This document shows, in pieces, positions 1-64,000 of a DNA stretch of 64,000 nt. The notes under the pieces were generated by a model. It had not been told where the DNA came from. It worked only from the letters and a program-made list of their open reading frames with translations, and did not search any database. The translations under genes were made by a program, and so were the position numbers. The first letter of the stretch is position 1; each line of letters begins with the position of its first letter. Where the stretch lies: NCBI RefSeq assembly GCF_028368995.1, contig NZ_JAQNDL010000003.1, positions 2,624,001 through 2,688,000 of the forward strand, in the 5' to 3' direction. This stretch comes from Nannocystis bainbridge (lineage in GTDB: Bacteria > Myxococcota_A > Polyangia > Nannocystales > Nannocystaceae).

Positions 1-24
1 CCGCGATGCTGTATTGCGGTGCAA

Positions 25-672
25 ATGCGCCGACTCCTCCCCCTCGCGCTGGTGACCCTGGCGACCGCCTGCACCGATCGCCCGGTCGGCGAGGACAGCG
101 ACGCCGGCTCGTCGACGACCTCCAATTCGACGACGACCTCGACCGCGACCACCGAGTCCCCGACCACCGAGGCCCCGACCACCGGCGGCACCACCGACGC
201 GCCCGACCCTTGCCTCGAGCACCGCTACGCCAGCGGCGGCTCGCACGCGTGGATGCTGACCTGCGGGCTGCCCGAGCTGTGCGGCGGCGCCGAACCGCTG
301 CTCTTCTCGACCACCACGCTCGAGCCGAGCGCTCCGGAAGAGATCGAGGTCGACGACCTCGACCGCGCGCGCTGCATGGCCGCGGCCCTGCGCGACCGCA
401 CGCCGGGGCAGATCGCCTGGTCGCAGGTCGTCGGCCCCGACGTCATCTTCAGCCCCCTCTCGCTGGAGATCGTCCAGGGCACCGCCCTGGTGCGCAACGT
501 GGACGGCCTCCAAGAGTTTGTGCTCCCCGACACCTACGAGGGCATGTACCCGCTGCGCCCGCCGGAGTTCTTCGCCGCCTGCGCCGAGGGCGACGCGCTC
601 GCCCTGTGGCAATGCCTCATGGACGCCGTCGAACCGGCGTGCCTGCCCGGCCCCATGACCTGTCCCAAGTGA
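25..672 (+). CDS. Cys-rich lipoprotein with Ser/Thr stalk
   Basis: Signal peptide and lipobox (LATAC), Thr/Ser-rich linker, Cys-rich C-terminal domain. Confidence 0.8.
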   Translation: MRRLLPLALVTLATACTDRPVGEDSDAGSSTTSNSTTTSTATTESPTTEAPTTGGTTDAPDPCLEHRYASGGSHAWMLTCGLPELCGGAEPLLFSTTTLEPSAPEEIEVDDLDRARCMAAALRDRTPGQIAWSQVVGPDVIFSPLSLEIVQGTALVRNVDGLQEFVLPDTYEGMYPLRPPEFFAACAEGDALALWQCLMDAVEPACLPGPMTCPK

Positions 673-725
673 CATGTGATTTCGGCGCCGGCGACCCGAC
701 GCACCCGAACCGGCCGCGGCTTGTT

Positions 726-2096
726 ATGCTCCTCGCGCCCGTGACCCGGCTCCGCTCCCTCGCCGTCTTCGTCGTCGCCTTCGCGGTGCTCGCGGTGCTC
801 GCGGGCAAGGACCTGCTGCAGCCGAGCGCCAACAATCACCACGCGCACATGGCCCAGGGCTGGCTCGAAGGTCGGCTCGCGCTCCCGGGCGAGCCGCCGG
901 GCTACCCGCGCAACTTCGACGACTGGGGCCGCGTCCACAGCCTCACCCTCAAGGACGGCACCGTCCTGCGCGGCTTCCCGTGCCGCACCCCGGCCTGCGT
1001 CGACCGGCGCCGGCGCGAGCGCATCGAGAGCTTCCGCGCCACCGACGGTCGCGTCCACGAAGTCCCGCTCGCGCAGGTCGCCGCGCGCGGCGGCACCTGG
1101 TACGTGACCTTTCCGCCAGGTCCGGCGCTGATCATGTTGCCCGGCGTCGCCCTGCTCGGCCTCGGCTTCCCCGACATCCTGCTCACCGTCGTCGTCGGCG
1201 CGCTGATCCCCGCGTTTCTGCTGCGCCTGCTCGAGCGCGTCCGCCCCGGCCGCACGCGCGAGCACCTGCTCGCCTGCGTCGCCTGGACCCTCGCCAGCCC
1301 GGCCTGCTTCGTCGCCGCCCACGGCAGCGTGTGGTTCACCGCGCAGGTCCTCGCGGCCATGTTCCTCGTGCTGCACATCGGCGCCGCGTGGGCCGCCGAG
1401 CGCCCGCTCCGCGCTGGTCTGTGGCTCGGCCTCGCCGCCGCCTGTCGCCCGCAGGTCGCGTTCGCGCTGCCGTTCTTCCTGCTCGAGTGGCGCCGCTTCG
1501 ATCGCCGGCCCGCCACGCTGCTGCGCTTCTTCGCCCCGCTGGCGCTGATCGGCGCCGCGCTGGCGCTGCTCAACTGGGCCCGCTTCGACGACATCTTCGA
1601 GTTCGGCCACCGCTACCTCGAGATCCGCTGGCAGGCGCGGATCCAGGAGCACGGGATGTTCGGCCTGCACTACCTGTGGCGCAACCTCGAGTGCATGGTC
1701 TGGCTGTGGCCGCAGATCCAGCTGTCACCGCTGCACGTGCGCTGGTCGATCCACGGCATGGGCCTCTTGATCGGCTCACCGTGGCTGCTGTGCCTGCTCG
1801 CCGCCCGCGATCCGCTGCCGCAGCGGTGGGGCCTCGTGCTCGCCGCCAGCGCCGTCGCAGTGCCCGCGCTGCTGTATCAGAACAGCGGCCAGGTCCAGTT
1901 CTCATACCGCTTCGCGCTCGATTTCCTGCCGTTCGTGCTGGTCCTGCTGGTCGCCGGCGGCGGCGCGCGCAGCCGGTGGTTCATGCCGCTCGTGCTCGCC
2001 TCGGCCGCTCTGCAGCTTTACGGCGCATGGCTGTTCCAGCGCGCCCCGGGCCGGCTGTTCGTCGCCGACCCGTGGTGGCCGTTCGCGCCGGAGTGA
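726..2096 (+). CDS. Polytopic membrane protein, probable GT-C-type glycosyltransferase
   Basis: About 10 hydrophobic segments, a soluble loop after TM1, and motifs YVTFPPGPA, GSVWFTAQV and QFSYRFALD. Start taken at ATG 726 within ORF 6..2096; the function is inferred. Confidence 0.6.
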   Translation: MLLAPVTRLRSLAVFVVAFAVLAVLAGKDLLQPSANNHHAHMAQGWLEGRLALPGEPPGYPRNFDDWGRVHSLTLKDGTVLRGFPCRTPACVDRRRRERIESFRATDGRVHEVPLAQVAARGGTWYVTFPPGPALIMLPGVALLGLGFPDILLTVVVGALIPAFLLRLLERVRPGRTREHLLACVAWTLASPACFVAAHGSVWFTAQVLAAMFLVLHIGAAWAAERPLRAGLWLGLAAACRPQVAFALPFFLLEWRRFDRRPATLLRFFAPLALIGAALALLNWARFDDIFEFGHRYLEIRWQARIQEHGMFGLHYLWRNLECMVWLWPQIQLSPLHVRWSIHGMGLLIGSPWLLCLLAARDPLPQRWGLVLAASAVAVPALLYQNSGQVQFSYRFALDFLPFVLVLLVAGGGARSRWFMPLVLASAALQLYGAWLFQRAPGRLFVADPWWPFAPE

Positions 2097-2281
2097 AGCT
2101 CGCCCGGCGCTCCGTCGCCGAACCCGCAGCTCGCCGGACCGGCTCCTGGAGACCAGCCCGGCGAACTCGAGTCACAGCACGTCTCGCGTGACTCACTGCG
2201 AAGCGACCGCCGCCTCATCGGCGAGAAGAGGCGAGGATGACCTCGAGCTGGCGCGCGGCGGAGCCAGCCGTCGCCCTCGAG

Positions 2282-4066
2282 TCAGCGCAGCTCGACCGTC
2301 GCCCCGACCGCGTGCAGCAGCTCCTGGTGCGCCATCGCGGCCTCGCGGGCGACCGCCGCCTTGATCAGCGTCGGCGCGGCCTCGACCAGGTCCTTGGCCT
2401 CCTTGAGCCCGAGCCCGGTGATGGCGCGCACCTCCTTGATCACCGAGATCTTGTTCGGCCCGCACACCTGCAGGAACAGGTCGACCTCGGCCGCCACGCC
2501 CCGCTCCGCCTCGCGCAGCTCGACGGCCGCCCCGAGCGCGACGAGCTGCTGCGCCAGCGCGCTCGCCTCGCTGCGCGGCAGCCCCGAGCGCACCACCGCG
2601 CCGGCCGTCTCCGACATGTCCTTGGACTCCTTGAGCCCGAGCCCGGTCACCTCGCGGATCAGCTTGATCACCATGATCTTCTGCGGCCCGCAGTCGTTCA
2701 GCACCACGTCGATCGGCGTCAGGTCGTCGTCCTCGTCCTCGTCCAGCGCCTGGCCGCGGATCTCCACCCGCGCGCCCGCGGCCGTCAGCGCCTCCGCGAG
2801 CCTGCGCGCCTCGTCCCCGCGCAGGCCCTCCTTGATCATGACGTCGGTCGACTCGGACAAGTCCTTGGCGTCCTTGAGCCCGAGCCCCGTAGCCTCGCGG
2901 ATCAGCTTGATCACGCTGATCTTGTTCTCGCCGTGGTGGCGCAAGATCACCCCGAAGCCGCGGCTCGGCTCGGGCAGCGCTGCCGGCGGCGGCGGGGCTG
3001 CGGCACGGAGCTCGACCTGTGCGCCCACGAGCAGCAGCGCCTGCTGGAGCACCCGCGCATCGAACTCGCCCACGCCCTGCTTGATCACCGAGTCGGCGGC
3101 CTCGGACAGGTCCTTGGCGTCCTTGAGCCCGAGCGTGGTGTGGTCGCGGATGACCTTGATGACGTTGATCTTGTTCGGCCCGTGGTGCTGCAGCACCACG
3201 TCGAAGCGCGAGCCCGACGCGAATTGCGGCGTCGCTGTCGGCGCCGCACGTGGCGCCCCGCGGACCGACACCTGCGCGCCCACGGCTGCCAGCGCCCGCT
3301 CGAGCGCCCGCGCCTCCGGCTCGTCCAGGCCTTGTCGGATCACCACGTCGATCGACTCGGACAGATCCTTGGCCTCCTTCAGCCCGAGCCCGGTGGCCTC
3401 GCGGACCAGCTTGACGACATCGATCTTGCGCGTGCCGAAGTGGTGGAGGATCACCGCGAAGCCGTCCGCAGGCGCGCTCGCCGGGGCCGCGCCGCCGGTC
3501 ACCAGGGTCGGCGTTGCGCTGCTGCCCGTCGCGCCCCACGTCACCGCCGCCGACGCTCCGCTTGTCTCGCGCTCCGCCGGCGCGCTGCCGTCGTGCCCGC
3601 GGACCTCGACGATCGCCCCGGCCTCGACCAACTCGTGGCGCAGCGCCTCTGCCTCGTCCTGGGCGAGCCGCCGCTTCAGCAGGCACGGCGCGTCGTCGAC
3701 CAGCTCGACCGCCTCGCGCAGCCCGAGGCCCATCATCATCTTCAGCGCGCGCACGACGTTGATCTTGTTGTCGCCGCGGTCGCGCAGGTACACGTCGAAG
3801 AACGCCGGCGCTGGCGCGGCGCCGTGGGTCCGCAGCTCGACCGTCGCGCCGACGGCCACCAGCTTGACGCGCAGCGCCTCGGCCAGCGCCGGGGCGATCC
3901 GCGTCCGGATCGCGCTCGGGGCCCGGGCCACCAGCTCGGCGGCCGCGGCCGCCTCGAGGCCCGTCATCGCCCGCACCGCCTCGGCCACCGCCGCCGGGTT
4001 CGCCCCGGCTTCGCGCAGGATCACGTCCTGCGGGACAAATTCGCCCGTCTGGCCTCCGCCCGTCAT
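2282..4066 (-). CDS. Protein of seven tandem ribosomal bL12 (L7/L12) C-terminal domains
   Basis: Seven units of about 67 aa matching F-D-V-x-L...K-I-x-V-I-K-x-I-R-x-x-T-G-L-G-L-K-E-A-K-D-L...G-A-x-V-E-L-R. GGAGG RBS precedes ATG 4066. No bL12 N-terminal dimerisation domain. Confidence 0.9.
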   Translation of the reverse strand: MTGGGQTGEFVPQDVILREAGANPAAVAEAVRAMTGLEAAAAAELVARAPSAIRTRIAPALAEALRVKLVAVGATVELRTHGAAPAPAFFDVYLRDRGDNKINVVRALKMMMGLGLREAVELVDDAPCLLKRRLAQDEAEALRHELVEAGAIVEVRGHDGSAPAERETSGASAAVTWGATGSSATPTLVTGGAAPASAPADGFAVILHHFGTRKIDVVKLVREATGLGLKEAKDLSESIDVVIRQGLDEPEARALERALAAVGAQVSVRGAPRAAPTATPQFASGSRFDVVLQHHGPNKINVIKVIRDHTTLGLKDAKDLSEAADSVIKQGVGEFDARVLQQALLLVGAQVELRAAAPPPPAALPEPSRGFGVILRHHGENKISVIKLIREATGLGLKDAKDLSESTDVMIKEGLRGDEARRLAEALTAAGARVEIRGQALDEDEDDDLTPIDVVLNDCGPQKIMVIKLIREVTGLGLKESKDMSETAGAVVRSGLPRSEASALAQQLVALGAAVELREAERGVAAEVDLFLQVCGPNKISVIKEVRAITGLGLKEAKDLVEAAPTLIKAAVAREAAMAHQELLHAVGATVELR

Positions 4067-4296
4067 CGCTCGACCTCCGGGGCCGACGATACCCGAATCA
4101 CCGCGGCACCGTCGCGTCCGCGGACACGGGCGTGTTCGCACCGAGCACCCCGTCGGTGGTCTCGCCCCCCACACCGCGTCCCGGGCGCGATCTCCCGCCA
4201 GCGCCGGGCCGTCCCGCTGCTGCGCTCGCCGGGTCGCTCGAGCAATCCCCCTCGCGCCTCGGCCGACTTCGCCCCGCACCCGGTCGTATCACCTCA

Positions 4297-4345
4297 GGAC
4301 ATGTCCTCAAGAACATATCCTCAAGGACATGCCCCTTCAGACATC

Positions 4346-4348
<3 letters not shown>
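4297..4348. repeat. 14-bp-period GGACATGTCC array (4 units)
   Basis: CATG/CATA/CATG/CATC cores at 4300, 4314, 4328 and 4342. Confidence 0.85.
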
Positions 4349-5824
<1,476 letters not shown>

Positions 5825-5845
5825 CCAGGCCACTGTAGCGCGAAG

Positions 5846-5883
5846 CACTGAAATGTCAGTGCTGCATCACTGAGATTTAAGTG
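5846..5883. promoter_or_regulatory. Two tandem palindromic activator-binding sites (candidate UAS)
   Basis: CACTGA-aatg-TCAGTG (5846-5861) and CACTGA-gatt-TAAGTG (5868-5883) start 22 bp apart, between the activator and the ferredoxin. Confidence 0.65.
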
Positions 5884-5955
5884 CGATCGACTCGGTGCGT
5901 CGCCGCACGGCCCGCAAGCCCCTGTTTTGCAAGCCCTTCTCCTCGCTGGGTCCGA

Positions 5956-5971
5956 CGGCGCGAGGCGTGCT
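5956..5971 (+). promoter_or_regulatory. Candidate sigma54 -24/-12 promoter
   Basis: CGGCGCG-AGGC-GTGCT (GG-N10-GC) about 30 bp upstream of the ferredoxin ATG. Confidence 0.55.
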
Positions 5972-5999
5972 CAGGGCTGCCCCAGGAGACAGATTTTTC

Positions 6000-6302
6000 A
6001 TGCCGCATGTCATCACCCGTCATTGCGTCGGCACCTGCGACACGGTTTGCGTCGAGGCCTGCCCGGTCGAGTGCATCCACGGTCCCATCCCGCACGCGAC
6101 GCTGCGCGCGGTCCCTGCTGCCGAGCGCGGCGTGCGGTTCCCCGGGGTCCAGCTCTACATCGATCCGGACGAATGCATCGACTGCGGCGCGTGCCTCGGG
6201 CAGTGCCCGGTCTCGGCCATTCACATGGACTGCGACGTCCCGGGCGAGCTGCGGGACGACATCGAGGTCAATGCGCGCTTCTTCGGCCGCAAGGTGCGGT
6301 GA
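6000..6302 (+). CDS. Dicluster Fe-S ferredoxin
   Basis: MPHVITRHCVGTCDTVCVEACPVECI and YIDPDECIDCGACLGQCPVSAI. Confidence 0.9.
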   Translation: MPHVITRHCVGTCDTVCVEACPVECIHGPIPHATLRAVPAAERGVRFPGVQLYIDPDECIDCGACLGQCPVSAIHMDCDVPGELRDDIEVNARFFGRKVR

Positions 6303-6368
6303 ATTGCGCCGACGCCGCGGCCGATTGGGCGCGTGACAGTCGTCGCGCGGGGACCCTACACTCTCGGC

Positions 6369-7142
6369 GTGCTTCGTCGCGTCGTCGCCGCTCGCTATGT
6401 CGTTCCGTTGCGGGAGGGCGGCTCGTTACCCGGCGTCGTCGAGGCCGACGACGGCCGCTCCTACGTCGTGAAGTTCCGCGCCGCTGGCCAGGGAGCGCGC
6501 GCTCTGGTCGCCGAGATCGTGGTCGGCGAGCTGGGCCGCACGCTCGGCTTGCCGGTGCCGGAGCTGGTGATCGTCGAGCTCGACGCGGGCGTCGGCCGCA
6601 ACGAGGGCGACCCCGAGATCCGCGACCTCGTGGTGGCGAGCGCCGGCGACAACGTCGGCATGACTTTCTTGGCCAGCGCGATCGGCTTCGACCCCGCGGC
6701 CCGGCCGAAGCTCGATCCGTCGCTCGCCGCCCGCACCGTCGCCTTCGACGCCTTCGCCCAGAACATGGACCGCACGGCCAAGAACACCAACCTGCTGTGG
6801 TGCGCCGGCAAGCTGTGGCTCATCGATCACGGCGCGGCGCTCTACTGGCAGCACGACTGGGACGGCGGCCTCGCCGGCGTCGACTCCAAGTTCCCGCTGA
6901 TCGCCAACCACGTGCTGCTCCCGTGGGCCAGCCCCATCGCGGCCGAGGCCGAGTGGTTGACCGCGGGCCTCACCGACGCGGCGATCGACGCGGCCACCGC
7001 GGCGGTGCCCGAGGCGTGGTGGACGGCCCCGCCCGCGCTGCCGCCTGACGAGTTCCGGGCCGCCTTCACTGCCCGTCTGCGAGCCCGCCGCGACGCCGCG
7101 GCCGTCTACCTGGAGGAGGCCGACCGTGCGCGCGCCGTTTGA
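6369..7142 (+). CDS. HipA-like kinase (HipA_2-type)
   Basis: LREGGSLP, YVVKFR, AE, NMDRTAKNTN and LIDHG kinase motifs. Start is 6333 or 6369. Confidence 0.85.
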   Translation: MLRRVVAARYVVPLREGGSLPGVVEADDGRSYVVKFRAAGQGARALVAEIVVGELGRTLGLPVPELVIVELDAGVGRNEGDPEIRDLVVASAGDNVGMTFLASAIGFDPAARPKLDPSLAARTVAFDAFAQNMDRTAKNTNLLWCAGKLWLIDHGAALYWQHDWDGGLAGVDSKFPLIANHVLLPWASPIAAEAEWLTAGLTDAAIDAATAAVPEAWWTAPPALPPDEFRAAFTARLRARRDAAAVYLEEADRARAV

Positions 7143-7503
7143 TTACGCGATCGTCCGGGTGGTCCCGCGGGTCGAGCGGGAGGAGTTCGTCAACGTGGGC
7201 GTCATCGTCCACGCGCCGACCCTCGGCTTCCTCGGCTGCGCCCTCGCCCTCGACCGCCACCGCGTGCACGCCCTCGCCGACACCGTCGACCTCGAGGCGC
7301 TCACCCGCCACTTGGACGCCTTCCGCGCGGTCTGCTACGGCGACCAGGGCGCCGGCTCGATCGCCGCCCTGCCGATCTCCGAGCGCTTCCACTGGCTGGT
7401 CGCCCCGCGCAGCACCATCATCCAGACCTCCGCGGTCCACGGCGGCGTGTGCACCGACGCGACCTTCGCTCTGCGCGACCTGTTTAAAAAACGCGTGGTC
7501 TGA
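7126..7503 (+). CDS. DUF3037-family protein
   Basis: FDYAIVRVVPRVEREEFVNVGVI and RFHWLVAPRSTIIQTS; overlaps the end of the kinase gene. Confidence 0.88.
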   Translation: MRAPFDYAIVRVVPRVEREEFVNVGVIVHAPTLGFLGCALALDRHRVHALADTVDLEALTRHLDAFRAVCYGDQGAGSIAALPISERFHWLVAPRSTIIQTSAVHGGVCTDATFALRDLFKKRVV

Positions 7504-8054
7504 GCGGCGCGCGAGCCGGCTCGCAAGCATCGTGCGAGAGGACCGCGTGCGGCCAGCGCGGCGCATCGCATCCACGTGCGAGCAGGCGGCGCGCCGCCCC
7601 ACCTCGTCGGTCGCGCGCGAGCGACTCGCCCGGCGCTGCCGGCAATGCTTCGACTCTGCGCGAGCGATCGCTGCGCCGTGCCAGAGGTTCGATGGAGGCG
7701 AGGCGTCGCGGCGCGACCGCCCTCGACGCATGGCCGCGAGTCGCGGCGACCGCAGCGAGGCGTGAATCTTCGATGCGGCCGCGCGCGAGGCATCGCCGTC
7801 CGAATCGCCTCGACCTCCTGCGAGGCGTCGCTTCCGCCGCATGCGGCCCGGCCGCGCCAGCGCTCGAGCGACTCCAACCTTATGCGAGTACGCGGGGCAT
7901 GCCTTCGTCGCGCGGCCCGCTCGCCGTGGACGCGGGCTGCGGGTGCTGAACTCTACGTCTCGGCCCACCCCGTGACGAGCACCGCGCGGTCGGCAGCGAC
8001 AGGCTCGCTGCGCCGACGGCGAGCCGCATGGTTATCCGCAAAGAGGATTCATCC

Positions 8055-8591
8055 ATGCGCAAAGCATCGATCATCACCGCTTCTCTCCTCGCGCTCGTCG
8101 GCACGCTCGCCGTCGCCGCCCCGCCGATGTTCAAGGCCGCCACCACCTTCAACGACGACGGCCTCACCTTGACCGTCGCGGGCAGCCTGTCGGGCCTCCC
8201 GAGCGGCGACCTCGAGTTCAAGCTGTCGGCCACCGGCACCGAGACCGTGGTGTGCGGCGTCCCGGGCGTCGTCGACCCGCCGCCGGCCGAGGTGGTGCTG
8301 GCCGGCTCCAAGGTGGTGACGGTCCCGGCGAACGGAGGCGTGGGCGGCACGTTCGCCGACCTCGCGTCCCTGGCCCCGGCGGCCCCGGCGTGCCCGCAGG
8401 CCGACGGCGAGGCGATCGCGGCCCAGCACGACATCGCGTTCACCAAGGCGTCGATCGAGATCCGCCCGGTCCAGCTCGACCCGGCGCTGCCCCCCGCGAA
8501 GACCGTGCGGTGCATCCAGTGCACCTTCAAGGCCCCCACGATCGACGGCCCGGCCAAGCCGCAGCAGTGCTTGACCCTGTCCGCGTGCTGA
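8055..8591 (+). CDS. Secreted Cys-containing hypothetical protein
   Basis: GAGG RBS, signal peptide MRKASIITASLLALVGTLAVA, coding-like codon bias. Confidence 0.75.
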   Translation: MRKASIITASLLALVGTLAVAAPPMFKAATTFNDDGLTLTVAGSLSGLPSGDLEFKLSATGTETVVCGVPGVVDPPPAEVVLAGSKVVTVPANGGVGGTFADLASLAPAAPACPQADGEAIAAQHDIAFTKASIEIRPVQLDPALPPAKTVRCIQCTFKAPTIDGPAKPQQCLTLSAC

Positions 8592-8613
8592 CGAACCGGG
8601 CGGCATCCTCTTC

Positions 8614-8651
8614 GGACATGTTTTACGAGACATGTCCGATCGCGCACGCTG
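8614..8651. repeat. 14-bp-period GACATG array (2-3 units)
   Basis: Cores at 8617, 8631 and 8645 (CACG variant). Confidence 0.7.
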
Positions 8652-8740
8652 CGATCGCCACGATGCCGCGCGGTCAGGCTACGCCTCGACCTCCGGGACC
8701 TGCTCGACGGCCGCGGTCGCGACCCGTCAGGCCTTCGTCT

Positions 8741-8820
8741 CGACATGTCTCTCGAGACATGCCCAATCGCGCATGCCCTTCAGGACATGCCCGTCAGAGC
8801 ATGTCCGTCGGGCCATCTGC
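8741..8820. repeat. 14-bp-period GACATG array (6 units)
   Basis: Cores at 8744, 8758, 8772, 8786, 8800 and 8814, between convergent genes. Confidence 0.9.
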
Positions 8821-8823
8821 GTC

Positions 8824-10194
<1,371 letters not shown>

Positions 10195-10427
10195 GGAGAG
10201 GTTCTCAGCGGCCCGCTGAGGGCCATGTCTTCGCCCGGGCGGTGCGATGCGACCGCGAGTCCAGGCCCGGAGGCCGATATGCTCGGCTCGCCAGACTCGC
10301 GGGGGTCGGCGCCAATCAAGGCGCAGGCCGAGGCGCAGGCGACCTCGCGCCGCGGACGAAAGACGCGCGGACGGGTACCATGCCTCGGCGGCCGACGCAA
10401 CGACGCGGCCAGACGGTCGCGTCGAGC

Positions 10428-10892
10428 TCAGCGACGCTCGGTGGCGATGTTGACCACGATCGAGGAGCCCTTGAGGTCGGCGCCGTTCAGCGCCTCGATG
10501 ACCCGGGGGGCGTCCTTGCGATTGCCCATGGTGACAAAGCCGAACCCGCGCGAAGCGCCGGTCTCTCGCTCGGTCATGACGACCGCGTCGGCGACCGGGC
10601 CGTAGTTGGCGAATGCATTGCGGAGGTCGCTCGCGGTGGTGCTGCTGCTCAAGCTGCCGACGAACAGGCGCACCGGGATCGTCGCGGCCGAGCGCTCCTG
10701 GCCCGGATTCTCGATCGCCCGCATCGCATCCTCGATCGAGGGGAGCGAGCCCGTGAGGTCCTCGGCGGTAGCGACAGGGATCTCCCGCGGACCGCGCTCG
10801 CGGCGGGCCTCGCGGGCCTGCGCCTTCTCTTGCTGCTTCTTGGCTTTATTGGCCTCGCGGGATCGCTTCCCGGAAGAGTAGTAGTTGCTCAC
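10428..10892 (-). CDS. RRM RNA-binding protein with basic N-terminal extension
   Basis: RNP2 LFVGSL and RNP1 RGFGFVTM; GGAG RBS before GTG 10892. Confidence 0.9.
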   Translation of the reverse strand: MSNYYSSGKRSREANKAKKQQEKAQAREARRERGPREIPVATAEDLTGSLPSIEDAMRAIENPGQERSAATIPVRLFVGSLSSSTTASDLRNAFANYGPVADAVVMTERETGASRGFGFVTMGNRKDAPRVIEALNGADLKGSSIVVNIATERR

Positions 10893-11131
10893 GTCTGGTC
10901 TCCCTGGTGAAGGTCGCGCGCGTGACAGCGGGAAGTGTGATATTTGTTCAAATGCGTCTCGAGGGTTGTCGGCGAACGATCGCCCGGGTCCGTGCAGCTT
11001 ACGGCAAAAACCGCCGCGGCGCCGCACCCTTCTCGCCGGCACAGGCGCCGGTCCGCATACCACGGCCGCCCTGCCCTTGTGACGGGCGTTTGCGGCGCCT
11101 GCGTTCGCTTGCGCACACGCCGGCCTTGCGC

Positions 11132-11794
11132 TCACGCGGGGCCGCGGTCCAGCGGGAACACGGCCACGGTGCACAGCCGGTTGCCGAGGCGGTCGCCGAT
11201 CGCCACGGACCGCTGCTCACGAGGCATCAGCCGCAGCCCGCGCAGGCTGGCGGCGGACGACCATACGCCGAGATCGTGCACGGCGACCTCGGCGTCGCCG
11301 GTGAACAGCACCAGCACGGCGGCGCCGTGGCGGATGTGCGGGTCGGCGGCCAGCTTGTCGATGTCCTTCCAGACAGGTCGCTGGAGGGCGCTGGCGTAGG
11401 CGCGGTTGGGCCCGCGCTCGTTGTGCTGGGCGACGACCTTGACCTCGAGCCAGGCGGCGTCGACCAGCTCGACCGCGTCGGTCGGGGCGAACAGCCCGAC
11501 CTGCGCCGCGGGGTCGACCAGCGGCCTGCCACCTGGCGTGACGACCATGTCGCAACGGACACCCTCGGAGCGGCGCCGCAGGATCCGGTCGCGCGGGAAC
11601 CTGACCTCGGCCGTCACGCCGTAGCCGGCCCCCCGCAGGCCCTCGCGCAGGACCGGGTGCAGCTCGAGCTCGCTGCGGGCGTCGAGGCCCCGGACCGCCT
11701 GCTCGAGCTCGACCTCGGCCGACGCGGCCCCGAGCCCCGCCACCAGGGCGTCGGCGAGGTCGTCCCAGCGCCAGTCGATCGCGGTCGTGTTCAC
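11132..11794 (-). CDS. Hypothetical protein, possible PD-(D/E)xK nuclease fold
   Basis: E...E-V...RCDMVV...WLEVK arrangement. Confidence 0.6.
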   Translation of the reverse strand: MNTTAIDWRWDDLADALVAGLGAASAEVELEQAVRGLDARSELELHPVLREGLRGAGYGVTAEVRFPRDRILRRRSEGVRCDMVVTPGGRPLVDPAAQVGLFAPTDAVELVDAAWLEVKVVAQHNERGPNRAYASALQRPVWKDIDKLAADPHIRHGAAVLVLFTGDAEVAVHDLGVWSSAASLRGLRLMPREQRSVAIGDRLGNRLCTVAVFPLDRGPA

Positions 11795-12086
11795 GGCGGG
11801 CGAGCTTAGCGCTCGCCCTCCGCCGCGCCCGCACCCGCCCGCAGCGCCGCGACGGACGCGAAGATTCGCCGCCCTCGCCCCGCCGCCGAGGTCTGACTCA
11901 CACGCCGCGGCGCTCGCGTCGCAGGGCCGCGCGGCGCCTCGCCATCAACCTGTCTCTTCAGACATCTCACCGCCTCGCTGCGGTCGTCGGCTCGTTCGTC
12001 GTCAGCGACGGCTGTGCGGAGCGCGCGCTTGCGGCTCGCGACGGCCCTCGGCTATGCCTCGCGCTCCCCGACAGGAAGGTCCCCCC

Positions 12087-13094
12087 ATGTCTCTGCTCTC
12101 CCCGGGCGCCCTGCTCCGCTACGAGATGGCCGACTTCGACGCCTCCGACAATTACGAATTCCAGATCCTCGAGACCGACGATCAACTCGTGCTGTCGAGC
12201 GCCTTCGAAGAAGGCGAGCCGGAGGCCGTGATCGCCTTCTCGAACGAGAGCCTGACGGACAGCCGCACCATCGCCGTGCTGTCGCAAGGGTCGTGGCTGT
12301 CCGCCGCGCTCGAAGAGCCGACCCGCGACGACGAGTGTGACCGCCTCGACGCCGACCTGCCGCCGTTCCTGCTCAGCCGCACGCAGCTGATGGAGCTGCG
12401 GGCCGGGGCCACGCGGCTGCGGCGGGAGTGGGCGCCCCCCGGCAGCCAGCCGGGGCAGCTGACGCTGAAGGAGCGGGTGGTCGTCGAGGTCGAGATCGAC
12501 GACGAGCCGCAGGAGTTCACGGCGCTGGTGGCCGCCGGCGACGGGGTCGAGGTGACCGTGATCGACGACGAGGCGTGGCCGCTGGTGGTCGAGCGCATCG
12601 AGGGCGACAACTTCTGGCGCCTGCTCGCGCTCGACCACGGCGAGCTCGGCGACGGCGAGAACGACGACGACGACGACCTGCCGCCGCCCGAGCCCGCCGG
12701 CCCGCTCGCGGCCACCGGCCAGATCGGCAGCGACGCGTTCGTGGCCCTGTGCCAGCGCCTCGGCGTCAGCGGCATGGACATGGACTACCAGGGCTCGCGC
12801 TTCTCGCTGCTCGACGCCGAGCGCAAGATCGTCATCTCCGCCGAGTACAAGATCGTCCTGGTCGCCATGCCCGGCGGGGTGCTTCGCCGCGCTCACGTGT
12901 TCGATCGCTACATCCCCGACCAGGTGCTGGGCCCGCTCACCAGTGACGACCCCGTCGAACAACCCGGCACCCTGAAGGACGGCCTCGCCGCCGCCGAGAA
13001 GCTGGCCGAACGCGCCGGCGCCGACGTGCTCTACCCCGACGCCCTCGGCCCGATGTACATCGCCCTCTTCAACGTCCGCGCCCTCGCGGACTGA
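12087..13094 (+). CDS. Acidic two-domain hypothetical protein
   Basis: AGGAAGG RBS, coding-like bias and an acidic/Pro linker (ENDDDDDLPPPEP). Confidence 0.75.
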   Translation: MSLLSPGALLRYEMADFDASDNYEFQILETDDQLVLSSAFEEGEPEAVIAFSNESLTDSRTIAVLSQGSWLSAALEEPTRDDECDRLDADLPPFLLSRTQLMELRAGATRLRREWAPPGSQPGQLTLKERVVVEVEIDDEPQEFTALVAAGDGVEVTVIDDEAWPLVVERIEGDNFWRLLALDHGELGDGENDDDDDLPPPEPAGPLAATGQIGSDAFVALCQRLGVSGMDMDYQGSRFSLLDAERKIVISAEYKIVLVAMPGGVLRRAHVFDRYIPDQVLGPLTSDDPVEQPGTLKDGLAAAEKLAERAGADVLYPDALGPMYIALFNVRALAD

Positions 13095-13154
13095 TCCGAC
13101 CTGCCTCGCGCTCGGCGTCCTCGCAACGCGAGGCGCCGGCGCAGCCTGCGTCTT

Positions 13155-13307
13155 CGCGGCCTGTGTCTTCGCTGCCGAGGCATCGACGCTCGCGGCCTGC
13201 GTCTCCGCTGCCCGAGGCGTCGATGCTCGCGGCCCGCGTCTTCGCTGCCCGAGGCGTCGACGCTCGCGGCCTGCGTCTTCGCTGCCCGAGGCGTCGACGC
13301 TCGCGGC
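13155..13307. repeat. Spacer-less tandem repeat, 4 x 36-37 bp
   Basis: Unit CGCGGCCTGCGTCTTCGCTGCCCGAGGCGTCGACGCT starts at 13155, 13191, 13228 and 13265. Confidence 0.9.
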
Positions 13308-13433
13308 GACCTCGAGGTCGTCCTCGCAGCGCGAGGTCCCGACCTCCGCGGCGCGTCTCGGGCGACGCAGCAGGACCGGCCGCTGCGCCGCCGCTGACCG
13401 GCCGCGGCGGCCGCGTGTATAGTCGCCGCCTTC

Positions 13434-15371
13434 GTGGCCGACGCGCGACCTCTGAGCCCCGCCGCCGCGGTCGTCTTCGCCTGGGCCGGGCTCGCGCTCG
13501 TCAACGCCGGCTGCATCGCCGCCCGCGCTTTGCCCAATGGCGGCCCGCGGGTGCGCGCGCTGAACCATTTGTTCGACGCCGGCCAGCTGCTGTTCCTCGG
13601 CCTCGTCGGCGGCCTCGCTACCCTGCTGTGGCAGCGCTTCGCCCCGCCGCGCCGATGGCTCGCCCCGCTGGTCCTGGGCCTCGCCACCGGGCTCCTCGGT
13701 TGGGCGATGCTCGCCCCCGACCTCGACAACTTCACCTTGCGCCTCGCCGGTCGCGAGCGCGCCGCGGCCCTCGCCGTCCTCCTGGCCGTCGTACTCGCCC
13801 AGGCCGTGCCCGTCGCCTACCTCGCGGGCCGGCGAATGGCCCGACCTCGCATTCGCTGGTTCGCCGTCGCGGTCGCGGCCATCGCCGCGATTCTAAACAC
13901 CCGCATCCTGCCGCTCGACTATCCGGGCGTGCACGTTTTCCTAGCGATGGCCGCGAGCACCCTCGCCGCCGCCGCGCTCACCGGCATGCTCCCGCGCTGG
14001 CGGCTCCGCCCCGCGTCACGCCGGGTCGCCCTCGCCGTCGTCACCACCCTCGCCGTCGTCACGGTGGTCACCGATCCAGGCAACGCGGCCCGCGTCGAGC
14101 TGACGCGCCTCGACTCCGCCCCCCTCGCCGCGCACGTGCCCCCGTGGCGCGTGACGATCGATGATTCGCAGTACAAGCACATAACGATCCCGCCCGAGCT
14201 CGCCCCGTCGTTCGCCTCGCGCCAGGACGCCCCGCCGATCGCCGCGACCGAGCCGCCGCTCCTGCCGCCCGACGCGATCGTGCTGTTCTTCACCCTCGAC
14301 TCGATGCGCGCCGAGGTGCTGCAAAACCCGACCAACCGCGAGCTGCTGCCGACGCTGCACCGCTGGCGCGACGCCGGCTTCTCCGTCCCGCGGGCCATCA
14401 GCCCCTCGACGGTCACGCGCTTCACCCTCGCCAGCCTGTTCACCGGCGTCGATGTCCCGCAGCTGCGGTGGGCCCGCGACAGCGCCACCCAGGGCTCGCT
14501 CGTCAAGGAGGATCGGCCGCGCATCGCCGATCTGCTGACCGCGCGCGGGGTCACCACGGTGCACGTCCTCAGTCAGTTCGAGCTGGTCAATCATATCAAT
14601 AAAATCGGTCGCGGCTTCTCGGAGGAGATCGAAGCGACGATCCACGCCGGCGACAAATTGGCCTACGCGCCCGCGGTGATGGACGCGATCGTCACGCGCC
14701 TGCGGCAGCACGGCGACGGCCCGCTGTTCCTGTTCGCGCACTTCATGGACGCGCACCACCCGTTCGACTCGGGCGACCGCAAGGGCCGGGCCTACGCGCG
14801 CCACGTGTCCGAGCTCGCCAACATCGACCGCGAGCTGGCCCGCCTCGACGCCTGGCTCGGCGAGGCCGGGCTGTGGCCGCGCACGCTGGTGATCGTCAGC
14901 GCCGACCACGGGCAGGCGTTCGGCCAGCACGGGGTGCAGCACCACGGCGGACCGCCCTACGAGGAGCAGTGCCGGGTGCCGCTCGTCATCACCGGCCCGG
15001 CCGTGCCCGCGCACGAGAGCCCGTGCGACCTGCCGCTGCTCGACCTGTCGCCGACCTTGCTCGACCTGTTCGGCGTCGAGACCCCGGGCCCGTTCGTCGG
15101 CCGCACGCTGGTGCCGGCCCTCCGCGGCGAATCCCCGCAGTGCGAGAGGCCGGTCCTCAGCGCCACGTGGGACGTGTTCGCCCTGCTCCTGCCCGACGGC
15201 CTCAAGGTGATCGACAACCGCCGCAAGCGGACGCTCGAGGTCTACGACCTGAAGGCCGACCCGCGCGAGACGAAGAACCTGTGCGACACGGACCCCGCCG
15301 GCTGCGACGCCCGCGTCGGCCTGCTGCGCCGCTACCTCGAGCTGCAAGGCGCGATCGCGGCGCCGCGCTGA
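13434..15371 (+). CDS. Membrane-anchored sulfatase/alkaline-phosphatase-superfamily hydrolase or transferase
   Basis: N-terminal TM helices; FTLDSMR, T..TLASLFTG, HFMDAHHP, SADHG, HGG and YDLKADP motifs. Confidence 0.85.
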   Translation: MADARPLSPAAAVVFAWAGLALVNAGCIAARALPNGGPRVRALNHLFDAGQLLFLGLVGGLATLLWQRFAPPRRWLAPLVLGLATGLLGWAMLAPDLDNFTLRLAGRERAAALAVLLAVVLAQAVPVAYLAGRRMARPRIRWFAVAVAAIAAILNTRILPLDYPGVHVFLAMAASTLAAAALTGMLPRWRLRPASRRVALAVVTTLAVVTVVTDPGNAARVELTRLDSAPLAAHVPPWRVTIDDSQYKHITIPPELAPSFASRQDAPPIAATEPPLLPPDAIVLFFTLDSMRAEVLQNPTNRELLPTLHRWRDAGFSVPRAISPSTVTRFTLASLFTGVDVPQLRWARDSATQGSLVKEDRPRIADLLTARGVTTVHVLSQFELVNHINKIGRGFSEEIEATIHAGDKLAYAPAVMDAIVTRLRQHGDGPLFLFAHFMDAHHPFDSGDRKGRAYARHVSELANIDRELARLDAWLGEAGLWPRTLVIVSADHGQAFGQHGVQHHGGPPYEEQCRVPLVITGPAVPAHESPCDLPLLDLSPTLLDLFGVETPGPFVGRTLVPALRGESPQCERPVLSATWDVFALLLPDGLKVIDNRRKRTLEVYDLKADPRETKNLCDTDPAGCDARVGLLRRYLELQGAIAAPR

Positions 15372-15381
15372 GTCGCCGCTT

Positions 15382-15570
15382 GCACATGTCCGATGGGACA
15401 TGTCATCGCGGCTCTCCACGCGCGATGACGCCTGTCCTCGGGGACATGCCATTCGCCGGCGAGCCCAGGCACCCCGGCCCGACGGGCCATGTCATCGCGG
15501 CTCTCCAAGTTCGATGACGCCGATCCTCGGGGACATGTCACTCGCCAGCGATCCCCGGCGCCCCGGCCGA
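15382..15570. repeat. 89-bp tandem duplication carrying GACATG units and a hairpin
   Basis: CATGTCATCGCGGCTCTCCA at 15399 and 15488; GGGGACATG cores at 15445 and 15534. Confidence 0.85.
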
Positions 15571-15618
15571 GCCCGCCGCTTCGTCCTTACGAAATCGCGC
15601 CGACCCGTCGCAAGACCC

Positions 15619-15674
15619 TTGACAGGCGGCTCTACGCCTTTTATTTAACCAAAAGGTTCGGTAACCGAACGGTT
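15619..15674 (+). promoter_or_regulatory. sigma70-like promoter with two candidate ArsR operators
   Basis: TTGACA at 15619, AT-rich -10 region near 15642, AACC-N4-GGTT palindromes at 15647-15658 and 15663-15674. Confidence 0.65.
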
Positions 15675-15684
15675 CACCACTAAC

Positions 15685-16035
15685 ATGCCGGCCAACGACC
15701 TCGACGCCACCTTCGCCGCCCTCGCCGACCCCACCCGGCGGGCGATCCTCGCTCGACTCGCGCACGGGGAGGCCTCCGTGTCGGAGCTGGCGGCCCCGTT
15801 CGCCATGAGCCTGCCTGCCATCTCGAAGCATCTGCGCGTGCTGCAGCGCGCGGGGCTCATCAGCCGCGGGCGCAACGCCCAGCAGCGGCCGTGCCGGCTC
15901 GAGGGCGCCCCGCTACGCGCGGTGGCAGCCTTCACCGAGCACTACCGCCAATTCTGGGACGAGAGCTTCGACCGCCTCGACGATTACCTGCGCGAGCTCC
16001 AGGGCGACGACGAGAAGCCGCGACGCAAGCACTGA
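15685..16035 (+). CDS. ArsR/SmtB-family regulator
   Basis: FAALADPTRRAIL...MSLPAISKHLRVL. Confidence 0.92.
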   Translation: MPANDLDATFAALADPTRRAILARLAHGEASVSELAAPFAMSLPAISKHLRVLQRAGLISRGRNAQQRPCRLEGAPLRAVAAFTEHYRQFWDESFDRLDDYLRELQGDDEKPRRKH

Positions 16036-16208
16036 CCGTCGACCTCTCCTGCGCGCGCCCCCGGGCGCGCGAGCACCCGTACCGCACCGGTCGCGTGGCT
16101 TCGCCGCGCCCACGGCTCGGACGAGCACGCCACGCCCGCGCCCATTCCCCATATGACCGTCTGACGATTGTCCCCCCATTGCACGGATCGCACCGACCAG
16201 GAGAACGC

Positions 16209-17162
16209 ATGACCGCAACGACCTCCCATCCCTTCGAGACTGCCGGCGACCGCGAGCTGGTGATCACCCGCGTGTACGCAGCCCCGCGCGAGCTGGTGTT
16301 CAAGACCTGGACCGAGCCCCAGCACGTCGTGCGCTGGTGGGGCCCGCGCGGCTGCACCACCACGATCCAGGAGATGGACGTGCGCCCCGGCGGCGTGTGG
16401 CGCTACGTGATGCGCACGGCCGACGGCACCGACTGGACCAACCGGATCCGCTACCGCGAGGTCGTCGTGCCCGAGCGCCTCGTCTACGACCACGGCTCCG
16501 ACGTCGAAGACGACCCGAACGGATTCCACGTGATCACCGAGTTCCACGACCGCGGCCAGCAGACCGAGGTCGTGATGCGCATGCAGTTCGCCTCGGTCGA
16601 GGCGCGCGACCGGGCCGCCGGGTACGCCGGCGCCAATTCGACGTTCGACCGCCTGCACGAGCTGCTGGACGACCTCGCGGTCGAGTTCGTCGTGCGCCGC
16701 GAATTCGCGGCCCCGCGCGAGCTGGTCTACCGCGCCTTCACCGAGGCCGACCGGCTGGCGCGCTGGTGGGGCCCGAAGGGCTTCACGATGCAGACGCGCC
16801 GCCACGACCCCCGCCCCGGGGGGATCTACCACTACTCGATGCGCGCCGCCGACGGCCACGAGATGTGGGGCAAGATGAAGTACGTGGAGCTGACTCCGCC
16901 CGAGCGCCTGGTGTTCGTCAATTCGTTCGCCGACGGCGAGGGCAACATCATCGCGCCGCCGTTCGCCGACGACTGGCCGCAGGAGATCTTGCACACGATC
17001 ACGCTGACGGAACAGGACGGCAAGACGCTCGTGACGCTCCGCGGCCTGCCGATCCACGCGACGCCAGCCCAGCGCGCGACGTTCCTCGCGGGCCACGCTT
17101 CAATGCAAGGCGGCTACGGGTCGAGCCTCGACCAGCTCACCGAGCTGCTCGCGACCGAGTGA
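16209..17162 (+). CDS. Tandem SRPBCC (AHSA1-like) domain protein
   Basis: Two copies of AAPRELV...RWWGP...RPGG...PERLV; GGAG RBS. Confidence 0.9.
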   Translation: MTATTSHPFETAGDRELVITRVYAAPRELVFKTWTEPQHVVRWWGPRGCTTTIQEMDVRPGGVWRYVMRTADGTDWTNRIRYREVVVPERLVYDHGSDVEDDPNGFHVITEFHDRGQQTEVVMRMQFASVEARDRAAGYAGANSTFDRLHELLDDLAVEFVVRREFAAPRELVYRAFTEADRLARWWGPKGFTMQTRRHDPRPGGIYHYSMRAADGHEMWGKMKYVELTPPERLVFVNSFADGEGNIIAPPFADDWPQEILHTITLTEQDGKTLVTLRGLPIHATPAQRATFLAGHASMQGGYGSSLDQLTELLATE

Positions 17163-17171
17163 GTAATCTTC

Positions 17172-17284
17172 TTGTAAGGACATGTTTTGAAAGACATGTC
17201 CTTACAATCATATTACCGGAATTGCGCCGGATGATAGCCTGAAGACCGACATGTCCCTTGGAGCATGTTCATGAGAGCACCCTC
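17172..17284. repeat. 14-bp-period GACATG arrays, including a 36-bp near-perfect palindrome
   Basis: TTGTAAGGACATGTTTTGAAAGACATGTCCTTACAA; cores at 17181, 17195, 17209 and at 17250, 17264. Confidence 0.85.
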
Positions 17285-17303
17285 GCAACCGGCGCTCTTG
17301 CCC

Positions 17304-20165
<2,862 letters not shown>

Positions 20166-20373
20166 AGCCTCGCCAGTGTCGCCCTCGCGGCCGTTCGCGA
20201 CAAGGTCCGCGCGTGCGTTCCGCGACCTCGGGCGTTCTCCTGCGAGGAACGCTGTGTCGCAGCGGACGGGCCCGCGAAGTCCGGGGCGAGGGCCCGGCGA
20301 CCTACGCGGACCCTGTTACACTGCTCGCGTGAATCCCCCTTCGGTCTTGACGGCGGACCTCCGTGGACGCCAG

Positions 20374-22317
20374 GTGAGGCGGCGCGCGCTCGCCGTCCTC
20401 CTGTTTATCCTGCTCGGCCTCGGCCTCGCGCTCGGTGACACGGTCGAGCCCGCTGGTCACGTGCTCGACGAGTCGGCGCTCATGCACGCGACCACCGCCT
20501 CGCCACCGCTCGAGGTCGCGGCCCCGCCGACGCTCGAGCAGCTGCAGGCCCGCATCGCCGCCGTGCTGAAGCGCGAGGGCGTGCCCGGCGTCGGCCTCGC
20601 CCTGGTCGACCGCGACGGCGTGCAGTGGGCCGGCGGCGTCGGCCTCGCCGACCGCGACCTCGGCGTCCCCGTCGGCCCCGACACCCAGTTTCGCGTCGCC
20701 TCGATCACCAAGAGCTTCGTCGCGCTCGGCGTCATGCGCCTGGTCGAGCAGGACCGCCTCGACCTCGACCAGCCGCTGCGCGAGCGCATGCCCGACATCG
20801 CGCTGACAAACGACTGGGACGCCTCCTCGCCGATCACCCTCGCGCACGCGCTCGAGCACACCGCCGGCTTCGACGAGATGCGCTTCAACGAGTACTGGAG
20901 CCCCGACGACGGCCCCGCCCCGCGCGACGCCCTCGCCATCAACCCGCACTCGCGCGTCGCTCGCTGGCGGCCGGGCAGCCGCGCGTCGTACTCGAACCCC
21001 GGCTACACGCTCGCCGGTCACGCCATCGAGCTCGCCACCGGCGAATCGTACGAGTCGTTCCTCGAGCGCGAGGTGCTGCGCCCGCTCGGCATGCCGACGG
21101 CCCGCTTTCGTCGCACCCGCGAATACGCCGACCGCCTCGCCACCGGCTATCACGGCATCGAGCGCGCCGCCACCTTCCAGCCGATCTACCACGCCCCGGC
21201 CGGCGCGCTGCTGGCCTCCCCGCGCGAGCTCGGGCAGCTGGTCCACTTCTGGCTGCGCCGCGGCGACCTCGGCGGCCCGGCGATCGTCGGCCCCGAGTCG
21301 CTCGCGCGCATCGAGCGGACCGGCACCCTGGCGTACCTCGGCACCGACACCAATTACGGCCTCGGCAATTACGGCGACGTGCTGCACGCGTCGCGCGGCC
21401 GCGGCCACGACGGCGGCCTGCCGGGCTTCCTCTCGAGCTACCGCTATTTCCCCGAGCTCGGGGTCGGCTACGTCATGCTGCTGAACAGCACGCATTCGCT
21501 GCCGGCATACCTCGAGATCCGCGCGCTGCTGTTCGCCTACCTCACCGGCGGTCGCGCCGTCCCGCCGCCGCCGCCGCCGCTCGCGCCCGACCCGAAGGCG
21601 ATCGCGGCGCTCACCGGCTATTACGGGTACGCCAACCCGCGCGTGCAGCTGTTCGGCTTCCTCGAGCGGGCGATGATCGGCATCTCCGTGCGCCCCGACC
21701 CCGCCGGCGTCGACCTCGAGATGCTGACCGGCGGCCGCGTGCAGATGGTCCCGACCGGTGACGGCGGCTTCCGTCACTGGCGCGAGGGCGGCACCAGCAT
21801 CCGCCTCACCCGCGGCGACGACGACCGGAAGATCCTCTTCGGCGGCCTCGCCTACTTCGAGGAGGGCTCGTACGCGTGGGCCCGCGCGCGCCTGCTGGCG
21901 CTCGCAGCGGCCAACTTCCTGACCCAGCTCGCCCCGCTGTGGGCGCTCGGGTGGGCGCTGTGGGCCGCGTTCCGCCGCCTGCGCGGCCGCGCGATCGCCA
22001 GCGGCGAGTTCGCGCTGCACGCCTGGCCCGCCGCGGCCGGGCTGACGTGGGTCGCGCTGCCGCTGCTGTTCATGCACATGGCCCGCGCCGAGGCCTACAC
22101 CACCGCCAACCCGCTGAGCGTCGGGCTCTGCCTCGGCACCCTGGTGTTCGCCGCCTGCTCGGCCGCCGCTGTGGCCGAGGTCGTGCGCGCCGGGGTGGCG
22201 CGCACGGTGCCGCTGTCCGTGCGGCTGGTCCCGAGCGCCGCCGCGCTCGCCAGCTTCGGCATGACCCTCTACTTGATGTTCCACGGCATCATCGGCGTGC
22301 GCCTGTGGGCGTGGTGA
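20374..22317 (+). CDS. Serine hydrolase (beta-lactamase/AmpC family) with C-terminal TM helices
   Basis: FRVASITK (SxxK), LEHTAG, YSN and GHDGG motifs. Confidence 0.88.
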   Translation: MRRRALAVLLFILLGLGLALGDTVEPAGHVLDESALMHATTASPPLEVAAPPTLEQLQARIAAVLKREGVPGVGLALVDRDGVQWAGGVGLADRDLGVPVGPDTQFRVASITKSFVALGVMRLVEQDRLDLDQPLRERMPDIALTNDWDASSPITLAHALEHTAGFDEMRFNEYWSPDDGPAPRDALAINPHSRVARWRPGSRASYSNPGYTLAGHAIELATGESYESFLEREVLRPLGMPTARFRRTREYADRLATGYHGIERAATFQPIYHAPAGALLASPRELGQLVHFWLRRGDLGGPAIVGPESLARIERTGTLAYLGTDTNYGLGNYGDVLHASRGRGHDGGLPGFLSSYRYFPELGVGYVMLLNSTHSLPAYLEIRALLFAYLTGGRAVPPPPPPLAPDPKAIAALTGYYGYANPRVQLFGFLERAMIGISVRPDPAGVDLEMLTGGRVQMVPTGDGGFRHWREGGTSIRLTRGDDDRKILFGGLAYFEEGSYAWARARLLALAAANFLTQLAPLWALGWALWAAFRRLRGRAIASGEFALHAWPAAAGLTWVALPLLFMHMARAEAYTTANPLSVGLCLGTLVFAACSAAAVAEVVRAGVARTVPLSVRLVPSAAALASFGMTLYLMFHGIIGVRLWAW

Positions 22318-22390
22318 CCGCGAACGGCGGCGCGGGCCTGCTCGAGCGAGCAAGCGCCGCGCCGCCGCGGTGGTGACAGTCGGCTGTCGC

Positions 22391-23200
22391 TCAGTTGCAG
22401 AGCTGATTGCGGGGGATGCAGCCCTCTTCCTCGCCGCAATGGCAATCGTAGTTGCCCTGGCACGGGCCGCAGGTGGGCTCCTCGGGCGGGGCGCAGTAGC
22501 CCTTGATGTCGTTGATCTTCCAGGTCGAGTAGTAGTTGCTGGCCGCGTACGCGTACGACTGGCAGGCCGACGACGCGCTGGAGAGGGTCGAGGTCGAGCC
22601 GCAGCCGACCGAGAGGCCGGTCTTCGGGCCGCAGCTATGGGTCGTGGTGATCACGCCGCAGGTCGCGTAAGTGTACGTATTGATCGTCTCGGTGATCGCG
22701 TTGCAGGCGTTGTTGTACGTCACGCCCGCGTTGGCCTGGACCGCGTTGCAGGTGCTCGGGCCGGCCAGGGCCGTGTGCGTCAGCTGGGCCTGACAGCGGA
22801 ACGACTCGGCGCTGGGCGCCGCGATCTCCTTGTTCTCGATCTCGACGATGAGGGCGCGGATCTCCGCCAGCTGCCCCGGCGAGGTCTCGCTGCCCGGGAC
22901 CTCCGCCGCGATCGCCAGGTGCTCCTCCGCCGCGTACAGGCTGGCCAGCCCGTGCAGCTTGCCCGGCTCGCCGACGCCGACGAACTCCTCCTGGCCGTCG
23001 GCGCCGATCCGGCTCCACAGGCCTTTGTCTTGCTCGACCCAGCCGTCGCCGAGGCCCAGCTCCGCGGGCGTGAGCAGCGTCGGCTGCGACTCCGGGGTGG
23101 CGCCGTCGTCACCGGGGGCGTCGCAGGCGGACAGCGTGAGCGCCGAGGCGGCGGCGCAGAGGAACGAGAGGGCGAAGAAGTTACGGATGTGCTTGTGCAT
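22391..23200 (-). CDS. Cys-rich lipoprotein
   Basis: GAGG RBS, lipobox LSAC, Cys-rich C-terminus. Confidence 0.8.
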   Translation of the reverse strand: MHKHIRNFFALSFLCAAASALTLSACDAPGDDGATPESQPTLLTPAELGLGDGWVEQDKGLWSRIGADGQEEFVGVGEPGKLHGLASLYAAEEHLAIAAEVPGSETSPGQLAEIRALIVEIENKEIAAPSAESFRCQAQLTHTALAGPSTCNAVQANAGVTYNNACNAITETINTYTYATCGVITTTHSCGPKTGLSVGCGSTSTLSSASSACQSYAYAASNYYSTWKINDIKGYCAPPEEPTCGPCQGNYDCHCGEEEGCIPRNQLCN

Positions 23201-23501
23201 GGTGACCTCGATACAAAAACGTGGGCTGTGAATGCGCTGGTTCGGGCGCACGAGGGCCCGACGTCCGACCGCAAGGGTCGGGCGGGAGCGACGGACGCCA
23301 TGCGTCGTCGCGGGCCTCGTGCGTGCCGGGCGGAGAGCGTCCGGCTTCATGAAGGGGTTGCTCGGGCGCGCCGGTTCCTGACACCCGCCTCGCGAATATT
23401 TTCAGGTCCGCCGCGACGGCGCGGATTCGGGCCGGGCGCCCCCGGCCCTTCGGCGAGTCCGACGGCGGTGGGATGGCCAGGCCTGTCCGGGCGCCCATGC
23501 A

Positions 23502-23546
23502 CGAGATGTCCCTTCGGACATTTTACATGGCCTTCAGGACATCTCG
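23502..23546. repeat. GACAT motif pairs at 14-bp spacing
   Basis: Cores at 23505/23519 and 23526/23540. Confidence 0.65.
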
Positions 23547-23631
23547 CTGGATCATCCACGAGCCCCGAATGTTAAAACGAAGCGCGGCGCCGACGGTTCA
23601 CCCGTCGCCGCCGCGCCTCGTCGAGCTCAGC

Positions 23632-24954
23632 TCACTGCGGGATGACGCCGCAGCTGTCGACCTCGTTCGGCACGCAGCCGGCGCAGTCCCAGCGGAACTT
23701 GTCGATCACGCCGACCGTGTCCCACACCGTGTCGCCGAGGTCGAACACCGAGATGGCGAGCGTGAAGCTCTCGCCCGGCTTGGCGGAGCCCTTGGCGGTG
23801 TACCAGCCGGTCGCGGCGCCCTCGCCGTCGCCGGGGAAGCCGGTGCCGGCGAGCAGCGGGTCGCCGGGCAGGATCGTCATGTACGGGTCGAGCGCGGTGA
23901 CCGTCAGCGGCTGCTCGTCGATGAAGGTGACGTTGCCGGTGAAGGTCTCGCTGGTCGACCACACGATCAGCATGTCGTTGACCGACGCGCCGACGAAGTT
24001 CGGCCACTCCTCGGTGAAGTAGACGAAGTCGAGCAGGTAGCCGTGGGTGCCCTGCGGGACCTGGAGGTCGAACGACATGTAGAACACGTCGTGAGCGACG
24101 CCAGCGCCGATCCCGTTCCACTGGTTGGCGATCGTGTCGGAGCAGTCGTGGACGCCGTCGCAGTTCATGAACGGGGTCCCGCCGGCGCCGTTGTTGCTGC
24201 CCACCTCGTGGTGCATGACGCCCGGGAGCTGCATCAGGTTGTCGGGGTTGCCGTTCCCCTGGCTGTCCTGGTTGTTCTGCTCGACCAGGCCGCCGTCGGC
24301 CTCGAGGTTCGGGAACGTGCCCGAGCCGATCACGAGGAACCGCGAGCCCTCCTTCGGCGCCCACGCCCACTGGTTCGGGTCCATCGGATCCTTGGCGGTC
24401 CCGAAGTGGGTGGCGACGCGGTAGCTGCTGGTGTCCGGCGCCATGATCACGGGGTTGGTGATCGGGATCGCGGCCGCGGGGTTGTCCGAGCAGTTGAGGC
24501 CGATCGCCTTGAAGATGTCGTCGCCGGCCTCATCACATGGCGGCTGGGTCGCCGGCGCCTGACAATCGTCGCTGCCGCCGGTGGTGTCGTTGCCGGTGGT
24601 GGTGTCGTCGGTCGTCGACGAGGTGCCGTCGGTCGTCGTCGTATCGTCGGTCGTCGCCGAGGTGTCGTCGCTCGTCGCGGCCTCGGTCGTCGAGCCGGTC
24701 CCGGTCGCGTCGGCGGTCGTGCTGGTCGCCGGCTCGGTGGCCGACTCCGAGTCGCTCATCGTGCCCGACGGGTCGCCGGTGGTGCCGGTGGAGGTCGGCT
24801 CGTCGACGCCGGTGGTCGACACGCCCGGACCGCTCGGGTTCAGCGTCGCCGTGATGTTCGCGGTGTCCGAGCTCGAGGCGTCGCCGTCGTCACCGCAAGC
24901 GGCGAGGGAGAGGGACAGGCAAGCGGAGAGGGTAATGCTTCGTGTAGGGAGCAT
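23632..24954 (-). CDS. Lipoprotein with Thr-rich stalk and choice-of-anchor-L-like domain
   Basis: Lipobox LAAC; DFVYFTEEWPNFVG..ND and FDLGDTVWDT motifs. Confidence 0.75.
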   Translation of the reverse strand: MLPTRSITLSACLSLSLAACGDDGDASSSDTANITATLNPSGPGVSTTGVDEPTSTGTTGDPSGTMSDSESATEPATSTTADATGTGSTTEAATSDDTSATTDDTTTTDGTSSTTDDTTTGNDTTGGSDDCQAPATQPPCDEAGDDIFKAIGLNCSDNPAAAIPITNPVIMAPDTSSYRVATHFGTAKDPMDPNQWAWAPKEGSRFLVIGSGTFPNLEADGGLVEQNNQDSQGNGNPDNLMQLPGVMHHEVGSNNGAGGTPFMNCDGVHDCSDTIANQWNGIGAGVAHDVFYMSFDLQVPQGTHGYLLDFVYFTEEWPNFVGASVNDMLIVWSTSETFTGNVTFIDEQPLTVTALDPYMTILPGDPLLAGTGFPGDGEGAATGWYTAKGSAKPGESFTLAISVFDLGDTVWDTVGVIDKFRWDCAGCVPNEVDSCGVIPQ

Positions 24955-25222
24955 GTGGGTATCGTGGCCGTCTCGCGCGCGCTCGCCGTTCGTCACGAAC
25001 GGCCGGCGAGATCGACGGGCCACCTTAGCCCGCTTCGCGGCCAACGATCTCTCGGGTTCGCAAGCTTCGCGGCGACGAGGCGGGGGCATCTCCCTGGGCG
25101 ATGCCCTGCCCGCGACGAGGCGAGTGACTTTGCCAACTGCACGGCGCGCACCGCTCGCTGCATGGACCCAGCGAGCGATGTCCTGGAGCGCAGCCGCGGC
25201 TGCGAGTCACATGTCCCTCGGG

Positions 25223-26407
25223 TCAGGTGAGGCGGAGCGAGCCGGTCGGCGAGCGAGCCCCGGGCGGCACGCTGGCGACGCGGTCCGAGTAGCGGCGTTG
25301 CGGACGCAGCGCCACCAGCACCCGCGCATCGGGCGACGGCGTGTCCTGCCCCGGCGCGAGCACCCCGAGCTGCTGCAAAGCCTCGCGCTGGATCAGCACC
25401 TGCGTCGGCGGCGAGCCAGGCGGCGTGTCGCTGGCGAACACGGCCTGCGCCGGGGTCCAGACCGCACGGAAGTGCGGCGCGCGGCCCTGGACCACGGCGA
25501 CGATGCCGGGCTGAGCCGACGCGTCGGGCTCGCCGACCACCGGCGCGTAGCCCTGCGTGTCGCGGACGATCGTCACCTGGTCGGTGTCGGCCTCGTAGTG
25601 CGGGCCGCCGTCGAACGGGTCGACGCGGCCGCTGTACTGGAAGCCGATGCTCTCGAGCAGCCGCTTGGCTCCGACAGTGTTGGGGCCGACCTGACCGACG
25701 ATGTCCTGCACGCCCTCGGGCAGCAAGCACGCGTGGATCGGCATGGTCGGGAACAGCCGCCAGATGAACTCTTTGTTGAAGCGGCTCAGGCGGTCGGCCT
25801 CGTGATAGGTGAGGCCGGTGAACTTGTGGCCGAGCGCGTCCCACAGCGGCGAGCGCGTGGTGCCACCTGGCCCTTGGACCAGGGGCGGCAGCAGCTCGGC
25901 GAGCAGGCGATCGCGGAACCACCCGCGGTGGCTCGAGATGAACACGAAGCGCGCCAGCGACAGCAGGCGGCCGAGCTTCTCCGGGTGGTGGCGCAGCTCG
26001 GGGCGCAGCACCAGGCCGCCGAGCTCGGTCGGACCGTCGTAGGTCTGGCCGAGGTACAGCATCGTGTGCGTCATGTGGACGTCGTGCACCTCGGAGTTCG
26101 GGGTGACGCGGAGGTCGGCGTAGCGCTCCTCGTGCATGACGCGGAAGAACACGTGCGGCTCGTCGGTGTCGCCGTGCTGGGCGTGGATCATCGAAGTGCC
26201 GACGACCTGGCCGTCGTCGCCCTCGAGCACGAACAGGAAGCGGCGGGTCGGGTCGAAGTCGGGGCTGCCGCGGAACGAGGCCAACGAGCGCTGGAGGAGC
26301 TCGTGGATGTAGGGCCGCTCGGGCGGCAGATTGAGGCTGTTGAGGTGGCGCGCGAGCTCGAAGATCGCGTCTTCGTCGCTCATTGCTGCCTCGCGGAACA
26401 GGAACAT
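25223..26407 (-). CDS. astA: Arginine N-succinyltransferase
   Basis: SLNLP, FLFVLE, GPTELGGLVL, GRLLSLARF, SPLWDALG, EAD and VDPFDGGP motifs. Confidence 0.85.
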   Translation of the reverse strand: MFLFREAAMSDEDAIFELARHLNSLNLPPERPYIHELLQRSLASFRGSPDFDPTRRFLFVLEGDDGQVVGTSMIHAQHGDTDEPHVFFRVMHEERYADLRVTPNSEVHDVHMTHTMLYLGQTYDGPTELGGLVLRPELRHHPEKLGRLLSLARFVFISSHRGWFRDRLLAELLPPLVQGPGGTTRSPLWDALGHKFTGLTYHEADRLSRFNKEFIWRLFPTMPIHACLLPEGVQDIVGQVGPNTVGAKRLLESIGFQYSGRVDPFDGGPHYEADTDQVTIVRDTQGYAPVVGEPDASAQPGIVAVVQGRAPHFRAVWTPAQAVFASDTPPGSPPTQVLIQREALQQLGVLAPGQDTPSPDARVLVALRPQRRYSDRVASVPPGARSPTGSLRLT

Positions 26408-26539
26408 CGGGGCACCTTCCAGGGCTCGATCGAGCGCGTCCGATGCCGCTCCGAATCGCCGCTGGCCGCCTCTAGTGTGGCACCGGGGCACGCACGCGGG
26501 CGCTCGCAGTGCGAGCCCTCACTGCGTCCGGCACTCACA

Positions 26540-27580
26540 TCACGGCTCGCGCAACACCGTGACCTTGTCGCCGACGATCTCGAGCGCCTCGGGGTGTCCG
26601 CCGTAGTAGGCCGCCATGCCGACGTCGATGCACCACACCGCGCCGTCGCAGGCCGTCATCACGCCCTCCTTGTGCACGGTGTGACCGACGACCAGTCGCT
26701 TGGCCGGCACCGCGGCGAGCGTCTCGCGCAGCACCTCGCACTCGGCCGGCTTGGGCTCGAGGCAGTAGCGACGCACCCAGACCGGGCTCTCGTCGTCTTG
26801 CAGGAGCTCGGGGGAGATCTCCCCGTCACCGCGGAGCCAGCGCTGGACCTCGTCGTTGATCGTGTCGAGGCCGCGACGCACGTGCTGCGGCAGCAGGCCG
26901 CCGTGGGTGAACACGGTTTCGCCGATGACGAGCACGACCGGCCGTTGCGCCAGCTTGCGCGCCCACGGCCCGCCGGGCGCGAACGCGAGCCAGCGGCCGC
27001 GCATGGGCTCGGGCACGCGGGCGGCGCGCGGGTCGGCGAGGTCGACGCCGGGCTCGCGCTCGAAGTCGAGGAAGCCGCCCGCGGTCACGTAGCGCAGGTC
27101 GCCGGCCGCGTTCATCAGCTCGTGATTGCCGTTCAACACGTGCAAAGCGCCGCCGGCCTCCCTGGCCTCGCCCTGCAGGCGCTCGAGCAGCTCGAGGATC
27201 TTGCGCTCGCCGTCGCCGCGGTCGAGCTGGTCGCCGGTCTGCACGACCACCAGATCCTTGCCGATCCACCGATCTTGGGGGTCGATCGCCCCGGCCAGCC
27301 GCAGCGCCGCGCGCGTCGCCTCGAAGTCGCCGTGCACGTCGCCGAGCGCGACCAGCCGCGGCGGCGCGGGCAACCGCGTGGTCGTCGGCGCGGCGGCGGG
27401 CGCGGCGGTCGTGGTCGGCGCCGACGGAGCAGCGTTCTCCGCGGTCGCCGCCGGGCGCGATGCCTGCTGCGCGCTCGCGGGTTTACGCGCCGAGTCGCAC
27501 GCCGCGGAGGCCCACGCCCCGACCGCCAGGATCGCCCCGCACAGGGCAGTACGCGTCGCTCGCCGCGGGTCCTCACGCAT
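26540..27580 (-). CDS. Metallophosphoesterase (Shewanella-like phosphatase), probable lipoprotein
   Basis: GDVHG, GDQLDRG, GNHE, HGG, GHT and IDVG motifs; N-terminal SAAC. Confidence 0.88.
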   Translation of the reverse strand: MREDPRRATRTALCGAILAVGAWASAACDSARKPASAQQASRPAATAENAAPSAPTTTAAPAAAPTTTRLPAPPRLVALGDVHGDFEATRAALRLAGAIDPQDRWIGKDLVVVQTGDQLDRGDGERKILELLERLQGEAREAGGALHVLNGNHELMNAAGDLRYVTAGGFLDFEREPGVDLADPRAARVPEPMRGRWLAFAPGGPWARKLAQRPVVLVIGETVFTHGGLLPQHVRRGLDTINDEVQRWLRGDGEISPELLQDDESPVWVRRYCLEPKPAECEVLRETLAAVPAKRLVVGHTVHKEGVMTACDGAVWCIDVGMAAYYGGHPEALEIVGDKVTVLREP

Positions 27581-27652
27581 GGACCGGGAGCCTACCACGA
27601 CGCGCGGATCCGCGGGCCCCGCGGGCGCCGCGATCCGCGGTAACGTCGGACC

Positions 27653-28795
27653 ATGGACAGCGGCGCTCCGCAGCAGCACGGCGGCCGAATCCTCGTCGTC
27701 GACGACGAAGCGACGATGCGCCGGCTGCTCGAGAAATTGCTGCGCCTGGAGGGCTACGACGTCGCCCTCGCCAGCTCGGGCGAGCAGGCGCTGCAGGAGG
27801 TGTTCGCCCGCGGCGCCGACACCGTGCTGCTCGACATGCGACTGCCCGGCATGAGCGGGCTCGATGTATGTCGCAACATCCGCGCGCACCCGCGGGGCAC
27901 ACACACGCCGATCGTGTTCATCACCGCGGTGAACGACCGCGAGCTGCGCCGCAAGGGCATGGAGGCCGGCGCCGACGATTTCCTCAGCAAGCCGTTCGAC
28001 GAGGTCGAGCTGCTGGCACGGATCCGCAACTGCGTGCGGGTCAAGCGCTACTACGACAACGTCGAGCAGCAGAAGGGCGCGCTGGCGCGGGCCGTCGACG
28101 ACCGCACCGCCGAGCTGGCGACGGTGGTGTCCGAGCTGACGCGCATCCAGAACGAGCTGCGGGCCTCGCACGAGGAGACGATCTATCGCCTGTCGCGCGC
28201 GGCCGAGTTCCGCGACGACGAGACCGGGCAGCACCTGCAGCGCATGAGCTGGTACTGCCACATGATCGGCAGCAAGATCGGCCTGTCCCCCAGTACATGT
28301 GAGCTGCTGCGGATCGCCAGCCCGATGCACGACGTCGGCAAGCTGGGGATCCCCGACCGGATCCTCCTCAAGCCCGGGAGGCTGACGCCGGAGGAGTTCA
28401 CGATCATGAAGACGCACGCGGAGATCGGGTACCGGATCCTCCACGGCTCGACGGCGGCGCCGCTGGAGATGGCGGCGATGATCGCCCACACGCACCACGA
28501 GAAGTGGGACGGCAGCGGCTACCCCCACGGCCTGCGCGGCGAGGACATCCCGCTGGCCGGCCGGATCGCGGCCATCGCCGACGTGTTCGACGCCCTCACC
28601 AGCGCCCGCCCCTACAAGTCGGCCTGGCCGCTCGAGGCGGCGCTCGACCTGCTGCGCAAGAGCGCCGGCTCGCACTTCGACCCGCACCTCGTCCACGTGT
28701 TCCTCGACAACATCGACGAGGTGCTGGCGATCCGCGAGCGCTTCGTCGACGGCACCCCGGCGCCGCACCCCGAGGCGGCCGTCGTGGTCCACTGA
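27653..28795 (+). CDS. Response regulator with HD-GYP phosphodiesterase domain
   Basis: REC domain (VVDD, LLDMRLP, SKP) plus HDVGK, HHEKWDGSGYP and DVFDALTS. Confidence 0.92.
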   Translation: MDSGAPQQHGGRILVVDDEATMRRLLEKLLRLEGYDVALASSGEQALQEVFARGADTVLLDMRLPGMSGLDVCRNIRAHPRGTHTPIVFITAVNDRELRRKGMEAGADDFLSKPFDEVELLARIRNCVRVKRYYDNVEQQKGALARAVDDRTAELATVVSELTRIQNELRASHEETIYRLSRAAEFRDDETGQHLQRMSWYCHMIGSKIGLSPSTCELLRIASPMHDVGKLGIPDRILLKPGRLTPEEFTIMKTHAEIGYRILHGSTAAPLEMAAMIAHTHHEKWDGSGYPHGLRGEDIPLAGRIAAIADVFDALTSARPYKSAWPLEAALDLLRKSAGSHFDPHLVHVFLDNIDEVLAIRERFVDGTPAPHPEAAVVVH

Positions 28796-29031
28796 CTTTT
28801 TTCGTGGGAGGCCGCGGCGCGGCGGCCGGGGCCGTCGCGCGCGCGCCCTGAGCCGGCCGCGGCGAGGGCCCGCGGGAAAGTCGGGGCCCTCGCCAAATTG
28901 TTTGGGCGGTCGGGGGGCACTGACCCTGTGAGCGGCGCCTCCGACGAGCGCGGCGCGAGCAGCGGACGCTCGCGACCTGCGCGCGGCGCGAGGGCCTGCG
29001 TATTCTTTCGTTCAAAAAAGCGAGCGGCATC

Positions 29032-30162
29032 ATGTTTGGTCATTTCGGCGACAATCATCAAAGGCACGGGTATGTACATTGTCGCGGCCTCGCGGCCGCG
29101 GCCGCGGCCCTGGTGCTGCTGGGCTGTCCCGGCGGCGGCGGCGATGGCGAGACCGAAGCGGCCCCGAGTTCGAGCGACGACACCGGCGAGACCGGCGGCA
29201 CCAGCGAGACCGGCGGCCCCGCCGATCCACCCACCAGCACGAGCAGCACCAGCGGCACCGACACTACCTCGCCGGAGACGACGGTCACCGCCACTTCCGT
29301 CGACCCGGGCTCGACGACCGACACCACCGGTGAGCCGCCGGTCGACGCCTGTCACCTGGCCGACGACAACGTCGCCTGCGATCCGCTCGTCGATCGCAGC
29401 GGCGACATCGCCGTCTCGCACGAGCATCTCTATCCCCACGCGACCCTGCTCGCGGCCCCGGACCAGCCGACCGCGCTCGAGGCTTGCGACATCTACGCCC
29501 AGGACTGCCCCGAAGGCCAGAAGTGCACCGTCATCGGCGCCCAGTGGGACGCGCTCGCCTGCGTGCCGCTGACCCAGTTCCCGCGCCAGCGCGGCGAGTT
29601 CTGCGGCACCGAGGACGACGGCGACACCTGCGACGCCGGGCTCCTGTGCCAGTTCGACGCGATGGTCGGCAGCCAGGTCTGCCAGCCGCTGTGCGGCTGC
29701 AGCCAGACCAACCCGACCTGCGGCGAGAACGAGCGCTGCGTCCTCTACAACAGCTGGATCCTGCCCAAGTGCGAGCGCCTGTGCGATCCGCTCGACCTGT
29801 CGACCTGCGGCGCCGGCGAGGTGTGCATCAAGGGCCAGTGGGTCAACGATTTCTTCTGCGAGGTGGACCTCTCGGGCGCCACCGGCGAGTTCGGCGACGC
29901 GTGCGACAAGGGCAACGGCTGCGACCCCGGCTATTCGTGCGAGGCCCCCGAGTACGTGCCCGGCGGCTGCCCCGACGGCGCGATCGCCTGCTGCACGCCC
30001 ATGTGCAATCTCGGCGACCCGCAGTGCCCCGACGGCACCGAGTGCCGCGATTACTTCGGCGGCTTCGGCCTCGCTCCGGCGCAGTGCCTCGATGACGTCG
30101 GCTTCTGCACCGTCGAGGCCATGTCACGGGTCGAGCGGACCGAGCTGCCCTGGACGCGCTGA
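29032..30162 (+). CDS. Cys-rich lipoprotein with Thr stalk
   Basis: Lipobox LLGC; CDIYAQDCPEGQKC and many further Cys motifs typical of myxobacterial surface proteins. Confidence 0.8.
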   Translation: MFGHFGDNHQRHGYVHCRGLAAAAAALVLLGCPGGGGDGETEAAPSSSDDTGETGGTSETGGPADPPTSTSSTSGTDTTSPETTVTATSVDPGSTTDTTGEPPVDACHLADDNVACDPLVDRSGDIAVSHEHLYPHATLLAAPDQPTALEACDIYAQDCPEGQKCTVIGAQWDALACVPLTQFPRQRGEFCGTEDDGDTCDAGLLCQFDAMVGSQVCQPLCGCSQTNPTCGENERCVLYNSWILPKCERLCDPLDLSTCGAGEVCIKGQWVNDFFCEVDLSGATGEFGDACDKGNGCDPGYSCEAPEYVPGGCPDGAIACCTPMCNLGDPQCPDGTECRDYFGGFGLAPAQCLDDVGFCTVEAMSRVERTELPWTR

Positions 30163-30466
30163 GCTCGCGCGATCCGCCGAATCATCACACCACACATTCC
30201 CTCGCCGCGCGCGCTCCCCACCGGGCGCGCGCGCCGCCAGAATGCAACGGCAGACACCCGCCGACGCGGTCAGCAACTGCATTTGCGCCGCGCCCGCCGC
30301 GTTCACGCTCGCGTCCGCGGAGGGCTCGCCGCTGCCACTCGATCGCACCCTCGTCGCCGACCTCGACTTCGAATGTTCATAGCAGTCGCGAACGCAGATT
30401 CGAGGACGGCCTGATTCACAGCACCCGAGCTTCTCTCTATAAAGGGAGTCACCAAGGGGGTTGGGA

Positions 30467-32866
<2,400 letters not shown>

Positions 32867-32872
32867 GCCCGG

Positions 32873-32896
32873 AGCCCGGCGCGTGTCCGCCGGGCT
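32873..32896. terminator. Hairpin between convergent genes
   Basis: AGCCCGGCG-cgtgtc-CGCCGGGCT; no U-tract. Confidence 0.35.
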
Positions 32897-32919
32897 GTCC
32901 TGCGGGACACCTCTGATTC

Positions 32920-32949
32920 GCCCGACATGTCTCAAGCGACATGTCGGGC
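32920..32949. repeat. GACATGTC pair at 14-bp spacing (palindrome)
   Basis: GCCCGACATGTC-tcaagc-GACATGTCGGGC. Confidence 0.85.
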
Positions 32950-32957
32950 TACTCGCA

Positions 32958-33644
32958 TCAGCCGGGCGGCTTGCCCTGGCTTTTGGGAGCTGCCCGATCG
33001 GTCAGCATGCCCTCGCGCAGCATGCGATCGCGGTGGCGACGCATGCGGGCGAACTCGGGCTCGGCGAAGCTGAGCTCCCCGGTCAGCCAGGCGACGCGCG
33101 GGGTCTTGTTCATCAGGCTCTCGTCGTAGCTCGAGTGCGGCAGACCGAAGAAGTGGCCGAGCTCGTGGGCGAGGGTCAGCGCGCCGGCGATCTTTGAGAG
33201 AATGACCCACCGGCGCGCGCGGTCCTGGCGGAAGCGCCAGTGGACGCCGCGGATCTCGCTGCCGGCGACGTCGACGTCGGCGAGGCGACCGACGACGAAC
33301 ACGTGGGCGACGCCGCGGCTGAAGTGCGGATCGCCGAGCGCGTCGCGCTCGCCGCGATCGTCGATCTCGAGGTCGCTCGCCGGCAGCGTCTCGGCGGCGA
33401 CCACCTCGAAGTTGACGTCGATCGTGGCGAAGCGCGCGTTGGCCTCGGCGACCTGCGACGTGACCCACTCGACCGTCTGCACCGCCACGCCGCCGGTGAC
33501 GACCAGGTGGAGGTGGACGCCGAAGCAGCGCTCGACCTCGGCGGCGCAGCGCGGCGTCTGCTGCACGTACGCGGCCAGATCGGGGCCTGCCGGCGGGCTC
33601 GCCAGCATCGCCGCGAACATGGCCGCGAGCAGCATCATCGTCAC
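32958..33644 (-). CDS. Secreted zinc metalloprotease (metzincin-type)
   Basis: HELGHFFGLPH with Met-turn SLM and a signal peptide; the GTG start overlaps the metF stop. Confidence 0.8.
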   Translation of the reverse strand: MTMMLLAAMFAAMLASPPAGPDLAAYVQQTPRCAAEVERCFGVHLHLVVTGGVAVQTVEWVTSQVAEANARFATIDVNFEVVAAETLPASDLEIDDRGERDALGDPHFSRGVAHVFVVGRLADVDVAGSEIRGVHWRFRQDRARRWVILSKIAGALTLAHELGHFFGLPHSSYDESLMNKTPRVAWLTGELSFAEPEFARMRRHRDRMLREGMLTDRAAPKSQGKPPG

Positions 33645-34564
33645 ACCGCCACGTGGGCCAGGCGCAAGATCTCGAAGATCGCGCGGGTCGCCGGCGACTT
33701 GTTCAGCGTGTAGAAGTGAATGCCCGGCACGCCCGGCCGCGGCGGGGTGAACGGCGCCGAGAACGGGTCGCCGACCGGCGGGGTGAGCAGCGCGCGGCAC
33801 TGGTGGGCCGCGTACGAGACGCCCGTCCAGAACACCTCCTGGGGGTCGCCGTCGGTGCCCTGCAGGCGCTGGCGCAGCGGCGCCGGGATGGTCGCGCCGC
33901 ACATCTGCGTGAAGCGCTGGATCTGCTCGTAGTTGGTCACCGGCATCACGCCGGCGAGGATCGGCACGGTGATGCCGGCCTCGGTCGCGCGGCGGACGAA
34001 GTCGTGATAGCTGGCGTTGTCGAAGAACAGCTGGCTGATCAAGAAGTCGACGCCGGCGTCGACCTTGTGCTTGAGCCAGCGGAGATCGCTGGCGCTGCTC
34101 TCGGCCTCGGGGTGGACCTCGGGGTAGCAGGCGGCGCCGACGCAGAACGGGCCGCGCTCGCGGATGAAGGCCACCAGCTCGCTGGCGTGGCGGAGGCCGC
34201 CCTCGGCGGCGACGAACGCGGCCTCGCCCTTGGGCGGGTCGCCGCGCAGGGCGAGGATGTTGCAGATCTCGCGGTCGCCGAGCTGGTCGATGGTGCGGGC
34301 GAGCTCGTCGCGGCTGGCGCCGACGCAGGTCAGGTGGGCCATCGGCTCGATGCCGAGCTCGCGCTTGATGCGGGCGACGATGTCGAGGGTGCGGCTGCGG
34401 GTGCTGCCGCCGGCCCCGTAGGTGACGGACACGAAGTCGGGCGAGAGCGGGGCCAGCTGCTCGAGGCTGCGCCACAGCACGGCCTCGCCTTTTTCGGTCT
34501 TCGGCGGGAAGAACTCGAAGCTGAACACAGGCCGCTTGTGGGCCAGGCGCTCGCGGATCAGCAT
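33641..34564 (-). CDS. metF: 5,10-methylenetetrahydrofolate reductase
   Basis: SFEFFPPK, SVTYGAGG, AHLTC, LALRGDP, YPEVH, SQLFFD and HFYTLN motifs. Confidence 0.95.
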   Translation of the reverse strand: MLIRERLAHKRPVFSFEFFPPKTEKGEAVLWRSLEQLAPLSPDFVSVTYGAGGSTRSRTLDIVARIKRELGIEPMAHLTCVGASRDELARTIDQLGDREICNILALRGDPPKGEAAFVAAEGGLRHASELVAFIRERGPFCVGAACYPEVHPEAESSASDLRWLKHKVDAGVDFLISQLFFDNASYHDFVRRATEAGITVPILAGVMPVTNYEQIQRFTQMCGATIPAPLRQRLQGTDGDPQEVFWTGVSYAAHQCRALLTPPVGDPFSAPFTPPRPGVPGIHFYTLNKSPATRAIFEILRLAHVAV

Positions 34565-34632
34565 GTCCCCGTCCTCGTAGCACGGGCGCTGGGTCCTGGT
34601 CCAGCGGCGCGCGGTTTGGTACATCGGGCCTC

Positions 34633-36195
34633 ATGCGCTGGTTCCAACGCGGCGACATCGACGGGTTCTTCGGCCTCGCGGTCGACAACCTCGTGCAGCT
34701 CCTGCTCATCGACGCGCTGTGTCGCCACGTGCTCGGCTTCTCCGACGCGCTGCTCTACGGCCAGGTGCTGCCCGGCGCCGCGGTCTCGCTGCTGGTCGGC
34801 AACCTCTACTACGCGTGGCAAGCCAGGCGGCTCGGCCAGGCGCTCGGCCGCTCGGACATCTGCGCGCTGCCCTACGGCATCAACACGGTGTCGGTGTTCG
34901 CACATGTCTTTTTGGTCATGTTGCCCGCGAAGCTGGCGGCGACCGCCGCGGGCGCGGCCGACCCGACGACGATCGCGTGGCAGGCCGGGCTGGTGGCGTG
35001 CTTCGGCTCGGGCCTCATCGAATTGAGCGGCGCCTTCGTCGCCGAGCGGCTGCGCAAGGCCACGCCGCGGGCGGCGCTGCTGTCGACGCTGTCGGGCGTG
35101 GCGCTCGGGTTTATCAGCCTCGGATTTTTGTACCGCAGCTTCGCGCGCCCGGTGGTCGGGCTCGTCACGCTCGGCGTGCTGCTGCTGGTGTACTTCGGCC
35201 GGCTCAAGTTCAAGGGCGGGGTCCCGGGCGGGCTCGTCGCCGTCGCTCTCGGCACGCTGATCGCGTGGCTCACCGGCATCGCCCCGGTCGGCGAGGCGCC
35301 CGCGCACGGCCACGGCCTGCAGCTGCCGCTGCCGGTGATCGGGCCGCTGATCGACGCGTTGACGGGCGACATGCTGTGGGCCTACCTGGCGGTGATCGTG
35401 CCGATGGGCGTGTTCAACGTGGTCGGCTCGCTGCAGAACATCGAGGCCGCCGAGGCCGCCGGCGACCCGTTCCCGACCACGCCGTCGCTGGCGATGAACG
35501 GCCTCGGCACCCTCGCCGCGTCGCTGTTCGGCTCGTGCTTCCCGACCACGATCTACATCGGCCACCCCGGCTGGAAGGCCATGGGCGCGCGCGCCGGTTA
35601 CTCGATCCTCAACGGCGTGTTCGCCACGCTCGTGTGCCTCACCGGCACGCTGGCGTACATCGCCTGGGCCGTGCCGATCGAGGCCGGCATGGCGATCATC
35701 CTGTGGATCGGCATCGTCATCACCGCGCAGGCGTTCGAGGCCACGCCGCGAGAGCACGCGCCGGCGGTGGTGATCGGCATCCTGCCAGGGGTCGGCGCCT
35801 GGGGCGCGATGATGGCGAAGGCGGGCCTGCGCGCCGGCGGCGTCGACGGCACGACGAGCGCAATGTCACCCGCGCTGGTGCCGGTGTTCCAGCGCGCCGA
35901 CGTGTGGATCGACGGGGCCTTCGCGCTCGAGCAGGGCTTCATCTTCACCTCGATGTTCCTCGCCGCCGCCACGGTCGCGGTCATCGAGCGCAAGCTCAGG
36001 CACGCCGCGTGGTGGTGCTTCGCCGGCGCCGCGCTGTCGATGCTCGGGTTCATGCACTCCTATGTCTGGACCCCGGCCGACACCGTACTATCCTTGTCAC
36101 CCGCCTGGCCTTTCGTGCAGGGCTACGCCCTGATGGGCCTCGTGTTCCTGGTCGCCCCGTGGGTCACCCGACCCAGCGACGGCCCCGCCCACTGA
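34633..36195 (+). CDS. NCS2/AzgA-like nucleobase permease
   Basis: GDIDGFFGL, ALPYG and PTTIYIGHPGWKAMGARAGY; many TM segments. Confidence 0.88.
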   Translation: MRWFQRGDIDGFFGLAVDNLVQLLLIDALCRHVLGFSDALLYGQVLPGAAVSLLVGNLYYAWQARRLGQALGRSDICALPYGINTVSVFAHVFLVMLPAKLAATAAGAADPTTIAWQAGLVACFGSGLIELSGAFVAERLRKATPRAALLSTLSGVALGFISLGFLYRSFARPVVGLVTLGVLLLVYFGRLKFKGGVPGGLVAVALGTLIAWLTGIAPVGEAPAHGHGLQLPLPVIGPLIDALTGDMLWAYLAVIVPMGVFNVVGSLQNIEAAEAAGDPFPTTPSLAMNGLGTLAASLFGSCFPTTIYIGHPGWKAMGARAGYSILNGVFATLVCLTGTLAYIAWAVPIEAGMAIILWIGIVITAQAFEATPREHAPAVVIGILPGVGAWGAMMAKAGLRAGGVDGTTSAMSPALVPVFQRADVWIDGAFALEQGFIFTSMFLAAATVAVIERKLRHAAWWCFAGAALSMLGFMHSYVWTPADTVLSLSPAWPFVQGYALMGLVFLVAPWVTRPSDGPAH

Positions 36196-36203
36196 GACAC
36201 CTC

Positions 36204-36989
36204 GTGCTGACGATCGCGTCCTGGAACGTCAACGGCCTGCGCGCCCTGGCCCGCAAGCAAGCCCTGTCCCCCTGGCTCGCCAGCGGGCCGACGATCGTCG
36301 GCCTGCAGGAGGTCCGCGCCAGCGCCGACCAGCTCGGCGAGCTGGCCCAGCCCGACGGCTGGCCTTTCGCACATGTCTCTCCAGCCAGGCGCGCGGGCTA
36401 CAGCGGCGTCGCCCTGTTCAGCAAGCTCGCGCCCGACAGCGTCGAGACCGCGCTCGGCCCCAAGTTCGACGTCGAGGGCCGCCTGCAATTGGCGCGCTTC
36501 GGCAAGCTGGTGGTCGCCAACGTGTACTTCCCCAACGGCAACGGCCAGGACCGCAGCAACGACCGCGTGCCGTACAAGCTGTCGTTCTACCGGGCGCTGC
36601 GCAAGCGGCTCGACGCGCTGCGGGCCGAGGGGCTGCGGGTGCTGGTGATGGGCGACTTCAACACGGCCCATCAGGAGATCGATCTGGCCCGCCCGCGCGA
36701 CAATCTGGGCACCAGCGGGTTCCTGCCGGAGGAGCGCGCCGAGCTCGGCCGCTGGCTCAAGCGCGGCTATCACGACACCTTCCGCAAGTTCGAGGCCGGG
36801 CCGGGCCACTATTCGTGGTGGTGTCAGCGCGGCGGCTGCCGCGAGCGCAACGTCGGCTGGCGCATCGACTACGTGCTCGCGTGCGCCGAGGCGCTGCCGT
36901 TCGTCAAAGCGGCGGCGATTCACCCGAGCGTGCTCGGCTCGGATCATTGCCCCGTCAGCGTCACCGTCGATCCCGACATCGTCCGTTGA
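36204..36989 (+). CDS. xth: Exodeoxyribonuclease III (AP endonuclease)
   Basis: SWNVNG, LQE, GYSGVA, YFPNG, GDFN, GWRIDY and GSDHCP motifs. Confidence 0.95.
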   Translation: MLTIASWNVNGLRALARKQALSPWLASGPTIVGLQEVRASADQLGELAQPDGWPFAHVSPARRAGYSGVALFSKLAPDSVETALGPKFDVEGRLQLARFGKLVVANVYFPNGNGQDRSNDRVPYKLSFYRALRKRLDALRAEGLRVLVMGDFNTAHQEIDLARPRDNLGTSGFLPEERAELGRWLKRGYHDTFRKFEAGPGHYSWWCQRGGCRERNVGWRIDYVLACAEALPFVKAAAIHPSVLGSDHCPVSVTVDPDIVR

Positions 36990-37158
36990 CGCGCGACGCT
37001 GGGGGCGCGGGCCCAGCAGCGGCAGCACAGCCTCGCTGTGGACCCGGTGGCGCGCGCGATGGTTTCGCCGCCTGCACGGTCTAGCCTGCCGCTGCGGTGC
37101 CCCGGGCGGCGCCAGAATGCCGCTGACAACCGCGGCGACGCGAAGTATGGTGCCGCCC

Positions 37159-39072
37159 ATGCTTCGTCCACGCGTCGCCGCGTTCCTGGTCCTCCCGTTG
37201 CTCCCCGTGATCGCCTGTCAGGGCGGCGCCGAACAACAACAGCCGGCGGCGCAGAAGGGCAAGCCGGCGCGGGTCGTCGACAGGAAGGGCGACGGCAAGG
37301 CCGAGACCAAGCTCGAGGGCAAGGAGGTCGAGAAGGCCCCGGGCCAGGCCGCCGAGGCCAGGGCGTTCGTCGAGCGCGTCGACGGCGAGCTGCGCGCGCT
37401 CGCGGTCGCCTCGAGCAAGGCCGAGTGGGACAAGAACACCAACATCACCGACGCCACCGAGAAGGCCGCGGCCGACGCCAACGAGAAGTTGATGGAGTTC
37501 ATGGCCAGGACCATCAAGGAAGCCACGACCTTCACCGGCGGCGACATCGACCCCGAGACGGCGCGCAAGCTGCACCTGCTCAAGGTCACCGCCAGCCCGC
37601 CGCCGGCCCCCGGCGACCCCGACAAGCGCAAGCGGCTGGCCGAGCTCGGCGCCAAGATGGAGGGCATCTACGGCAAGGGCAAGGCGTGCGAGGGCGCGAA
37701 GTGCAAGGACCTCGGCGCGCTCGAGGACATCATCGGCACCAGCCGCAAGTACGACGAGCTGCTCAAGGCGTGGACCGGCTGGCACAAGATCGCCGTCGAG
37801 CTGCGGCCGCTGTATCAGGAGTTCGTCGGCCTCGCCAACGAGGGCGCCAAGGAGATCGGCTACAAGGACCTCGGCGAGCTGTGGCGCGCCGGCTACGACA
37901 TGAGCCCGGCCGACTTCGAGCAGGAGACCGAGCGGCTGTGGACGCAGGTCCAGCCGCTCTACGACAAGCTGCACTGCTACGTGCGCGGCAAGCTGGCCGA
38001 CAAGTACGGCAAGGACAAGGTCCCGGCCGAGGGCCTGATCCCGGCGCACCTGCTCGGCAACATGTGGGCGCAGGAGTGGGCCAACATCTATCCGCTGGTC
38101 GAGCCGTTCCCCGGGGCCGCCAGCCTCGACGTCACCGGCGCGCTGAAGAAGGCCAAGTACGACGAGGTCAAGCTGGTCAAGCTCGGCGAGTCGTTCTTCA
38201 CCTCGGTCGGCCTCGACCCGCTGCCGGCGACCTTCTGGGAGCGCTCGATGCTGCAGAAGCCGAAGGACCGCGAGGTCGTGTGCCACGCGAGCGCCTGGGA
38301 CGTCGACTTCAACGACGACCTGCGGATCAAGATGTGCATCAAGATCAACCAGGAGGACCTGGTCACGGTCCACCACGAGCTCGGGCACAACTATTATTAT
38401 CACTACTATTACAAGCTGCCGCTGCTGTTCCAGAACGGCGCCCACGACGGCTTCCACGAGGCGATCGGCGACGCGATCGCGCTGTCGATCACGCCGGCCT
38501 ACCTCAAGCAGATCGGCCTCATCGACGCGGTCCCGGCCGACGACAAGGGCCTCATCAACCTGCAGATGCAGGACGCGCTCGAGAAGATCGCGTTCCTGCC
38601 GTTCGGCAAGCTGATCGATCAATGGCGCTGGGACGTGTTCTCCGGCAAGACCGCGCCGGAGCAGTACAACGAGGCCTGGTGGGCGCTGCGCGCCAAGTAC
38701 CAGGGCATCGCCCCGCCGGAGGGCCGCCCGGACCCCGAGTTCTTCGACGCCGGCGCGAAGTACCACATCCCGGCCAACGTGCCGTACACCCGCTATTTCC
38801 TGGCGCGGATCCTCCAGTTCCAGTTCCACAAGGCGCTGTGCGAGGCCGCCGGTCACACCGGGCCGCTGCACGAGTGCTCGATCTACGGCAAGACCGCCGC
38901 CGGCGACAAGCTCAAGGCGATGCTCGCCCTCGGCTCGTCCAAGCCGTGGCCCGAGGCGATGGCCGCCCTCACTGGCACCAAGCAGATGGACGCCGGGGCG
39001 ATGATCGAGTACTTCGCGCCGCTCGAGAAGTGGCTCGACGAGCAGAATCAGGGCAAGAAGTGCGGCTGGTGA
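37159..39072 (+). CDS. M2-family peptidyl-dipeptidase (ACE-like), lipoprotein
   Basis: PAHLLGNMWAQ, CHASAWD, HHELGH, GFHEAIG and KYHIP motifs; lipobox VIAC. Confidence 0.95.
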   Translation: MLRPRVAAFLVLPLLPVIACQGGAEQQQPAAQKGKPARVVDRKGDGKAETKLEGKEVEKAPGQAAEARAFVERVDGELRALAVASSKAEWDKNTNITDATEKAAADANEKLMEFMARTIKEATTFTGGDIDPETARKLHLLKVTASPPPAPGDPDKRKRLAELGAKMEGIYGKGKACEGAKCKDLGALEDIIGTSRKYDELLKAWTGWHKIAVELRPLYQEFVGLANEGAKEIGYKDLGELWRAGYDMSPADFEQETERLWTQVQPLYDKLHCYVRGKLADKYGKDKVPAEGLIPAHLLGNMWAQEWANIYPLVEPFPGAASLDVTGALKKAKYDEVKLVKLGESFFTSVGLDPLPATFWERSMLQKPKDREVVCHASAWDVDFNDDLRIKMCIKINQEDLVTVHHELGHNYYYHYYYKLPLLFQNGAHDGFHEAIGDAIALSITPAYLKQIGLIDAVPADDKGLINLQMQDALEKIAFLPFGKLIDQWRWDVFSGKTAPEQYNEAWWALRAKYQGIAPPEGRPDPEFFDAGAKYHIPANVPYTRYFLARILQFQFHKALCEAAGHTGPLHECSIYGKTAAGDKLKAMLALGSSKPWPEAMAALTGTKQMDAGAMIEYFAPLEKWLDEQNQGKKCGW

Positions 39073-39176
39073 GCTGAGCCCACGCGCGCACCATGAGCGA
39101 AGAGCCGGCTCTCGCGGTGCGAGGGTCGGCGCTTTCGTTCGGCGCTCGCCGCCTGTGACCGGCGTCGATTCGGCGT

Positions 39177-40046
39177 ATGCTGGCGAGCATGCGCCGAGTC
39201 GTCGGTTCCGTGGTGATGGTCCTGGCGTGCGGGCCCGGGCCCGCGGACGAGTCCGCGGGCATCACGAGCGCCTTCACGAGCAGCACCGCCGGCGAAGAGG
39301 CGAGCGCGCCGACCACCGCGATCACGACCGGCGGTGAGACCTTCGTCGGCTGTGACATCGTGCTGCGCGGGGATGTCGACGACACCGCCTCGGTGCAGGC
39401 GGCCCTCGACGGCGCGAGCGACGGCGCCACGATCTGCTTCGAGGGAGTCTTCGCGCTCGGGCCGATCCACGGGGCCCGGCGCAACGCGCTCGGGATCCTC
39501 GTGGTCGGGTCCACCGGCGTGGCGCTGTTCGGCAGCGACATCGAGGGCAACGACGGCGACAACTTCGCCCCGCCCGGCACGCTCGCGGCGGCGATGCCTC
39601 CGCACGTCGGGGTGATGGTGCTCGCCAGTGACGCCGTCGAGGTCCACGGCAATGCGATCGCCGACAATCCGACCACCGGCGTCGCGGTCGTCAGCCTCGC
39701 GGCCCTGCTCGGTTTGAACCTGCTGCCGGCCGATCACGGGCTCGGGTTCGACGGCTACCCCGAGACTGTCGACATTCACGACAACCTCATCGAAAACAAC
39801 GGCCTCGCGCCCGCCGAGCTGTTCCGCGACGGGTTCATGCTCGACCCCATGGCCCAGCTCGCGTGGGACGGGGTCGTCGACCTCGCCAAGGACAACGGCG
39901 AGGGCCAGCTCGACCTGTGCATCCGCGCCAACGGCGACGCCGACTTCGTCGACTTCGATGCGCTCGGGCTCGGCGCCGGCAAGTCCTTCGACCTCGCCCC
40001 GCACGACTGCGCCCACCCGCCGCTGCCGCCGGTCGAGGTGCCGTGA
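39177..40046 (+). CDS. Parallel beta-helix lipoprotein, apparently internally shortened
   Basis: VQAAL..A..GATI, NFAPPG, VEVHGN.I.DN and IHDN..ENNG; central coils appear to be missing. Confidence 0.6.
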   Translation: MLASMRRVVGSVVMVLACGPGPADESAGITSAFTSSTAGEEASAPTTAITTGGETFVGCDIVLRGDVDDTASVQAALDGASDGATICFEGVFALGPIHGARRNALGILVVGSTGVALFGSDIEGNDGDNFAPPGTLAAAMPPHVGVMVLASDAVEVHGNAIADNPTTGVAVVSLAALLGLNLLPADHGLGFDGYPETVDIHDNLIENNGLAPAELFRDGFMLDPMAQLAWDGVVDLAKDNGEGQLDLCIRANGDADFVDFDALGLGAGKSFDLAPHDCAHPPLPPVEVP

Positions 40047-40140
40047 GGGCCACGCAGCCCTGAAACGAGAGAGCCGACCTCGCGCGCTCTGGGTGCGCGG
40101 AGGTCGGCTCGGTGCGTGTCGCTGGCTTGGTCGAGCGAGC

Positions 40141-41985
40141 TTACGGGCAGGCCTTGGTGCGGCCGACCTTGAGCTGGCAGATCGCGTCGGCGAACGAGGC
40201 CGAGAACACGTCGCGGCGCACGCCGGTCTGGGCCTTGCCGAGGTTGTCGAGGTCGGGGCTGAGCTGGCCGAGCTTCTCGCGCAGGGTCGTCTCGGTGGTC
40301 CACATCTCGGCCGCGGCGCGGCGGATCGCCACGTCCTCGTCGAACGCGTTGAACACCGTGACGATCGGCTCCTTGTCGCCGCCCAGCGGCACGCCGGCGG
40401 CCTTGACGGCCAGGTTGAAGCGGTCGGCGTCGAGCGCGAACAGGATGTTGAAGTCGTCGCGCGACGGGTAGAGGGCGCGGATGGCGTCGAGCTCGTTGTC
40501 GTCGAAGTCGCCCTCGCCGAGGTTCTGGTCGACCTCCCAGCGCAGGTCGTCGTCCTTGTTGATCATGCCGACGTTGTGGCAGCCCATGCACGACTTGCCG
40601 TTGCGGACCACGCCGTCGGGGGCGTTCTTGTCCTGGACGATCTGGATCGGCGCGTCGTCGATGCGGCCGCCGAACTCGTCGACGATCATGTAGCCCTGCA
40701 TGCCGTTCGGCAGGTTGTAGATGATCTCGCTGCCGTCCTCGGCGAAGTCGAACGGGTCGACGAACACGTTGGCGTCGCCGGCGTTGCTGCCGAAGTCGTA
40801 GCTGATCCAGTACGAGCGGTTGCTGGCGTTGGGGAAGTCGTGGCGCTCGATCACCCGGTGGTTCTCGGACACGCCCGAGTCGTGGAAGGCCGAGCGCGCG
40901 ACCCGGTTCGGGTTGGTGTCGACCTCCTCCTGGATGTTCGCCTCGACGTCGATGCCGAAGCTCGCCTCGAGCTCCTGGCGGGTCAGCGGGATGCGCAGGA
41001 CATCGTGGTAGAGCGGCGGCTGGGCGGCGACCTCGACGAACGCGTCGGCCTGCAGCAGGAAGAACTTGGTGCCGGTGGCCAGCTTCACGTCCTCGGCGCT
41101 GTCGCCGATGAACTCGATCGCGTACGGGTCCTTGGCCGCGATCAGCTCCCACGTGTCCTTGAAGGTCTCGGTGACGCTGCCGACCGAGGGGTCGAGCACG
41201 GTGCCCGGGGCGTCCCAGTCGTAGTCGCGGATGTCGATGCGGAAGATCAGGTTGTCCGGATCGATCGGCGACGGCGCGACGACCTTGATCTCGTTCGACA
41301 GGCTGTTGACCAGCTTCGACAGCGCGTGGCGGTAGATGTCGATCTGGTCCGAGCACCAGCCGTAGTTGTAGAGGTGGACCAGGCTGAAGTAGCGGATGAA
41401 GGGCCGCGCGTCGGCCGAGATCTCCTGCGTGTTGAGCAGGTCGGCGCGGATCATGTCGATCACCTGCGAGCGGGTGATCCACGGGTTGTCGCCGCAGCCG
41501 GTGACGCCGGCGCACTCGCCGATCCACTGCTCGACGACGCGGATGTCGTCGTCGGTCGGCCGCTGGGTCTCGGCCTCCGGGGGCATCGGCGCCATGGTGG
41601 CGGCCATGCGGCGGTACAGCGCCGAGTTGTTGGGCTGACCGGGGACGACCTTGCCGTTCTTGATCAGGGCGTCGAGGTTGGTGATGTAATTGATGCTGCC
41701 GAGCGCGGCGCTCTCGGGGCCGTGGCACTTGGAGCAGTTGACATCCATGATGTCGAGCGTCTTGGCCGAGAGCTCGCCGCAGTTGGCGACGCCGTTCTCG
41801 CCGTCGGTGCCGCCGGACGTGCCGTCGGTGCCCGGGCCGGAGGCGGACTCGCTGCCCTCGGTGCCTTCGCTGTCGTCGCCTCCGTCCCCGTTGCCGGGCA
41901 GGACGACGGTCTTACAGGCGCCTGTGACGAACAGGGCGAGAGCGGCGGCGGCGAGCGGGATCGTGGAGGATGTACGTTGGGACAT
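40141..41985 (-). CDS. Di-heme c-type cytochrome lipoprotein
   Basis: Lipobox TGAC; CSKCH followed by VVPG.P..S.LY..M...MPP (planctomycete cytochrome-c-like); second heme motif CMGCH. Confidence 0.82.
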   Translation of the reverse strand: MSQRTSSTIPLAAAALALFVTGACKTVVLPGNGDGGDDSEGTEGSESASGPGTDGTSGGTDGENGVANCGELSAKTLDIMDVNCSKCHGPESAALGSINYITNLDALIKNGKVVPGQPNNSALYRRMAATMAPMPPEAETQRPTDDDIRVVEQWIGECAGVTGCGDNPWITRSQVIDMIRADLLNTQEISADARPFIRYFSLVHLYNYGWCSDQIDIYRHALSKLVNSLSNEIKVVAPSPIDPDNLIFRIDIRDYDWDAPGTVLDPSVGSVTETFKDTWELIAAKDPYAIEFIGDSAEDVKLATGTKFFLLQADAFVEVAAQPPLYHDVLRIPLTRQELEASFGIDVEANIQEEVDTNPNRVARSAFHDSGVSENHRVIERHDFPNASNRSYWISYDFGSNAGDANVFVDPFDFAEDGSEIIYNLPNGMQGYMIVDEFGGRIDDAPIQIVQDKNAPDGVVRNGKSCMGCHNVGMINKDDDLRWEVDQNLGEGDFDDNELDAIRALYPSRDDFNILFALDADRFNLAVKAAGVPLGGDKEPIVTVFNAFDEDVAIRRAAAEMWTTETTLREKLGQLSPDLDNLGKAQTGVRRDVFSASFADAICQLKVGRTKACP

Positions 41986-42411
41986 GGTCGAAAGCGCTGG
42001 TTGAGGAGGTGGCGCGAAGCTGTGGAGATTTCGCCCGGTCCGGACGAGGCGCGCCGTGGCGCCGGGGATGTGCGGGACCGAATCGAGGGTGGGAACGACG
42101 CGCCCTCCGTGGCGCCCCGAAGAGAGCGCCCTGACTTGGGCGGTCCCCCCGGCGTCACGGGTAACGGGGCTCGCTCGCTCGATCACCGCGCCCGGGACAA
42201 TTTTGGAGATGGGCGCCAAACGTGCCCTCGGCGACGTTATGGCAACAGGACACGATTAGCCGGAATCTCCGAGCACGCCACGATTTTCAAGTCGAACAGG
42301 TCCTAGGACCTGTTTTTCGCTGTTTCTCGTGCGTCGCACCGCGCGCCGTTGCGCCAATGACCGCTGCGCGATTCGTCTTCGGCGAATCGCGTGACCACGT
42401 GGCGATATGAT

Positions 42412-42570
42412 AGGCATGTCCCCGAGGACAGGTCGACGCCACGCCGAGGTCGAGCCCGCTGGACCCGCGCCACAGGTGCGGTGGTGCATGTCCCGAGGGA
42501 CAGGCGAGCCGACGCGACTGACATGTCCCGAGGGACATACTCGATCAAGATGTCTCGAAGGACAGATCGC
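42412..42570. repeat. Four GACAT/GACAG motif pairs at 14-bp spacing
   Basis: Cores at 42415/42429, 42487/42501, 42522/42536 and 42549/42563. Confidence 0.75.
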
Positions 42571-42599
42571 AGCCCGCGCCCCGCACGAGCCGCGGCCGC

Positions 42600-43031
42600 T
42601 CAGAGCGAGGCGCTGCCGGTCATGGTCGGCTGGTCGCTGACCTGCTGGTGCAGCCACGCGATCGCCGGGGCCTCGTCGTTGAACATCGACATCGGCAGCG
42701 GGCGGGTGTTCTGCGCCATGAAGTAGCGGCCGAGCTGGTGGCCGCTCGGCGTGGCGACCAGCAGCGCGACGGCGAAGCAGCCGCAGGCGAGGTCGGGGTC
42801 GGCGTAGTGCTCGCGCACGCCGGCCTGCAGGGCGCGGACGATGCGGATGTCGATCAGGACCGGCCGCAGGTGGCCGCCGGTCATCCGCACCAGGGCGGAT
42901 GTGTTCTCGCGGGCGTCCATGAGGGTCTGCGTGCGGGTTGTCAGCAGGCGCTGGACGATGACCCCGTCGGCGCGCTCCTCGTAGCGCGAGGTGCTGGTCG
43001 TGATCGACCGGAGGATAGCCGCCATGTTCAT
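42600..43031 (-). CDS. Small STAS/SpoIIAA-like hypothetical protein
   Basis: RPVLIDIR...R.HY...AVALLV...MFNDEAPAIAWL pattern. Confidence 0.7.
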   Translation of the reverse strand: MNMAAILRSITTSTSRYEERADGVIVQRLLTTRTQTLMDARENTSALVRMTGGHLRPVLIDIRIVRALQAGVREHYADPDLACGCFAVALLVATPSGHQLGRYFMAQNTRPLPMSMFNDEAPAIAWLHQQVSDQPTMTGSASL

Positions 43032-43193
43032 TGTTCCGTCTCGGGTGGGGGGCATAATCCACAATGCAGTGGTGCCCGGCAACCGCGGACTCGCGTGCGC
43101 CTGCTTTTGCACACCCCGCCCCGCGCGATCGGCGGCCGGCGCGGGGGCGCGCGGTTTGACTCGCCCGGGAGTTCGGCAACACACTCCGCGCCC

Positions 43194-43706
43194 ATGAAGA
43201 TCGGCATCGAACTGCTGCGCGACCCGACCCGCGTCCTCGACCTGTGGAAGCGCCTGTCCGCAAAGACATTCGGCAAGCAGCTGTTCGCGCGCGCCATCTC
43301 GCTGGCGGTGCCCTACACCGGCAGCATCTCGCCGCTGGTGCTCGAGCTCGAGGAGGGCCGCGCCAAGGTGCAGATGCGCGACCGCTGGGGCGTGCGCAAT
43401 CACCTCCGCAGCGTGCACGCGGTCGCGCTGATGAACCTCGGCGAGGCCGTGACGGGCCTGGCGGTGATGAGCCTGCTCCCGCCCGGGGCGCGAGGCATCG
43501 TGCGCGAGCTGGCGATGGAGTACGTGAAAAAGGCGCGCGGGACGATCACCGGCGACGCTCGCGTAGAGGTGCCTGCGGGCTCGGGGACGCATGAATTCGA
43601 GGTCACCGGCGAGCTCCGCAACAGCATCGGCGAGGTCGTCGCGCGGGTGCGGGCCCGCTGGCGCATCGACGTGCCCGAAGCCGACGGCGCCGCAGCCGCC
43701 AGCTGA
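43194..43706 (+). CDS. Hotdog-fold thioesterase-like protein (DUF4442-like)
   Basis: PYTGSI, NHLRSVHAVALMNLGE and YVKKARG. Confidence 0.88.
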   Translation: MKIGIELLRDPTRVLDLWKRLSAKTFGKQLFARAISLAVPYTGSISPLVLELEEGRAKVQMRDRWGVRNHLRSVHAVALMNLGEAVTGLAVMSLLPPGARGIVRELAMEYVKKARGTITGDARVEVPAGSGTHEFEVTGELRNSIGEVVARVRARWRIDVPEADGAAAAS

Positions 43707-43912
43707 GCTCACGGGGCTGTCGAACGAAAATTCCAAGCCGCCGCGACATGAAGCGACGGCCCCAGCTCACGGAGCGGACGCACGGCATGCGCGGCCGAGG
43801 CGGGTGCGCCGGCGACCACGCGGTGAAGCGCACGCGCGTGGTGCCGACGCGATCTCGCAGGCGCGACGCGTGAGCGCGAGCCGCCCGGCGAGAGGTCCGC
43901 GGTAGCTCCAGA

Positions 43913-43936
43913 GGACATGTCCTTCGGGACATCTTG
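43913..43936. repeat. GGACATGTCC pair
   Basis: GGACATGTCC-ttcg-GGACATCTTG. Confidence 0.7.
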
Positions 43937-44210
43937 TGCACGGCGCGTTCGTCCGGCGAGGCGGGTGAGGTGGCTCGGCGGTGGCAGGTCCTCCCGGTAG
44001 GCACCGCCCGCGCAACGCCGCGCGGGGAAGTGAGGAAGCGTCGGCCGCGGCGCCCCGTCGCTGCGCCGCGGTCGCTGCAGACGCATGTTTCACCCGGCCT
44101 CCGCGCGCGCCGGCGCGAGCGGCTGGCGACCGCGATCCGGCCCCGGCGCGCGGCCCTGGGCGCAGTCACGCGCGCGCCTGCGTGCTCGCGGGCTGATAGG
44201 CTCGCCGCGC

Positions 44211-45920
44211 ATGACCGCGAGCGCCTCGACCTTCCCTCCGCTGCTCGTCACCCCGCCGGCTGCCGGCTTCGATCGCGCCGCCGCGCGTGACCTGGTCAAA
44301 GAGTCAGGTCTCGCCGCCGCCCTGCACAAGCTGGTGCGGGCGCCGTTCGGGCACACGGTGCTGAGCCTGCGGGCGCTCGAGGCCGCGATCGAGGCGACCG
44401 ACCTGGCGCTGCAGGCCGGCGACGCGCTGCACGCGGCGCTGCTCGAGGACCTGGCCCGCGCCGGCTCGCTGGCGCTGCCGGAGCCGACCCGCGACCAGCG
44501 GATGTTCGTCGGCGCGTTCACCCTGACGGTCCTCGGCGACGCCACGGCGCCGCGGCTGGCCGTGGTCGCGCCGACGCCGGAGGTCCACGGCGAGCTCGAG
44601 TCGGACGGCCTCGAGGACCTGCTGGTCCGGCCCGCCCGCGAGGCGGTCAAGAGCGCGTTGACCATGGCCGGCAAGTACCTCGAGGTCCAGGCCCAACGGC
44701 AGCCGGGCGCCACCTCGGCGCGGCTCGACGAGCGCGAGGTGTGGGCGGTGACGACCCTGCACGCGTTCGTGCTGCAGCTCGCGGGCGCGCTGCGGCGGCT
44801 GACCCACGCCGGCCGCCTGCGGCCGTTCGGCGTGGCCCTGGCCCAGCGCAAGGTCGTGGTCGGCGAGCTGCGCTACGAGGGCTTCCAGGCCCGCGGCGCC
44901 GAGGGCCCCGCCAGCGACCTCAAGCCCGTCAAGCTGCAGGACATCGTCGGCAATCAGGAGTACCTGCAGGCCGGGCTCAAGCTGGCGCGCGACGTCGCCG
45001 CGTATGACCTCAAGGCCAGGCGCGGGCCCAAGCAGCTCAACCCGGTGCTGTTCGGCCTGGGCCGGCCCGGCTGCGGCAAGACGATCACCGCCCACGCGAT
45101 CGGCAACTACTTCCTCGACTTCTGCAAGCAGCGCGACGTCCCGGCCCGCTTCAAGGTCATCCGCCGCACCGACTGGGCCTCGTCGTACCAGAACGCCAGC
45201 GCGGCGACCCTGGTCAAGATCTTCAAGGAGGAGGTCTACGGGTTCGAGGGCGTGTGCGGGGTCTACTGGCCGGACATCGACACCGCGTTCGCCTCGCGCG
45301 GCTCGGGCGACCTGCGCTCGGAGGAGAAGAACAACCTCGGCGCGGTGTTCGGGATCTTCGACGGCACGCTGATCCCCAAGGACGGCAAGTGGTTCATGAT
45401 CTGCGACGCGAACTACATGCAGATGGACGAGGCGACGCGCTCGCGGATCGCCCAGAACCCGTTCACCGTGCGCGGGCCGACCACCGCCGACGACTACGTG
45501 CACCTGCTGCGCGACGTGCTGCTCGGCGACCTGCGGCCGTTCGTGGCCCACGGCGAGGACGCCGGCTGGGCCGAGGTCGGCGCCGACCTGGTCAAGGCCG
45601 ACCTCAGCGGCCGCTCGGTCGAGAGCGTGGCCAACAACATCCGCGCGTTCGTGCAGGACTTCGAGTACCCCGACGAGTACTTCCGCGCCGACTTCGAGCG
45701 CCGCCGGCAGCTTATCCACGAGCTGTCGCGCCGGGTCGACATCGCCGCGGTCCGGCGGGAGGTCGCCGACTACGTCAGCTTCCACCGCGAGGCCGAGGAG
45801 CGCGAGGCCAGGGACCGGTTCGAGCGCGAGGTCGAGGCGATGGTCCAGCAGCTCAACGCCGGCCGGGCCGCCACCGCCCGCGCGGCCGCGGCCGCGGCGC
45901 GAGAGATCGTCGGCGACTGA
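44211..45920 (+). CDS. AAA+-type ATPase with non-canonical Walker B
   Basis: DIVGN, Walker A GRPGCGKT, VYWPDID, sensor-1 DAN, RSR and LSGR motifs. Confidence 0.8.
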   Translation: MTASASTFPPLLVTPPAAGFDRAAARDLVKESGLAAALHKLVRAPFGHTVLSLRALEAAIEATDLALQAGDALHAALLEDLARAGSLALPEPTRDQRMFVGAFTLTVLGDATAPRLAVVAPTPEVHGELESDGLEDLLVRPAREAVKSALTMAGKYLEVQAQRQPGATSARLDEREVWAVTTLHAFVLQLAGALRRLTHAGRLRPFGVALAQRKVVVGELRYEGFQARGAEGPASDLKPVKLQDIVGNQEYLQAGLKLARDVAAYDLKARRGPKQLNPVLFGLGRPGCGKTITAHAIGNYFLDFCKQRDVPARFKVIRRTDWASSYQNASAATLVKIFKEEVYGFEGVCGVYWPDIDTAFASRGSGDLRSEEKNNLGAVFGIFDGTLIPKDGKWFMICDANYMQMDEATRSRIAQNPFTVRGPTTADDYVHLLRDVLLGDLRPFVAHGEDAGWAEVGADLVKADLSGRSVESVANNIRAFVQDFEYPDEYFRADFERRRQLIHELSRRVDIAAVRREVADYVSFHREAEEREARDRFEREVEAMVQQLNAGRAATARAAAAAAREIVGD

Positions 45921-45984
45921 TGCTGTCCCCAGGGACATTGCCGCCAGGACATGCTGTTTCGGGCATGTCCTCGGGGACATGCCC
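45919..45984. repeat. 14-bp-period GGACATG array (5 units)
   Basis: Cores at 45922, 45936, 45950, 45964 and 45978. Confidence 0.85.
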
Positions 45985-46876
45985 CGAGGTGTGGGTGATC
46001 GACGCGACGGCGCTGCTGTTCCGCGCCTACTACGGGATGCCGGCCAGGCTGTCGCCGGCGGGCGAGCACGTCGGCGCGGTGCTGGGGCTCGGGCACCTGC
46101 TGCGCGGGCTGCTGCGGCGGGCGCCGGAGCGGGTGGTGCTGGTGTTCGACGCCGGGCGCATGACGTTTCGCAACCGCATCGACCCGCGCTACAAGGCCAA
46201 CCGTGGCGAGCCGCCGCCCGACCTGGCGCCGCAGTTCGAGCTGGCGCGGCGGCTCGGCGCGGCGGCCGGGTTCGTGGCGCTGAGCGTGCCCGACTTCGAG
46301 GCCGACGACCTGATGGCGACGCTGGCCCGCGGGGCGGCGGCGGCCGGCCTGCGCACGCGGCTGCTGAGCGTCGACAAGGACCTGTGCCAGCTCGTATGCG
46401 ACGAGTCGCCCGGGGTGGTGCTCGAGGACCCGCGCACGCAGGCGGTCTGCGACGCGGCCGGGGTGCAGCAGCGCATGGGCGTGCGGCCGTCGCAGGTGGT
46501 CGACTACATGGCGCTGGTCGGCGACACCAGCGACAACGTGCCCGGGGTCGCAGGCGTGGGGCCCAAGGCGGCCCAGGCCCTCATCGCCGCGTTCGGCGAC
46601 CTCGATTCGCTGTACGCCTCGCTCGGGCAGGTCGCCACGCTGCCGCTGCGCGGGGCCAAGGGGCTCTCGGCCAGGCTCGAGGCCGGGCGCGAGGCGGCCT
46701 TCCTCGCGCGCACGCTGGTGCGGCTCCACGACGCGGTCCCGCTCGGCGCGCTCGACCTACACGCGCACACGCGCTGGCGCGGGCCAGGCGAGGACGCGGA
46801 GGAATTCTTCGCCGCGCTCGGCAGCCCGGGCGCGCTCCGCGGGTTCAGGTCGATCGCGGCGCAGGATCGTGCGTGA
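45920..46876 (+). CDS. Stand-alone 5'-3' exonuclease/flap endonuclease (Pol I N-terminal-like)
   Basis: VID..LLFRAYY, VFD, YKANR, EADD, DKD and GDTSDNVPGVAGVGPK. Start is 45920, 45965 or 45989. Confidence 0.9.
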   Translation: MLSPGTLPPGHAVSGMSSGTCPEVWVIDATALLFRAYYGMPARLSPAGEHVGAVLGLGHLLRGLLRRAPERVVLVFDAGRMTFRNRIDPRYKANRGEPPPDLAPQFELARRLGAAAGFVALSVPDFEADDLMATLARGAAAAGLRTRLLSVDKDLCQLVCDESPGVVLEDPRTQAVCDAAGVQQRMGVRPSQVVDYMALVGDTSDNVPGVAGVGPKAAQALIAAFGDLDSLYASLGQVATLPLRGAKGLSARLEAGREAAFLARTLVRLHDAVPLGALDLHAHTRWRGPGEDAEEFFAALGSPGALRGFRSIAAQDRA

Positions 46877-46918
46877 GGGACAAGCGCGCGCCGACGCGGT
46901 AGGCTGGCCCGGTCCTCG

Positions 46919-48163
46919 ATGGCGACCGGCCCCGAAATCGCGTCACCGCCCGAAAGTCCGCCGCCGCCGGGCCACTCGCGCGCGCTGGCGACGGTGTGGT
47001 TCACGCTCTTCCTCGACCTGGTGTCGTTCGGGATCGTCATCCCGGTGCTGCCCTTCTACGCCAAGAGCACCGGCGCGTCGGAGGGCCTGATCGCGCTGCT
47101 GGCGACCGCGTACTCGGCGGCGCAGTTCGTGATGTCGCCGGTGCTCGGCCGCCTCAGCGATCGCCACGGCCGACGCCCGGTGATGCTGATCTCGATCGCC
47201 GGCAGCACGATGGCGATGCTGACCCTCGGGTTCGCGCAGGCGCTGTGGATGCTGTTCCTGTCGCGCACGATCAGCGGGGTGTGCAACGCCAACGTGTCGA
47301 CCGCGTACGCCTACGTGGCCGACCGCGTGCCGCCGCACCAGCGCGCCCGCTACATGGGCATGATGGGCACCGCGGTCGGCCTCGGCTTCATCGTCGGGCC
47401 GTCGCTCGGCGGCCTGCTGGCGCGCGCCGACTGGCCGCAGTTCCCGTTCTTCGTCGGCGCGGGGCTCAGCCTGCTCAACTTCTTGATGGCGCTGGTGTGG
47501 CTGCCCGAGAGCCACCGCCAGCGCGCGGCCGCCAGCGCCGGTCCGCCGCCGCCGCGCCCGTCGCTGCTGGCGGTGGCCCGCGATCGCACGTTCTGGCGCA
47601 GCCAGATCGGCGTGATGGTGACGGTCTACTTCGCCTTCTTCTGCGCCTTTGCGGCCATGGAGGCGACCTTCGCCCTGTTCACCGAGGCCTGCTTCGGCTG
47701 GGGCGAGCAGCAGACCGGCCGGTTCTTCGCGTTCGTCGGCACGGTCATCGTCCTGTTCCAGGGCTTCCTGGTCGGCCGCGCGGTGGCCCGCCTCGGCGAG
47801 CGCCGCACGCTGGCCTCCGGCCTGATGATGAGCACCACCGGCTTCGTGCTGCTGTGCATGTCGCCGTCGTGGCTGTTCGTGCTGTTCGGCGGGTTCTTCA
47901 TCGCCGGCGGCAACGGCCTCATCATGCCGAGCATGTCGGCCCTGGTGTCGCGCAACAGCACCAGCGAGAACCAGGGCATCAACGCCGGCTTCACCCAGTC
48001 GGCCGGCGCGCTCGGGCGCATCGCCGGGCCGATGATCGCGGGGGTCCTGTTCGAGGTGGTCGGGCCGCGCGCGCCGATGGGCTCGTCGGCGCTGCTGGTG
48101 GTGCTGGTGTGCGTGATGGTGCTGGCGCGGGTCCACGAGCAGCGCCCCGAGCCCGGGCGCTGA
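46919..48163 (+). CDS. MFS transporter (TetA-like)
   Basis: Motif A GRLSDRHGRRPV, GFIVGPSLGG and 12 TM segments. Confidence 0.92.
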   Translation: MATGPEIASPPESPPPPGHSRALATVWFTLFLDLVSFGIVIPVLPFYAKSTGASEGLIALLATAYSAAQFVMSPVLGRLSDRHGRRPVMLISIAGSTMAMLTLGFAQALWMLFLSRTISGVCNANVSTAYAYVADRVPPHQRARYMGMMGTAVGLGFIVGPSLGGLLARADWPQFPFFVGAGLSLLNFLMALVWLPESHRQRAAASAGPPPPRPSLLAVARDRTFWRSQIGVMVTVYFAFFCAFAAMEATFALFTEACFGWGEQQTGRFFAFVGTVIVLFQGFLVGRAVARLGERRTLASGLMMSTTGFVLLCMSPSWLFVLFGGFFIAGGNGLIMPSMSALVSRNSTSENQGINAGFTQSAGALGRIAGPMIAGVLFEVVGPRAPMGSSALLVVLVCVMVLARVHEQRPEPGR

Positions 48164-48167
48164 GGTC

Positions 48168-48860
48168 CTAGCGATCGCGCTGCAGCCGGCCGTCCTCGCC
48201 CCAGCTCGAGGTGCGATAGGCGACGAGGCCGCTGCCGGGATGGTGCCGGTCGGGGTGAATGGTGCGCACGTGGACGTGCTGCGACGGACCCCAGCCGAAC
48301 CCGAGCGAGAGCCGGCCGATCGTCAGCGCCTCGGTGGTCGCGCCGAGCAGCCGCAGCTTCGCGTCGTCGCGGCTGACGCCGGCGAAGTAGCCCTCCTGCG
48401 CCTGCAAGACGGTGTGCACGAGGTGGGCCGGCGCGTCGCCGCGCGCACGGGCCCGCGACCACACGAGCGCCGCGAGCTCGTCGAGCCGGTCGTAGCGGAC
48501 CACCACGAACGAGGCGACGCGACAGACGAAGGTGTCGTCGCCGGCGAACACCACCTCGGCCTCGACCTCGACGGGCACGCGCACGCCGTCGGGGCCCTCG
48601 ACGAACAGGTCGCCGCGCGTCGACTCGAGCCGCAGCTCGGCGCCGGCCGAGAAGTCGGTCGGGCCGACCGGGGTGACGATCGTCGGCCAGTCGCGCAGAT
48701 CCGCCCCCCAGCGGTCGAGGTGATGGTGCGCGACGAAGCGCTCGTGATCGAAGCTGCCGACGTCGCCGAGCCGCAGCTCGCCGGAGAACGGCGGCCACGC
48801 CCCGAAGCCCAGCTCCATGACGCGGCTCGTGTGACGATTCCAGGCGCTGGACAGACTCAT
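48168..48860 (-). CDS. Hypothetical beta-rich protein, candidate gasdermin-like pore former
   Basis: GAGGG RBS; G..WPP....LGDVG, alternating beta strands, LVHTVLQAQ and C-terminal LVAYR. The CDS is well supported; the fold is inferred. Confidence 0.6.
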   Translation of the reverse strand: MSLSSAWNRHTSRVMELGFGAWPPFSGELRLGDVGSFDHERFVAHHHLDRWGADLRDWPTIVTPVGPTDFSAGAELRLESTRGDLFVEGPDGVRVPVEVEAEVVFAGDDTFVCRVASFVVVRYDRLDELAALVWSRARARGDAPAHLVHTVLQAQEGYFAGVSRDDAKLRLLGATTEALTIGRLSLGFGWGPSQHVHVRTIHPDRHHPGSGLVAYRTSSWGEDGRLQRDR

Positions 48861-48946
48861 CGATCCCTCGTACGAGGCATAGCAATCGCCCGCGTGATCG
48901 CCTGTATCACTCGAGAATTTTTTCGCAGCGATTACGCTTCGCATAC

Positions 48947-49789
48947 ATGACCCAAATCGACGAGATCACGGCACGCGCCGCCGCCGCCGTGGCCACCGCG
49001 GACGCGCTCCTGATCTGCGCAGGCGCCGGCATGGGCGTCGATTCCGGGTTGCCCGACTTTCGCGGGCCCGAGGGCTTCTGGCGCGCGTATCCGGCGGCCC
49101 GCGAGCTCGGGCTCCAGTTCCACGACCTCGCCGACCCGCGGTGGTTCACCCGCGATCCGGCCCTCGCCTGGGGCTTCTACGGCCACCGCCTGAACCTGTA
49201 TCGCGCGACAGCGCCGCACGCCGGCTTCGCGCTGCTCCGGCGCTGGGCCGCGCGCACGCCCGCGGGGGCGTTCGTCTACACGTCGAACGTGGACGGGCAG
49301 TTCCAGCGCGCGGGCTTCTCCGAGGCGCAGGTCGAAGAGTGCCACGGATCGATCTTGCACCTGCAATGTCTGCAGGGCTGCGACCTGCCGCCCTGGCCCG
49401 TCCCGCAGGCGGCCGTGTCGGTCGATGTCGCGACGCTGCGCGCCGCCCCTCCGTTCTTCACGTGCCCGCGCTGCGCCGGGCTGGCCCGCCCCAACATCAT
49501 GATGTTCAGCGATTTCGCGTGGGACTCGACCCGCGCGAACGAGCAGCGCGAACGCTCGCGCGCGTGGCTGCAGGCGCAGGAGCAGGCGGGCGCGCGCGTG
49601 GCGGTGATCTGCCTCGGCTCGGGCACCGCGATCCAGACGGTGCGCCTGACGGCCGAACGCGCGGCCCGTCGCCCCGGCAATACGCTGATCCGCATCAACC
49701 CCCGCGACCCATGGGTGCCGAGCGGCCAGCTCTCGCTGGCCACGGGGGCGCTCGCAGGCCTGACGGCGATCGACGCAGCGCTGGGCTGA
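48947..49789 (+). CDS. Sirtuin (Sir2) NAD-dependent deacylase
   Basis: GAGMGVDSGLPDFRG, SNVDG, ECHGS, Zn-binding cysteines, RPNI and RINP. Confidence 0.92.
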   Translation: MTQIDEITARAAAAVATADALLICAGAGMGVDSGLPDFRGPEGFWRAYPAARELGLQFHDLADPRWFTRDPALAWGFYGHRLNLYRATAPHAGFALLRRWAARTPAGAFVYTSNVDGQFQRAGFSEAQVEECHGSILHLQCLQGCDLPPWPVPQAAVSVDVATLRAAPPFFTCPRCAGLARPNIMMFSDFAWDSTRANEQRERSRAWLQAQEQAGARVAVICLGSGTAIQTVRLTAERAARRPGNTLIRINPRDPWVPSGQLSLATGALAGLTAIDAALG

Positions 49790-49824
49790 TCCCCGCGTTC
49801 TTTAATAATTGAGGTATGCCTGAA

Positions 49825-49950
49825 CGACATGTCTCTCGAGACATGTGACGTGCATCGGCGCCTGCGATCACGGGGTGCTGTGAATGATGTCACCGCGGCG
49901 CGGAGCCGGGCCTGCGCAGTCCCAGCATTCATGTCCTTTCAGACATGTGT
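49825..49950. repeat. Two GACATG pairs at 14-bp spacing
   Basis: Cores at 49828/49842 and 49930/49944; the second pair lies in the 3' end of the UDG gene. Confidence 0.75.
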
Positions 49951-50609
49951 CGATCGGTCCTGTCACTCGCTGCGGCGCACGCCGTCTCGGCGCGGCCGGT
50001 GAACGCGGCGACGAAGGCCGGGTGGCGGGCGATGAGGGCCAGGGCGCGGGCCAGGAGGGTGCGGCCGGGCTCGACGCGGTGCCAGGTCGAGGCGCCGCTC
50101 GGGTGCGGCAGGCAGATCGCGTCGGCCTCGACCCCGTGCCAGCGGACCCGCCGGGCCTCGCCGATCACCTCGACCAGCGGGCCCTTGTGGCCGAGGACTT
50201 GCTCGATCGCCACGCCGCCGACCGGGATCACGAGCCGCGGCTGCAGGATGTCGACCTCGCCGGCCAGGAATTGTTGGCAGCGCGCCATCTCGTCGCGGTC
50301 CGGCTTGCGGTCGCCGCCGCCGCCCGCCTTGCCGGGGAAGCAGCGCGCGACCGCCGACATGTACACGCTGTCGCGGAACTCCTGCTCGCTGCGACCGGCG
50401 GCGGCCTCGAACCAGCGGAACAGGGTCTTGCCGGCCGTCCACGCGAACGGTCGCCCGAACCCGCCCTCGCGCGGACCGGGTGCCTGGCCGACGAGCAGCA
50501 CGGGCGTGACGATCGGCGGGCCGTGCACGACGGGGCCGATCATCGCCGGGCAGGCCGTGCACGCCTCCAGCTGTCGGTGCAGCACGGTCAGTCGAGTTCG
50601 CGGGTCCAT
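49929..50609 (-). CDS. Uracil-DNA glycosylase family protein
   Basis: CTAC, VGQAPG, RCFPG and LPHPSG motifs. Confidence 0.9.
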   Translation of the reverse strand: MDPRTRLTVLHRQLEACTACPAMIGPVVHGPPIVTPVLLVGQAPGPREGGFGRPFAWTAGKTLFRWFEAAAGRSEQEFRDSVYMSAVARCFPGKAGGGGDRKPDRDEMARCQQFLAGEVDILQPRLVIPVGGVAIEQVLGHKGPLVEVIGEARRVRWHGVEADAICLPHPSGASTWHRVEPGRTLLARALALIARHPAFVAAFTGRAETACAAASDRTDRHMSERT

Positions 50610-50841
50610 CGTGGGGCGTCGCGCGGCAGTGTGAATCACGCCTCGTGGGCGCGCCAGCGCGCACGCGAGGACTCACGCGCGCGCGGCCCTGCCGCCGCTG
50701 CCCGCGGTGCGGGCGTCGGCGACGGGCTTCACCTGGCCCGAGGACCATCCGTGAGCGGCGTACTCTGCCTGTCCCAAAGGCCAGCTACGTCGCGGCTTCA
50801 GTCTGTCGCGCCAGGGCGGACTGGCAATGATACGACCTGGC

Positions 50842-51165
50842 CTAACGGCCAGCTTCGTTGGCCGCCAGCGCGGAGGCATGGTTCTCGACCAGCGCGACCA
50901 GGCGCGACAGGCCGAGCTTGCGCACCAGCACGGCGGGCCGCGAGCGCTCGCGGAGCAGCCGGCGGGTGGTCTGCACGGCGACGTGGCTGTTGACCTCGGT
51001 GACGATGACGACGAGGTCGCTGCGGTCGACCAATCGCTCGAGCTCGAGCGAGGCGCTGCCCCGCATGTAGCCGGTGTGGTGCTCGACCTCGTGGCCCATC
51101 GCGCGCACAGCGCGCTGGTAGCTCTGTTCGCTCCGATCGAGGCCGCCGACGATGCCCACGCGCAT
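50842..51165 (-). CDS. DUF2325-family protein
   Basis: MRVGIVGG...HHTG...SDLVVIVTEVNSH pattern. Confidence 0.8.
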   Translation of the reverse strand: MRVGIVGGLDRSEQSYQRAVRAMGHEVEHHTGYMRGSASLELERLVDRSDLVVIVTEVNSHVAVQTTRRLLRERSRPAVLVRKLGLSRLVALVENHASALAANEAGR

Positions 51166-51500
51166 GCCACTACAGTATTTCATCAAAATGGAATTTTCAA
51201 GTTGCTGAACGTCCCGGGCGGCTCCGGGCGAGGCCGCCGCCCGGCGGCGCCTGCGGCTCCAGAGGCTCCAGAGGGCCGAGAACCGGGCGTTGCACAAAAG
51301 ATAAGCGGGCTGAGCCGGCTCCATGGCACGAGAGGAATTTCCGCTATTCTGAAGAACGTGCGATCCCCCGCCCCGCCGCCATGCTGACCCTGCTCCTCGT
51401 AAGCCTCTGGCGCGCCCACTGCCGCCGTCGCCGCGCGGCCGCCGCAGGGGCCGCTTGAGCGCTTTGCGCGAGGCCGCGCGGGGTCTAGGGCGCGAGGGCT

Positions 51501-54278
<2,778 letters not shown>

Positions 54279-54294
54279 CAGCTACCTCGAAGAA

Positions 54295-57021
<2,727 letters not shown>

Positions 57022-57025
57022 ATCC

Positions 57026-58000
57026 TCAGGGTACGATCTTGCCGCTCTGAATCAAACCGCCGGAAGCGAACGGAGCGCCGCAGGTCGGGATGCTGCAGCC
57101 GAGCGCCGGGAGCGGCAAACGGCTGTTGCTCGGATTCAGACAGACCGCGCCGTTCGGTCCCCACTCAGCCTCGACGACGTAGGGCTTGTTCGGGTCGACG
57201 TTCTGGATGCCGATCTGATCGAGGACGTGGATCGGCGTGCCGAGCAACGTGTGCGACTGTCCGTCGCCGCAGTAGTCCGCGCGCAACATTCGTGTACAGG
57301 CCTGATGGTAGTCGGCCAGCGACGTGCCGTTCTTGCTCGCCCACGGGCGGTAGCCGAACAGCACGCACTTGGCGAGACCGCCGTCTTTGCAGGCGAACGT
57401 GATCGCCTTGTCGGGCCTCGGCGAGACCTTCGCGCCGGTGGCCGGATCCCAGACGTCGTTCAGGAGCAACGCCCGAGTGCGCTTGCCCGCCTGGTCGATG
57501 CACAGCGGATCGTTGTGCAGCGAGACCTGGAGATCCATGTCGTACTCCCACACGTCCGAGAAGCCGGCCACAGGATAAGCGAACTTGAGCCAGACATACT
57601 TCCAGTAGGTCGTCGCGCCTTCCTTCACCTTGAAGTCGAAGGTCGTGTCCTCGACCTCCCAGTCGGTGTAGCCGCCGACATTGAGCATCCCGCCCACCAG
57701 CGAGCCGGTGTTCACATAGTCGCCGTCGGGCAGCCAGATGTCGTAGAGCTGGATGTAGTCGGTCTGGCTCCCGTCCCGGTAGAGCTTCGTGTTATTGAGC
57801 CTGCTGCCGTTGAGGTTCCAACCGTTGAGGTTCCAGCCGTTGAGGTTCCAGCCGTTCTCATGGGCGCTGCGCGTCCGAACGGCCTCTTCTTCGCCGAAGC
57901 CCGCTCCCTCGTCTTCCCCATCCACCCCGTCGCAGCCGAGACACCCGAACGCGAGCACCACCGCACCACTCACCACCACCACGCCAGTCTTGAACGCCAT
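57026..58000 (-). CDS. ADYC-domain lipoprotein with NGWNL pentapeptide repeats
   Basis: ACTRMLRADYCGDG, AKCV.FGYRPW, EAEW...GAVC and (NGWNL)x3; GGAG RBS. Confidence 0.88.
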   Translation of the reverse strand: MAFKTGVVVVSGAVVLAFGCLGCDGVDGEDEGAGFGEEEAVRTRSAHENGWNLNGWNLNGWNLNGSRLNNTKLYRDGSQTDYIQLYDIWLPDGDYVNTGSLVGGMLNVGGYTDWEVEDTTFDFKVKEGATTYWKYVWLKFAYPVAGFSDVWEYDMDLQVSLHNDPLCIDQAGKRTRALLLNDVWDPATGAKVSPRPDKAITFACKDGGLAKCVLFGYRPWASKNGTSLADYHQACTRMLRADYCGDGQSHTLLGTPIHVLDQIGIQNVDPNKPYVVEAEWGPNGAVCLNPSNSRLPLPALGCSIPTCGAPFASGGLIQSGKIVP

Positions 58001-58204
58001 CGTTCTCTCCTCCGCGAAAAGAAAACCGCTTATCTTCGATCCTATCCGTCGCTGCCGGCGGCGTGAAGGCTCGGGGGCTGGGCGAGAACGCGCGTGCGTG
58101 ATTCACGGGCTTTTGCGGCTGCCTGGGGGGTTTGGGGTCGGCTCACGTCGAGACGTGGCGCGCCGCGGGTCGCTCCTTCTATGATGGGGGGGACCTCTGC
58201 TGCG

Positions 58205-59641
58205 ATGACGACCCGCGACGACCCCGCGCGACGAGAAGGACGCTCCGCAAGTGTGGTGTCGTCGCGTGACAACGGTTCGCGTTGGACGCTGGTGATCGTC
58301 GGCCTCGCCTTGCTCGTGGGAGTCGCGACCACGGCGGCGGACGAACATCGTTTGACCGTCGTCGTGATCGGCGCGCTCCTCCTCGGGGGGCACCTCGCGG
58401 CGACGGTGTACCTGGGGCATGGCGAGGTTTCACGGGTTCGCATCGGGGCGTCGCTCTGGACAGTGATCGTCGGCGCCCTGGCGATCGCCGCGCCGAGCGT
58501 CGCTGGCGCGTCGACGCCGTTTTGGTGTTTGCTGCTCCCAGTGGTCGTCGTCTCCGTGCACGCCACCAGCGCCGCTACGGGGATCACCGCCACCGCGCTC
58601 GGGGCGGCCGCGGGTGCGGGCCTCTTCATCGCGGGCGCAGGATCGATCGCGTGGTTGGCGGCCGCCGCGATCGCCGGGGTCGGTCTGCTCGCGGCTGCCG
58701 AGCAGCGCCGCGGTCAGGTGCGGGACGACGACCTCCGGCGCCGCGAGGGCGAGCTCGCCGGCGTGCGGGCCGAGTTGCGAGATCTCCGGAGCCAGCACGT
58801 CGCCGGCGCCGAGGGGCGGCTCGTCGCCTTGACCCGCGCCAACCAGGCCCTGCAGTCCGAGGTCGAGCGCGGGCGGCGGGTCCTCGAGGAGGCGCTCGAC
58901 GCCAGTCGGACCAAGACCTCCTTCCTCCTCAAGATCAGCCACGAGCTGCGCACCCCGCTCAACGCGATCGTCGGTTACACCGAGCTGCTGCTCGAGCACC
59001 CGGAGGAGGCCGAGGCGGCCGAGCTCAAGGCCGACCTCACGCGGATCCTCGGGGCCGCGCACGAGCTGCTGGCGCTGATCGACAGCGTGCTCGACCTGGC
59101 CCGGCTCGAGGCCGGCAAGTTCGAGCTGCACATCGAAGAGTTCCCGCTGCTCGACCTGGTCCACGAGTGCGTCGCCGCCGTCACGCCGCTGGCCGAGCGC
59201 GGGCGCAACAAGCTCAAGCTCAAGCTCTCGCGCGAGCTCGGCACCATCCGCAGCGACCGCACGCGCCTGCGGCAGGTGCTCATGCAGCTCATGGGCAACG
59301 CCTGCAAGTTCACCCACGGCGGCCTCGTCGAGCTGCGCGTCGAGCCGATGGTCACCATGACCGGCCCGGTCTACCTCCTCAGCGTGCGCGACAACGGCGT
59401 CGGCATCGAGCCGGGCTACATGCCGCGGATCTTCACCCCGTTCTCGCAGGCCGACGACTCGCCGACCCGCCGCTTCGGCGGCCTCGGCGTCGGCCTCGCG
59501 CTGTGCCGCCACTACTGCACTTTGCTCGGCGGCGACATCACCGTCGAGAGCGAGCTCGGCAAGGGCTCGGTGTTCCGCGTGCAGGTGCCGGCGTTCGTCC
59601 GCGACCCGCGCGACGCCAGCGTCCTCGTCTCGGCCTTCTGA
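58205..59641 (+). CDS. Membrane sensor histidine kinase
   Basis: SHELRTPLN, GNACKF, DNGVGI, F.PFSQAD and GLGVGL; N-terminal TM segments. Confidence 0.92.
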   Translation: MTTRDDPARREGRSASVVSSRDNGSRWTLVIVGLALLVGVATTAADEHRLTVVVIGALLLGGHLAATVYLGHGEVSRVRIGASLWTVIVGALAIAAPSVAGASTPFWCLLLPVVVVSVHATSAATGITATALGAAAGAGLFIAGAGSIAWLAAAAIAGVGLLAAAEQRRGQVRDDDLRRREGELAGVRAELRDLRSQHVAGAEGRLVALTRANQALQSEVERGRRVLEEALDASRTKTSFLLKISHELRTPLNAIVGYTELLLEHPEEAEAAELKADLTRILGAAHELLALIDSVLDLARLEAGKFELHIEEFPLLDLVHECVAAVTPLAERGRNKLKLKLSRELGTIRSDRTRLRQVLMQLMGNACKFTHGGLVELRVEPMVTMTGPVYLLSVRDNGVGIEPGYMPRIFTPFSQADDSPTRRFGGLGVGLALCRHYCTLLGGDITVESELGKGSVFRVQVPAFVRDPRDASVLVSAF

Positions 59642-59664
59642 GGCCCCGTCTCACCTGCACTTCC

Positions 59665-59702
59665 GGGCATGTCCTGGGGGACATGCCCTTCGGGACATCG
59701 AC
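59665..59702. repeat. 14-bp-period GACATG array (3 units)
   Basis: Cores at 59668, 59682 and 59696, between convergent genes. Confidence 0.85.
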
Positions 59703-59703
59703 C

Positions 59704-61452
59704 TCACGGCGCGAACACGGCCACGAAGCCGTCGTAGAGGCCCTTGCTCATCACTGGCCCGGCGCCGAAGTCGACCGCGCCGTAGAAGCCGCCCACCAGC
59801 GCCGTCGTGCCGTCGGGGCGGAGGTCGACCCCGTTGCCCTCCTGCTCCATCGCGTCGCCGAGGCCCTTGCTCCACACGTGGCTGCCGGCCGACGTGTACT
59901 TGACGGCGAACGCATCGCGCATCCCGGCCCACGGCAGCACCCCGCCGCCGAAGTCGGTGTCGCTGTAGAAGTGGCCGGCGATCACCAGCGTCCCGCTGGC
60001 GTCGACCGCCAGGTGGGCCGGCCGCACGATGCCGTCGCCGAGCAGCTTCGACCACGCGTGCGCCCCGTCCTCGGCCGCGAACTGGGCCACGAAGCCGCGG
60101 TACATCGGCGCCTCGAGCGGCCCCCCGCCGAAGTCGAGCGACCCGACGAAGTGCCCCGACGTCGTCACCCGGCCCTGTGGGTCGACCGCGATCGCCGACA
60201 GCTTCTGCTCCTTCGGATCGCCCCACGACGCCGCCCACAGCGCCTGGCCCTCGGCGTCGAGCTTGGCCAGGAACACGTCGCTGCTGCCCGCGCTGACCAG
60301 CGGCCCGTTGCCGGGGTCGATCGTGCCCTGGAACGAGCCGCCGACGTACACATTGCCGCCCGCGTCGACCGCCACCGCTCGCGCCTCCTGCTCGGTGTCG
60401 TCGCCGAAGTACACGCTCCACGCGTGCTCGCCCTCGGGCGTGAACTTGGCGACGAACACGTCGATCGAGTCGCCCTGCCCCACCATCTCTCCGCCGCCGA
60501 CGTCGAGCGACAGCTGGAATTGACCGACCAGCGCGATCTCCCCCGTCGCATCGATCGCCAGGTCGCGCGGGATCGCCGTGCCCATCGACGGGAACGACTT
60601 GCTCCACACGTGCTCACCTGCCGCCGACAGCTTGGCCAGGAAGATGTCGCGGTCGCCTGCCGCCGCCAGCGGCTCGCCGCCGAGATCGACCGAGCCGGTG
60701 AAATCACCGGTGATCACGACTTCGTCGTTCGGATCGACCGCCACGCCCCAGCCGTCGCCGAGCTGGGGCGCCGCGTCGCCGAAGCGCTGGCTCCACACGT
60801 GCGCCCCGTCGGCCGCGAACTTGGCGAGGTAGACATCCGAGCTGCCCGCGCTCGCCAGCGGCCCGCCGCCGAAGTCCGACGTCCCCGCGCCCTGCGTCAG
60901 CACGATCACCGCCCCCGTCGAGTCGAACGCCACCGCCACCGCCCGCTGGTCGCTCGGATCGCCCCACTGCGCGTGCCACTGGACCGCCCCGTCGCCCGCG
61001 CACGGATCGACCCCGTCGCAGTCGTCGTCACCGGGCGACTCGCAGGTCTCGGGCGCCGGCATCACGTCGCCGACGCACGCCCCCCACTCGCCGGCCTCGC
61101 AGGCCGCCACGCCCGCGACGCAGTTGCCCACCCCGGCGTGGATCGGGTCGCCGCTGTAACAGCTGTCCTCCTCGCCCGGCTGGCAGGTCGCCGTCTCGGT
61201 CGTGCTGGCTGTCCCTTCGGTCAGGCTCTCCATCGTCGTCGGCGTCGTCGTCGTCGTCGGCGACGAATCCGTCGTCGTCGCCACCGTCGCGCTGTCGCCC
61301 GTGCCGAGCGTCTCGCTCGCGCCGGTCGTCTCGCCGCTCGTGGTCGAGTCGGTCGTCGTGTCTGCGGTGTCGGTCGCGGCCTGTTCGGTGGCGGCGTCGT
61401 CGGTGCCGCAGGCGAGGGCGAGGGCGCAGAGGAGCGGGGCGGAGCGTCGCAT
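59704..61452 (-). CDS. Lipoprotein with Thr stalk, Cys module and beta-propeller repeats
   Basis: Lipobox ALAC; repeated AVD..G.V...G.F.G..DFGGG.L...G..D.F.AK...G.H.WS. Confidence 0.85.
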   Translation of the reverse strand: MRRSAPLLCALALACGTDDAATEQAATDTADTTTDSTTSGETTGASETLGTGDSATVATTTDSSPTTTTTPTTMESLTEGTASTTETATCQPGEEDSCYSGDPIHAGVGNCVAGVAACEAGEWGACVGDVMPAPETCESPGDDDCDGVDPCAGDGAVQWHAQWGDPSDQRAVAVAFDSTGAVIVLTQGAGTSDFGGGPLASAGSSDVYLAKFAADGAHVWSQRFGDAAPQLGDGWGVAVDPNDEVVITGDFTGSVDLGGEPLAAAGDRDIFLAKLSAAGEHVWSKSFPSMGTAIPRDLAIDATGEIALVGQFQLSLDVGGGEMVGQGDSIDVFVAKFTPEGEHAWSVYFGDDTEQEARAVAVDAGGNVYVGGSFQGTIDPGNGPLVSAGSSDVFLAKLDAEGQALWAASWGDPKEQKLSAIAVDPQGRVTTSGHFVGSLDFGGGPLEAPMYRGFVAQFAAEDGAHAWSKLLGDGIVRPAHLAVDASGTLVIAGHFYSDTDFGGGVLPWAGMRDAFAVKYTSAGSHVWSKGLGDAMEQEGNGVDLRPDGTTALVGGFYGAVDFGAGPVMSKGLYDGFVAVFAP

Positions 61453-61550
61453 CGCCGGCTCATACCACACGCGCGGCGGCGCTTCGCGGGGCGCGTCTGC
61501 GGAGGGCGCCGGGTCCCGCCATTCAGAGCGTTTTCGCACGTCGCATCATA

Positions 61551-62468
61551 CTATCGCCGCCGGCGATTCATTGCATACGCGATACCTGCCTTGAGCGACC
61601 CCAGGCTGACGATCGATCCGAGGTCGGCCCCGAGGCTCACCAGCGTCGCCGCCAGCCCCGGGCGGATCCCCGTCAGCACCGCCTCGGCGCCCAGCAGCGC
61701 CGCGCTACGGGCGGCCCGGAGCAGCGCATCGGCCGTCTGCGCGTCGATCTCCGACACGCCTGTAATGTCGAGGATCACCGTGCGCGCCCGCGTCGTCGCC
61801 ACCCCGTCGAGCAGCGTCTGCAGCACCCGCTCGACCCGGCGGGGGTCGAGCGCGCCGATCAGCGGCATCACCACCGTCTCCTCGTCGATCGGGATCAGCG
61901 GGGTCGACAGCGCCAGCAGGGCCTCGTCCTGGGCGCGGATCACCTCCTCGCGCATGCGCATCTCGACCCGCTGGCCCTCCGCCTGCTTGATGTCGGTCTC
62001 GTCCATCGTCACCCCGCGCAGCCCGATCGGCGTCCCGTCGTCGCTGCGGATCAGCGACATCCGGCTCGTGACCCACAATGTGCGGCCGTCGCGGGTGACC
62101 CAGCGGTACGACGATTCGCCGGTGCCGTCCTTGAAGATCGCGTGCGCCTGGCCCAGCGCCTGCTCGCGATCCTCGGGGTGGATCAGCTCGACCCAAAAGT
62201 TGGGCTGCTTCCATTCATCGACCGAATAGCCCGACATCGCATGGATGCGATCGCTGACCCAATCGACGGTCATGCGCTGCGGTGATTGTTCGAAGTAGCT
62301 CTCCCACAGGATGCCCGGGATGTGGGCGACCAGCCCCTCGAGCCGCTCGCGCAGCAGCCGTTCGTAGAGCGCGAGCTGGTGGTTCGCGTGCTCGAGCTCG
62401 GCCACGCGGGCCTGCGCTGCGCCCAGGGCGGCCCGCAGCGCCTCGACTTCGTCCTGTCGTTCCGTCAC
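61551..62468 (-). CDS. PAS-STAS protein (RsbR-like)
   Basis: PAS/PAC (IHPEDR, DG..LWV) plus STAS (LSTPLIP, PLIGALD, ILDITGV, LLGA, TGIRP). Confidence 0.9.
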   Translation of the reverse strand: MTERQDEVEALRAALGAAQARVAELEHANHQLALYERLLRERLEGLVAHIPGILWESYFEQSPQRMTVDWVSDRIHAMSGYSVDEWKQPNFWVELIHPEDREQALGQAHAIFKDGTGESSYRWVTRDGRTLWVTSRMSLIRSDDGTPIGLRGVTMDETDIKQAEGQRVEMRMREEVIRAQDEALLALSTPLIPIDEETVVMPLIGALDPRRVERVLQTLLDGVATTRARTVILDITGVSEIDAQTADALLRAARSAALLGAEAVLTGIRPGLAATLVSLGADLGSIVSLGSLKAGIAYAMNRRRR

Positions 62469-62729
62469 GGCCACGCAGTCTATCAAGGCGGGGGCCTCGC
62501 CATCGCCGCCGATCGCCGTTCTCCTGCCACCGGGGCGGCGACCCGTCCTGGAGCACCGCCGGCTGCCGCGATTTCGTTGCCGTGGCGGGTACCGACAATC
62601 GCCGCCTTGGGGCGAAAAACCGAGACAAGTCTCACACATTTTCGACCGCAGCCTTCCCATTCTCTGCGGCCCCGCGGCGATAATGCGCTGCCGTCGCCGG
62701 CAGGGGCTGGCGGTGGGAAAGGCCGCCTC

Positions 62730-64000
62730 GTGCTCTCGATCGCCGTTCTCGCGCTCGCCTCGACCTCGCTGGCGTCCGACCCTCCGACCTGGGTGTTCTT
62801 CGCCGACAAACAGGTCACCGCCGGTGAATTGCAGCCCGCGCTCGAGCGGCGCGCCGAGCAGCTCGCGCCGCGAGCGCTGCGCCGGCGAATGCGGGTCCGC
62901 GGCGACCGTGGCGTCGACGTCCGCGATCTCCCGCTCGCCTCCCCGTACCTGCAGGCCGTCGTCGCCACCGGCGTGCAGATCCGTGCCACCTCGCGCTGGC
63001 TCAACGCCGTCAGCGTCGACGCCGACGCCGCCCAGCGGGCCGCGATCGCCGGCTTGCCGTTCGTCGCCGGCATGCGCCCCGTCGCGCGCACGCGCGGCCA
63101 CGATCACGCCCCGGCCTGGACCGAACAGTCGCCGGCCTCCGCGGCCTACGGCGTCGCCGAGACCCAGCTCGCCCTGCTCGGCGTCCCGGCCCTGCACGCG
63201 TGTGGCCTGACCGGCGCCGGCGTGGTGATCGGCGTGCAGGACAGCGGCTTCTCGCTGCAGCACGCCGCCTTCGCCGGTCTGCACGTGCTGGCCGCCCGCG
63301 ATTTCGTGCAGGGCGACGACGAGGTCGCCGACCAGCCGGGCGACGACGAGGGCCAGGATCGCCACGGCACCGTCGTGCTGTCGCTGCTGGCCGGCGACGA
63401 CGGCGACGCCTTCTCCGGCGTCGCCCCGGGCGCCTCGGTCATCCTCAGCAAGACCGAGCGCATCGGCGAGGAGCAGCCCTACGAGGAAGATCTTTACGTC
63501 GCCGGCCTCGAGTGGATCGAGGGCATGGGCGCCGACCTGTTCACCGCCTCGCTCGGCTACTACGAATGGTACGAGCACCCGCAATACGACGGCAAGACCG
63601 CCGTCGTCTCGCAGGCCGCCGCGGTGGCGCTCGCCAACGGCCTCGTCATGTTCACCGCCAACGGCAACGAGGGCCCCGAGCCGGGCACGCTGATCGCCCC
63701 GGCCGACGTCGACGGCATCATCGCGCTCGGGGCCACCGACCTCGAGGGCCAGGTCGCCGGCTTCTCCTCGCGCGGTCCCACCAGCGACGGCCGGATCAAG
63801 CCCGACCTGCTGGCTCCGGGTCAGGGCGTATGGATGGTCCAGCCGGGTACCGACAATGAATATACCCAGGGCAACGGCACCAGCCTCGCCACCCCGCTGG
63901 CCGCTGGCGTCGGCGCATTGCTGCTCGAGGCCTACCCCGAGCTCACCCCGGCCCAGATGCTGGCGCTGCTGCGCGCCACCGCCTCGCAACCCGACGCGCC
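62730..64000 (+). CDS. Secreted S8 (subtilisin-like) peptidase, truncated by the window end
   Basis: Read manually because it is absent from the ORF track: signal peptide, WVFFADK, IGVQDSG (Asp), HGT (His) and NGTSLATP (Ser). Confidence 0.9.
   Translation, partial: MLSIAVLALASTSLASDPPTWVFFADKQVTAGELQPALERRAEQLAPRALRRRMRVRGDRGVDVRDLPLASPYLQAVVATGVQIRATSRWLNAVSVDADAAQRAAIAGLPFVAGMRPVARTRGHDHAPAWTEQSPASAAYGVAETQLALLGVPALHACGLTGAGVVIGVQDSGFSLQHAAFAGLHVLAARDFVQGDDEVADQPGDDEGQDRHGTVVLSLLAGDDGDAFSGVAPGASVILSKTERIGEEQPYEEDLYVAGLEWIEGMGADLFTASLGYYEWYEHPQYDGKTAVVSQAAAVALANGLVMFTANGNEGPEPGTLIAPADVDGIIALGATDLEGQVAGFSSRGPTSDGRIKPDLLAPGQGVWMVQPGTDNEYTQGNGTSLATPLAAGVGALLLEAYPELTPAQMLALLRATASQPDA

Follow-up and report, generated by a model that had tools for sequence, protein, structure and literature searches.

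Interspersed palindromic repeats on a 14-bp period near gene ends in Nannocystis, a proposed REP/BIME-like family

Why does a short palindrome recur at a fixed step throughout a stretch of Nannocystis bainbridge DNA, and what kind of element are the arrays that it forms? The stretch analyzed here (the window) comprises 64,000 nt of assembly GCF_028368995.1 (contig NZ_JAQNDL010000003.1, positions 2,624,001-2,688,000, forward strand). The original prediction described dispersed clusters of a decamer with variable 4-nt spacers. Every coordinate that it gave was located in the sequence, and two additional sites were found (32896-32909 and 15485-15540). The sites are listed below; none is assigned a strand.

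656..679: lone inverted-repeat unit, TGACCTGTCC-CAAG-TGACATGTGA; it overlaps the TGA stop at which a plus-strand gene ends (672)
4297..4348: array of three good units and one degenerate unit, just 3' of the stop of a sigma-54 activator gene (4346-5848, minus strand), with the next minus-strand gene about 230 nt farther on; RNA fold z-score -5.6
8614..8646: two decamers, hairpin with an 8-bp stem, 22 nt past the stop of a plus-strand gene ending at 8591; no alignable counterpart in the N. pusilla locus L053
8741..8820: array of six units, separated by 3 nt from the stop of a DEAD-box helicase gene (8824-10194, minus strand); conserved in position in N. pusilla (L053), where the spacers and some core letters are altered
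11949..11966: single unit CCTGTCT-CTTC-AGACATC (unit 11951-11964) in a divergent gap, the sole window unit in a promoter region
15382..15540: units 15382-15405, 15428-15451 and 15485-15540, starting 10 nt past a stop at 15371, within an 89-bp tandem duplication (15390-15567)
17178..17201: two decamers in a hairpin with a 16-bp stem, 15 nt past a stop at 17162, in a convergent gap
17247..17279: group of two to three units; the stop of a kinase gene (17304-20165, minus strand) is about 25-33 nt away
23502..23546: two bridging units with a 21-nt offset, 3' of the stop of a minus-strand gene ending at 23632
25207..25225: single unit, CATGTCC-CTCG-GGTCA; it overlaps an AstA-like minus-strand gene at the stop (25223-25225)
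32896..32946: bridging unit (32896-32909) and two decamers (32923-32946), 30-57 nt past a stop at 32866, in a convergent gap
42412..42569: four bridging units (42412-35, 42484-507, 42519-42 and 42546-69), 3' of the stop of a DUF7793 gene (42600, minus strand)
43913..43936: two-unit array, 207 nt past the stop of a DUF4442 gene (43706) and about 150 nt before the next plus-strand gene
45924..45984: four- or five-unit array with a perfect hairpin of 10-bp stem, GGGCATGTCC-TCGG-GGACATGCCC, filling the 68 nt that separate two co-directional genes and stopping 5 nt short of a 5'-3' exonuclease gene (GTG)
49825..49848: two-unit array, 36 nt past a stop at 49789, in a convergent gap
49927..49950: two-unit array that overlaps a UDG-family minus-strand gene at its stop (49929-49931)
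59665..59702: three-unit array with a perfect hairpin of 10-bp stem, filling the 62-nt gap between convergent stops at 59641 and 59704; the sole window match to the genome-scan pattern

An inverted repeat chained at 14 bp

The 14-bp period that had been claimed is real. Among the 224 CATG sites of the window, 15 pairs lie 14 nt apart and 5 lie 28 nt apart, and at all other distances between 4 and 80 there are 5 pairs at most. ATGTC-N6-GACAT occurs 10 times against 0.04 expected, and ACATGTC 40 times against 3.77 +/- 2.03 in 100 shuffles, none of which reaches 40. The decamer GGACATGTCC, searched in the window with up to three mismatches (338 matches), gave 35 pairs spaced by 14 nt, with 10 at 28 nt and 6 at 42 nt, compared with 2 at 13 nt and 3 at 15 nt. 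Across 77 fetched loci, decamer pairs number 162 at 14, 86 at 28, 46 at 42 and 20 at 56, with a single pair at 13 and none at 15. The consensus is GGRCATGYCC followed by a free 4-nt spacer; this form describes the decamer better than the predicted RRACATGYCC.

The basic unit consists of an inverted repeat, (C)ATGYCC-N4-GGRCAT(G). Where units follow one another, each right arm overlaps the left arm of its successor at the self-complementary CATG, hence the strict 14-bp period, and chained units appear as arrays of the near-palindromic decamer GGRCATGYCC. A weight-matrix scan of the window returned 46 bridging units and 33 decamers (3.85 and 4.5, respectively, in 20 block shuffles), which upholds the proposed choice of the bridging palindrome as the best unit. 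Exact RL pairs number 45 against 3 in a shuffle, so that inverted-repeat units without a tandem neighbor are enriched. Spacing within the unit is near-absolute: TGYCC-Nk-GGRCA occurs in the window 13 times at k=4, once at k=11 and at no other k from 0 to 14, and in the locus flanks 24 times with N4, once with N3 and never with N5. Conserved spacing with free spacers, as predicted, is thus borne out, and it extends to orthologous arrays of different species (see below).

Two-unit arrays number 43 against 2.7 in shuffles, and arrays of at least three units 98 against 0.1. Array sizes from 2 to 8 units (43, 41, 27, 18, 8, 3 and 1 arrays) fall off roughly geometrically. Exact units occur about once per 5 kb in the window and once per 12 kb in the locus flanks, which extrapolates roughly to a thousand or more units per genome. 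Motif composition is strand-symmetric except at R3/Y8.

Genomic distribution and placement at gene ends

A motif scan over 185,579 species genomes matched at least 77 loci. Nannocystis stands in the title of 72 of the 77 loci listed; the other listed matches are one Nannocystaceae MAG, two myxobacterial MAGs, and, from an alphaproteobacterial MAG and a Nocardiopsis (L037 and L056), isolated tandem repeats that share the core and the 14-bp step. No bacterial description of the repeat was found in the literature searched, in agreement with the prediction's remark that it did not recognize a described motif. Judged from the listed scan matches and that literature, the repeat is best read as a new family restricted to Nannocystis (Nannocystaceae, myxobacteria). 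Sequence identity of the window is 89% with N. pusilla and 84% with a Nannocystis MAG.

The arrays lie mostly past stop codons or in convergent gaps, as had been noted, the unit at 11951-11964 being the exception in a divergent gap. Of 139 arrays, 57 are in convergent gaps, 44 in tandem (co-directional) gaps and none in divergent promoter gaps; the remainder are inside called genes (16), over called gene ends (6) or at locus edges (16). For the 101 arrays with a defined stop, the median distance to it is 11 nt, with 61 starting within 13 nt and 71 within 25 nt. In tandem gaps the array is closer to the stop than to the next start in 37 of 44 cases (medians 18 vs 234.5 nt, p 5e-6). Arrays occupy 44 of 57 convergent, 31 of 120 tandem and 0 of 29 divergent junctions, figures that are biased because the locus sample was picked for carrying arrays; in the window alone, under a strict criterion, they occupy 3 of 9, 5 of 24 and 0 of 9, respectively. 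The 16 in-gene arrays, against 2.7 expected by chance, count against a strict 3'-end placement, and part of them may be gene-calling errors. Genes adjoining the scan loci are unrelated housekeeping genes. Since the arrays sit just past stops, where they often take up all of a convergent gap, and stay out of promoter gaps, they are expected in transcripts as 3' untranslated RNA.

Array turnover, RNA folding and the origin of the arrays

Orthologous arrays were compared in 8 locus pairs that are 91-97% identical. Changes affect 58 of the 120 spacer positions (48%) and, for core letters not fixed by the search pattern, 51 of 234 (22%), with C4 unchanged in 25 of 25 cases; third codon positions differ by 10%. 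There are no gaps at any unit position between these orthologous arrays. Whole arrays can be present or absent: one that lies 3' of an M2 peptidase gene in a Nannocystis MAG is absent from the window at the orthologous place. Neighboring spacers match exactly in 22 of 198 pairs (11%, in 14 of 96 arrays) against 0.8% of random pairs; therefore, unit slippage contributes to array building. Arrays grow by slippage and their spacers then drift. Whole 14-bp units are gained, after which the 4-nt spacers change freely while core letters and spacing are retained.

We favor, with moderate confidence, the explanation that these are Nannocystis-specific interspersed palindromic repeats of REP/BIME-like kind, situated in 3' untranslated regions and with a proposed role at 3' ends. 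This explanation, which the original prediction had offered as an alternative, fits because the palindromes are extragenic, clustered, located at 3' ends, genus-specific, and present or absent at orthologous sites.

Folded as RNA, 8 array stretches have z-scores from -2.6 to -5.6, and the folds are stable for both strands. Base-pair covariation is absent in both palindrome registers (Watson-Crick pairs observed/expected 119/116.9, 110/109.9 and 84/79.1; n=185), and the pattern-free pair has an odds ratio of 1.1 (111 cases); a smaller set of 74 pairs did give an association (odds ratio 7.3, p 0.01). RNA pairing alone is therefore insufficient to explain the conservation. On the sense strand, R3/Y8 is biased toward T.G over C.A (57 vs 24 in 50 oriented arrays), a bias that is significant by unit pairs and weak by arrays (22 vs 12, p 0.12; strictest set 22 vs 9, p 0.03). 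The bias is compatible with U.G pairs in mRNA, and it could also come from a transcription-linked mutation bias.

As REP/BIME-like repeats, the arrays would fold in 3' untranslated RNA into stable stem-loops, which most likely would act as 3'-end barriers that (i) stabilize the mRNA or (ii) stop or attenuate read-through. For this reading, canonical hairpin-plus-U terminators are not in excess in the 40 kb of the window that were scanned; against it, a U-tract is missing after most arrays. A core kept as sequence rather than as pairing, together with the absolute spacing, also leads us to infer a trans-acting factor that reads the core, which may be a RAYT-type propagating enzyme or a host nucleic-acid-binding protein. 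The missing covariation fits such a sequence-reading factor and agrees with, without demonstrating, the protein binding that the prediction had inferred.

It is possible, though we think it unlikely, that the arrays are DNA-binding sites at which one dimer of a dedicated protein occupies each ATGYCC-N4-GGRCAT, with neighbors 14 bp apart. The putative protein would serve as a marker of where transcription units end, working either as a roadblock terminator or as an anchor (topological or of the nucleoid) comparable to the BIMEs of E. coli, which bind gyrase and IHF; this idea is also compatible with REP-like repeats. Such a site would account for the near-absolute N4 spacing in window and flanks, kept without indels between orthologues, for spacers that drift while core letters stay, for the absent pairing covariation, for the strand symmetry outside R3/Y8 and for the filling of convergent gaps, where positive supercoils would meet. 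However, no candidate protein turned up, and an R3/Y8 asymmetry relative to transcription is unexpected for a symmetric DNA site. Genus restriction and presence or absence in close species are easier to reconcile with a repeat that spreads than with a host system that is essential, and a 14-bp step would turn each dimer by about 120 degrees, which would not obviously favor cooperative contacts.

Quite improbable is a set of ordinary U-less or "I-shaped" hairpin terminators that evolved separately at each gene end. The 3'-end location and the folds on either strand agree with terminators, as does the finding that canonical ones are not in excess (5 vs 4.2 expected and 2 vs 5.6, in 40 of the 64 kb of the window). 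Yet independent evolution would not produce a common stem sequence, the repeat is confined to a single genus, compensatory change is absent, and an array at one species' gene end is missing at the same end in another.

We consider it very improbable that local slippage produced microsatellite-like tandem repeats with neither function nor common origin. The identical adjacent spacers, the roughly geometric array lengths and the same-core repeats of the alphaproteobacterial MAG and Nocardiopsis speak for it, but more than 100 separate loci share core and spacing with unrelated spacers, single units without a tandem neighbor are enriched (45 vs 3; 46 vs 3.85), the core is conserved beside the 48% spacer divergence, and arrays are tied to stop codons. 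The shared core, the single units and the stop-codon placement largely refute it. The prediction's phrase "rather than simple slippage" was thus right in that slippage alone does not suffice, and wrong in that slippage does build the arrays.

The predicted role as chromosome-organizing sites of the matS, SlmA-SBS or Noc-NBS kind is scarcely credible, and so is one as operators of a transcription-factor regulon: the unit is palindromic with half-sites one helical turn apart, but one site per 5-12 kb, and perhaps a thousand or more per genome, compares with tens of sites in matS/SlmA/Noc-type systems, the sites are tied to stop codons and occupy 0 of 29 divergent promoter gaps, the genes beside them are unrelated housekeeping genes, and they are scattered over 11-13 Mb chromosomes (listed matches span 1.7-11.4 Mb on an N. 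pusilla contig and 2.2-12.6 Mb on the N. punicea chromosome).

Comparison with known systems

GGRCATGYCC matches the p53 response-element half-site RRRCWWGYYY letter for letter. We take this match as coincidence, given a bacterial genome, a fixed 4-nt spacing and no p53-like protein in view. The 20 papers listed, of 47 that contain the decamer, are all eukaryotic, and the top-ranked mostly deal with p53.

MetJ met-boxes and the omega and ParR centromere repeats are tandem operator arrays for cooperative dimers, found at few promoters or centromeres. They resemble the Nannocystis arrays in setting a short (near-)palindromic unit head to tail at a fixed step, an arrangement that would suit cooperative dimers, as the prediction proposed. 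Unlike them, the Nannocystis arrays occupy a large share of gene ends and none of the 29 divergent promoter gaps.

Two cyanobacterial repeats, both of unsettled function, are also similar in part. STRR are short tandemly repeated repetitive heptamers in dispersed arrays, and share with the Nannocystis repeat a very short tandem unit; their units are not palindromic. HIP1 is an octamer palindrome iterated far above chance in one lineage, and shares the over-iterated short palindrome; it is not arrayed, occurs also within genes and has no tie to stop codons. Unlike either, the Nannocystis repeat joins a palindrome, a fixed period and a 3'-end placement.

The REP/BIME-like reading that we favor rests on a closer likeness, with several differences. 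A REP unit is about 35 bp, whereas the Nannocystis unit is much smaller (14-18 bp) and its arms overlap at CATG in a rigid 14-bp lattice. REPs typically carry GTAG/GTGG or CGTC tags; the flanks of Nannocystis arrays lack a GTAG/GTGG tag (among 278 array flanks, GTAG 0, GTGG 4 and CGTC 10). BIMEs carry conserved linkers, whereas the spacers within Nannocystis arrays are not conserved. Most Nannocystis arrays begin 0-13 nt past a stop codon, a further difference. A REPIN is described as two inverted REPs plus a spacer, mobilized by a single-copy RAYT (PMC3337134; 10.1101/2022.05.22.493013). Unlike in REPIN-RAYT systems, no RAYT or other transposase family was found beside the arrays among 96 flank proteins (100-340 aa) or 42 window ORFs, a weak negative from a small sample. 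Like the REP/BIME of E. coli and its relatives and the REPIN-RAYT of Pseudomonas, the Nannocystis repeats are short imperfect palindromes with variable loops. With these systems they further share an extragenic, probably transcribed location past stops and between convergent genes, and they occur, as those do, in many lineage-specific copies that are arrayed and are present or absent between related genomes.

Enrichment and anatomy of the 14-bp lattice

The motif is genuinely enriched in the window, far beyond chance. For ACATGTC there are 40 copies where 3.8 are expected, and for ATGTC-N6-GACAT 10 where 0.04 are expected. When the window is scanned with a weight matrix built from related loci (stretches fetched around motif matches in other genomes), 46 bridging units and 33 decamers turn up, compared with 3.85 and 4.5 in block shuffles. 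In the set of loci, two-unit arrays number 43 versus 2.7 in shuffles, and arrays of at least three units 98 versus 0.1.

The original prediction described dispersed palindromes arrayed on a 14-bp period, and every coordinate it named was found in the sequence. The distances between the 224 CATG sites of the window show the clear 14-nt peak that it anticipated, with 15 pairs at exactly 14 nt, 5 at 28 nt and 0-5 at other distances from 4 to 80 nt. With GGACATGTCC as the decamer and up to three mismatches allowed, the window holds 35, 10 and 6 pairs at 14, 28 and 42 nt, versus 2 and 3 at 13 and 15 nt. Half-site pairs of the form TGYCC-Nk-GGRCA favour one spacing: 13 lie at k=4, one at k=11 and none at any other k from 0 to 14. 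The period is stricter still in the 77 loci listed, where 162, 86, 46 and 20 pairs fall at 14, 28, 42 and 56 nt, versus 1 at 13 nt and 0 at 15 nt.

Units follow the consensus GGRCATGYCC, after which come four free bases (the spacer). C4, A5, T6 and G7 are each conserved in 85-97% of units, and R and Y occupy positions 3 and 8; for the outer G/C pairs, conservation is about 72-82%. The inverted repeat (C)ATGYCC-N4-GGRCAT(G) is the smallest element that recurs; it also exists as lone copies whose outer halves do not fit the decamer. In a sample whose locus part was picked by a bridge-containing pattern, exact bridge pairs number 45 versus 26 exact lone decamers (3 and 5 in the shuffle). Lone decamers carrying one mismatch show no enrichment (73 versus 95.5 in shuffles). 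Because CATG is self-complementary, the right arm of one unit also starts the left arm of the next, which produces the 14-bp lattice. The overlapping units of the original prediction were thus correctly described, and the shared CATG is their basis.

Placement at gene ends

Genes were called heuristically from third-position G+C, and in the window the calls were corrected with Pfam-supported genes. Among 139 arrays of at least two units from the window and 75 loci, 57 lie in convergent gaps, 44 in co-directional gaps and none in a divergent gap; the rest are inside called genes (16), across called gene ends (6) or at locus edges (16). Where a distance to the stop codon could be defined, 61 of 101 arrays start within 13 nt of it and 71 within 25 nt (median 11 nt). 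In co-directional gaps, 37 of the 44 arrays are closer to the upstream stop than to the downstream start (medians 18 versus 234.5 nt). Numerous arrays span the entire gap between convergent stops, and some extend into the last codons or provide the stop codon itself.

Counted by junction, arrays occupy 44/57 convergent, 31/120 tandem and 0/29 divergent gaps in the loci, figures that are biased because the loci were selected for carrying arrays. In the window alone, under a strict criterion, the corresponding values are 3/9, 5/24 and 0/9, and one single unit sits in a promoter gap. Four window arrays that had been candidates for divergent-gap arrays were rejected as such; they follow the stops of two small genes.

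Features of the window noted alongside the arrays
2285-4288, minus strand: ORF of about 600-670 aa with seven ribosomal protein L7/L12 C-terminal domains (Pfam E 5.7e-138), with a sigma-54 activator gene immediately upstream; such multi-domain use of the L12 domain is unusual
8827-10892, minus strand: DEAD-box RNA helicase gene and, after it, one encoding a small protein with an RNA recognition motif (RRM_1); the helicase stop codon adjoins the window's longest array
30443-32863: DUF4215 cysteine-rich protein with many internal repeats, which cross-match a similar N. pusilla gene (locus L003, 2430-3120) at 67-78% identity
36649-39069: full-length angiotensin-converting-enzyme-type peptidase (Peptidase_M2, E 1e-229), its gene 84% identical in a Nannocystis MAG
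45924-45989: array occupying a 68-nt gap in an apparent operon; it stops 5 nt short of the GTG start of a 5'-3' exonuclease gene, and its last spacer gives GAGG

The GAGG of the last of these arrays could be a ribosome-binding site, so array hairpins might also influence translation of the downstream gene.

Turnover, slippage and what holds the cores

Individual arrays come and go between species. In N. pusilla, the six-unit array of 8741-8820 is found at the corresponding place, while that of 8614-8646 cannot be aligned; after the M2 peptidase gene, one Nannocystis MAG carries an array absent from the window. We compared eight orthologous locus pairs of 91-97% identity, a partly ascertained set in which three pairs share loci and are not independent. 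Spacer positions of orthologous arrays differ at 58/120 (48%), and core positions outside the search pattern at 51/234 (22%), with C4 differing at 0/25; third codon positions differ by 10%, and a loosely defined non-coding class by 13%. The alignments show almost identical coding flanks enclosing arrays with largely rewritten spacers, and no gap at any unit position in the eight pairs.

Adjacent spacers are identical in 22/198 pairs (11%), in 14 of 96 arrays, versus 0.8% of random pairs; other adjacent spacers are as similar as random pairs. This excess, together with the spacer divergence, indicates that slippage of whole units builds the arrays and that the spacers drift later while cores and spacing are held. 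The original prediction set simple slippage aside. As an account of how arrays grow, slippage has to be readmitted; the retained cores and spacing amid free spacers agree with the prediction. Units can also be copied within larger duplications, as in an 89-bp tandem duplication (15390-15567, 85% identity) that contains two motif units and an unrelated hairpin, CATCGCG...CGCGATG.

Hairpin formation is one candidate for what holds the cores. By RNA folding, eight array stretches have z-scores of -2.6 to -5.6 on either strand, and two stretches (45961-45984 and 59665-59688) form perfect 10-bp stems. The paired positions do not covary. In the bridging register, observed and expected Watson-Crick pairs are 119/116.9, 110/109.9, 84/79.1, 176/176.1 and 164/162.9 of 185, and within the decamer the observed pairs are slightly under the expectation from independent columns. 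The pair left free by the search pattern is TA in 32 cases, CA in 30, CG in 25 and TG in 24 (odds ratio 1.1); an association in a smaller unascertained set of 74 pairs (odds ratio 7.3, p 0.01) did not hold up. Base pairing as the keeper of the cores was rejected, since neither the bridging hairpin nor the decamer covaries. Conservation at the level of sequence, at an absolute spacing, instead points to a putative factor that would read the core itself; absolute spacing, free spacers and lack of covariation would together be its clean, testable signature.

A canonical intrinsic terminator, that is a G+C-rich hairpin with a U-tract, was likewise rejected. Hairpins are present, but T-runs are rare, most of 89 oriented arrays lacking one, and a simple scan of 40 of the 64 kb found terminator-like sites at chance level (5 versus 4.2 and 2 versus 5.6 expected), none of them an array. 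A search of both strands of the window against Rfam 15 at gathering score gave 0 matches.

When units are oriented by the upstream gene, asymmetry appears only at positions 3 and 8, with 102 G3 against 62 of the equivalent C8 (chi-square p 5e-4, by units). The T.G and C.A combinations number 57 versus 24 over 50 arrays, a bias that weakens when whole arrays are tallied: 22 versus 12 (p 0.12), or 22 versus 9 in the strictest set (p 0.03). There are two explanations that fit this bias equally well: (i) mRNA hairpins that tolerate U.G pairs and (ii) a mutation bias linked to transcription.

Range, proposed role and relation to known systems

The window has a G+C content of 72% and a myxobacterial protein set (TPR-linked Ser/Thr kinases, a sigma-54 activator, a DUF4215 repeat protein). 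A scan of 185,579 species genomes with ATGYCCNNNNGGACATGYCCNNNNGGRCAT, for which about 0.5 matches are expected by chance (an arithmetic estimate assuming equal base frequencies), matched at least 77 loci. Among the matches listed (77 loci), 72 are titled Nannocystis (N. pusilla, exedens, punicea, radixulma, strain RBIL2 and several MAGs), and the remaining five are one Nannocystaceae MAG, two myxobacterial MAGs, one alphaproteobacterial MAG and one Nocardiopsis. The window itself is 89% identical to N. pusilla over 2.1 kb and 84% identical to a Nannocystis MAG over 1.8 kb, which places it in a Nannocystis species. Exact units occur at 13 per 64 kb in the window and 24 per 285 kb in the locus flanks, a density that would amount to roughly a thousand copies or more per genome.

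The alphaproteobacterial match (L037, 1997-2048) and the Nocardiopsis match (L056, 1983-2034) were not counted as family members. Each is one lone tandem 14-bp repeat with an GGGCATGTCC core and spacers that are identical within the repeat (cgcg and gggc, respectively), and the 4 kb fetched around each holds no second array. They are probably unrelated microsatellites.

On the complete 13.2-Mb chromosome of N. punicea, the matches listed map to 2.2, 3.9 and 9.9-12.6 Mb, leaving 3.9 to 9.9 Mb empty; in N. pusilla, none of those listed falls between 5.8 and 8.9 Mb. Such empty stretches among the matches listed may reflect depletion in one chromosome half, and we draw no conclusion from them.

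In the literature, the full-text matches listed for the decamer are eukaryotic only. Its letters also match the consensus of the p53 half-site, which we take as coincidence. Titles and abstract openings on palindromic or intergenic repeats in Nannocystis contain nothing on such repeats; the Myxococcus and REP matches concern unrelated work, as far as the retrieved text goes; the RAYT/REPIN matches listed hold 0 mentions of myxobacteria; and in the excerpt retrieved for Sorangium and REP, Sorangium is named merely as a large genome (PMC3372372). Full-text searching of the openly available literature thus returned no bacterial description of the motif, nor any report of such repeats from Nannocystis or another myxobacterium.

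In Nannocystis, a lattice of binding sites could flag where transcription units end. A putative dedicated protein would read GGRCATGYCC at a fixed 14-bp step, on DNA or nascent RNA, and so halt or insulate transcription, or deal with supercoiling, between packed genes. We put this forward tentatively and regard it as rather unlikely. It would predict the absolute spacing, the conservation across species of sequence rather than pairing, and the placement 0-13 nt past stops that are seen here. If true, the arrays would be a genus-wide, sequence-coded 3'-end system and not a passive selfish repeat.

Myxobacteria have among the largest bacterial genomes and, to our knowledge, little is known of how their transcripts end. 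Here, a single short sequence stands at a large share of gene 3' ends throughout a genus, and the 40 kb of the window that were scanned show no excess of canonical terminators. Nannocystis is a natural-product producer; should the arrays be terminators, RNA stabilizers or protein landing pads, they would offer a simple handle on gene-end biology and operon engineering in it.

Among the known systems, a transcription-factor operator or regulon, with sites upstream of the genes it controls, was rejected given the density of the repeat and the absence of arrays from all 29 divergent gaps; one single unit in the window does sit in a promoter gap. The matS, SlmA-SBS and Noc-NBS sites are single palindromes, tens per chromosome, confined to or excluded from macrodomains and not tied to gene ends. 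A chromosome-organizing role of this type, raised in the original prediction, was rejected, as it does not agree with one exact unit per 5-12 kb, tied to stop codons and, among the matches listed, spread along chromosomes. Partial analogies are the cyanobacterial STRR and HIP1 repeats and tandem operators such as met-boxes.

The REP/BIME/REPIN class is the closest known kind, and the repeat works like a REP family. Common to both are a short imperfect stem-loop palindrome (here ATGYCC-N4-GGRCAT, z -2.6 to -5.6, 46 versus 3.85 expected), extragenic 3'-end placement (of 139 arrays, 57 in convergent, 44 in tandem and none in divergent gaps; median 11 nt from a stop), clustering and turnover between species. 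REPs are lineage-specific and number hundreds per genome; the extrapolated copy number and the 72 Nannocystis loci among the 77 matches listed suggest that the repeat may resemble them in this as well. In REPs the foot of the palindrome bears a conserved tag, GTAG/GTGG or CGTC, but here GTAG occurs in 0, GTGG in 4 and CGTC in 10 of 278 array flanks. BIMEs place REPs in alternating orientation with conserved linker motifs between them, whereas here the spacers are free (48% diverged between orthologues) and unit orientation is definable only via R3/Y8. The defining gene of RAYT-associated REPs is a cognate single-copy RAYT (Y1 HUH transposase) with the repeat on its flanks. No RAYT or other transposase family was found among 96 flank proteins and 42 window ORFs, a very small sample (about 0.37 Mb of several 11-13-Mb genomes). 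Given the shared features, the missing tag and linkers and the size of that sample, we call the repeat REP-like and do not file it as a RAYT-associated REP. If it is a REP-like replicator, it extends the class to a new phylum with a much smaller unit and an overlapping-arm lattice, and its arrays would also be ready variable-number markers for strain typing. As a REP-like family it is new in its unusually small unit with overlapping arms, its rigid 14-bp lattice and its position tight against stop codons.

Follow-up and report, generated by a model that had tools for sequence, protein, structure and literature searches.

The locus

[quoted passage not shown] The open reading frame lies on the minus strand, starts with an ATG at 4066 and translates to 594 aa. 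The features of the locus, with unit boundaries set by phmmer with the CTD of the genome's own bL12 as query, are as follows:

2282-4066, minus strand: array gene, 594 aa, seven-unit bL12-CTD array (P0001); stop codon 2282-2284
3830-4030, minus strand: unit 1 (aa 13-79), CTD fold, basic helix 4/5 face lost
3599-3799, minus strand: unit 2 (aa 90-156), CTD fold, altered helix 4/5 face
3461-3598, minus strand: long disordered linker (aa 157-202) with a conserved motif, pLDDT 24-42
3260-3460, minus strand: unit 3 (aa 203-269), canonical, 'middle' class
3005-3205, minus strand: unit 4 (aa 288-354), canonical, 'middle' class, long branch in this genome
2756-2956, minus strand: unit 5 (aa 371-437), canonical, 'middle' class
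2513-2713, minus strand: unit 6 (aa 452-518), canonical, 'penultimate' class, preceded by an acidic linker
2285-2485, minus strand: unit 7 (aa 528-594; 529-594 by phmmer), canonical, 'last' class
4074-4099, minus strand: GGAGG ribosome-binding site (4078-4074) and conserved 5' element GATTCGGGTATCGTCG (4099-4084)
4346-5848, minus strand: upstream neighbour, a sigma-54 enhancer-binding protein (AAA+ with HTH; PF00158, E 1.5e-66; N-terminal residues 1-185 unassigned)

The GC content of the array gene by codon position is 0.76/0.47/0.96, a pattern shared by the neighbouring genes. The gene had been predicted to possess its own ribosome-binding site, which is borne out by the GGAGG spaced 7 nt from the ATG; the start and the 5' element are common to 6/6 Nannocystis genomes compared, and the sequence farther upstream is not conserved. 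A scan of 1900-4500 returned neither sigma-70 promoters nor intrinsic terminators. The sigma-54 promoter pattern TGGCAC-N5-TTGC, with up to two mismatches, is absent from 4067-4345, and a looser -24/-12 scan of the six Nannocystis upstream regions revealed nothing conserved; the sigma-54 pattern is uninformative, as it has 52 matches across the whole window compared to 59.7 expected. A search of sequencing runs listed no RNA sequencing runs containing the array gene.

Within the genome the array gene (C2:2626285-2628066) is separated by about 497 kb from the true rplL and the sole uL10 gene (G000:C2:2129121-2130083), in agreement with the original placement of the gene outside any rplJ-rplL context. 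The true rplL product is 128 aa and has a normal N-terminal domain. The sigma-54 activator is a conserved neighbour of the array gene, with synteny in 5/5 other genomes, and is regarded as genomic context and a candidate regulator at most. The flanking genes (sigma-54 activator, ferredoxin, HipA_2, DUF3037 and DEAD-box helicase) are chromosomal, and five other genomes have them in synteny; thus, an assignment of the array gene to a phage or prophage is rejected. The downstream genes at 19-672 and 750-2096 show no conservation in other Nannocystis genomes. No functional link to the neighbouring genes was found, and the neighbours of a paralogue in the same genome (an AraC-type regulator, a VIT1-like protein, a methyltransferase, an ECF sigma factor and a kinase) suggest no function.

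Domain architecture and predicted structure

The original prediction proposed a profile search in which six to seven Ribosomal_L12 matches and no L12_N match were to be expected. A Pfam scan detects PF00542 (Ribosomal_L12) over seven stretches (E 1.9e-138) and no PF16320 (L12_N), even at E<=1, and agrees with the translation on 594 aa of seven bL12-CTD-like units joined by linkers that are Ala/Pro-rich or, ahead of unit 6, acidic (DEDEDDD). The other four Pfam matches are weak and partial and include no effector or NTPase domain, leaving PF00542 as the sole credible family, and the match to TIGR00855 is confined to its CTD part (positions 56-124 of 125). No N-terminal signal peptide is evident by eye. 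Units 3-7 are 43-49% identical to the CTD of the genome's own bL12, with which unit 7 clusters in the unit tree, and units 3-5 form a DNA repeat with a 249-nt period (2765-3414, 73% matches).

The surfaces used for factor binding were said to survive in units 3-7, to be partly retained in unit 2 and to be gone from unit 1, and the motifs read out in the same way. The first motif is, for units 3-7 in order, KIDVVKLVR, KINVIKVIR, KISVIKLIR, KIMVIKLIR and KISVIKEVR, and the second, LGLK[ED][AS]K, is present in each of these units. Unit 2 has KINVVRALK and LGLREAV, such that K, R, K and R of the face are retained by charge and V/I/L stands in place of the last Lys, while unit 1 has PAAVAEAVR and LEAAAAA. 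Unit 1 has an invariant set of its own across 18 sequences (R56, PALAE 59-63, L65, R66, L69, E77, R79 and H81) and the highest pI (8.7) of the single units, which span 5.3-8.7, compared to 5.64 for the whole protein. The long linker (aa 157-202) includes the motif H-[DE]-x-S-A-P-x-E-R...V-T-W-G, which alignments show to be conserved in Nannocystis and in the own-genome paralogue.

The full-length model (AlphaFold, AF2) predicts seven beta-alpha-alpha-beta-alpha-beta units (pLDDT ~80-90) separated by disordered linkers, and its pTM of 0.24 indicates that no fixed arrangement of the units is predicted. In a model of the N-terminal module, unit 1 has a pLDDT above 90, and no packing of the first two units into one body is predicted (pTM 0.44). 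The best Foldseek match is the bL12 CTD structure 1ctf (TM 0.91, rmsd 1.1 A, 55% identity). A sequence search of the PDB found bL12 chains only and no solved tandem form, and an ESM Atlas look-up with residues 1-200 found L12-type clusters only. A predicted complex of unit 7 (7-row alignment) with residues 1-300 of the cell's own EF-G (21-row alignment), run without controls, gave a score of 0.19 (mark 0.32) and is given no weight for or against binding.

Conservation and evolutionary rates

The helix 4/5 face was compared in 17 family proteins, which contribute 47 middle and 17 last units (64 canonical units). Residues equivalent to K72, K77, R80, K89, K92, D93 and E96 of the cell's own bL12 are 94-100% kept in these canonical units and are lost or altered in the first two units of these proteins. 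As units 1 and 2 are predicted to fold confidently without the face residues, the CTD fold does not require them. Within the canonical units, only the face is held fixed across the 17 members, and the remainder drifts; fixity of this kind is the pattern expected of a stalk mimic that serves to display the face.

Rates of substitution agree with this contrast. By NG86, the helix 4/5 strip of units 3-7 has a dN/dS of 0.36-0.61 and the remainder of these units 0.65-1.16, compared to 0.06-0.39 for five neighbouring genes by the same method, while the CTD of the true bL12 is identical (dN = 0) among the five genomes compared. Units 1 and 2 evolve slowest (dN 0.05-0.13), and the N-terminal module has a dN/dS of 0.12-0.61, slower than the canonical heads. 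Judged from these sequences, the region outside the strip in the canonical units is evolving near-neutrally; since NG86 underestimates dS at 96% GC3 and the sequences are too few for site models, no positive selection is claimed. Thus, given the contrast with the neighbouring genes and the true bL12 CTD, the array has shed ribosomal constraints save for the helix 4/5 face.

Relatives and related systems

Orthologues are present with conserved synteny in 5/5 other large Nannocystis genomes, one of them frameshifted (G007), such that a frame of 594-597 aa is open in 5/6 large Nannocystis genomes (61-70% identity; BLASTP gives 61-68% for the Nannocystis orthologues). One further record (P0013) is truncated; with this and the frameshift, the array gene is dispensable in at least some strains. 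Metagenomes have yielded relatives with 4-6 units. Two specialised N-terminal units and a conserved disordered linker are common to all family members and precede 2-5 canonical units, and the unit classes are orthologous across the 17 family proteins in the unit tree. The taxonomic range of the family is narrow, and its specific N-terminal module is found in only 7 clusters of a library of 1.84 billion proteins.

Tandem CTD arrays as such are widespread and unstudied, being found in many public protein clusters both as free-standing proteins and as fusions to TIR, kinase or NTPase domains. The fusions include: (i) TIR (P0044, P0061, P0086, P0120 and P0212), (ii) KAP NTPase (P0072 and P0181), (iii) Ser/Thr kinase (P0096), (iv) PNP_UDP_1 with pentapeptide (P0110), and (v) Hsp70-like domains (P0187 and P0188). 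CTDs with the same strip are also noted in apparently exported proteins (P0031, P0040 and P0053, with a signal peptide or lipobox by eye) and beside extracellular-type domains such as fn3, dockerin and adhesin (P0146, P0160 and P0199), a sample that is biased, as the matches were found via that strip. No published description of a tandem-CTD protein was found in the main texts of the openly accessible literature.

The array protein shares with ribosomal bL12 (PF00542, TIGR00855) the CTD fold and the Lys/Arg face of helices 4 and 5. A typical bL12, however, is composed of a PF16320 domain, one hinge and one CTD in ~120-130 aa, whereas the array has seven CTDs per chain and lacks the N-terminal domain for dimerisation and uL10 binding. 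The array gene is also fast-evolving and resides outside the rplJ-rplL operon; on these grounds (no PF16320, seven CTDs, not adjoining rplJ) it is rejected as an rplL orthologue.

Phages encode bL12-domain proteins in which, according to the passages on these domains in Mizuno et al. 2019 (PMC6375957), the domain is found outside the ribosomal operon, often within larger proteins, and keeps the residues that contact EF-G, EF-Tu and uL11. Each of the phage proteins in that paper has a single domain, and tandem arrays are not mentioned in those passages; by contrast, the array gene of Nannocystis is chromosomal, syntenic within the genus and encodes seven domains. The L12/ClpS-domain inserts and fusions of conflict-type proteins, those of Kaur et al. 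2020 (PMC7159879) as well as the fusions listed above, have the same domain, often in tandem, in a setting off the ribosome; these proteins carry effector or NTPase domains, however, and the array protein, which has none and matches no PADLOC model, is not placed among them. The P-stalk 'factor pool' of archaea and eukaryotes (PMC7768734) is similar in using several flexible heads to gather translational GTPases, but is non-homologous, ribosome-anchored and binds via short C-terminal tails. ClpS, the N-end-rule adaptor, has a related alpha/beta fold (Foldseek target TM 0.63-0.74). The likeness to ClpS that was raised originally holds at this level of fold and no further: the identity is 12-18% (E 0.07-0.3), no ClpS Pfam match is found and the sequences are plainly of bL12 type, and the array is thus rejected as a ClpS.

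A proposed stalk-head mimic off the ribosome

Translational GTPases universally enter the bacterial ribosome by way of the bL12 head, which, to our knowledge, has been studied almost solely within the stalk. The preferred reading, held tentatively at a probability of about 0.42, is that the array protein may mimic the stalk heads as a flexible chain in the cytoplasm and bind translational GTPases away from the ribosome. Contacts between the CTD and the factors on the ribosome are weak and transient. The bL12 CTD binds IF2, EF-Tu, EF-G and RF3 via a conserved, positively charged site on helices 4 and 5, according to the passages on this site in PMC6753160. Each of the five C-terminal units (3-7) is predicted to offer an intact version of this surface. 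The off-ribosome heads would bind the same four GTPases in competition with the real stalk, and the array could serve the factors as a buffer, a sponge or a reserve, such that its production would damp or re-partition translation. The two N-terminal units and the disordered linker would form a separate, slower-evolving module with a second specificity, perhaps for regulation or placement. The array probably competes with the ribosome for whatever binds the helix 4/5 surface; that this ligand is a translational GTPase and that a physiological effect follows are both what we infer.

The original prediction also proposed a stalk mimic. The seven CTDs, the non-ribosomal context and the fixed face favour this part, while its 'multivalent sequestration' needs qualification. 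By reasoning, several weak sites on one chain confer no avidity for monomeric factors; therefore, a pure sponge would need high expression, and multivalent sequestration would require a multivalent or anchored context. The proteins that appear exported yet carry the same strip count against a GTPase as ligand, as no GTPases are encountered there, and fast evolution with changes in unit number would fit a role in conflict equally well.

If the stalk-head reading is true, five intact heads strung together free of the ribosome would represent a new way to control or protect translation, acting at the docking step of the factors and not at the ribosome or the factors themselves.

Alternative readings

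The best-surviving rival, though an unlikely one, is that the array is a decoy for phage or toxin proteins that may grip the bL12 head, and would soak these up before they reach the ribosomes. With the same low likelihood, the TIR-, KAP-NTPase-, kinase- and phosphorylase/nucleosidase-fused arrays of other organisms could be sensing arms of immune proteins that fire upon binding of bait, and the whole might parallel, in bacteria, the 'integrated decoy' idea known in plant immunity. Consistent with a decoy are the fusions described above, including those to Hsp70-like domains, and the solved complex of a CRISPR-associated nuclease with the 70S ribosome (8phj), which, by its entry title, contains a bL12 CTD chain. 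Near-neutral or faster evolution around an invariant face, a unit number that varies by lineage and loss of the gene in some strains point the same way, although an NG86 dN/dS near 1 at 96% GC3 is no proof of positive selection. The nuclease in 8phj is presumably captured by the ribosomal stalk. An oligomeric binder would, by reasoning, gain avidity from tandem units. A HipA_2/DUF3037 pair two genes from the array gene matches the PADLOC candidate system PDC-M66A/B, but the array protein itself has no PADLOC match and no effector domain, and its gene is in stable chromosomal synteny and not in an obviously mobile or defence island. Furthermore, intact faces would lead a decoy to bind the factors of its own cell too, and we know of no phage protein in myxobacteria that binds the stalk. 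Insertion of the L12/ClpS domain into vWA proteins of conflict systems, reported in PMC7159879, again fits a decoy.

Somewhat less probable is an anchored accessory antenna, in which the N-terminal units and/or the linker would dock on the ribosome (e.g., near uL11 or rRNA) or on another machine, and the 2-5 canonical heads would concentrate translational GTPases at that place, in the manner of the stalk itself. A constant module followed by a variable number of heads has the logic of an anchor plus antenna, and the slower evolution of this module, the invariant Arg-rich set and pI of unit 1 and a conserved motif within a disordered linker, typical of short docking motifs, are all in keeping with it; tandem weak sites would, moreover, be useful only if tethered. 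The docking partner is nonetheless hypothetical, no packing of unit 1 against unit 2 is predicted and no domain known for uL10 binding is present. The original claim that the protein has no ribosome anchor is thus secure for the uL10-binding domain, the conserved N-terminal module being a candidate for another anchor.

A generic scaffold or multimeriser unrelated to translation, in which the CTD would be a neutral protein-protein module and the strip would serve folding or self-association, is doubtful to a slightly greater degree. The L12/ClpS domain is treated as a multimerising insert in passages of PMC7159879, the strip recurs in apparently extracytoplasmic proteins and the neighbouring genes offer no functional link; however, the strip is dispensable for the fold in units 1 and 2, the retained residues coincide with the exposed Lys/Arg at the mapped site of factor binding and no fixed packing between units is predicted. 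A decaying or functionless duplicate of rplL sequence is highly improbable: the high dN/dS, the G007 frameshift, the truncated P0013 and the narrow taxonomic range would suit it, but the frame is open in most of the large Nannocystis genomes, the unit classes are orthologous, the codon positions have the GC pattern of a coding gene, and the invariant strip and slow N-terminal module indicate selection.

Tandem head arrays beyond Nannocystis

The array is the tip of a larger group, in which tandem bL12 heads stand by themselves or are joined to immune-type and other domains, and may serve as a ready-made reagent for studies of binding between heads and factors. Public databases label the array protein 'ribosomal protein L7/L12', the usual label of the tandem arrays where the source names them, which keeps the group hidden. 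One cyanobacterial orthocaspase also carries Ribosomal_L12 (PMC8283722), and the array protein matches several PHROGs of unknown function. The DNA sequencing runs that best match the array gene are soil metagenomes, with at most 0.44 of the sampled words.

Gene and domain architecture

2282-4066 (-), gene of P0001, the tandem array of bL12 C-terminal domains (CTDs)

The minus-strand ORF (4066-2282) translates to a 594-aa protein, P0001, in which Pfam detects seven Ribosomal_L12 CTDs (E 1.9e-138; units 1-7, N- to C-terminal). The L12 N-terminal domain has no Pfam match in P0001, even at E<=1, and the NCBIfam bL12 model matches the CTD part only. The codon-position GC of the ORF (0.76/0.47/0.96) matches the pattern of neighbouring real genes. 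The ATG is preceded, with 7-nt spacing, by a GGAGG ribosome-binding site, just 5' of which lies a 16-nt element, GATTCGGGTATCGTCG; start codon, ribosome-binding site and GATTCGGGTATCGTCG are kept in 6/6 Nannocystis genomes compared, with no conservation farther upstream in these six. Among named species, those nearest to this genome (11.05 Mb, 5 contigs) are Nannocystis exedens, N. punicea and N. pusilla. Its rplL is normal (128 aa) and adjoins its only uL10 gene, ~497 kb from the array on the same contig. The original prediction held for the seven units, the gene's own ribosome-binding site, the location outside the ribosomal operon and a Pfam profile of CTDs with no N-terminal domain, and its account of which units retain the basic motifs was correct in every detail checked. 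P0001 is a real, unusual gene for which the database name 'ribosomal protein L7/L12' is wrong; it is rejected as a bL12 orthologue, since tests for three defining features found none of them.

Family and unit classes

Full-length orthologues in named Nannocystis genomes are 593-597 aa and 61-68% identical to P0001 (BLASTP). Four of the ten other Nannocystis genomes compared (G001, G003, G005 and G010) carry the full-length array, and in a fifth (G007) a frameshift after unit 2 breaks the gene in two; those without the array are fragmentary assemblies (64-88% complete) or bear other arrays. Neither the order's other 62 genomes nor 400 more genomes sampled from the phylum (8 candidates scored per genome) yielded a comparable counterpart of the N-terminal 180 residues. 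In a search of 1.84 billion representative proteins with a profile of the N-module (units 1-2 and the start of the linker), the whole module matched at the N-terminus in only seven clusters (P0006, P0073, P0014, P0016, P0015, P0012 and P0020; E 4e-150 to 3e-64). Family members have 4, 5, 6 or 7 units.

A maximum-likelihood unit tree (100 units, 67 columns), in which many forks are unresolved as the columns are few, recovers five unit classes orthologous across proteins: (i) unit 1, (ii) unit 2, (iii) a middle, expandable class, with one unit in 5-unit proteins and three in Nannocystis, (iv) the penultimate unit and (v) the last unit, which clusters with the CTD of the genome's own bL12. A 249-nt-period DNA repeat across units 3-5 is compatible with expansion of the middle class.

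G000:C2:2797616-2798524 (-) (L029 8617-9507), 3-unit array paralogue in the same genome

The N-module of this paralogue is 74% identical; after it come a linker rich in Pro and Ser and a single head with a degraded face (R, R and Q at Lys positions); the surrounding genes are uninformative.

Predicted structure

AlphaFold2, given an alignment of seven orthologues, models P0001 as seven beta-alpha-alpha-beta-alpha-beta units (pLDDT ~80-90) joined by linkers below 50, with a pTM of 0.24; thus, the protein is predicted to be beads on a string. The top Foldseek match is the E. coli bL12 CTD (1ctf; target TM 0.91, rmsd 1.1 A, 55% identity), whereas ClpS is matched at E 0.07-0.3 only, and no tandem CTD form was found among solved structures. 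Modelled separately with 18 sequences, the first 200 residues give pLDDT >90 for each of units 1 and 2, disorder at residues 163-200 and a pTM of 0.44; thus, a single rigid body of the N-terminal units is not predicted.

Binding face and selection

All 98 units of 17 family proteins were aligned, 64 of them canonical (units 3-7 in P0001). Residues equivalent to K72, I73, V75, I76, K77, R80, G87, L88, K89, K92, D93 and E96 of the own bL12 are kept in 91-100% of the canonical units and map to two helices matching bL12 helices 4 and 5, the common binding site of IF2, EF-Tu, EF-G and RF3 by NMR mapping and mutagenesis (PMC6753160). Across the 17 proteins, unit 2 retains the charges with K/R swapped and the last Lys replaced by V/I/L, and in unit 1 four of the basic positions hold P, E, A and A. 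As units 1 and 2 are predicted to fold confidently without them, the strip residues are dispensable for the fold.

dN/dS by Nei-Gojobori (NG86) among five genomes, with neighbouring genes run through the same script at similar dS; NG86 underestimates dS at 96% GC3, and the figures are therefore relative rates and no proof of positive selection
Whole array gene: 0.50-0.87
Units 3-7 outside the helix 4/5 strip: 0.65-1.16
Units 3-7 inside the helix 4/5 strip: 0.36-0.61
Units 1-2: 0.12-0.61
Five neighbouring genes: 0.06-0.39

The true bL12 CTD has zero amino-acid changes among the same five genomes. The substitution pattern clearly suggests that, of the ribosomal constraints, only the factor-binding face and the fold remain in the canonical units, and that the N-module is subject to a separate, stronger constraint.

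Other tandem CTD proteins

Searches begun from P0001 retrieved many other tandem CTD arrays, including: (i) 6-7 CTDs alone (P0074, P0075, P0077), (ii) 5-6 CTDs with LRV/HEAT repeats (P0019, P0023) and (iii) four nearly identical CTDs (P0021, from a metagenome, and L028, from a related Nannocystis assembly). CTD arrays are also fused to TIR, KAP NTPase, Ser/Thr kinase, PNP_UDP_1 with pentapeptide, Hsp70-like, LRR, SPFH, FGE-sulfatase, fn3, dockerin and adhesin domains.

L028 8362-9521 (G009:C3), separate array of four nearly identical CTD units with Pro/Thr linkers, split over two reading frames
G000:C2:1542335-1543468 (-), ORF of 377 aa with one weak CTD match (E 7e-6)

The L028-type array is an independent, recent expansion, and its frame split could reflect misassembly or a frameshift. 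The N-terminus of the 377-aa ORF resembles, by eye, the TIGR02996 'repeat-companion' domain, which in P0026 and P0027 stands before 3-4 CTDs. Intact-strip CTDs also stand at the end of apparent lipoproteins, secreted or cell-surface proteins (P0031, P0040, P0053, P0060, P0146, P0160, P0199), where the lipobox or signal peptide was judged by eye and Pfam identified the fn3, dockerin and adhesin domains.

Published relatives include phage proteins with a single bL12 domain (PMC6375957), an L12/ClpS insert, termed 'multimerizing', in vWA proteins of conflict systems (PMC7159879) and one orthocaspase with Ribosomal_L12 (PMC8283722). A review from 2024 on what ribosomal proteins do outside the ribosome takes up bL12 in one section only, on the stalk and autoregulation (PMC10931766). 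No description of free tandem CTD arrays was found in the open-access main texts searched. The array would surprise a translation specialist and offers a direct experimental route.

Proposed function

We infer the function of P0001 from conservation only, by which the canonical units very probably act as bL12 heads do. The evidence points to a working part of five bL12-head binding faces on flexible cytoplasmic tethers, apart from uL10, and the simplest ligands would be those of the true head, the translational GTPases. For these reasons we tentatively favour (probability about 0.42) a stalk-head mimic that would bind translational factors off the ribosome in competition with the stalk, and would thereby buffer or slow translation or keep factors in a holding pool. 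Contacts between head and factor are weak. Chained sites give no avidity for monomeric factors, which is the physical weak point of the mimic; tandem sites pay off only for a tethered chain, an oligomeric ligand or an abundant protein.

The rapid evolution of the array, its varying unit number, its loss from some strains and the company of the domain in other proteins lend support to a decoy for proteins that target the stalk, which is an unlikely alternative. Less likely again is an anchored antenna, which stays alive because of the avidity consideration (tandem sites being useful when tethered) and the invariant N-module. Slightly less likely still is a scaffold with no link to translation, which is suggested by CTDs with the same strip in seemingly exported proteins or proteins with extracellular domains. 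All these examples were found by way of the strip itself, and signal peptides were judged by eye.

Genomic context and related genes

The upstream side of the array is syntenic in five other genomes, in the order DEAD-box helicase, small secreted protein, DUF3037, HipA_2 kinase, ferredoxin, sigma-54 enhancer-binding protein and array, and the downstream side is conserved in none of the five. By the same tblastn comparison, the neighbours are 63-96% identical across genomes versus 60-68% for the array. The gap between activator and array varies from 62 nt to ~1.6 kb and no sigma-54 promoter was found in it; thus, control of the array by this neighbour is unsupported.

6333-7503 (+), overlapping HipA_2 kinase and DUF3037 genes
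G000:C5:8504-8908 (-), L091, 135-aa bL12-like paralogue (PF00542 E 1.3e-10)
G000:C1:3118164-3119291 (-), divergent EF-Tu-like gene
G000:C2:1702355-1704439 (-), second full EF-G gene

The HipA_2/DUF3037 pair is kept in five other Nannocystis genomes (88-96% identity) and matches PDC-M66A/B, a candidate defence pair in PADLOC (E 2.8e-19 and 1.2e-9); P0001 itself has no PADLOC match. L091 has a degraded helix 4/5 face and an N-terminal part that by eye is like the bL12 N-terminal domain, with no Pfam match to that domain. Its flanking genes encode kinase-TIR-kinase (8898-12188) and kinase-TPR (5251-8142) proteins, and L091 could be a 'dead-head' stalk subunit or a component of a conflict-type locus. 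The genome also has two identical tuf genes, the str-operon fusA, the divergent EF-Tu-like gene (518 bits, just below the 522-bit cut-off) and the second EF-G; the altered face of unit 2 may have special partners in the products of the last two.

A palindromic repeat, GGACATGTCC(T)NAGG, lies scattered in intergenic DNA, frequently in tandem with a period of 14 nt. It has 27 matches at <=3 mismatches versus 3.7 expected, and one cluster sits between the activator and array genes. It looks like a REP-type element and occurs in the window at:

4292-4334
8778-8806
15382-15410
42484-42533
43908-43927
45961-45989
59660-59693

Follow-up and report, generated by a model that had tools for sequence, protein, structure and literature searches.

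The 230-residue protein P0002 of the soil myxobacterium Nannocystis is probably a divergent homologue of the gasdermins, and we regard it as an evenly balanced proposition that it is a bare gasdermin pore domain, a membrane pore former of a divergent Nannocystaceae branch that would act independently of cleavage and reside in the cytoplasm. Characterized bacterial gasdermins (bGSDMs) are two-part devices, in which a pore former locked by its tail is paired with a protease that removes this tail. For P0002, we infer the fold, membrane binding, pore formation, cleavage-free activation, and biological role from the comparisons described below.

Translation of the window (the whole 64,000-nucleotide stretch of DNA that was analyzed) gives an ORF of 230 residues plus a stop codon at 48168-48860 on the minus strand. 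A longer frame, to 48944, is also open, and a GAGGGA motif together with ATG at 48860 is conserved in six of six Nannocystis loci. The orthologues of P0002 (79 to 87% identity) come from six Nannocystis genomes; all six genes are intact and exactly 690 nt long, with dN/dS values of 0.31 to 0.76 (15 pairs), and metagenomic relatives of about 230 amino acids share 21 to 26% identity with P0002. The GC3 of the gene is 0.88. This is more than a chance ORF. Its end faces that of an MFS gene (end at 48163, convergent), and a plus-strand Sir2 gene begins at 48947, leaving a gap of 86 bp, so that the divergent arrangement with a sirtuin described in the earlier note holds. In the intergenic region, sigma-70-like and terminator-like sites were searched for and none was seen. 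The tRNA search of the window found none, the sole Rfam match at the locus was judged to be noise, and no flanking repeats were found beyond GC-rich chance matches. Two soil runs labelled metatranscriptomic, and probably of DNA, were compared with the window, and one 2701-nt contig spans 47901-49601 with 225 differences; it has no bearing on expression. The features of the locus are as follows.

48168-48860, minus strand: gene of the 230-amino-acid gasdermin-like protein P0002, stop included, delimited by ORF, translation, orthologues, dN/dS, and superfamily profile
48810-48860, minus strand: basic N-terminal segment, residues 1 to 17, with a W7 that all 13 members of the 230-amino-acid clade share
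48756-48797, minus strand: WPPF-x5-(R)LGDVG, residues 22 to 35, the best-conserved block of the superfamily
48546-48647, minus strand: candidate membrane hairpin 1, residues 72 to 105, a loop flanked by two strands in which polar and apolar residues alternate
48384-48425, minus strand: central strand HLVHTVLQAQEGYF, residues 146 to 159, with V148, Y158, and F159 invariant in the clade
48258-48365, minus strand: candidate membrane hairpin 2 (KLRLL..., RLSLGFGW, HVHVRTIH), residues 166 to 201, its alternating pattern readable in the sequence
48171-48233, minus strand: final strand (GLVAYR) and conserved 14-residue end, residues 210 to 230, from profile mapping, tail lengths, and invariant residues
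48861-48946, no strand: divergent intergenic region between the P0002 and Sir2 genes, with AT-richer blocks and a GAGGGA ribosome site, both conserved, from a side-by-side comparison of six orthologous upstream regions

All motifs listed in the earlier note are present in the translation, in the order given there: GFGAWPP-x5-RLGDVG (residues 18 to 35), ELRLES...VEVEAEVVF (74 to 105), DTFVCRV...RYDRLDEL (108 to 128), HLVHTVLQAQ (146 to 155), KLRLLG...RLSLGFGW (167 to 189), and GSGLVAYR (209 to 216), which is followed by 14 residues to the end. Residues 1 to 17 occupy the place of the palmitoylated Cys in characterized bGSDMs and may serve as a helix (“thumb”). Within the best-conserved block, W22 is found in 53, G32 in 54, and D33 in 50 of 54 sequences; residues 22 to 35 align to PPRD-NIAPGD (chain residues 25 to 34 of 7n50), while the profile position of the central strand aligns to NFFVVTKVWRA in 7n50 and RLYVITQVIK in 7n51/8sl0. 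Beta-amphipathic windows occur at residues 72 to 77 and 96 to 102, and their fraction is 0.072, compared with 0.017 ± 0.017 in shuffled sequences (reached by 7 of 500 shuffles), which is consistent with a membrane-hairpin role for residues 72 to 105. The support for hairpin 2 is weaker than that for hairpin 1, since just a single window there reached the quantitative threshold.

P0002 belongs to an unannotated superfamily that is centered on the Nannocystaceae and is present in 22 of 301 genomes of its class, including 16 of the 46 Nannocystaceae genomes sampled. Profile A7, built from 39 superfamily sequences, was compared with 177,635 PDB sequences and yielded three matches at E ≤ 10, all of them bacterial gasdermins. 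The best, 7n50_A (E = 1.7e-4, 24.5 bits), pairs profile positions 22 to 187 (166 positions) with chain residues 25 to 199, and the other two, 8sl0_A (E = 0.088) and 7n51_A (E = 0.096), pair positions 137 to 213 with chain residues 151 to 223. These entries are the solved bGSDMs, namely, Bradyrhizobium 7N50, Vitiosangium 7N51, and the pore 8SL0 (Johnson et al.). The smaller profile A5 retrieved 8sl0 and 7n51 as its sole two matches (E = 0.13 and 0.15). In the Atlas, a protein language model resource, the top matches of P0002 score 0.96 to 0.97, where by the tool's own text a score of at least 0.95 is reached by about 1 in 100 shuffled proteins; 12 of its 30 matches lie in clusters carrying PF26164 Bact_GSDM, on 11 to 12% of members. 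For P0020, a long-tailed paralogue in the same genome (contig C3, 889811-890599), 16 of 30 matches lie in Bact_GSDM clusters (12 to 33% of members), and its neighbors include a PJVK cluster (PF04598) at 0.87. The link of P0002 itself to the gasdermins is transitive, because it rests on combined profiles and on hhalign between subfamilies, in which the target subfamily matched the long-tail set at 99.4% (E = 3.7e-21, residues 4 to 197) and the 223-amino-acid set at 98.0% (E = 2.1e-13, residues 4 to 218). Together with the putative His-Cys proteases found beside some relatives, these matches favor the gasdermin-like assignment of the earlier note, although the matching of profiles to gasdermin structures succeeded with the superfamily profile and failed with P0002 alone and with its own subfamily. 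The repetitive protein P0010 (1256 amino acids, 11 short stretches) was excluded from all alignments as a compositional match, and alignment A9 omits L051 (a frame-shifted-looking tail), L061 (a fused form), and L059 and L060 (duplicates of L011 and L012).

The absence of an N-terminal Cys, noted earlier, is confirmed: the first Cys of P0002 is C113, which is conserved in Nannocystis and one distant member alone, leaving the clade without a conserved Cys, and 38 of 39 superfamily members have no Cys within their first 12 residues. According to the literature available, the toxicity of the Runella and Vitiosangium bGSDMs requires this residue, and P0002 may therefore be a poor pore former; the Cys is not universal in bGSDMs, since one from Gillisia is described without it in the text available. 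The Vitiosangium protein has a toxic dCTD fragment of residues 1 to 237, a CTD of 29 amino acids, and a full length of 266 (PMC10153256, available portions). Profile A7 maps P0002 G211-D223 onto its L211-K223, and P0002 ends at residue 230, which by this mapping is 7 residues short of the activating cut. Being collinear with the Vitiosangium bGSDM and stopping before the cut, P0002 therefore contains nothing equivalent to the inhibitory peptide; the 14 residues past its final strand fall below the range of 17 to 67 amino acids given for such peptides in section 5 of PMC13475620, the part available. An inhibitory tail is thus missing, as had been claimed, but the short end is no leftover, given that its W220 and G224 recur without exception in the 13 clade members. 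If P0002 is a gasdermin homologue, its length and collinearity give it a pore-domain-only architecture. Short tails mark out a clade, in that a branch with 98/98 support splits 18 short-tailed rows from the 21 other rows.

As a bare pore domain, soluble P0002 would be held closed by its own packing, with the invariant W7 and W220 as candidates for the parts otherwise played by the palmitoyl group and the latch residue, and its quiescence may additionally depend on low expression or on an unlinked factor. Upon a signal, the basic N-terminal segment would bind the inner membrane, both amphipathic stretches would refold into β-hairpins, and protomers would come together as a pore, leading to death or lysis of the cell that makes them. 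Toxicity is expected of a gasdermin that has no inhibitory peptide, yet P0002 lies in conserved housekeeping-type synteny, in which no regulator or immunity gene is visible.

The setting of the gene bears on the first alternative, which we consider unlikely, that the gasdermin fold is kept but lytic pores have been lost, and that P0002 is a nonlethal, lineage-specific core gene (acting, e.g., in membrane remodeling or as a regulated small channel). The locus lacks the appearance of a defense island. A 9-gene block is stable in three of three other Nannocystis loci examined, tblastn searches of phages and plasmids and a search of viral contigs returned no match, and purifying selection is moderate; the protein, moreover, lacks the inhibitory peptide, palmitoyl-Cys, protease, and defense-island context. 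On the other hand, the basic N terminus and the amphipathic pattern of the strands are kept across 21 to 26% identity, and a dN/dS of 0.3 to 0.5 is high for a housekeeping protein, both of which argue against such a role.

It is rather less probable that P0002 is a gasdermin still activated by proteolysis, with an unlinked protease cutting in or before the 14-residue end and freeing a W220 latch. The two invariant residues of this end are what a functional end segment would be expected to show, and reported bGSDM inhibitory peptides are as short as 17 amino acids (PMC13475620, section 5, as available). The genome also encodes candidates, with four Peptidase_C14 and six CHAT matches; the nearest of these, however, lies about 271 kb from the P0002 gene. 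No peptidase domain was found within 9 kb of the gene, which bears out the earlier remark on a missing adjacent protease, and the nearest peptidases in the window are a Peptidase_M2 (36649-39069) and a Peptidase_S8 (62286-63998). The neighborhoods of homologs, which the earlier note had proposed to inspect, add to the argument on both sides. Four long-tailed relatives from two genera (L048, L049, L055, and L056) adjoin proteins of 612 to 781 amino acids that carry SHG...FACYG[GA]GTP and match Peptidase_C25 at 13.8 to 18.8 bits, below the cut-off of 23, making them putative His-Cys proteases; Peptidase_C14 was tried as their identity and did not match. No homologue of this protease-like neighbor was found in the genome of P0002 at E ≤ 1e-4, and P0002 stops before the position of the Vitiosangium cut. 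In Nannocystis, P0020 follows a conserved ORF of 359 amino acids, which had no match in Pfam, PADLOC, NCBIfam, or the PDB.

A further and slightly more doubtful alternative is that the superfamily is an unrelated β-rich family, whose profile match and language-model neighbors are effects of chance or composition. In its favor, gasdermins were found in two of the eight PDB sequence searches with family members or profiles, and the best E value was the 1.7e-4 of A7. The subfamily profile A1 found designed TIM barrels alone (E = 0.22 to 0.28), A8 gave no match, and searches with P0016, A4, A6 (A1 and A8 represent the target subfamily, and A4 and A6 other single subfamilies), and L018 found no gasdermin. 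P0002 alone had no match in PADLOC, NCBIfam, PDB sequences, or the local copy of Pfam, which lacks PF26164. PADLOC, in which a family named “bGSDM” was looked for and not found, gave no family at E ≤ 10 for P0002, six distant relatives, or the paralogue. Phylum-wide genome searches for canonical bGSDM genes with A5 and A9 returned only more superfamily members and weak hits, which were judged to be noise on inspection. One source labels the paralogue P0021 “Biogenesis AIM24”; this identity was rejected, as none of the 39 members matches Pfam AIM24 at E ≤ 10. Against a chance match, the two widest profiles match gasdermins exclusively and collinearly over the PP...GD block and the central and final strands, the chain numbering fits the published residues R27 and N29 (7n50) and L211 and F213 (7n51) in the portions of the reports available, and Atlas scores as high as those of P0002 are rare among shuffled proteins. 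If the assignment is right, a sizeable group of Nannocystaceae gasdermin relatives escapes the annotation models used here.

Control of P0002 by the neighboring sirtuin through removal of an acyl group, as the earlier note had speculated, is very improbable: the divergent pair with its 86-bp gap is kept in Nannocystis, but synteny within the genus extends over the entire 9-gene block and the adjacency therefore carries no specific signal, no Sir2 was found beside L042 (the single distant member of the 230-amino-acid clade to come from a genome, recovered by genome search) or other relatives, and P0002 does not have the Cys at which bGSDMs are acylated. For the sirtuin itself, the best matches are to models of CobB-type deacylases, at scores below the cut-offs, and no model of PADLOC matches; it resembles CobB deacylases rather than defense SIR2s. 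For the distant 230-amino-acid relatives, scanning genome and metagenome contigs with single proteins gave no context. The 334-amino-acid ORF beside L042 was considered as a CN_hydrolase and has no PF00795 match.

Returning to the bare pore domain, P0002 is similar in size to bGSDMs, its PP...GD block, central [YF]VV-type strand, and final strand are collinear with theirs, and some long-tailed members of its superfamily adjoin a putative cysteine protease as bGSDMs do. It differs in lacking the inhibitory peptide, palmitoyl-Cys, adjacent protease, and defense-island context, and the divergence is too great for single-sequence detection. Compared by description in the available text of PMC11760362 and PMC13475620, fungal RCD-1 and Trichoplax TrichoGSDM are likewise pore domains only, without a dedicated protease, but both come from eukaryotes; RCD-1 depends on a pair of allelic partners, and TrichoGSDM is restrained as a disulfide-linked dimer, whereas the P0002 clade has no conserved Cys. 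Pyroptolysins (bioRxiv 10.64898/2026.10.05.756811), larger toxins and the only solitary bacterial gasdermin-fold proteins described in the available portions of that report, PMC11760362, and PMC13475620, are mostly encoded by solitary genes, and P0002 is a candidate for the same fold. Unlike P0002, they have 325 to 400 amino acids, a C-terminal CDC-like Ig domain, and sterol-membrane targets; P0002 has no domain beyond the gasdermin-like one and no signal peptide-like N terminus.

Cleavage-independent gasdermin activation has so far been reported in animals and fungi, as far as the available portions of PMC11760362 and PMC13475620 go. It is possible, though we consider it unlikely, that P0002 is the first bacterial gasdermin to dispense with proteolytic removal of a peptide: a chromosomal, genus-conserved, “pretrimmed” pore former of a multicellular fruiting myxobacterium, triggered by a signal, with W7 and W220 in place of the palmitoyl group and the latch. 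Were this so, developmental autolysis or conflict with kin or phage would be a possible setting for the trigger, rather than a mobile defense island, and the short- and long-tailed clades would record a switch between protease-gated and protease-free control within one bacterial family. How a bare gasdermin pore domain is silenced and released in a bacterium is a testable question posed by this clade, and the sister clade, with its long acidic tails and with putative His-Cys proteases beside some members, allows a natural comparison to be made within one organism family. The P0020 family is homologous to P0002 over residues 4 to 197 and likewise has a Cys-less N terminus, but it carries an acidic tail of 39 to 58 residues and has the 359-amino-acid ORF upstream; a paralogue co-occurs in six of six genomes with a P0002 orthologue. 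Another piece of context in favor of the gasdermin assignment is that a NACHT-FGE-sulfatase protein and a reverse transcriptase are encoded close to one relative.

The target protein, P0002, is encoded by a minus-strand ORF (window 48168-48860) whose 230-residue translation contains all of the motif elements listed in an earlier note, in the order claimed. The frame could be read farther, to 48944, but 6 of 6 orthologous loci preserve the GAGGGA ribosome site and the ATG at 48860, and the distant relatives start at the equivalent position. The nearest relatives are Nannocystis species proteins (79 to 87% identity), and all six orthologues are intact and exactly 690 nt long, with dN/dS values of 0.31 to 0.76 (15 pairs). 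The GC3 of the gene is 0.88 in a window of about 72% G+C. The ORF is a genuine gene. In addition, a 2,701-nt contig from a soil run (coded X2; labelled metatranscriptomic, probably DNA) spans window 47901-49601 with 225 differences and carries the end of an MFS gene, the P0002 gene, and most of a Sir2 gene, so that a relative with this gene order occurs in soil.

P0002 alone had no match to Pfam, PADLOC, or NCBIfam models or to PDB sequences; the Pfam null does not exclude a gasdermin, because PF26164 (Bact_GSDM) is absent from the copy searched. When 1.84 billion representatives were scanned exhaustively with HMMER, only seven proteins came up at E<=0.001, namely, one genus representative, five proteins of 229 to 287 aa with 24 to 26% identity, and a repetitive 1,256-aa protein that was dropped. 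A word-indexed search added a sixth distant relative, and the distant relatives all come from metagenome contigs of 1.3 to 3.3 kb. A second, weaker-matching paralogue was found in all six Nannocystis genomes holding a P0002 orthologue; in the window's genome it is P0020, a 263-aa protein with a long acidic tail. Judging by hhalign, the target subfamily is clearly homologous to both the long-tailed family (99.4%, E=3.7e-21, target residues 4-197) and the 223-aa family (98.0%, E=2.1e-13, residues 4-218). Of the genomes sampled, the superfamily was found in 22 of 301 from the class and 16 of 46 from the family Nannocystaceae; beyond the class, no more than four further genomes from the phylum gave strong matches. 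In a maximum-likelihood tree (midpoint rooted for drawing only), 18 short-tailed rows split from the other 21 with branch support of 98/98. One public source labels P0021, the Nannocystis punicea paralogue, as "Biogenesis AIM24"; this label looks wrong, because no superfamily member matches Pfam AIM24 at E<=10.

The combined superfamily profile A7 (39 sequences) was searched against 177,635 distinct PDB sequences, yielding three matches at E<=10, all of which are bacterial gasdermins (bGSDMs).

PDB matches of the A7 profile
7n50_A (Bradyrhizobium bGSDM): E=1.7e-4, 24.5 bits; profile 22-187 on chain 25-199
8sl0_A (Vitiosangium bGSDM, pore): E=0.088; profile 137-213 on chain 151-223
7n51_A (Vitiosangium bGSDM): E=0.096; profile 137-213 on chain 151-223

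A second combined profile, A5 (37 sequences), gave 8sl0 and 7n51 as its only PDB matches (E values of 0.13 and 0.15). The alignments are collinear: the WPP...GD block pairs with PPRD-NIAPGD, the central strand with NFFVVTKVW/RLYVITQVIK, and the last strand with LVFGFKCFEI. Residue positions given in the literature for the Bradyrhizobium (R27 and N29; 10.1101/2021.06.07.447441) and Vitiosangium (L211 and F213; PMC10153256) proteins agree with the chain numbering. In the language-model Atlas, P0002 reached top scores of 0.96 to 0.97, and 12 of its 30 hits lie in clusters with Bact_GSDM on 11 to 12% of members; for P0020, 16 of 30 named hits fall in the Bact_GSDM-carrying cluster set (shares of 12 to 33%), together with a pejvakin cluster at 0.87. 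Polarity-alternating strands are found on both sides of a loop in P0002 (residues 72-105), and alternating-polarity windows make up 0.072 of the protein, compared with 0.017 ± 0.017 in shuffles (0.072 is reached by 7 of 500).

Among the family searches, only the two widest profiles, A5 and A7, found PDB gasdermins; none was found with P0002 alone, with its own-subfamily profiles (with or without two bridging sequences), with the long-tailed or 223-aa sets, or with the single family members P0016 and L018. PADLOC models matched none of the superfamily proteins searched (target, distant relatives, and paralogue), and Pfam Gasdermin (PF04598) and AIM24 were matched by 0 of 39 superfamily members. 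The profiles, language-model features, relatives' context, and strand pattern all point the same way, toward gasdermin kinship. The earlier description of P0002 as gasdermin-like is probably right on the first three, although no gasdermin was matched by the target or its own subfamily; true homology to gasdermins appears quite likely from the sequences.

The A7 profile maps G211-D223 of P0002 onto L211-K223 of the Vitiosangium bGSDM, a 266-residue protein with a toxic activated form of residues 1-237 and an inhibitory C-terminal part of 29 residues (PMC10153256). P0002 stops 14 residues past the final strand (GSGLVAYR), before Vitiosangium residue 237, which bears out the claims that it has almost no tail and no inhibitory one; ending at 230, it would correspond by length and register to an already-trimmed gasdermin. 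For bGSDM inhibitory peptides, PMC13475620 (section 5) reports 17 to 67 residues.

Tail length, in residues beyond the final strand
Target clade: 14-17
223-aa clade: 17
One outlier, L018: 7
Long-tailed clade, acidic tails: 39-58

Throughout the 230-aa clade (13 of 13 members), W220, G224, and, near the N terminus, W7 are invariant; the short end of P0002 is not a disordered leftover. The earliest Cys in P0002 is C113, consistent with the claimed lack of an N-terminal Cys, and only one superfamily member has a Cys within the first 12 residues. Characterized bGSDMs have a palmitoylated Cys3/4, which the Runella and Vitiosangium proteins need in order to be toxic (e.g., PMC10153256), although a Gillisia bGSDM lacks this residue.

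The P0002 gene lies between two others in the window:
46919-48163, MFS efflux-type transporter, convergent with the P0002 gene
48947-49789, Sir2-family gene, divergent from the P0002 gene

Farther neighbors encode a family-4-like uracil-DNA glycosylase, DUF2325, two Ser/Thr kinase-TPR proteins, a 5'-3' exonuclease, an AAA ATPase, DUF4442, DUF7793, and a cytochrome-c-like protein. In agreement with the claim of no adjacent protease, the peptidase domains closest to the gene are M2 at 9 kb and an S8 subtilase at 13 kb, and the remainder of the window turned up nothing caspase-like, CHAT, or trypsin-like. In the whole genome, Peptidase_C14 was matched four times and CHAT six times, never closer to the P0002 gene than about 271 kb. 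The missing tail, Cys, and protease at P0002 are confirmed, and on this anatomy its control could not proceed via a neighboring protease that removes a C-terminal inhibitory peptide.

No PADLOC model matched the immediate neighbors (DUF7793 through DUF2325); matches to kinase-type models came from the kinase pair located about 3 and 5 kb from the gene:
51501-57021, minus strand, tandem paralogous Ser/Thr kinase-TPR proteins of 925 and 908 aa, with strong PADLOC matches to C3a189, PD-T4-6, and mad6

Kinases of this type are plentiful in myxobacteria, so a defense role for these two is not implied. Where the first of these genes has its 3' end (window 51500-51636), there are two direct 66-nt copies, 88% alike and 71 nt apart. 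Synteny extends from the cytochrome-like gene to the glycosylase in 3 of 3 other Nannocystis loci examined, so that the position of Sir2 beside the P0002 gene says nothing specific about the pair; the best matches of Sir2 are CobB-type NAD-dependent deacylase models, with scores below cut-offs. Control through the sirtuin, which had been suggested earlier, is not supported. Neither tRNAs (in the window) nor flanking repeats of note were found around the gene, and searches of phages, plasmids, and viral contigs gave no match to P0002. Such chromosomal stability, together with the absence from mobile elements, speaks against a typical shuffled defense gene and is compatible with a lineage-specific role, which could, speculatively, be developmental lysis in a fruiting myxobacterium.

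Homolog neighborhoods, proposed earlier as a check, revealed a putative His-Cys protease beside four long-tailed members of two genera, but no conserved partner via the distant 230-aa group. The four adjoining proteins have 612 to 781 aa, two being same-strand and two divergent:
L048 7428-9770, minus strand
L049 4106-5941, minus strand
L055 7046-9073, minus strand
L056 7172-9034, plus strand

Common to them is SHG...FACYG[GA]GTP, which we take to be a clan-CD-like His-Cys dyad pattern; they show sub-threshold Peptidase_C25 matches (13.8 to 18.8 bits against a cut-off of 23) and no match to Peptidase_C14, and one genome (G556) has many copies of the family. These proteins may serve as activating proteases for the long-tailed clade. 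In the stretch L026 8915-18999, a 993-aa NACHT and FGE-sulfatase protein is encoded 850 bp downstream of a long-tailed relative and is followed by an HTH protein, a reverse transcriptase (PADLOC RT/DRT matches), and a second FGE-sulfatase protein; this stretch looks like a defense island. Within contig C3 889811-891698 (L013 7809-9699, minus strand), the P0020 gene is directly downstream of a 359-aa ORF, and the two stay paired in 4 of 4 loci from this subclade. This ORF has no Pfam, PADLOC, NCBIfam, or PDB match; by eye it has a GDMHSSN...IDFD pattern, presumably reminiscent of kinase-like folds. At L042 101-2969 (minus strand), the distant 230-aa group has its single genomic member, which forms an apparent operon with a 334-aa ORF and a DUF4419 protein (E=6.2e-74); neither partner has a homologue in the window's genome, and thus no conserved partner emerges. 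In a 576-aa form (L061 6029-7777, plus strand), the gasdermin-like domain precedes a long extension that terminates in a hydrophobic, apparently transmembrane segment.

By analogy with the family, a soluble closed form of P0002 would bind the membrane through its basic N-terminal segment, two amphipathic regions would refold into hairpins, and oligomerization into a pore would lead to death or lysis of the producer. P0002 might be kept in check by packing on itself via W7 and W220, by tightly controlled expression from the divergent intergenic region, which is conserved, by a protease or partner protein that is unlinked, or by the co-resident long-tailed paralogue. Full-text literature searches found no paper on Nannocystis and gasdermin; among the papers listed, none of those for myxobacterial terms contains the word gasdermin, and none deals with a tail-less, protease-less bacterial gasdermin; supplementary tables of 50 bGSDMs and their neighborhoods could hold related cases. 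Solitary bacterial gasdermin-fold toxins of 325 to 400 aa are described in one source (10.64898/2026.10.05.756811). P0002 makes protease-free control of a bacterial gasdermin a directly testable question. Elsewhere in the window, a 668-aa ORF (2285-4288, minus strand) contains seven tandem ribosomal protein L7/L12 C-terminal domains (Pfam E=5.7e-138, seven stretches), an odd architecture for that domain.
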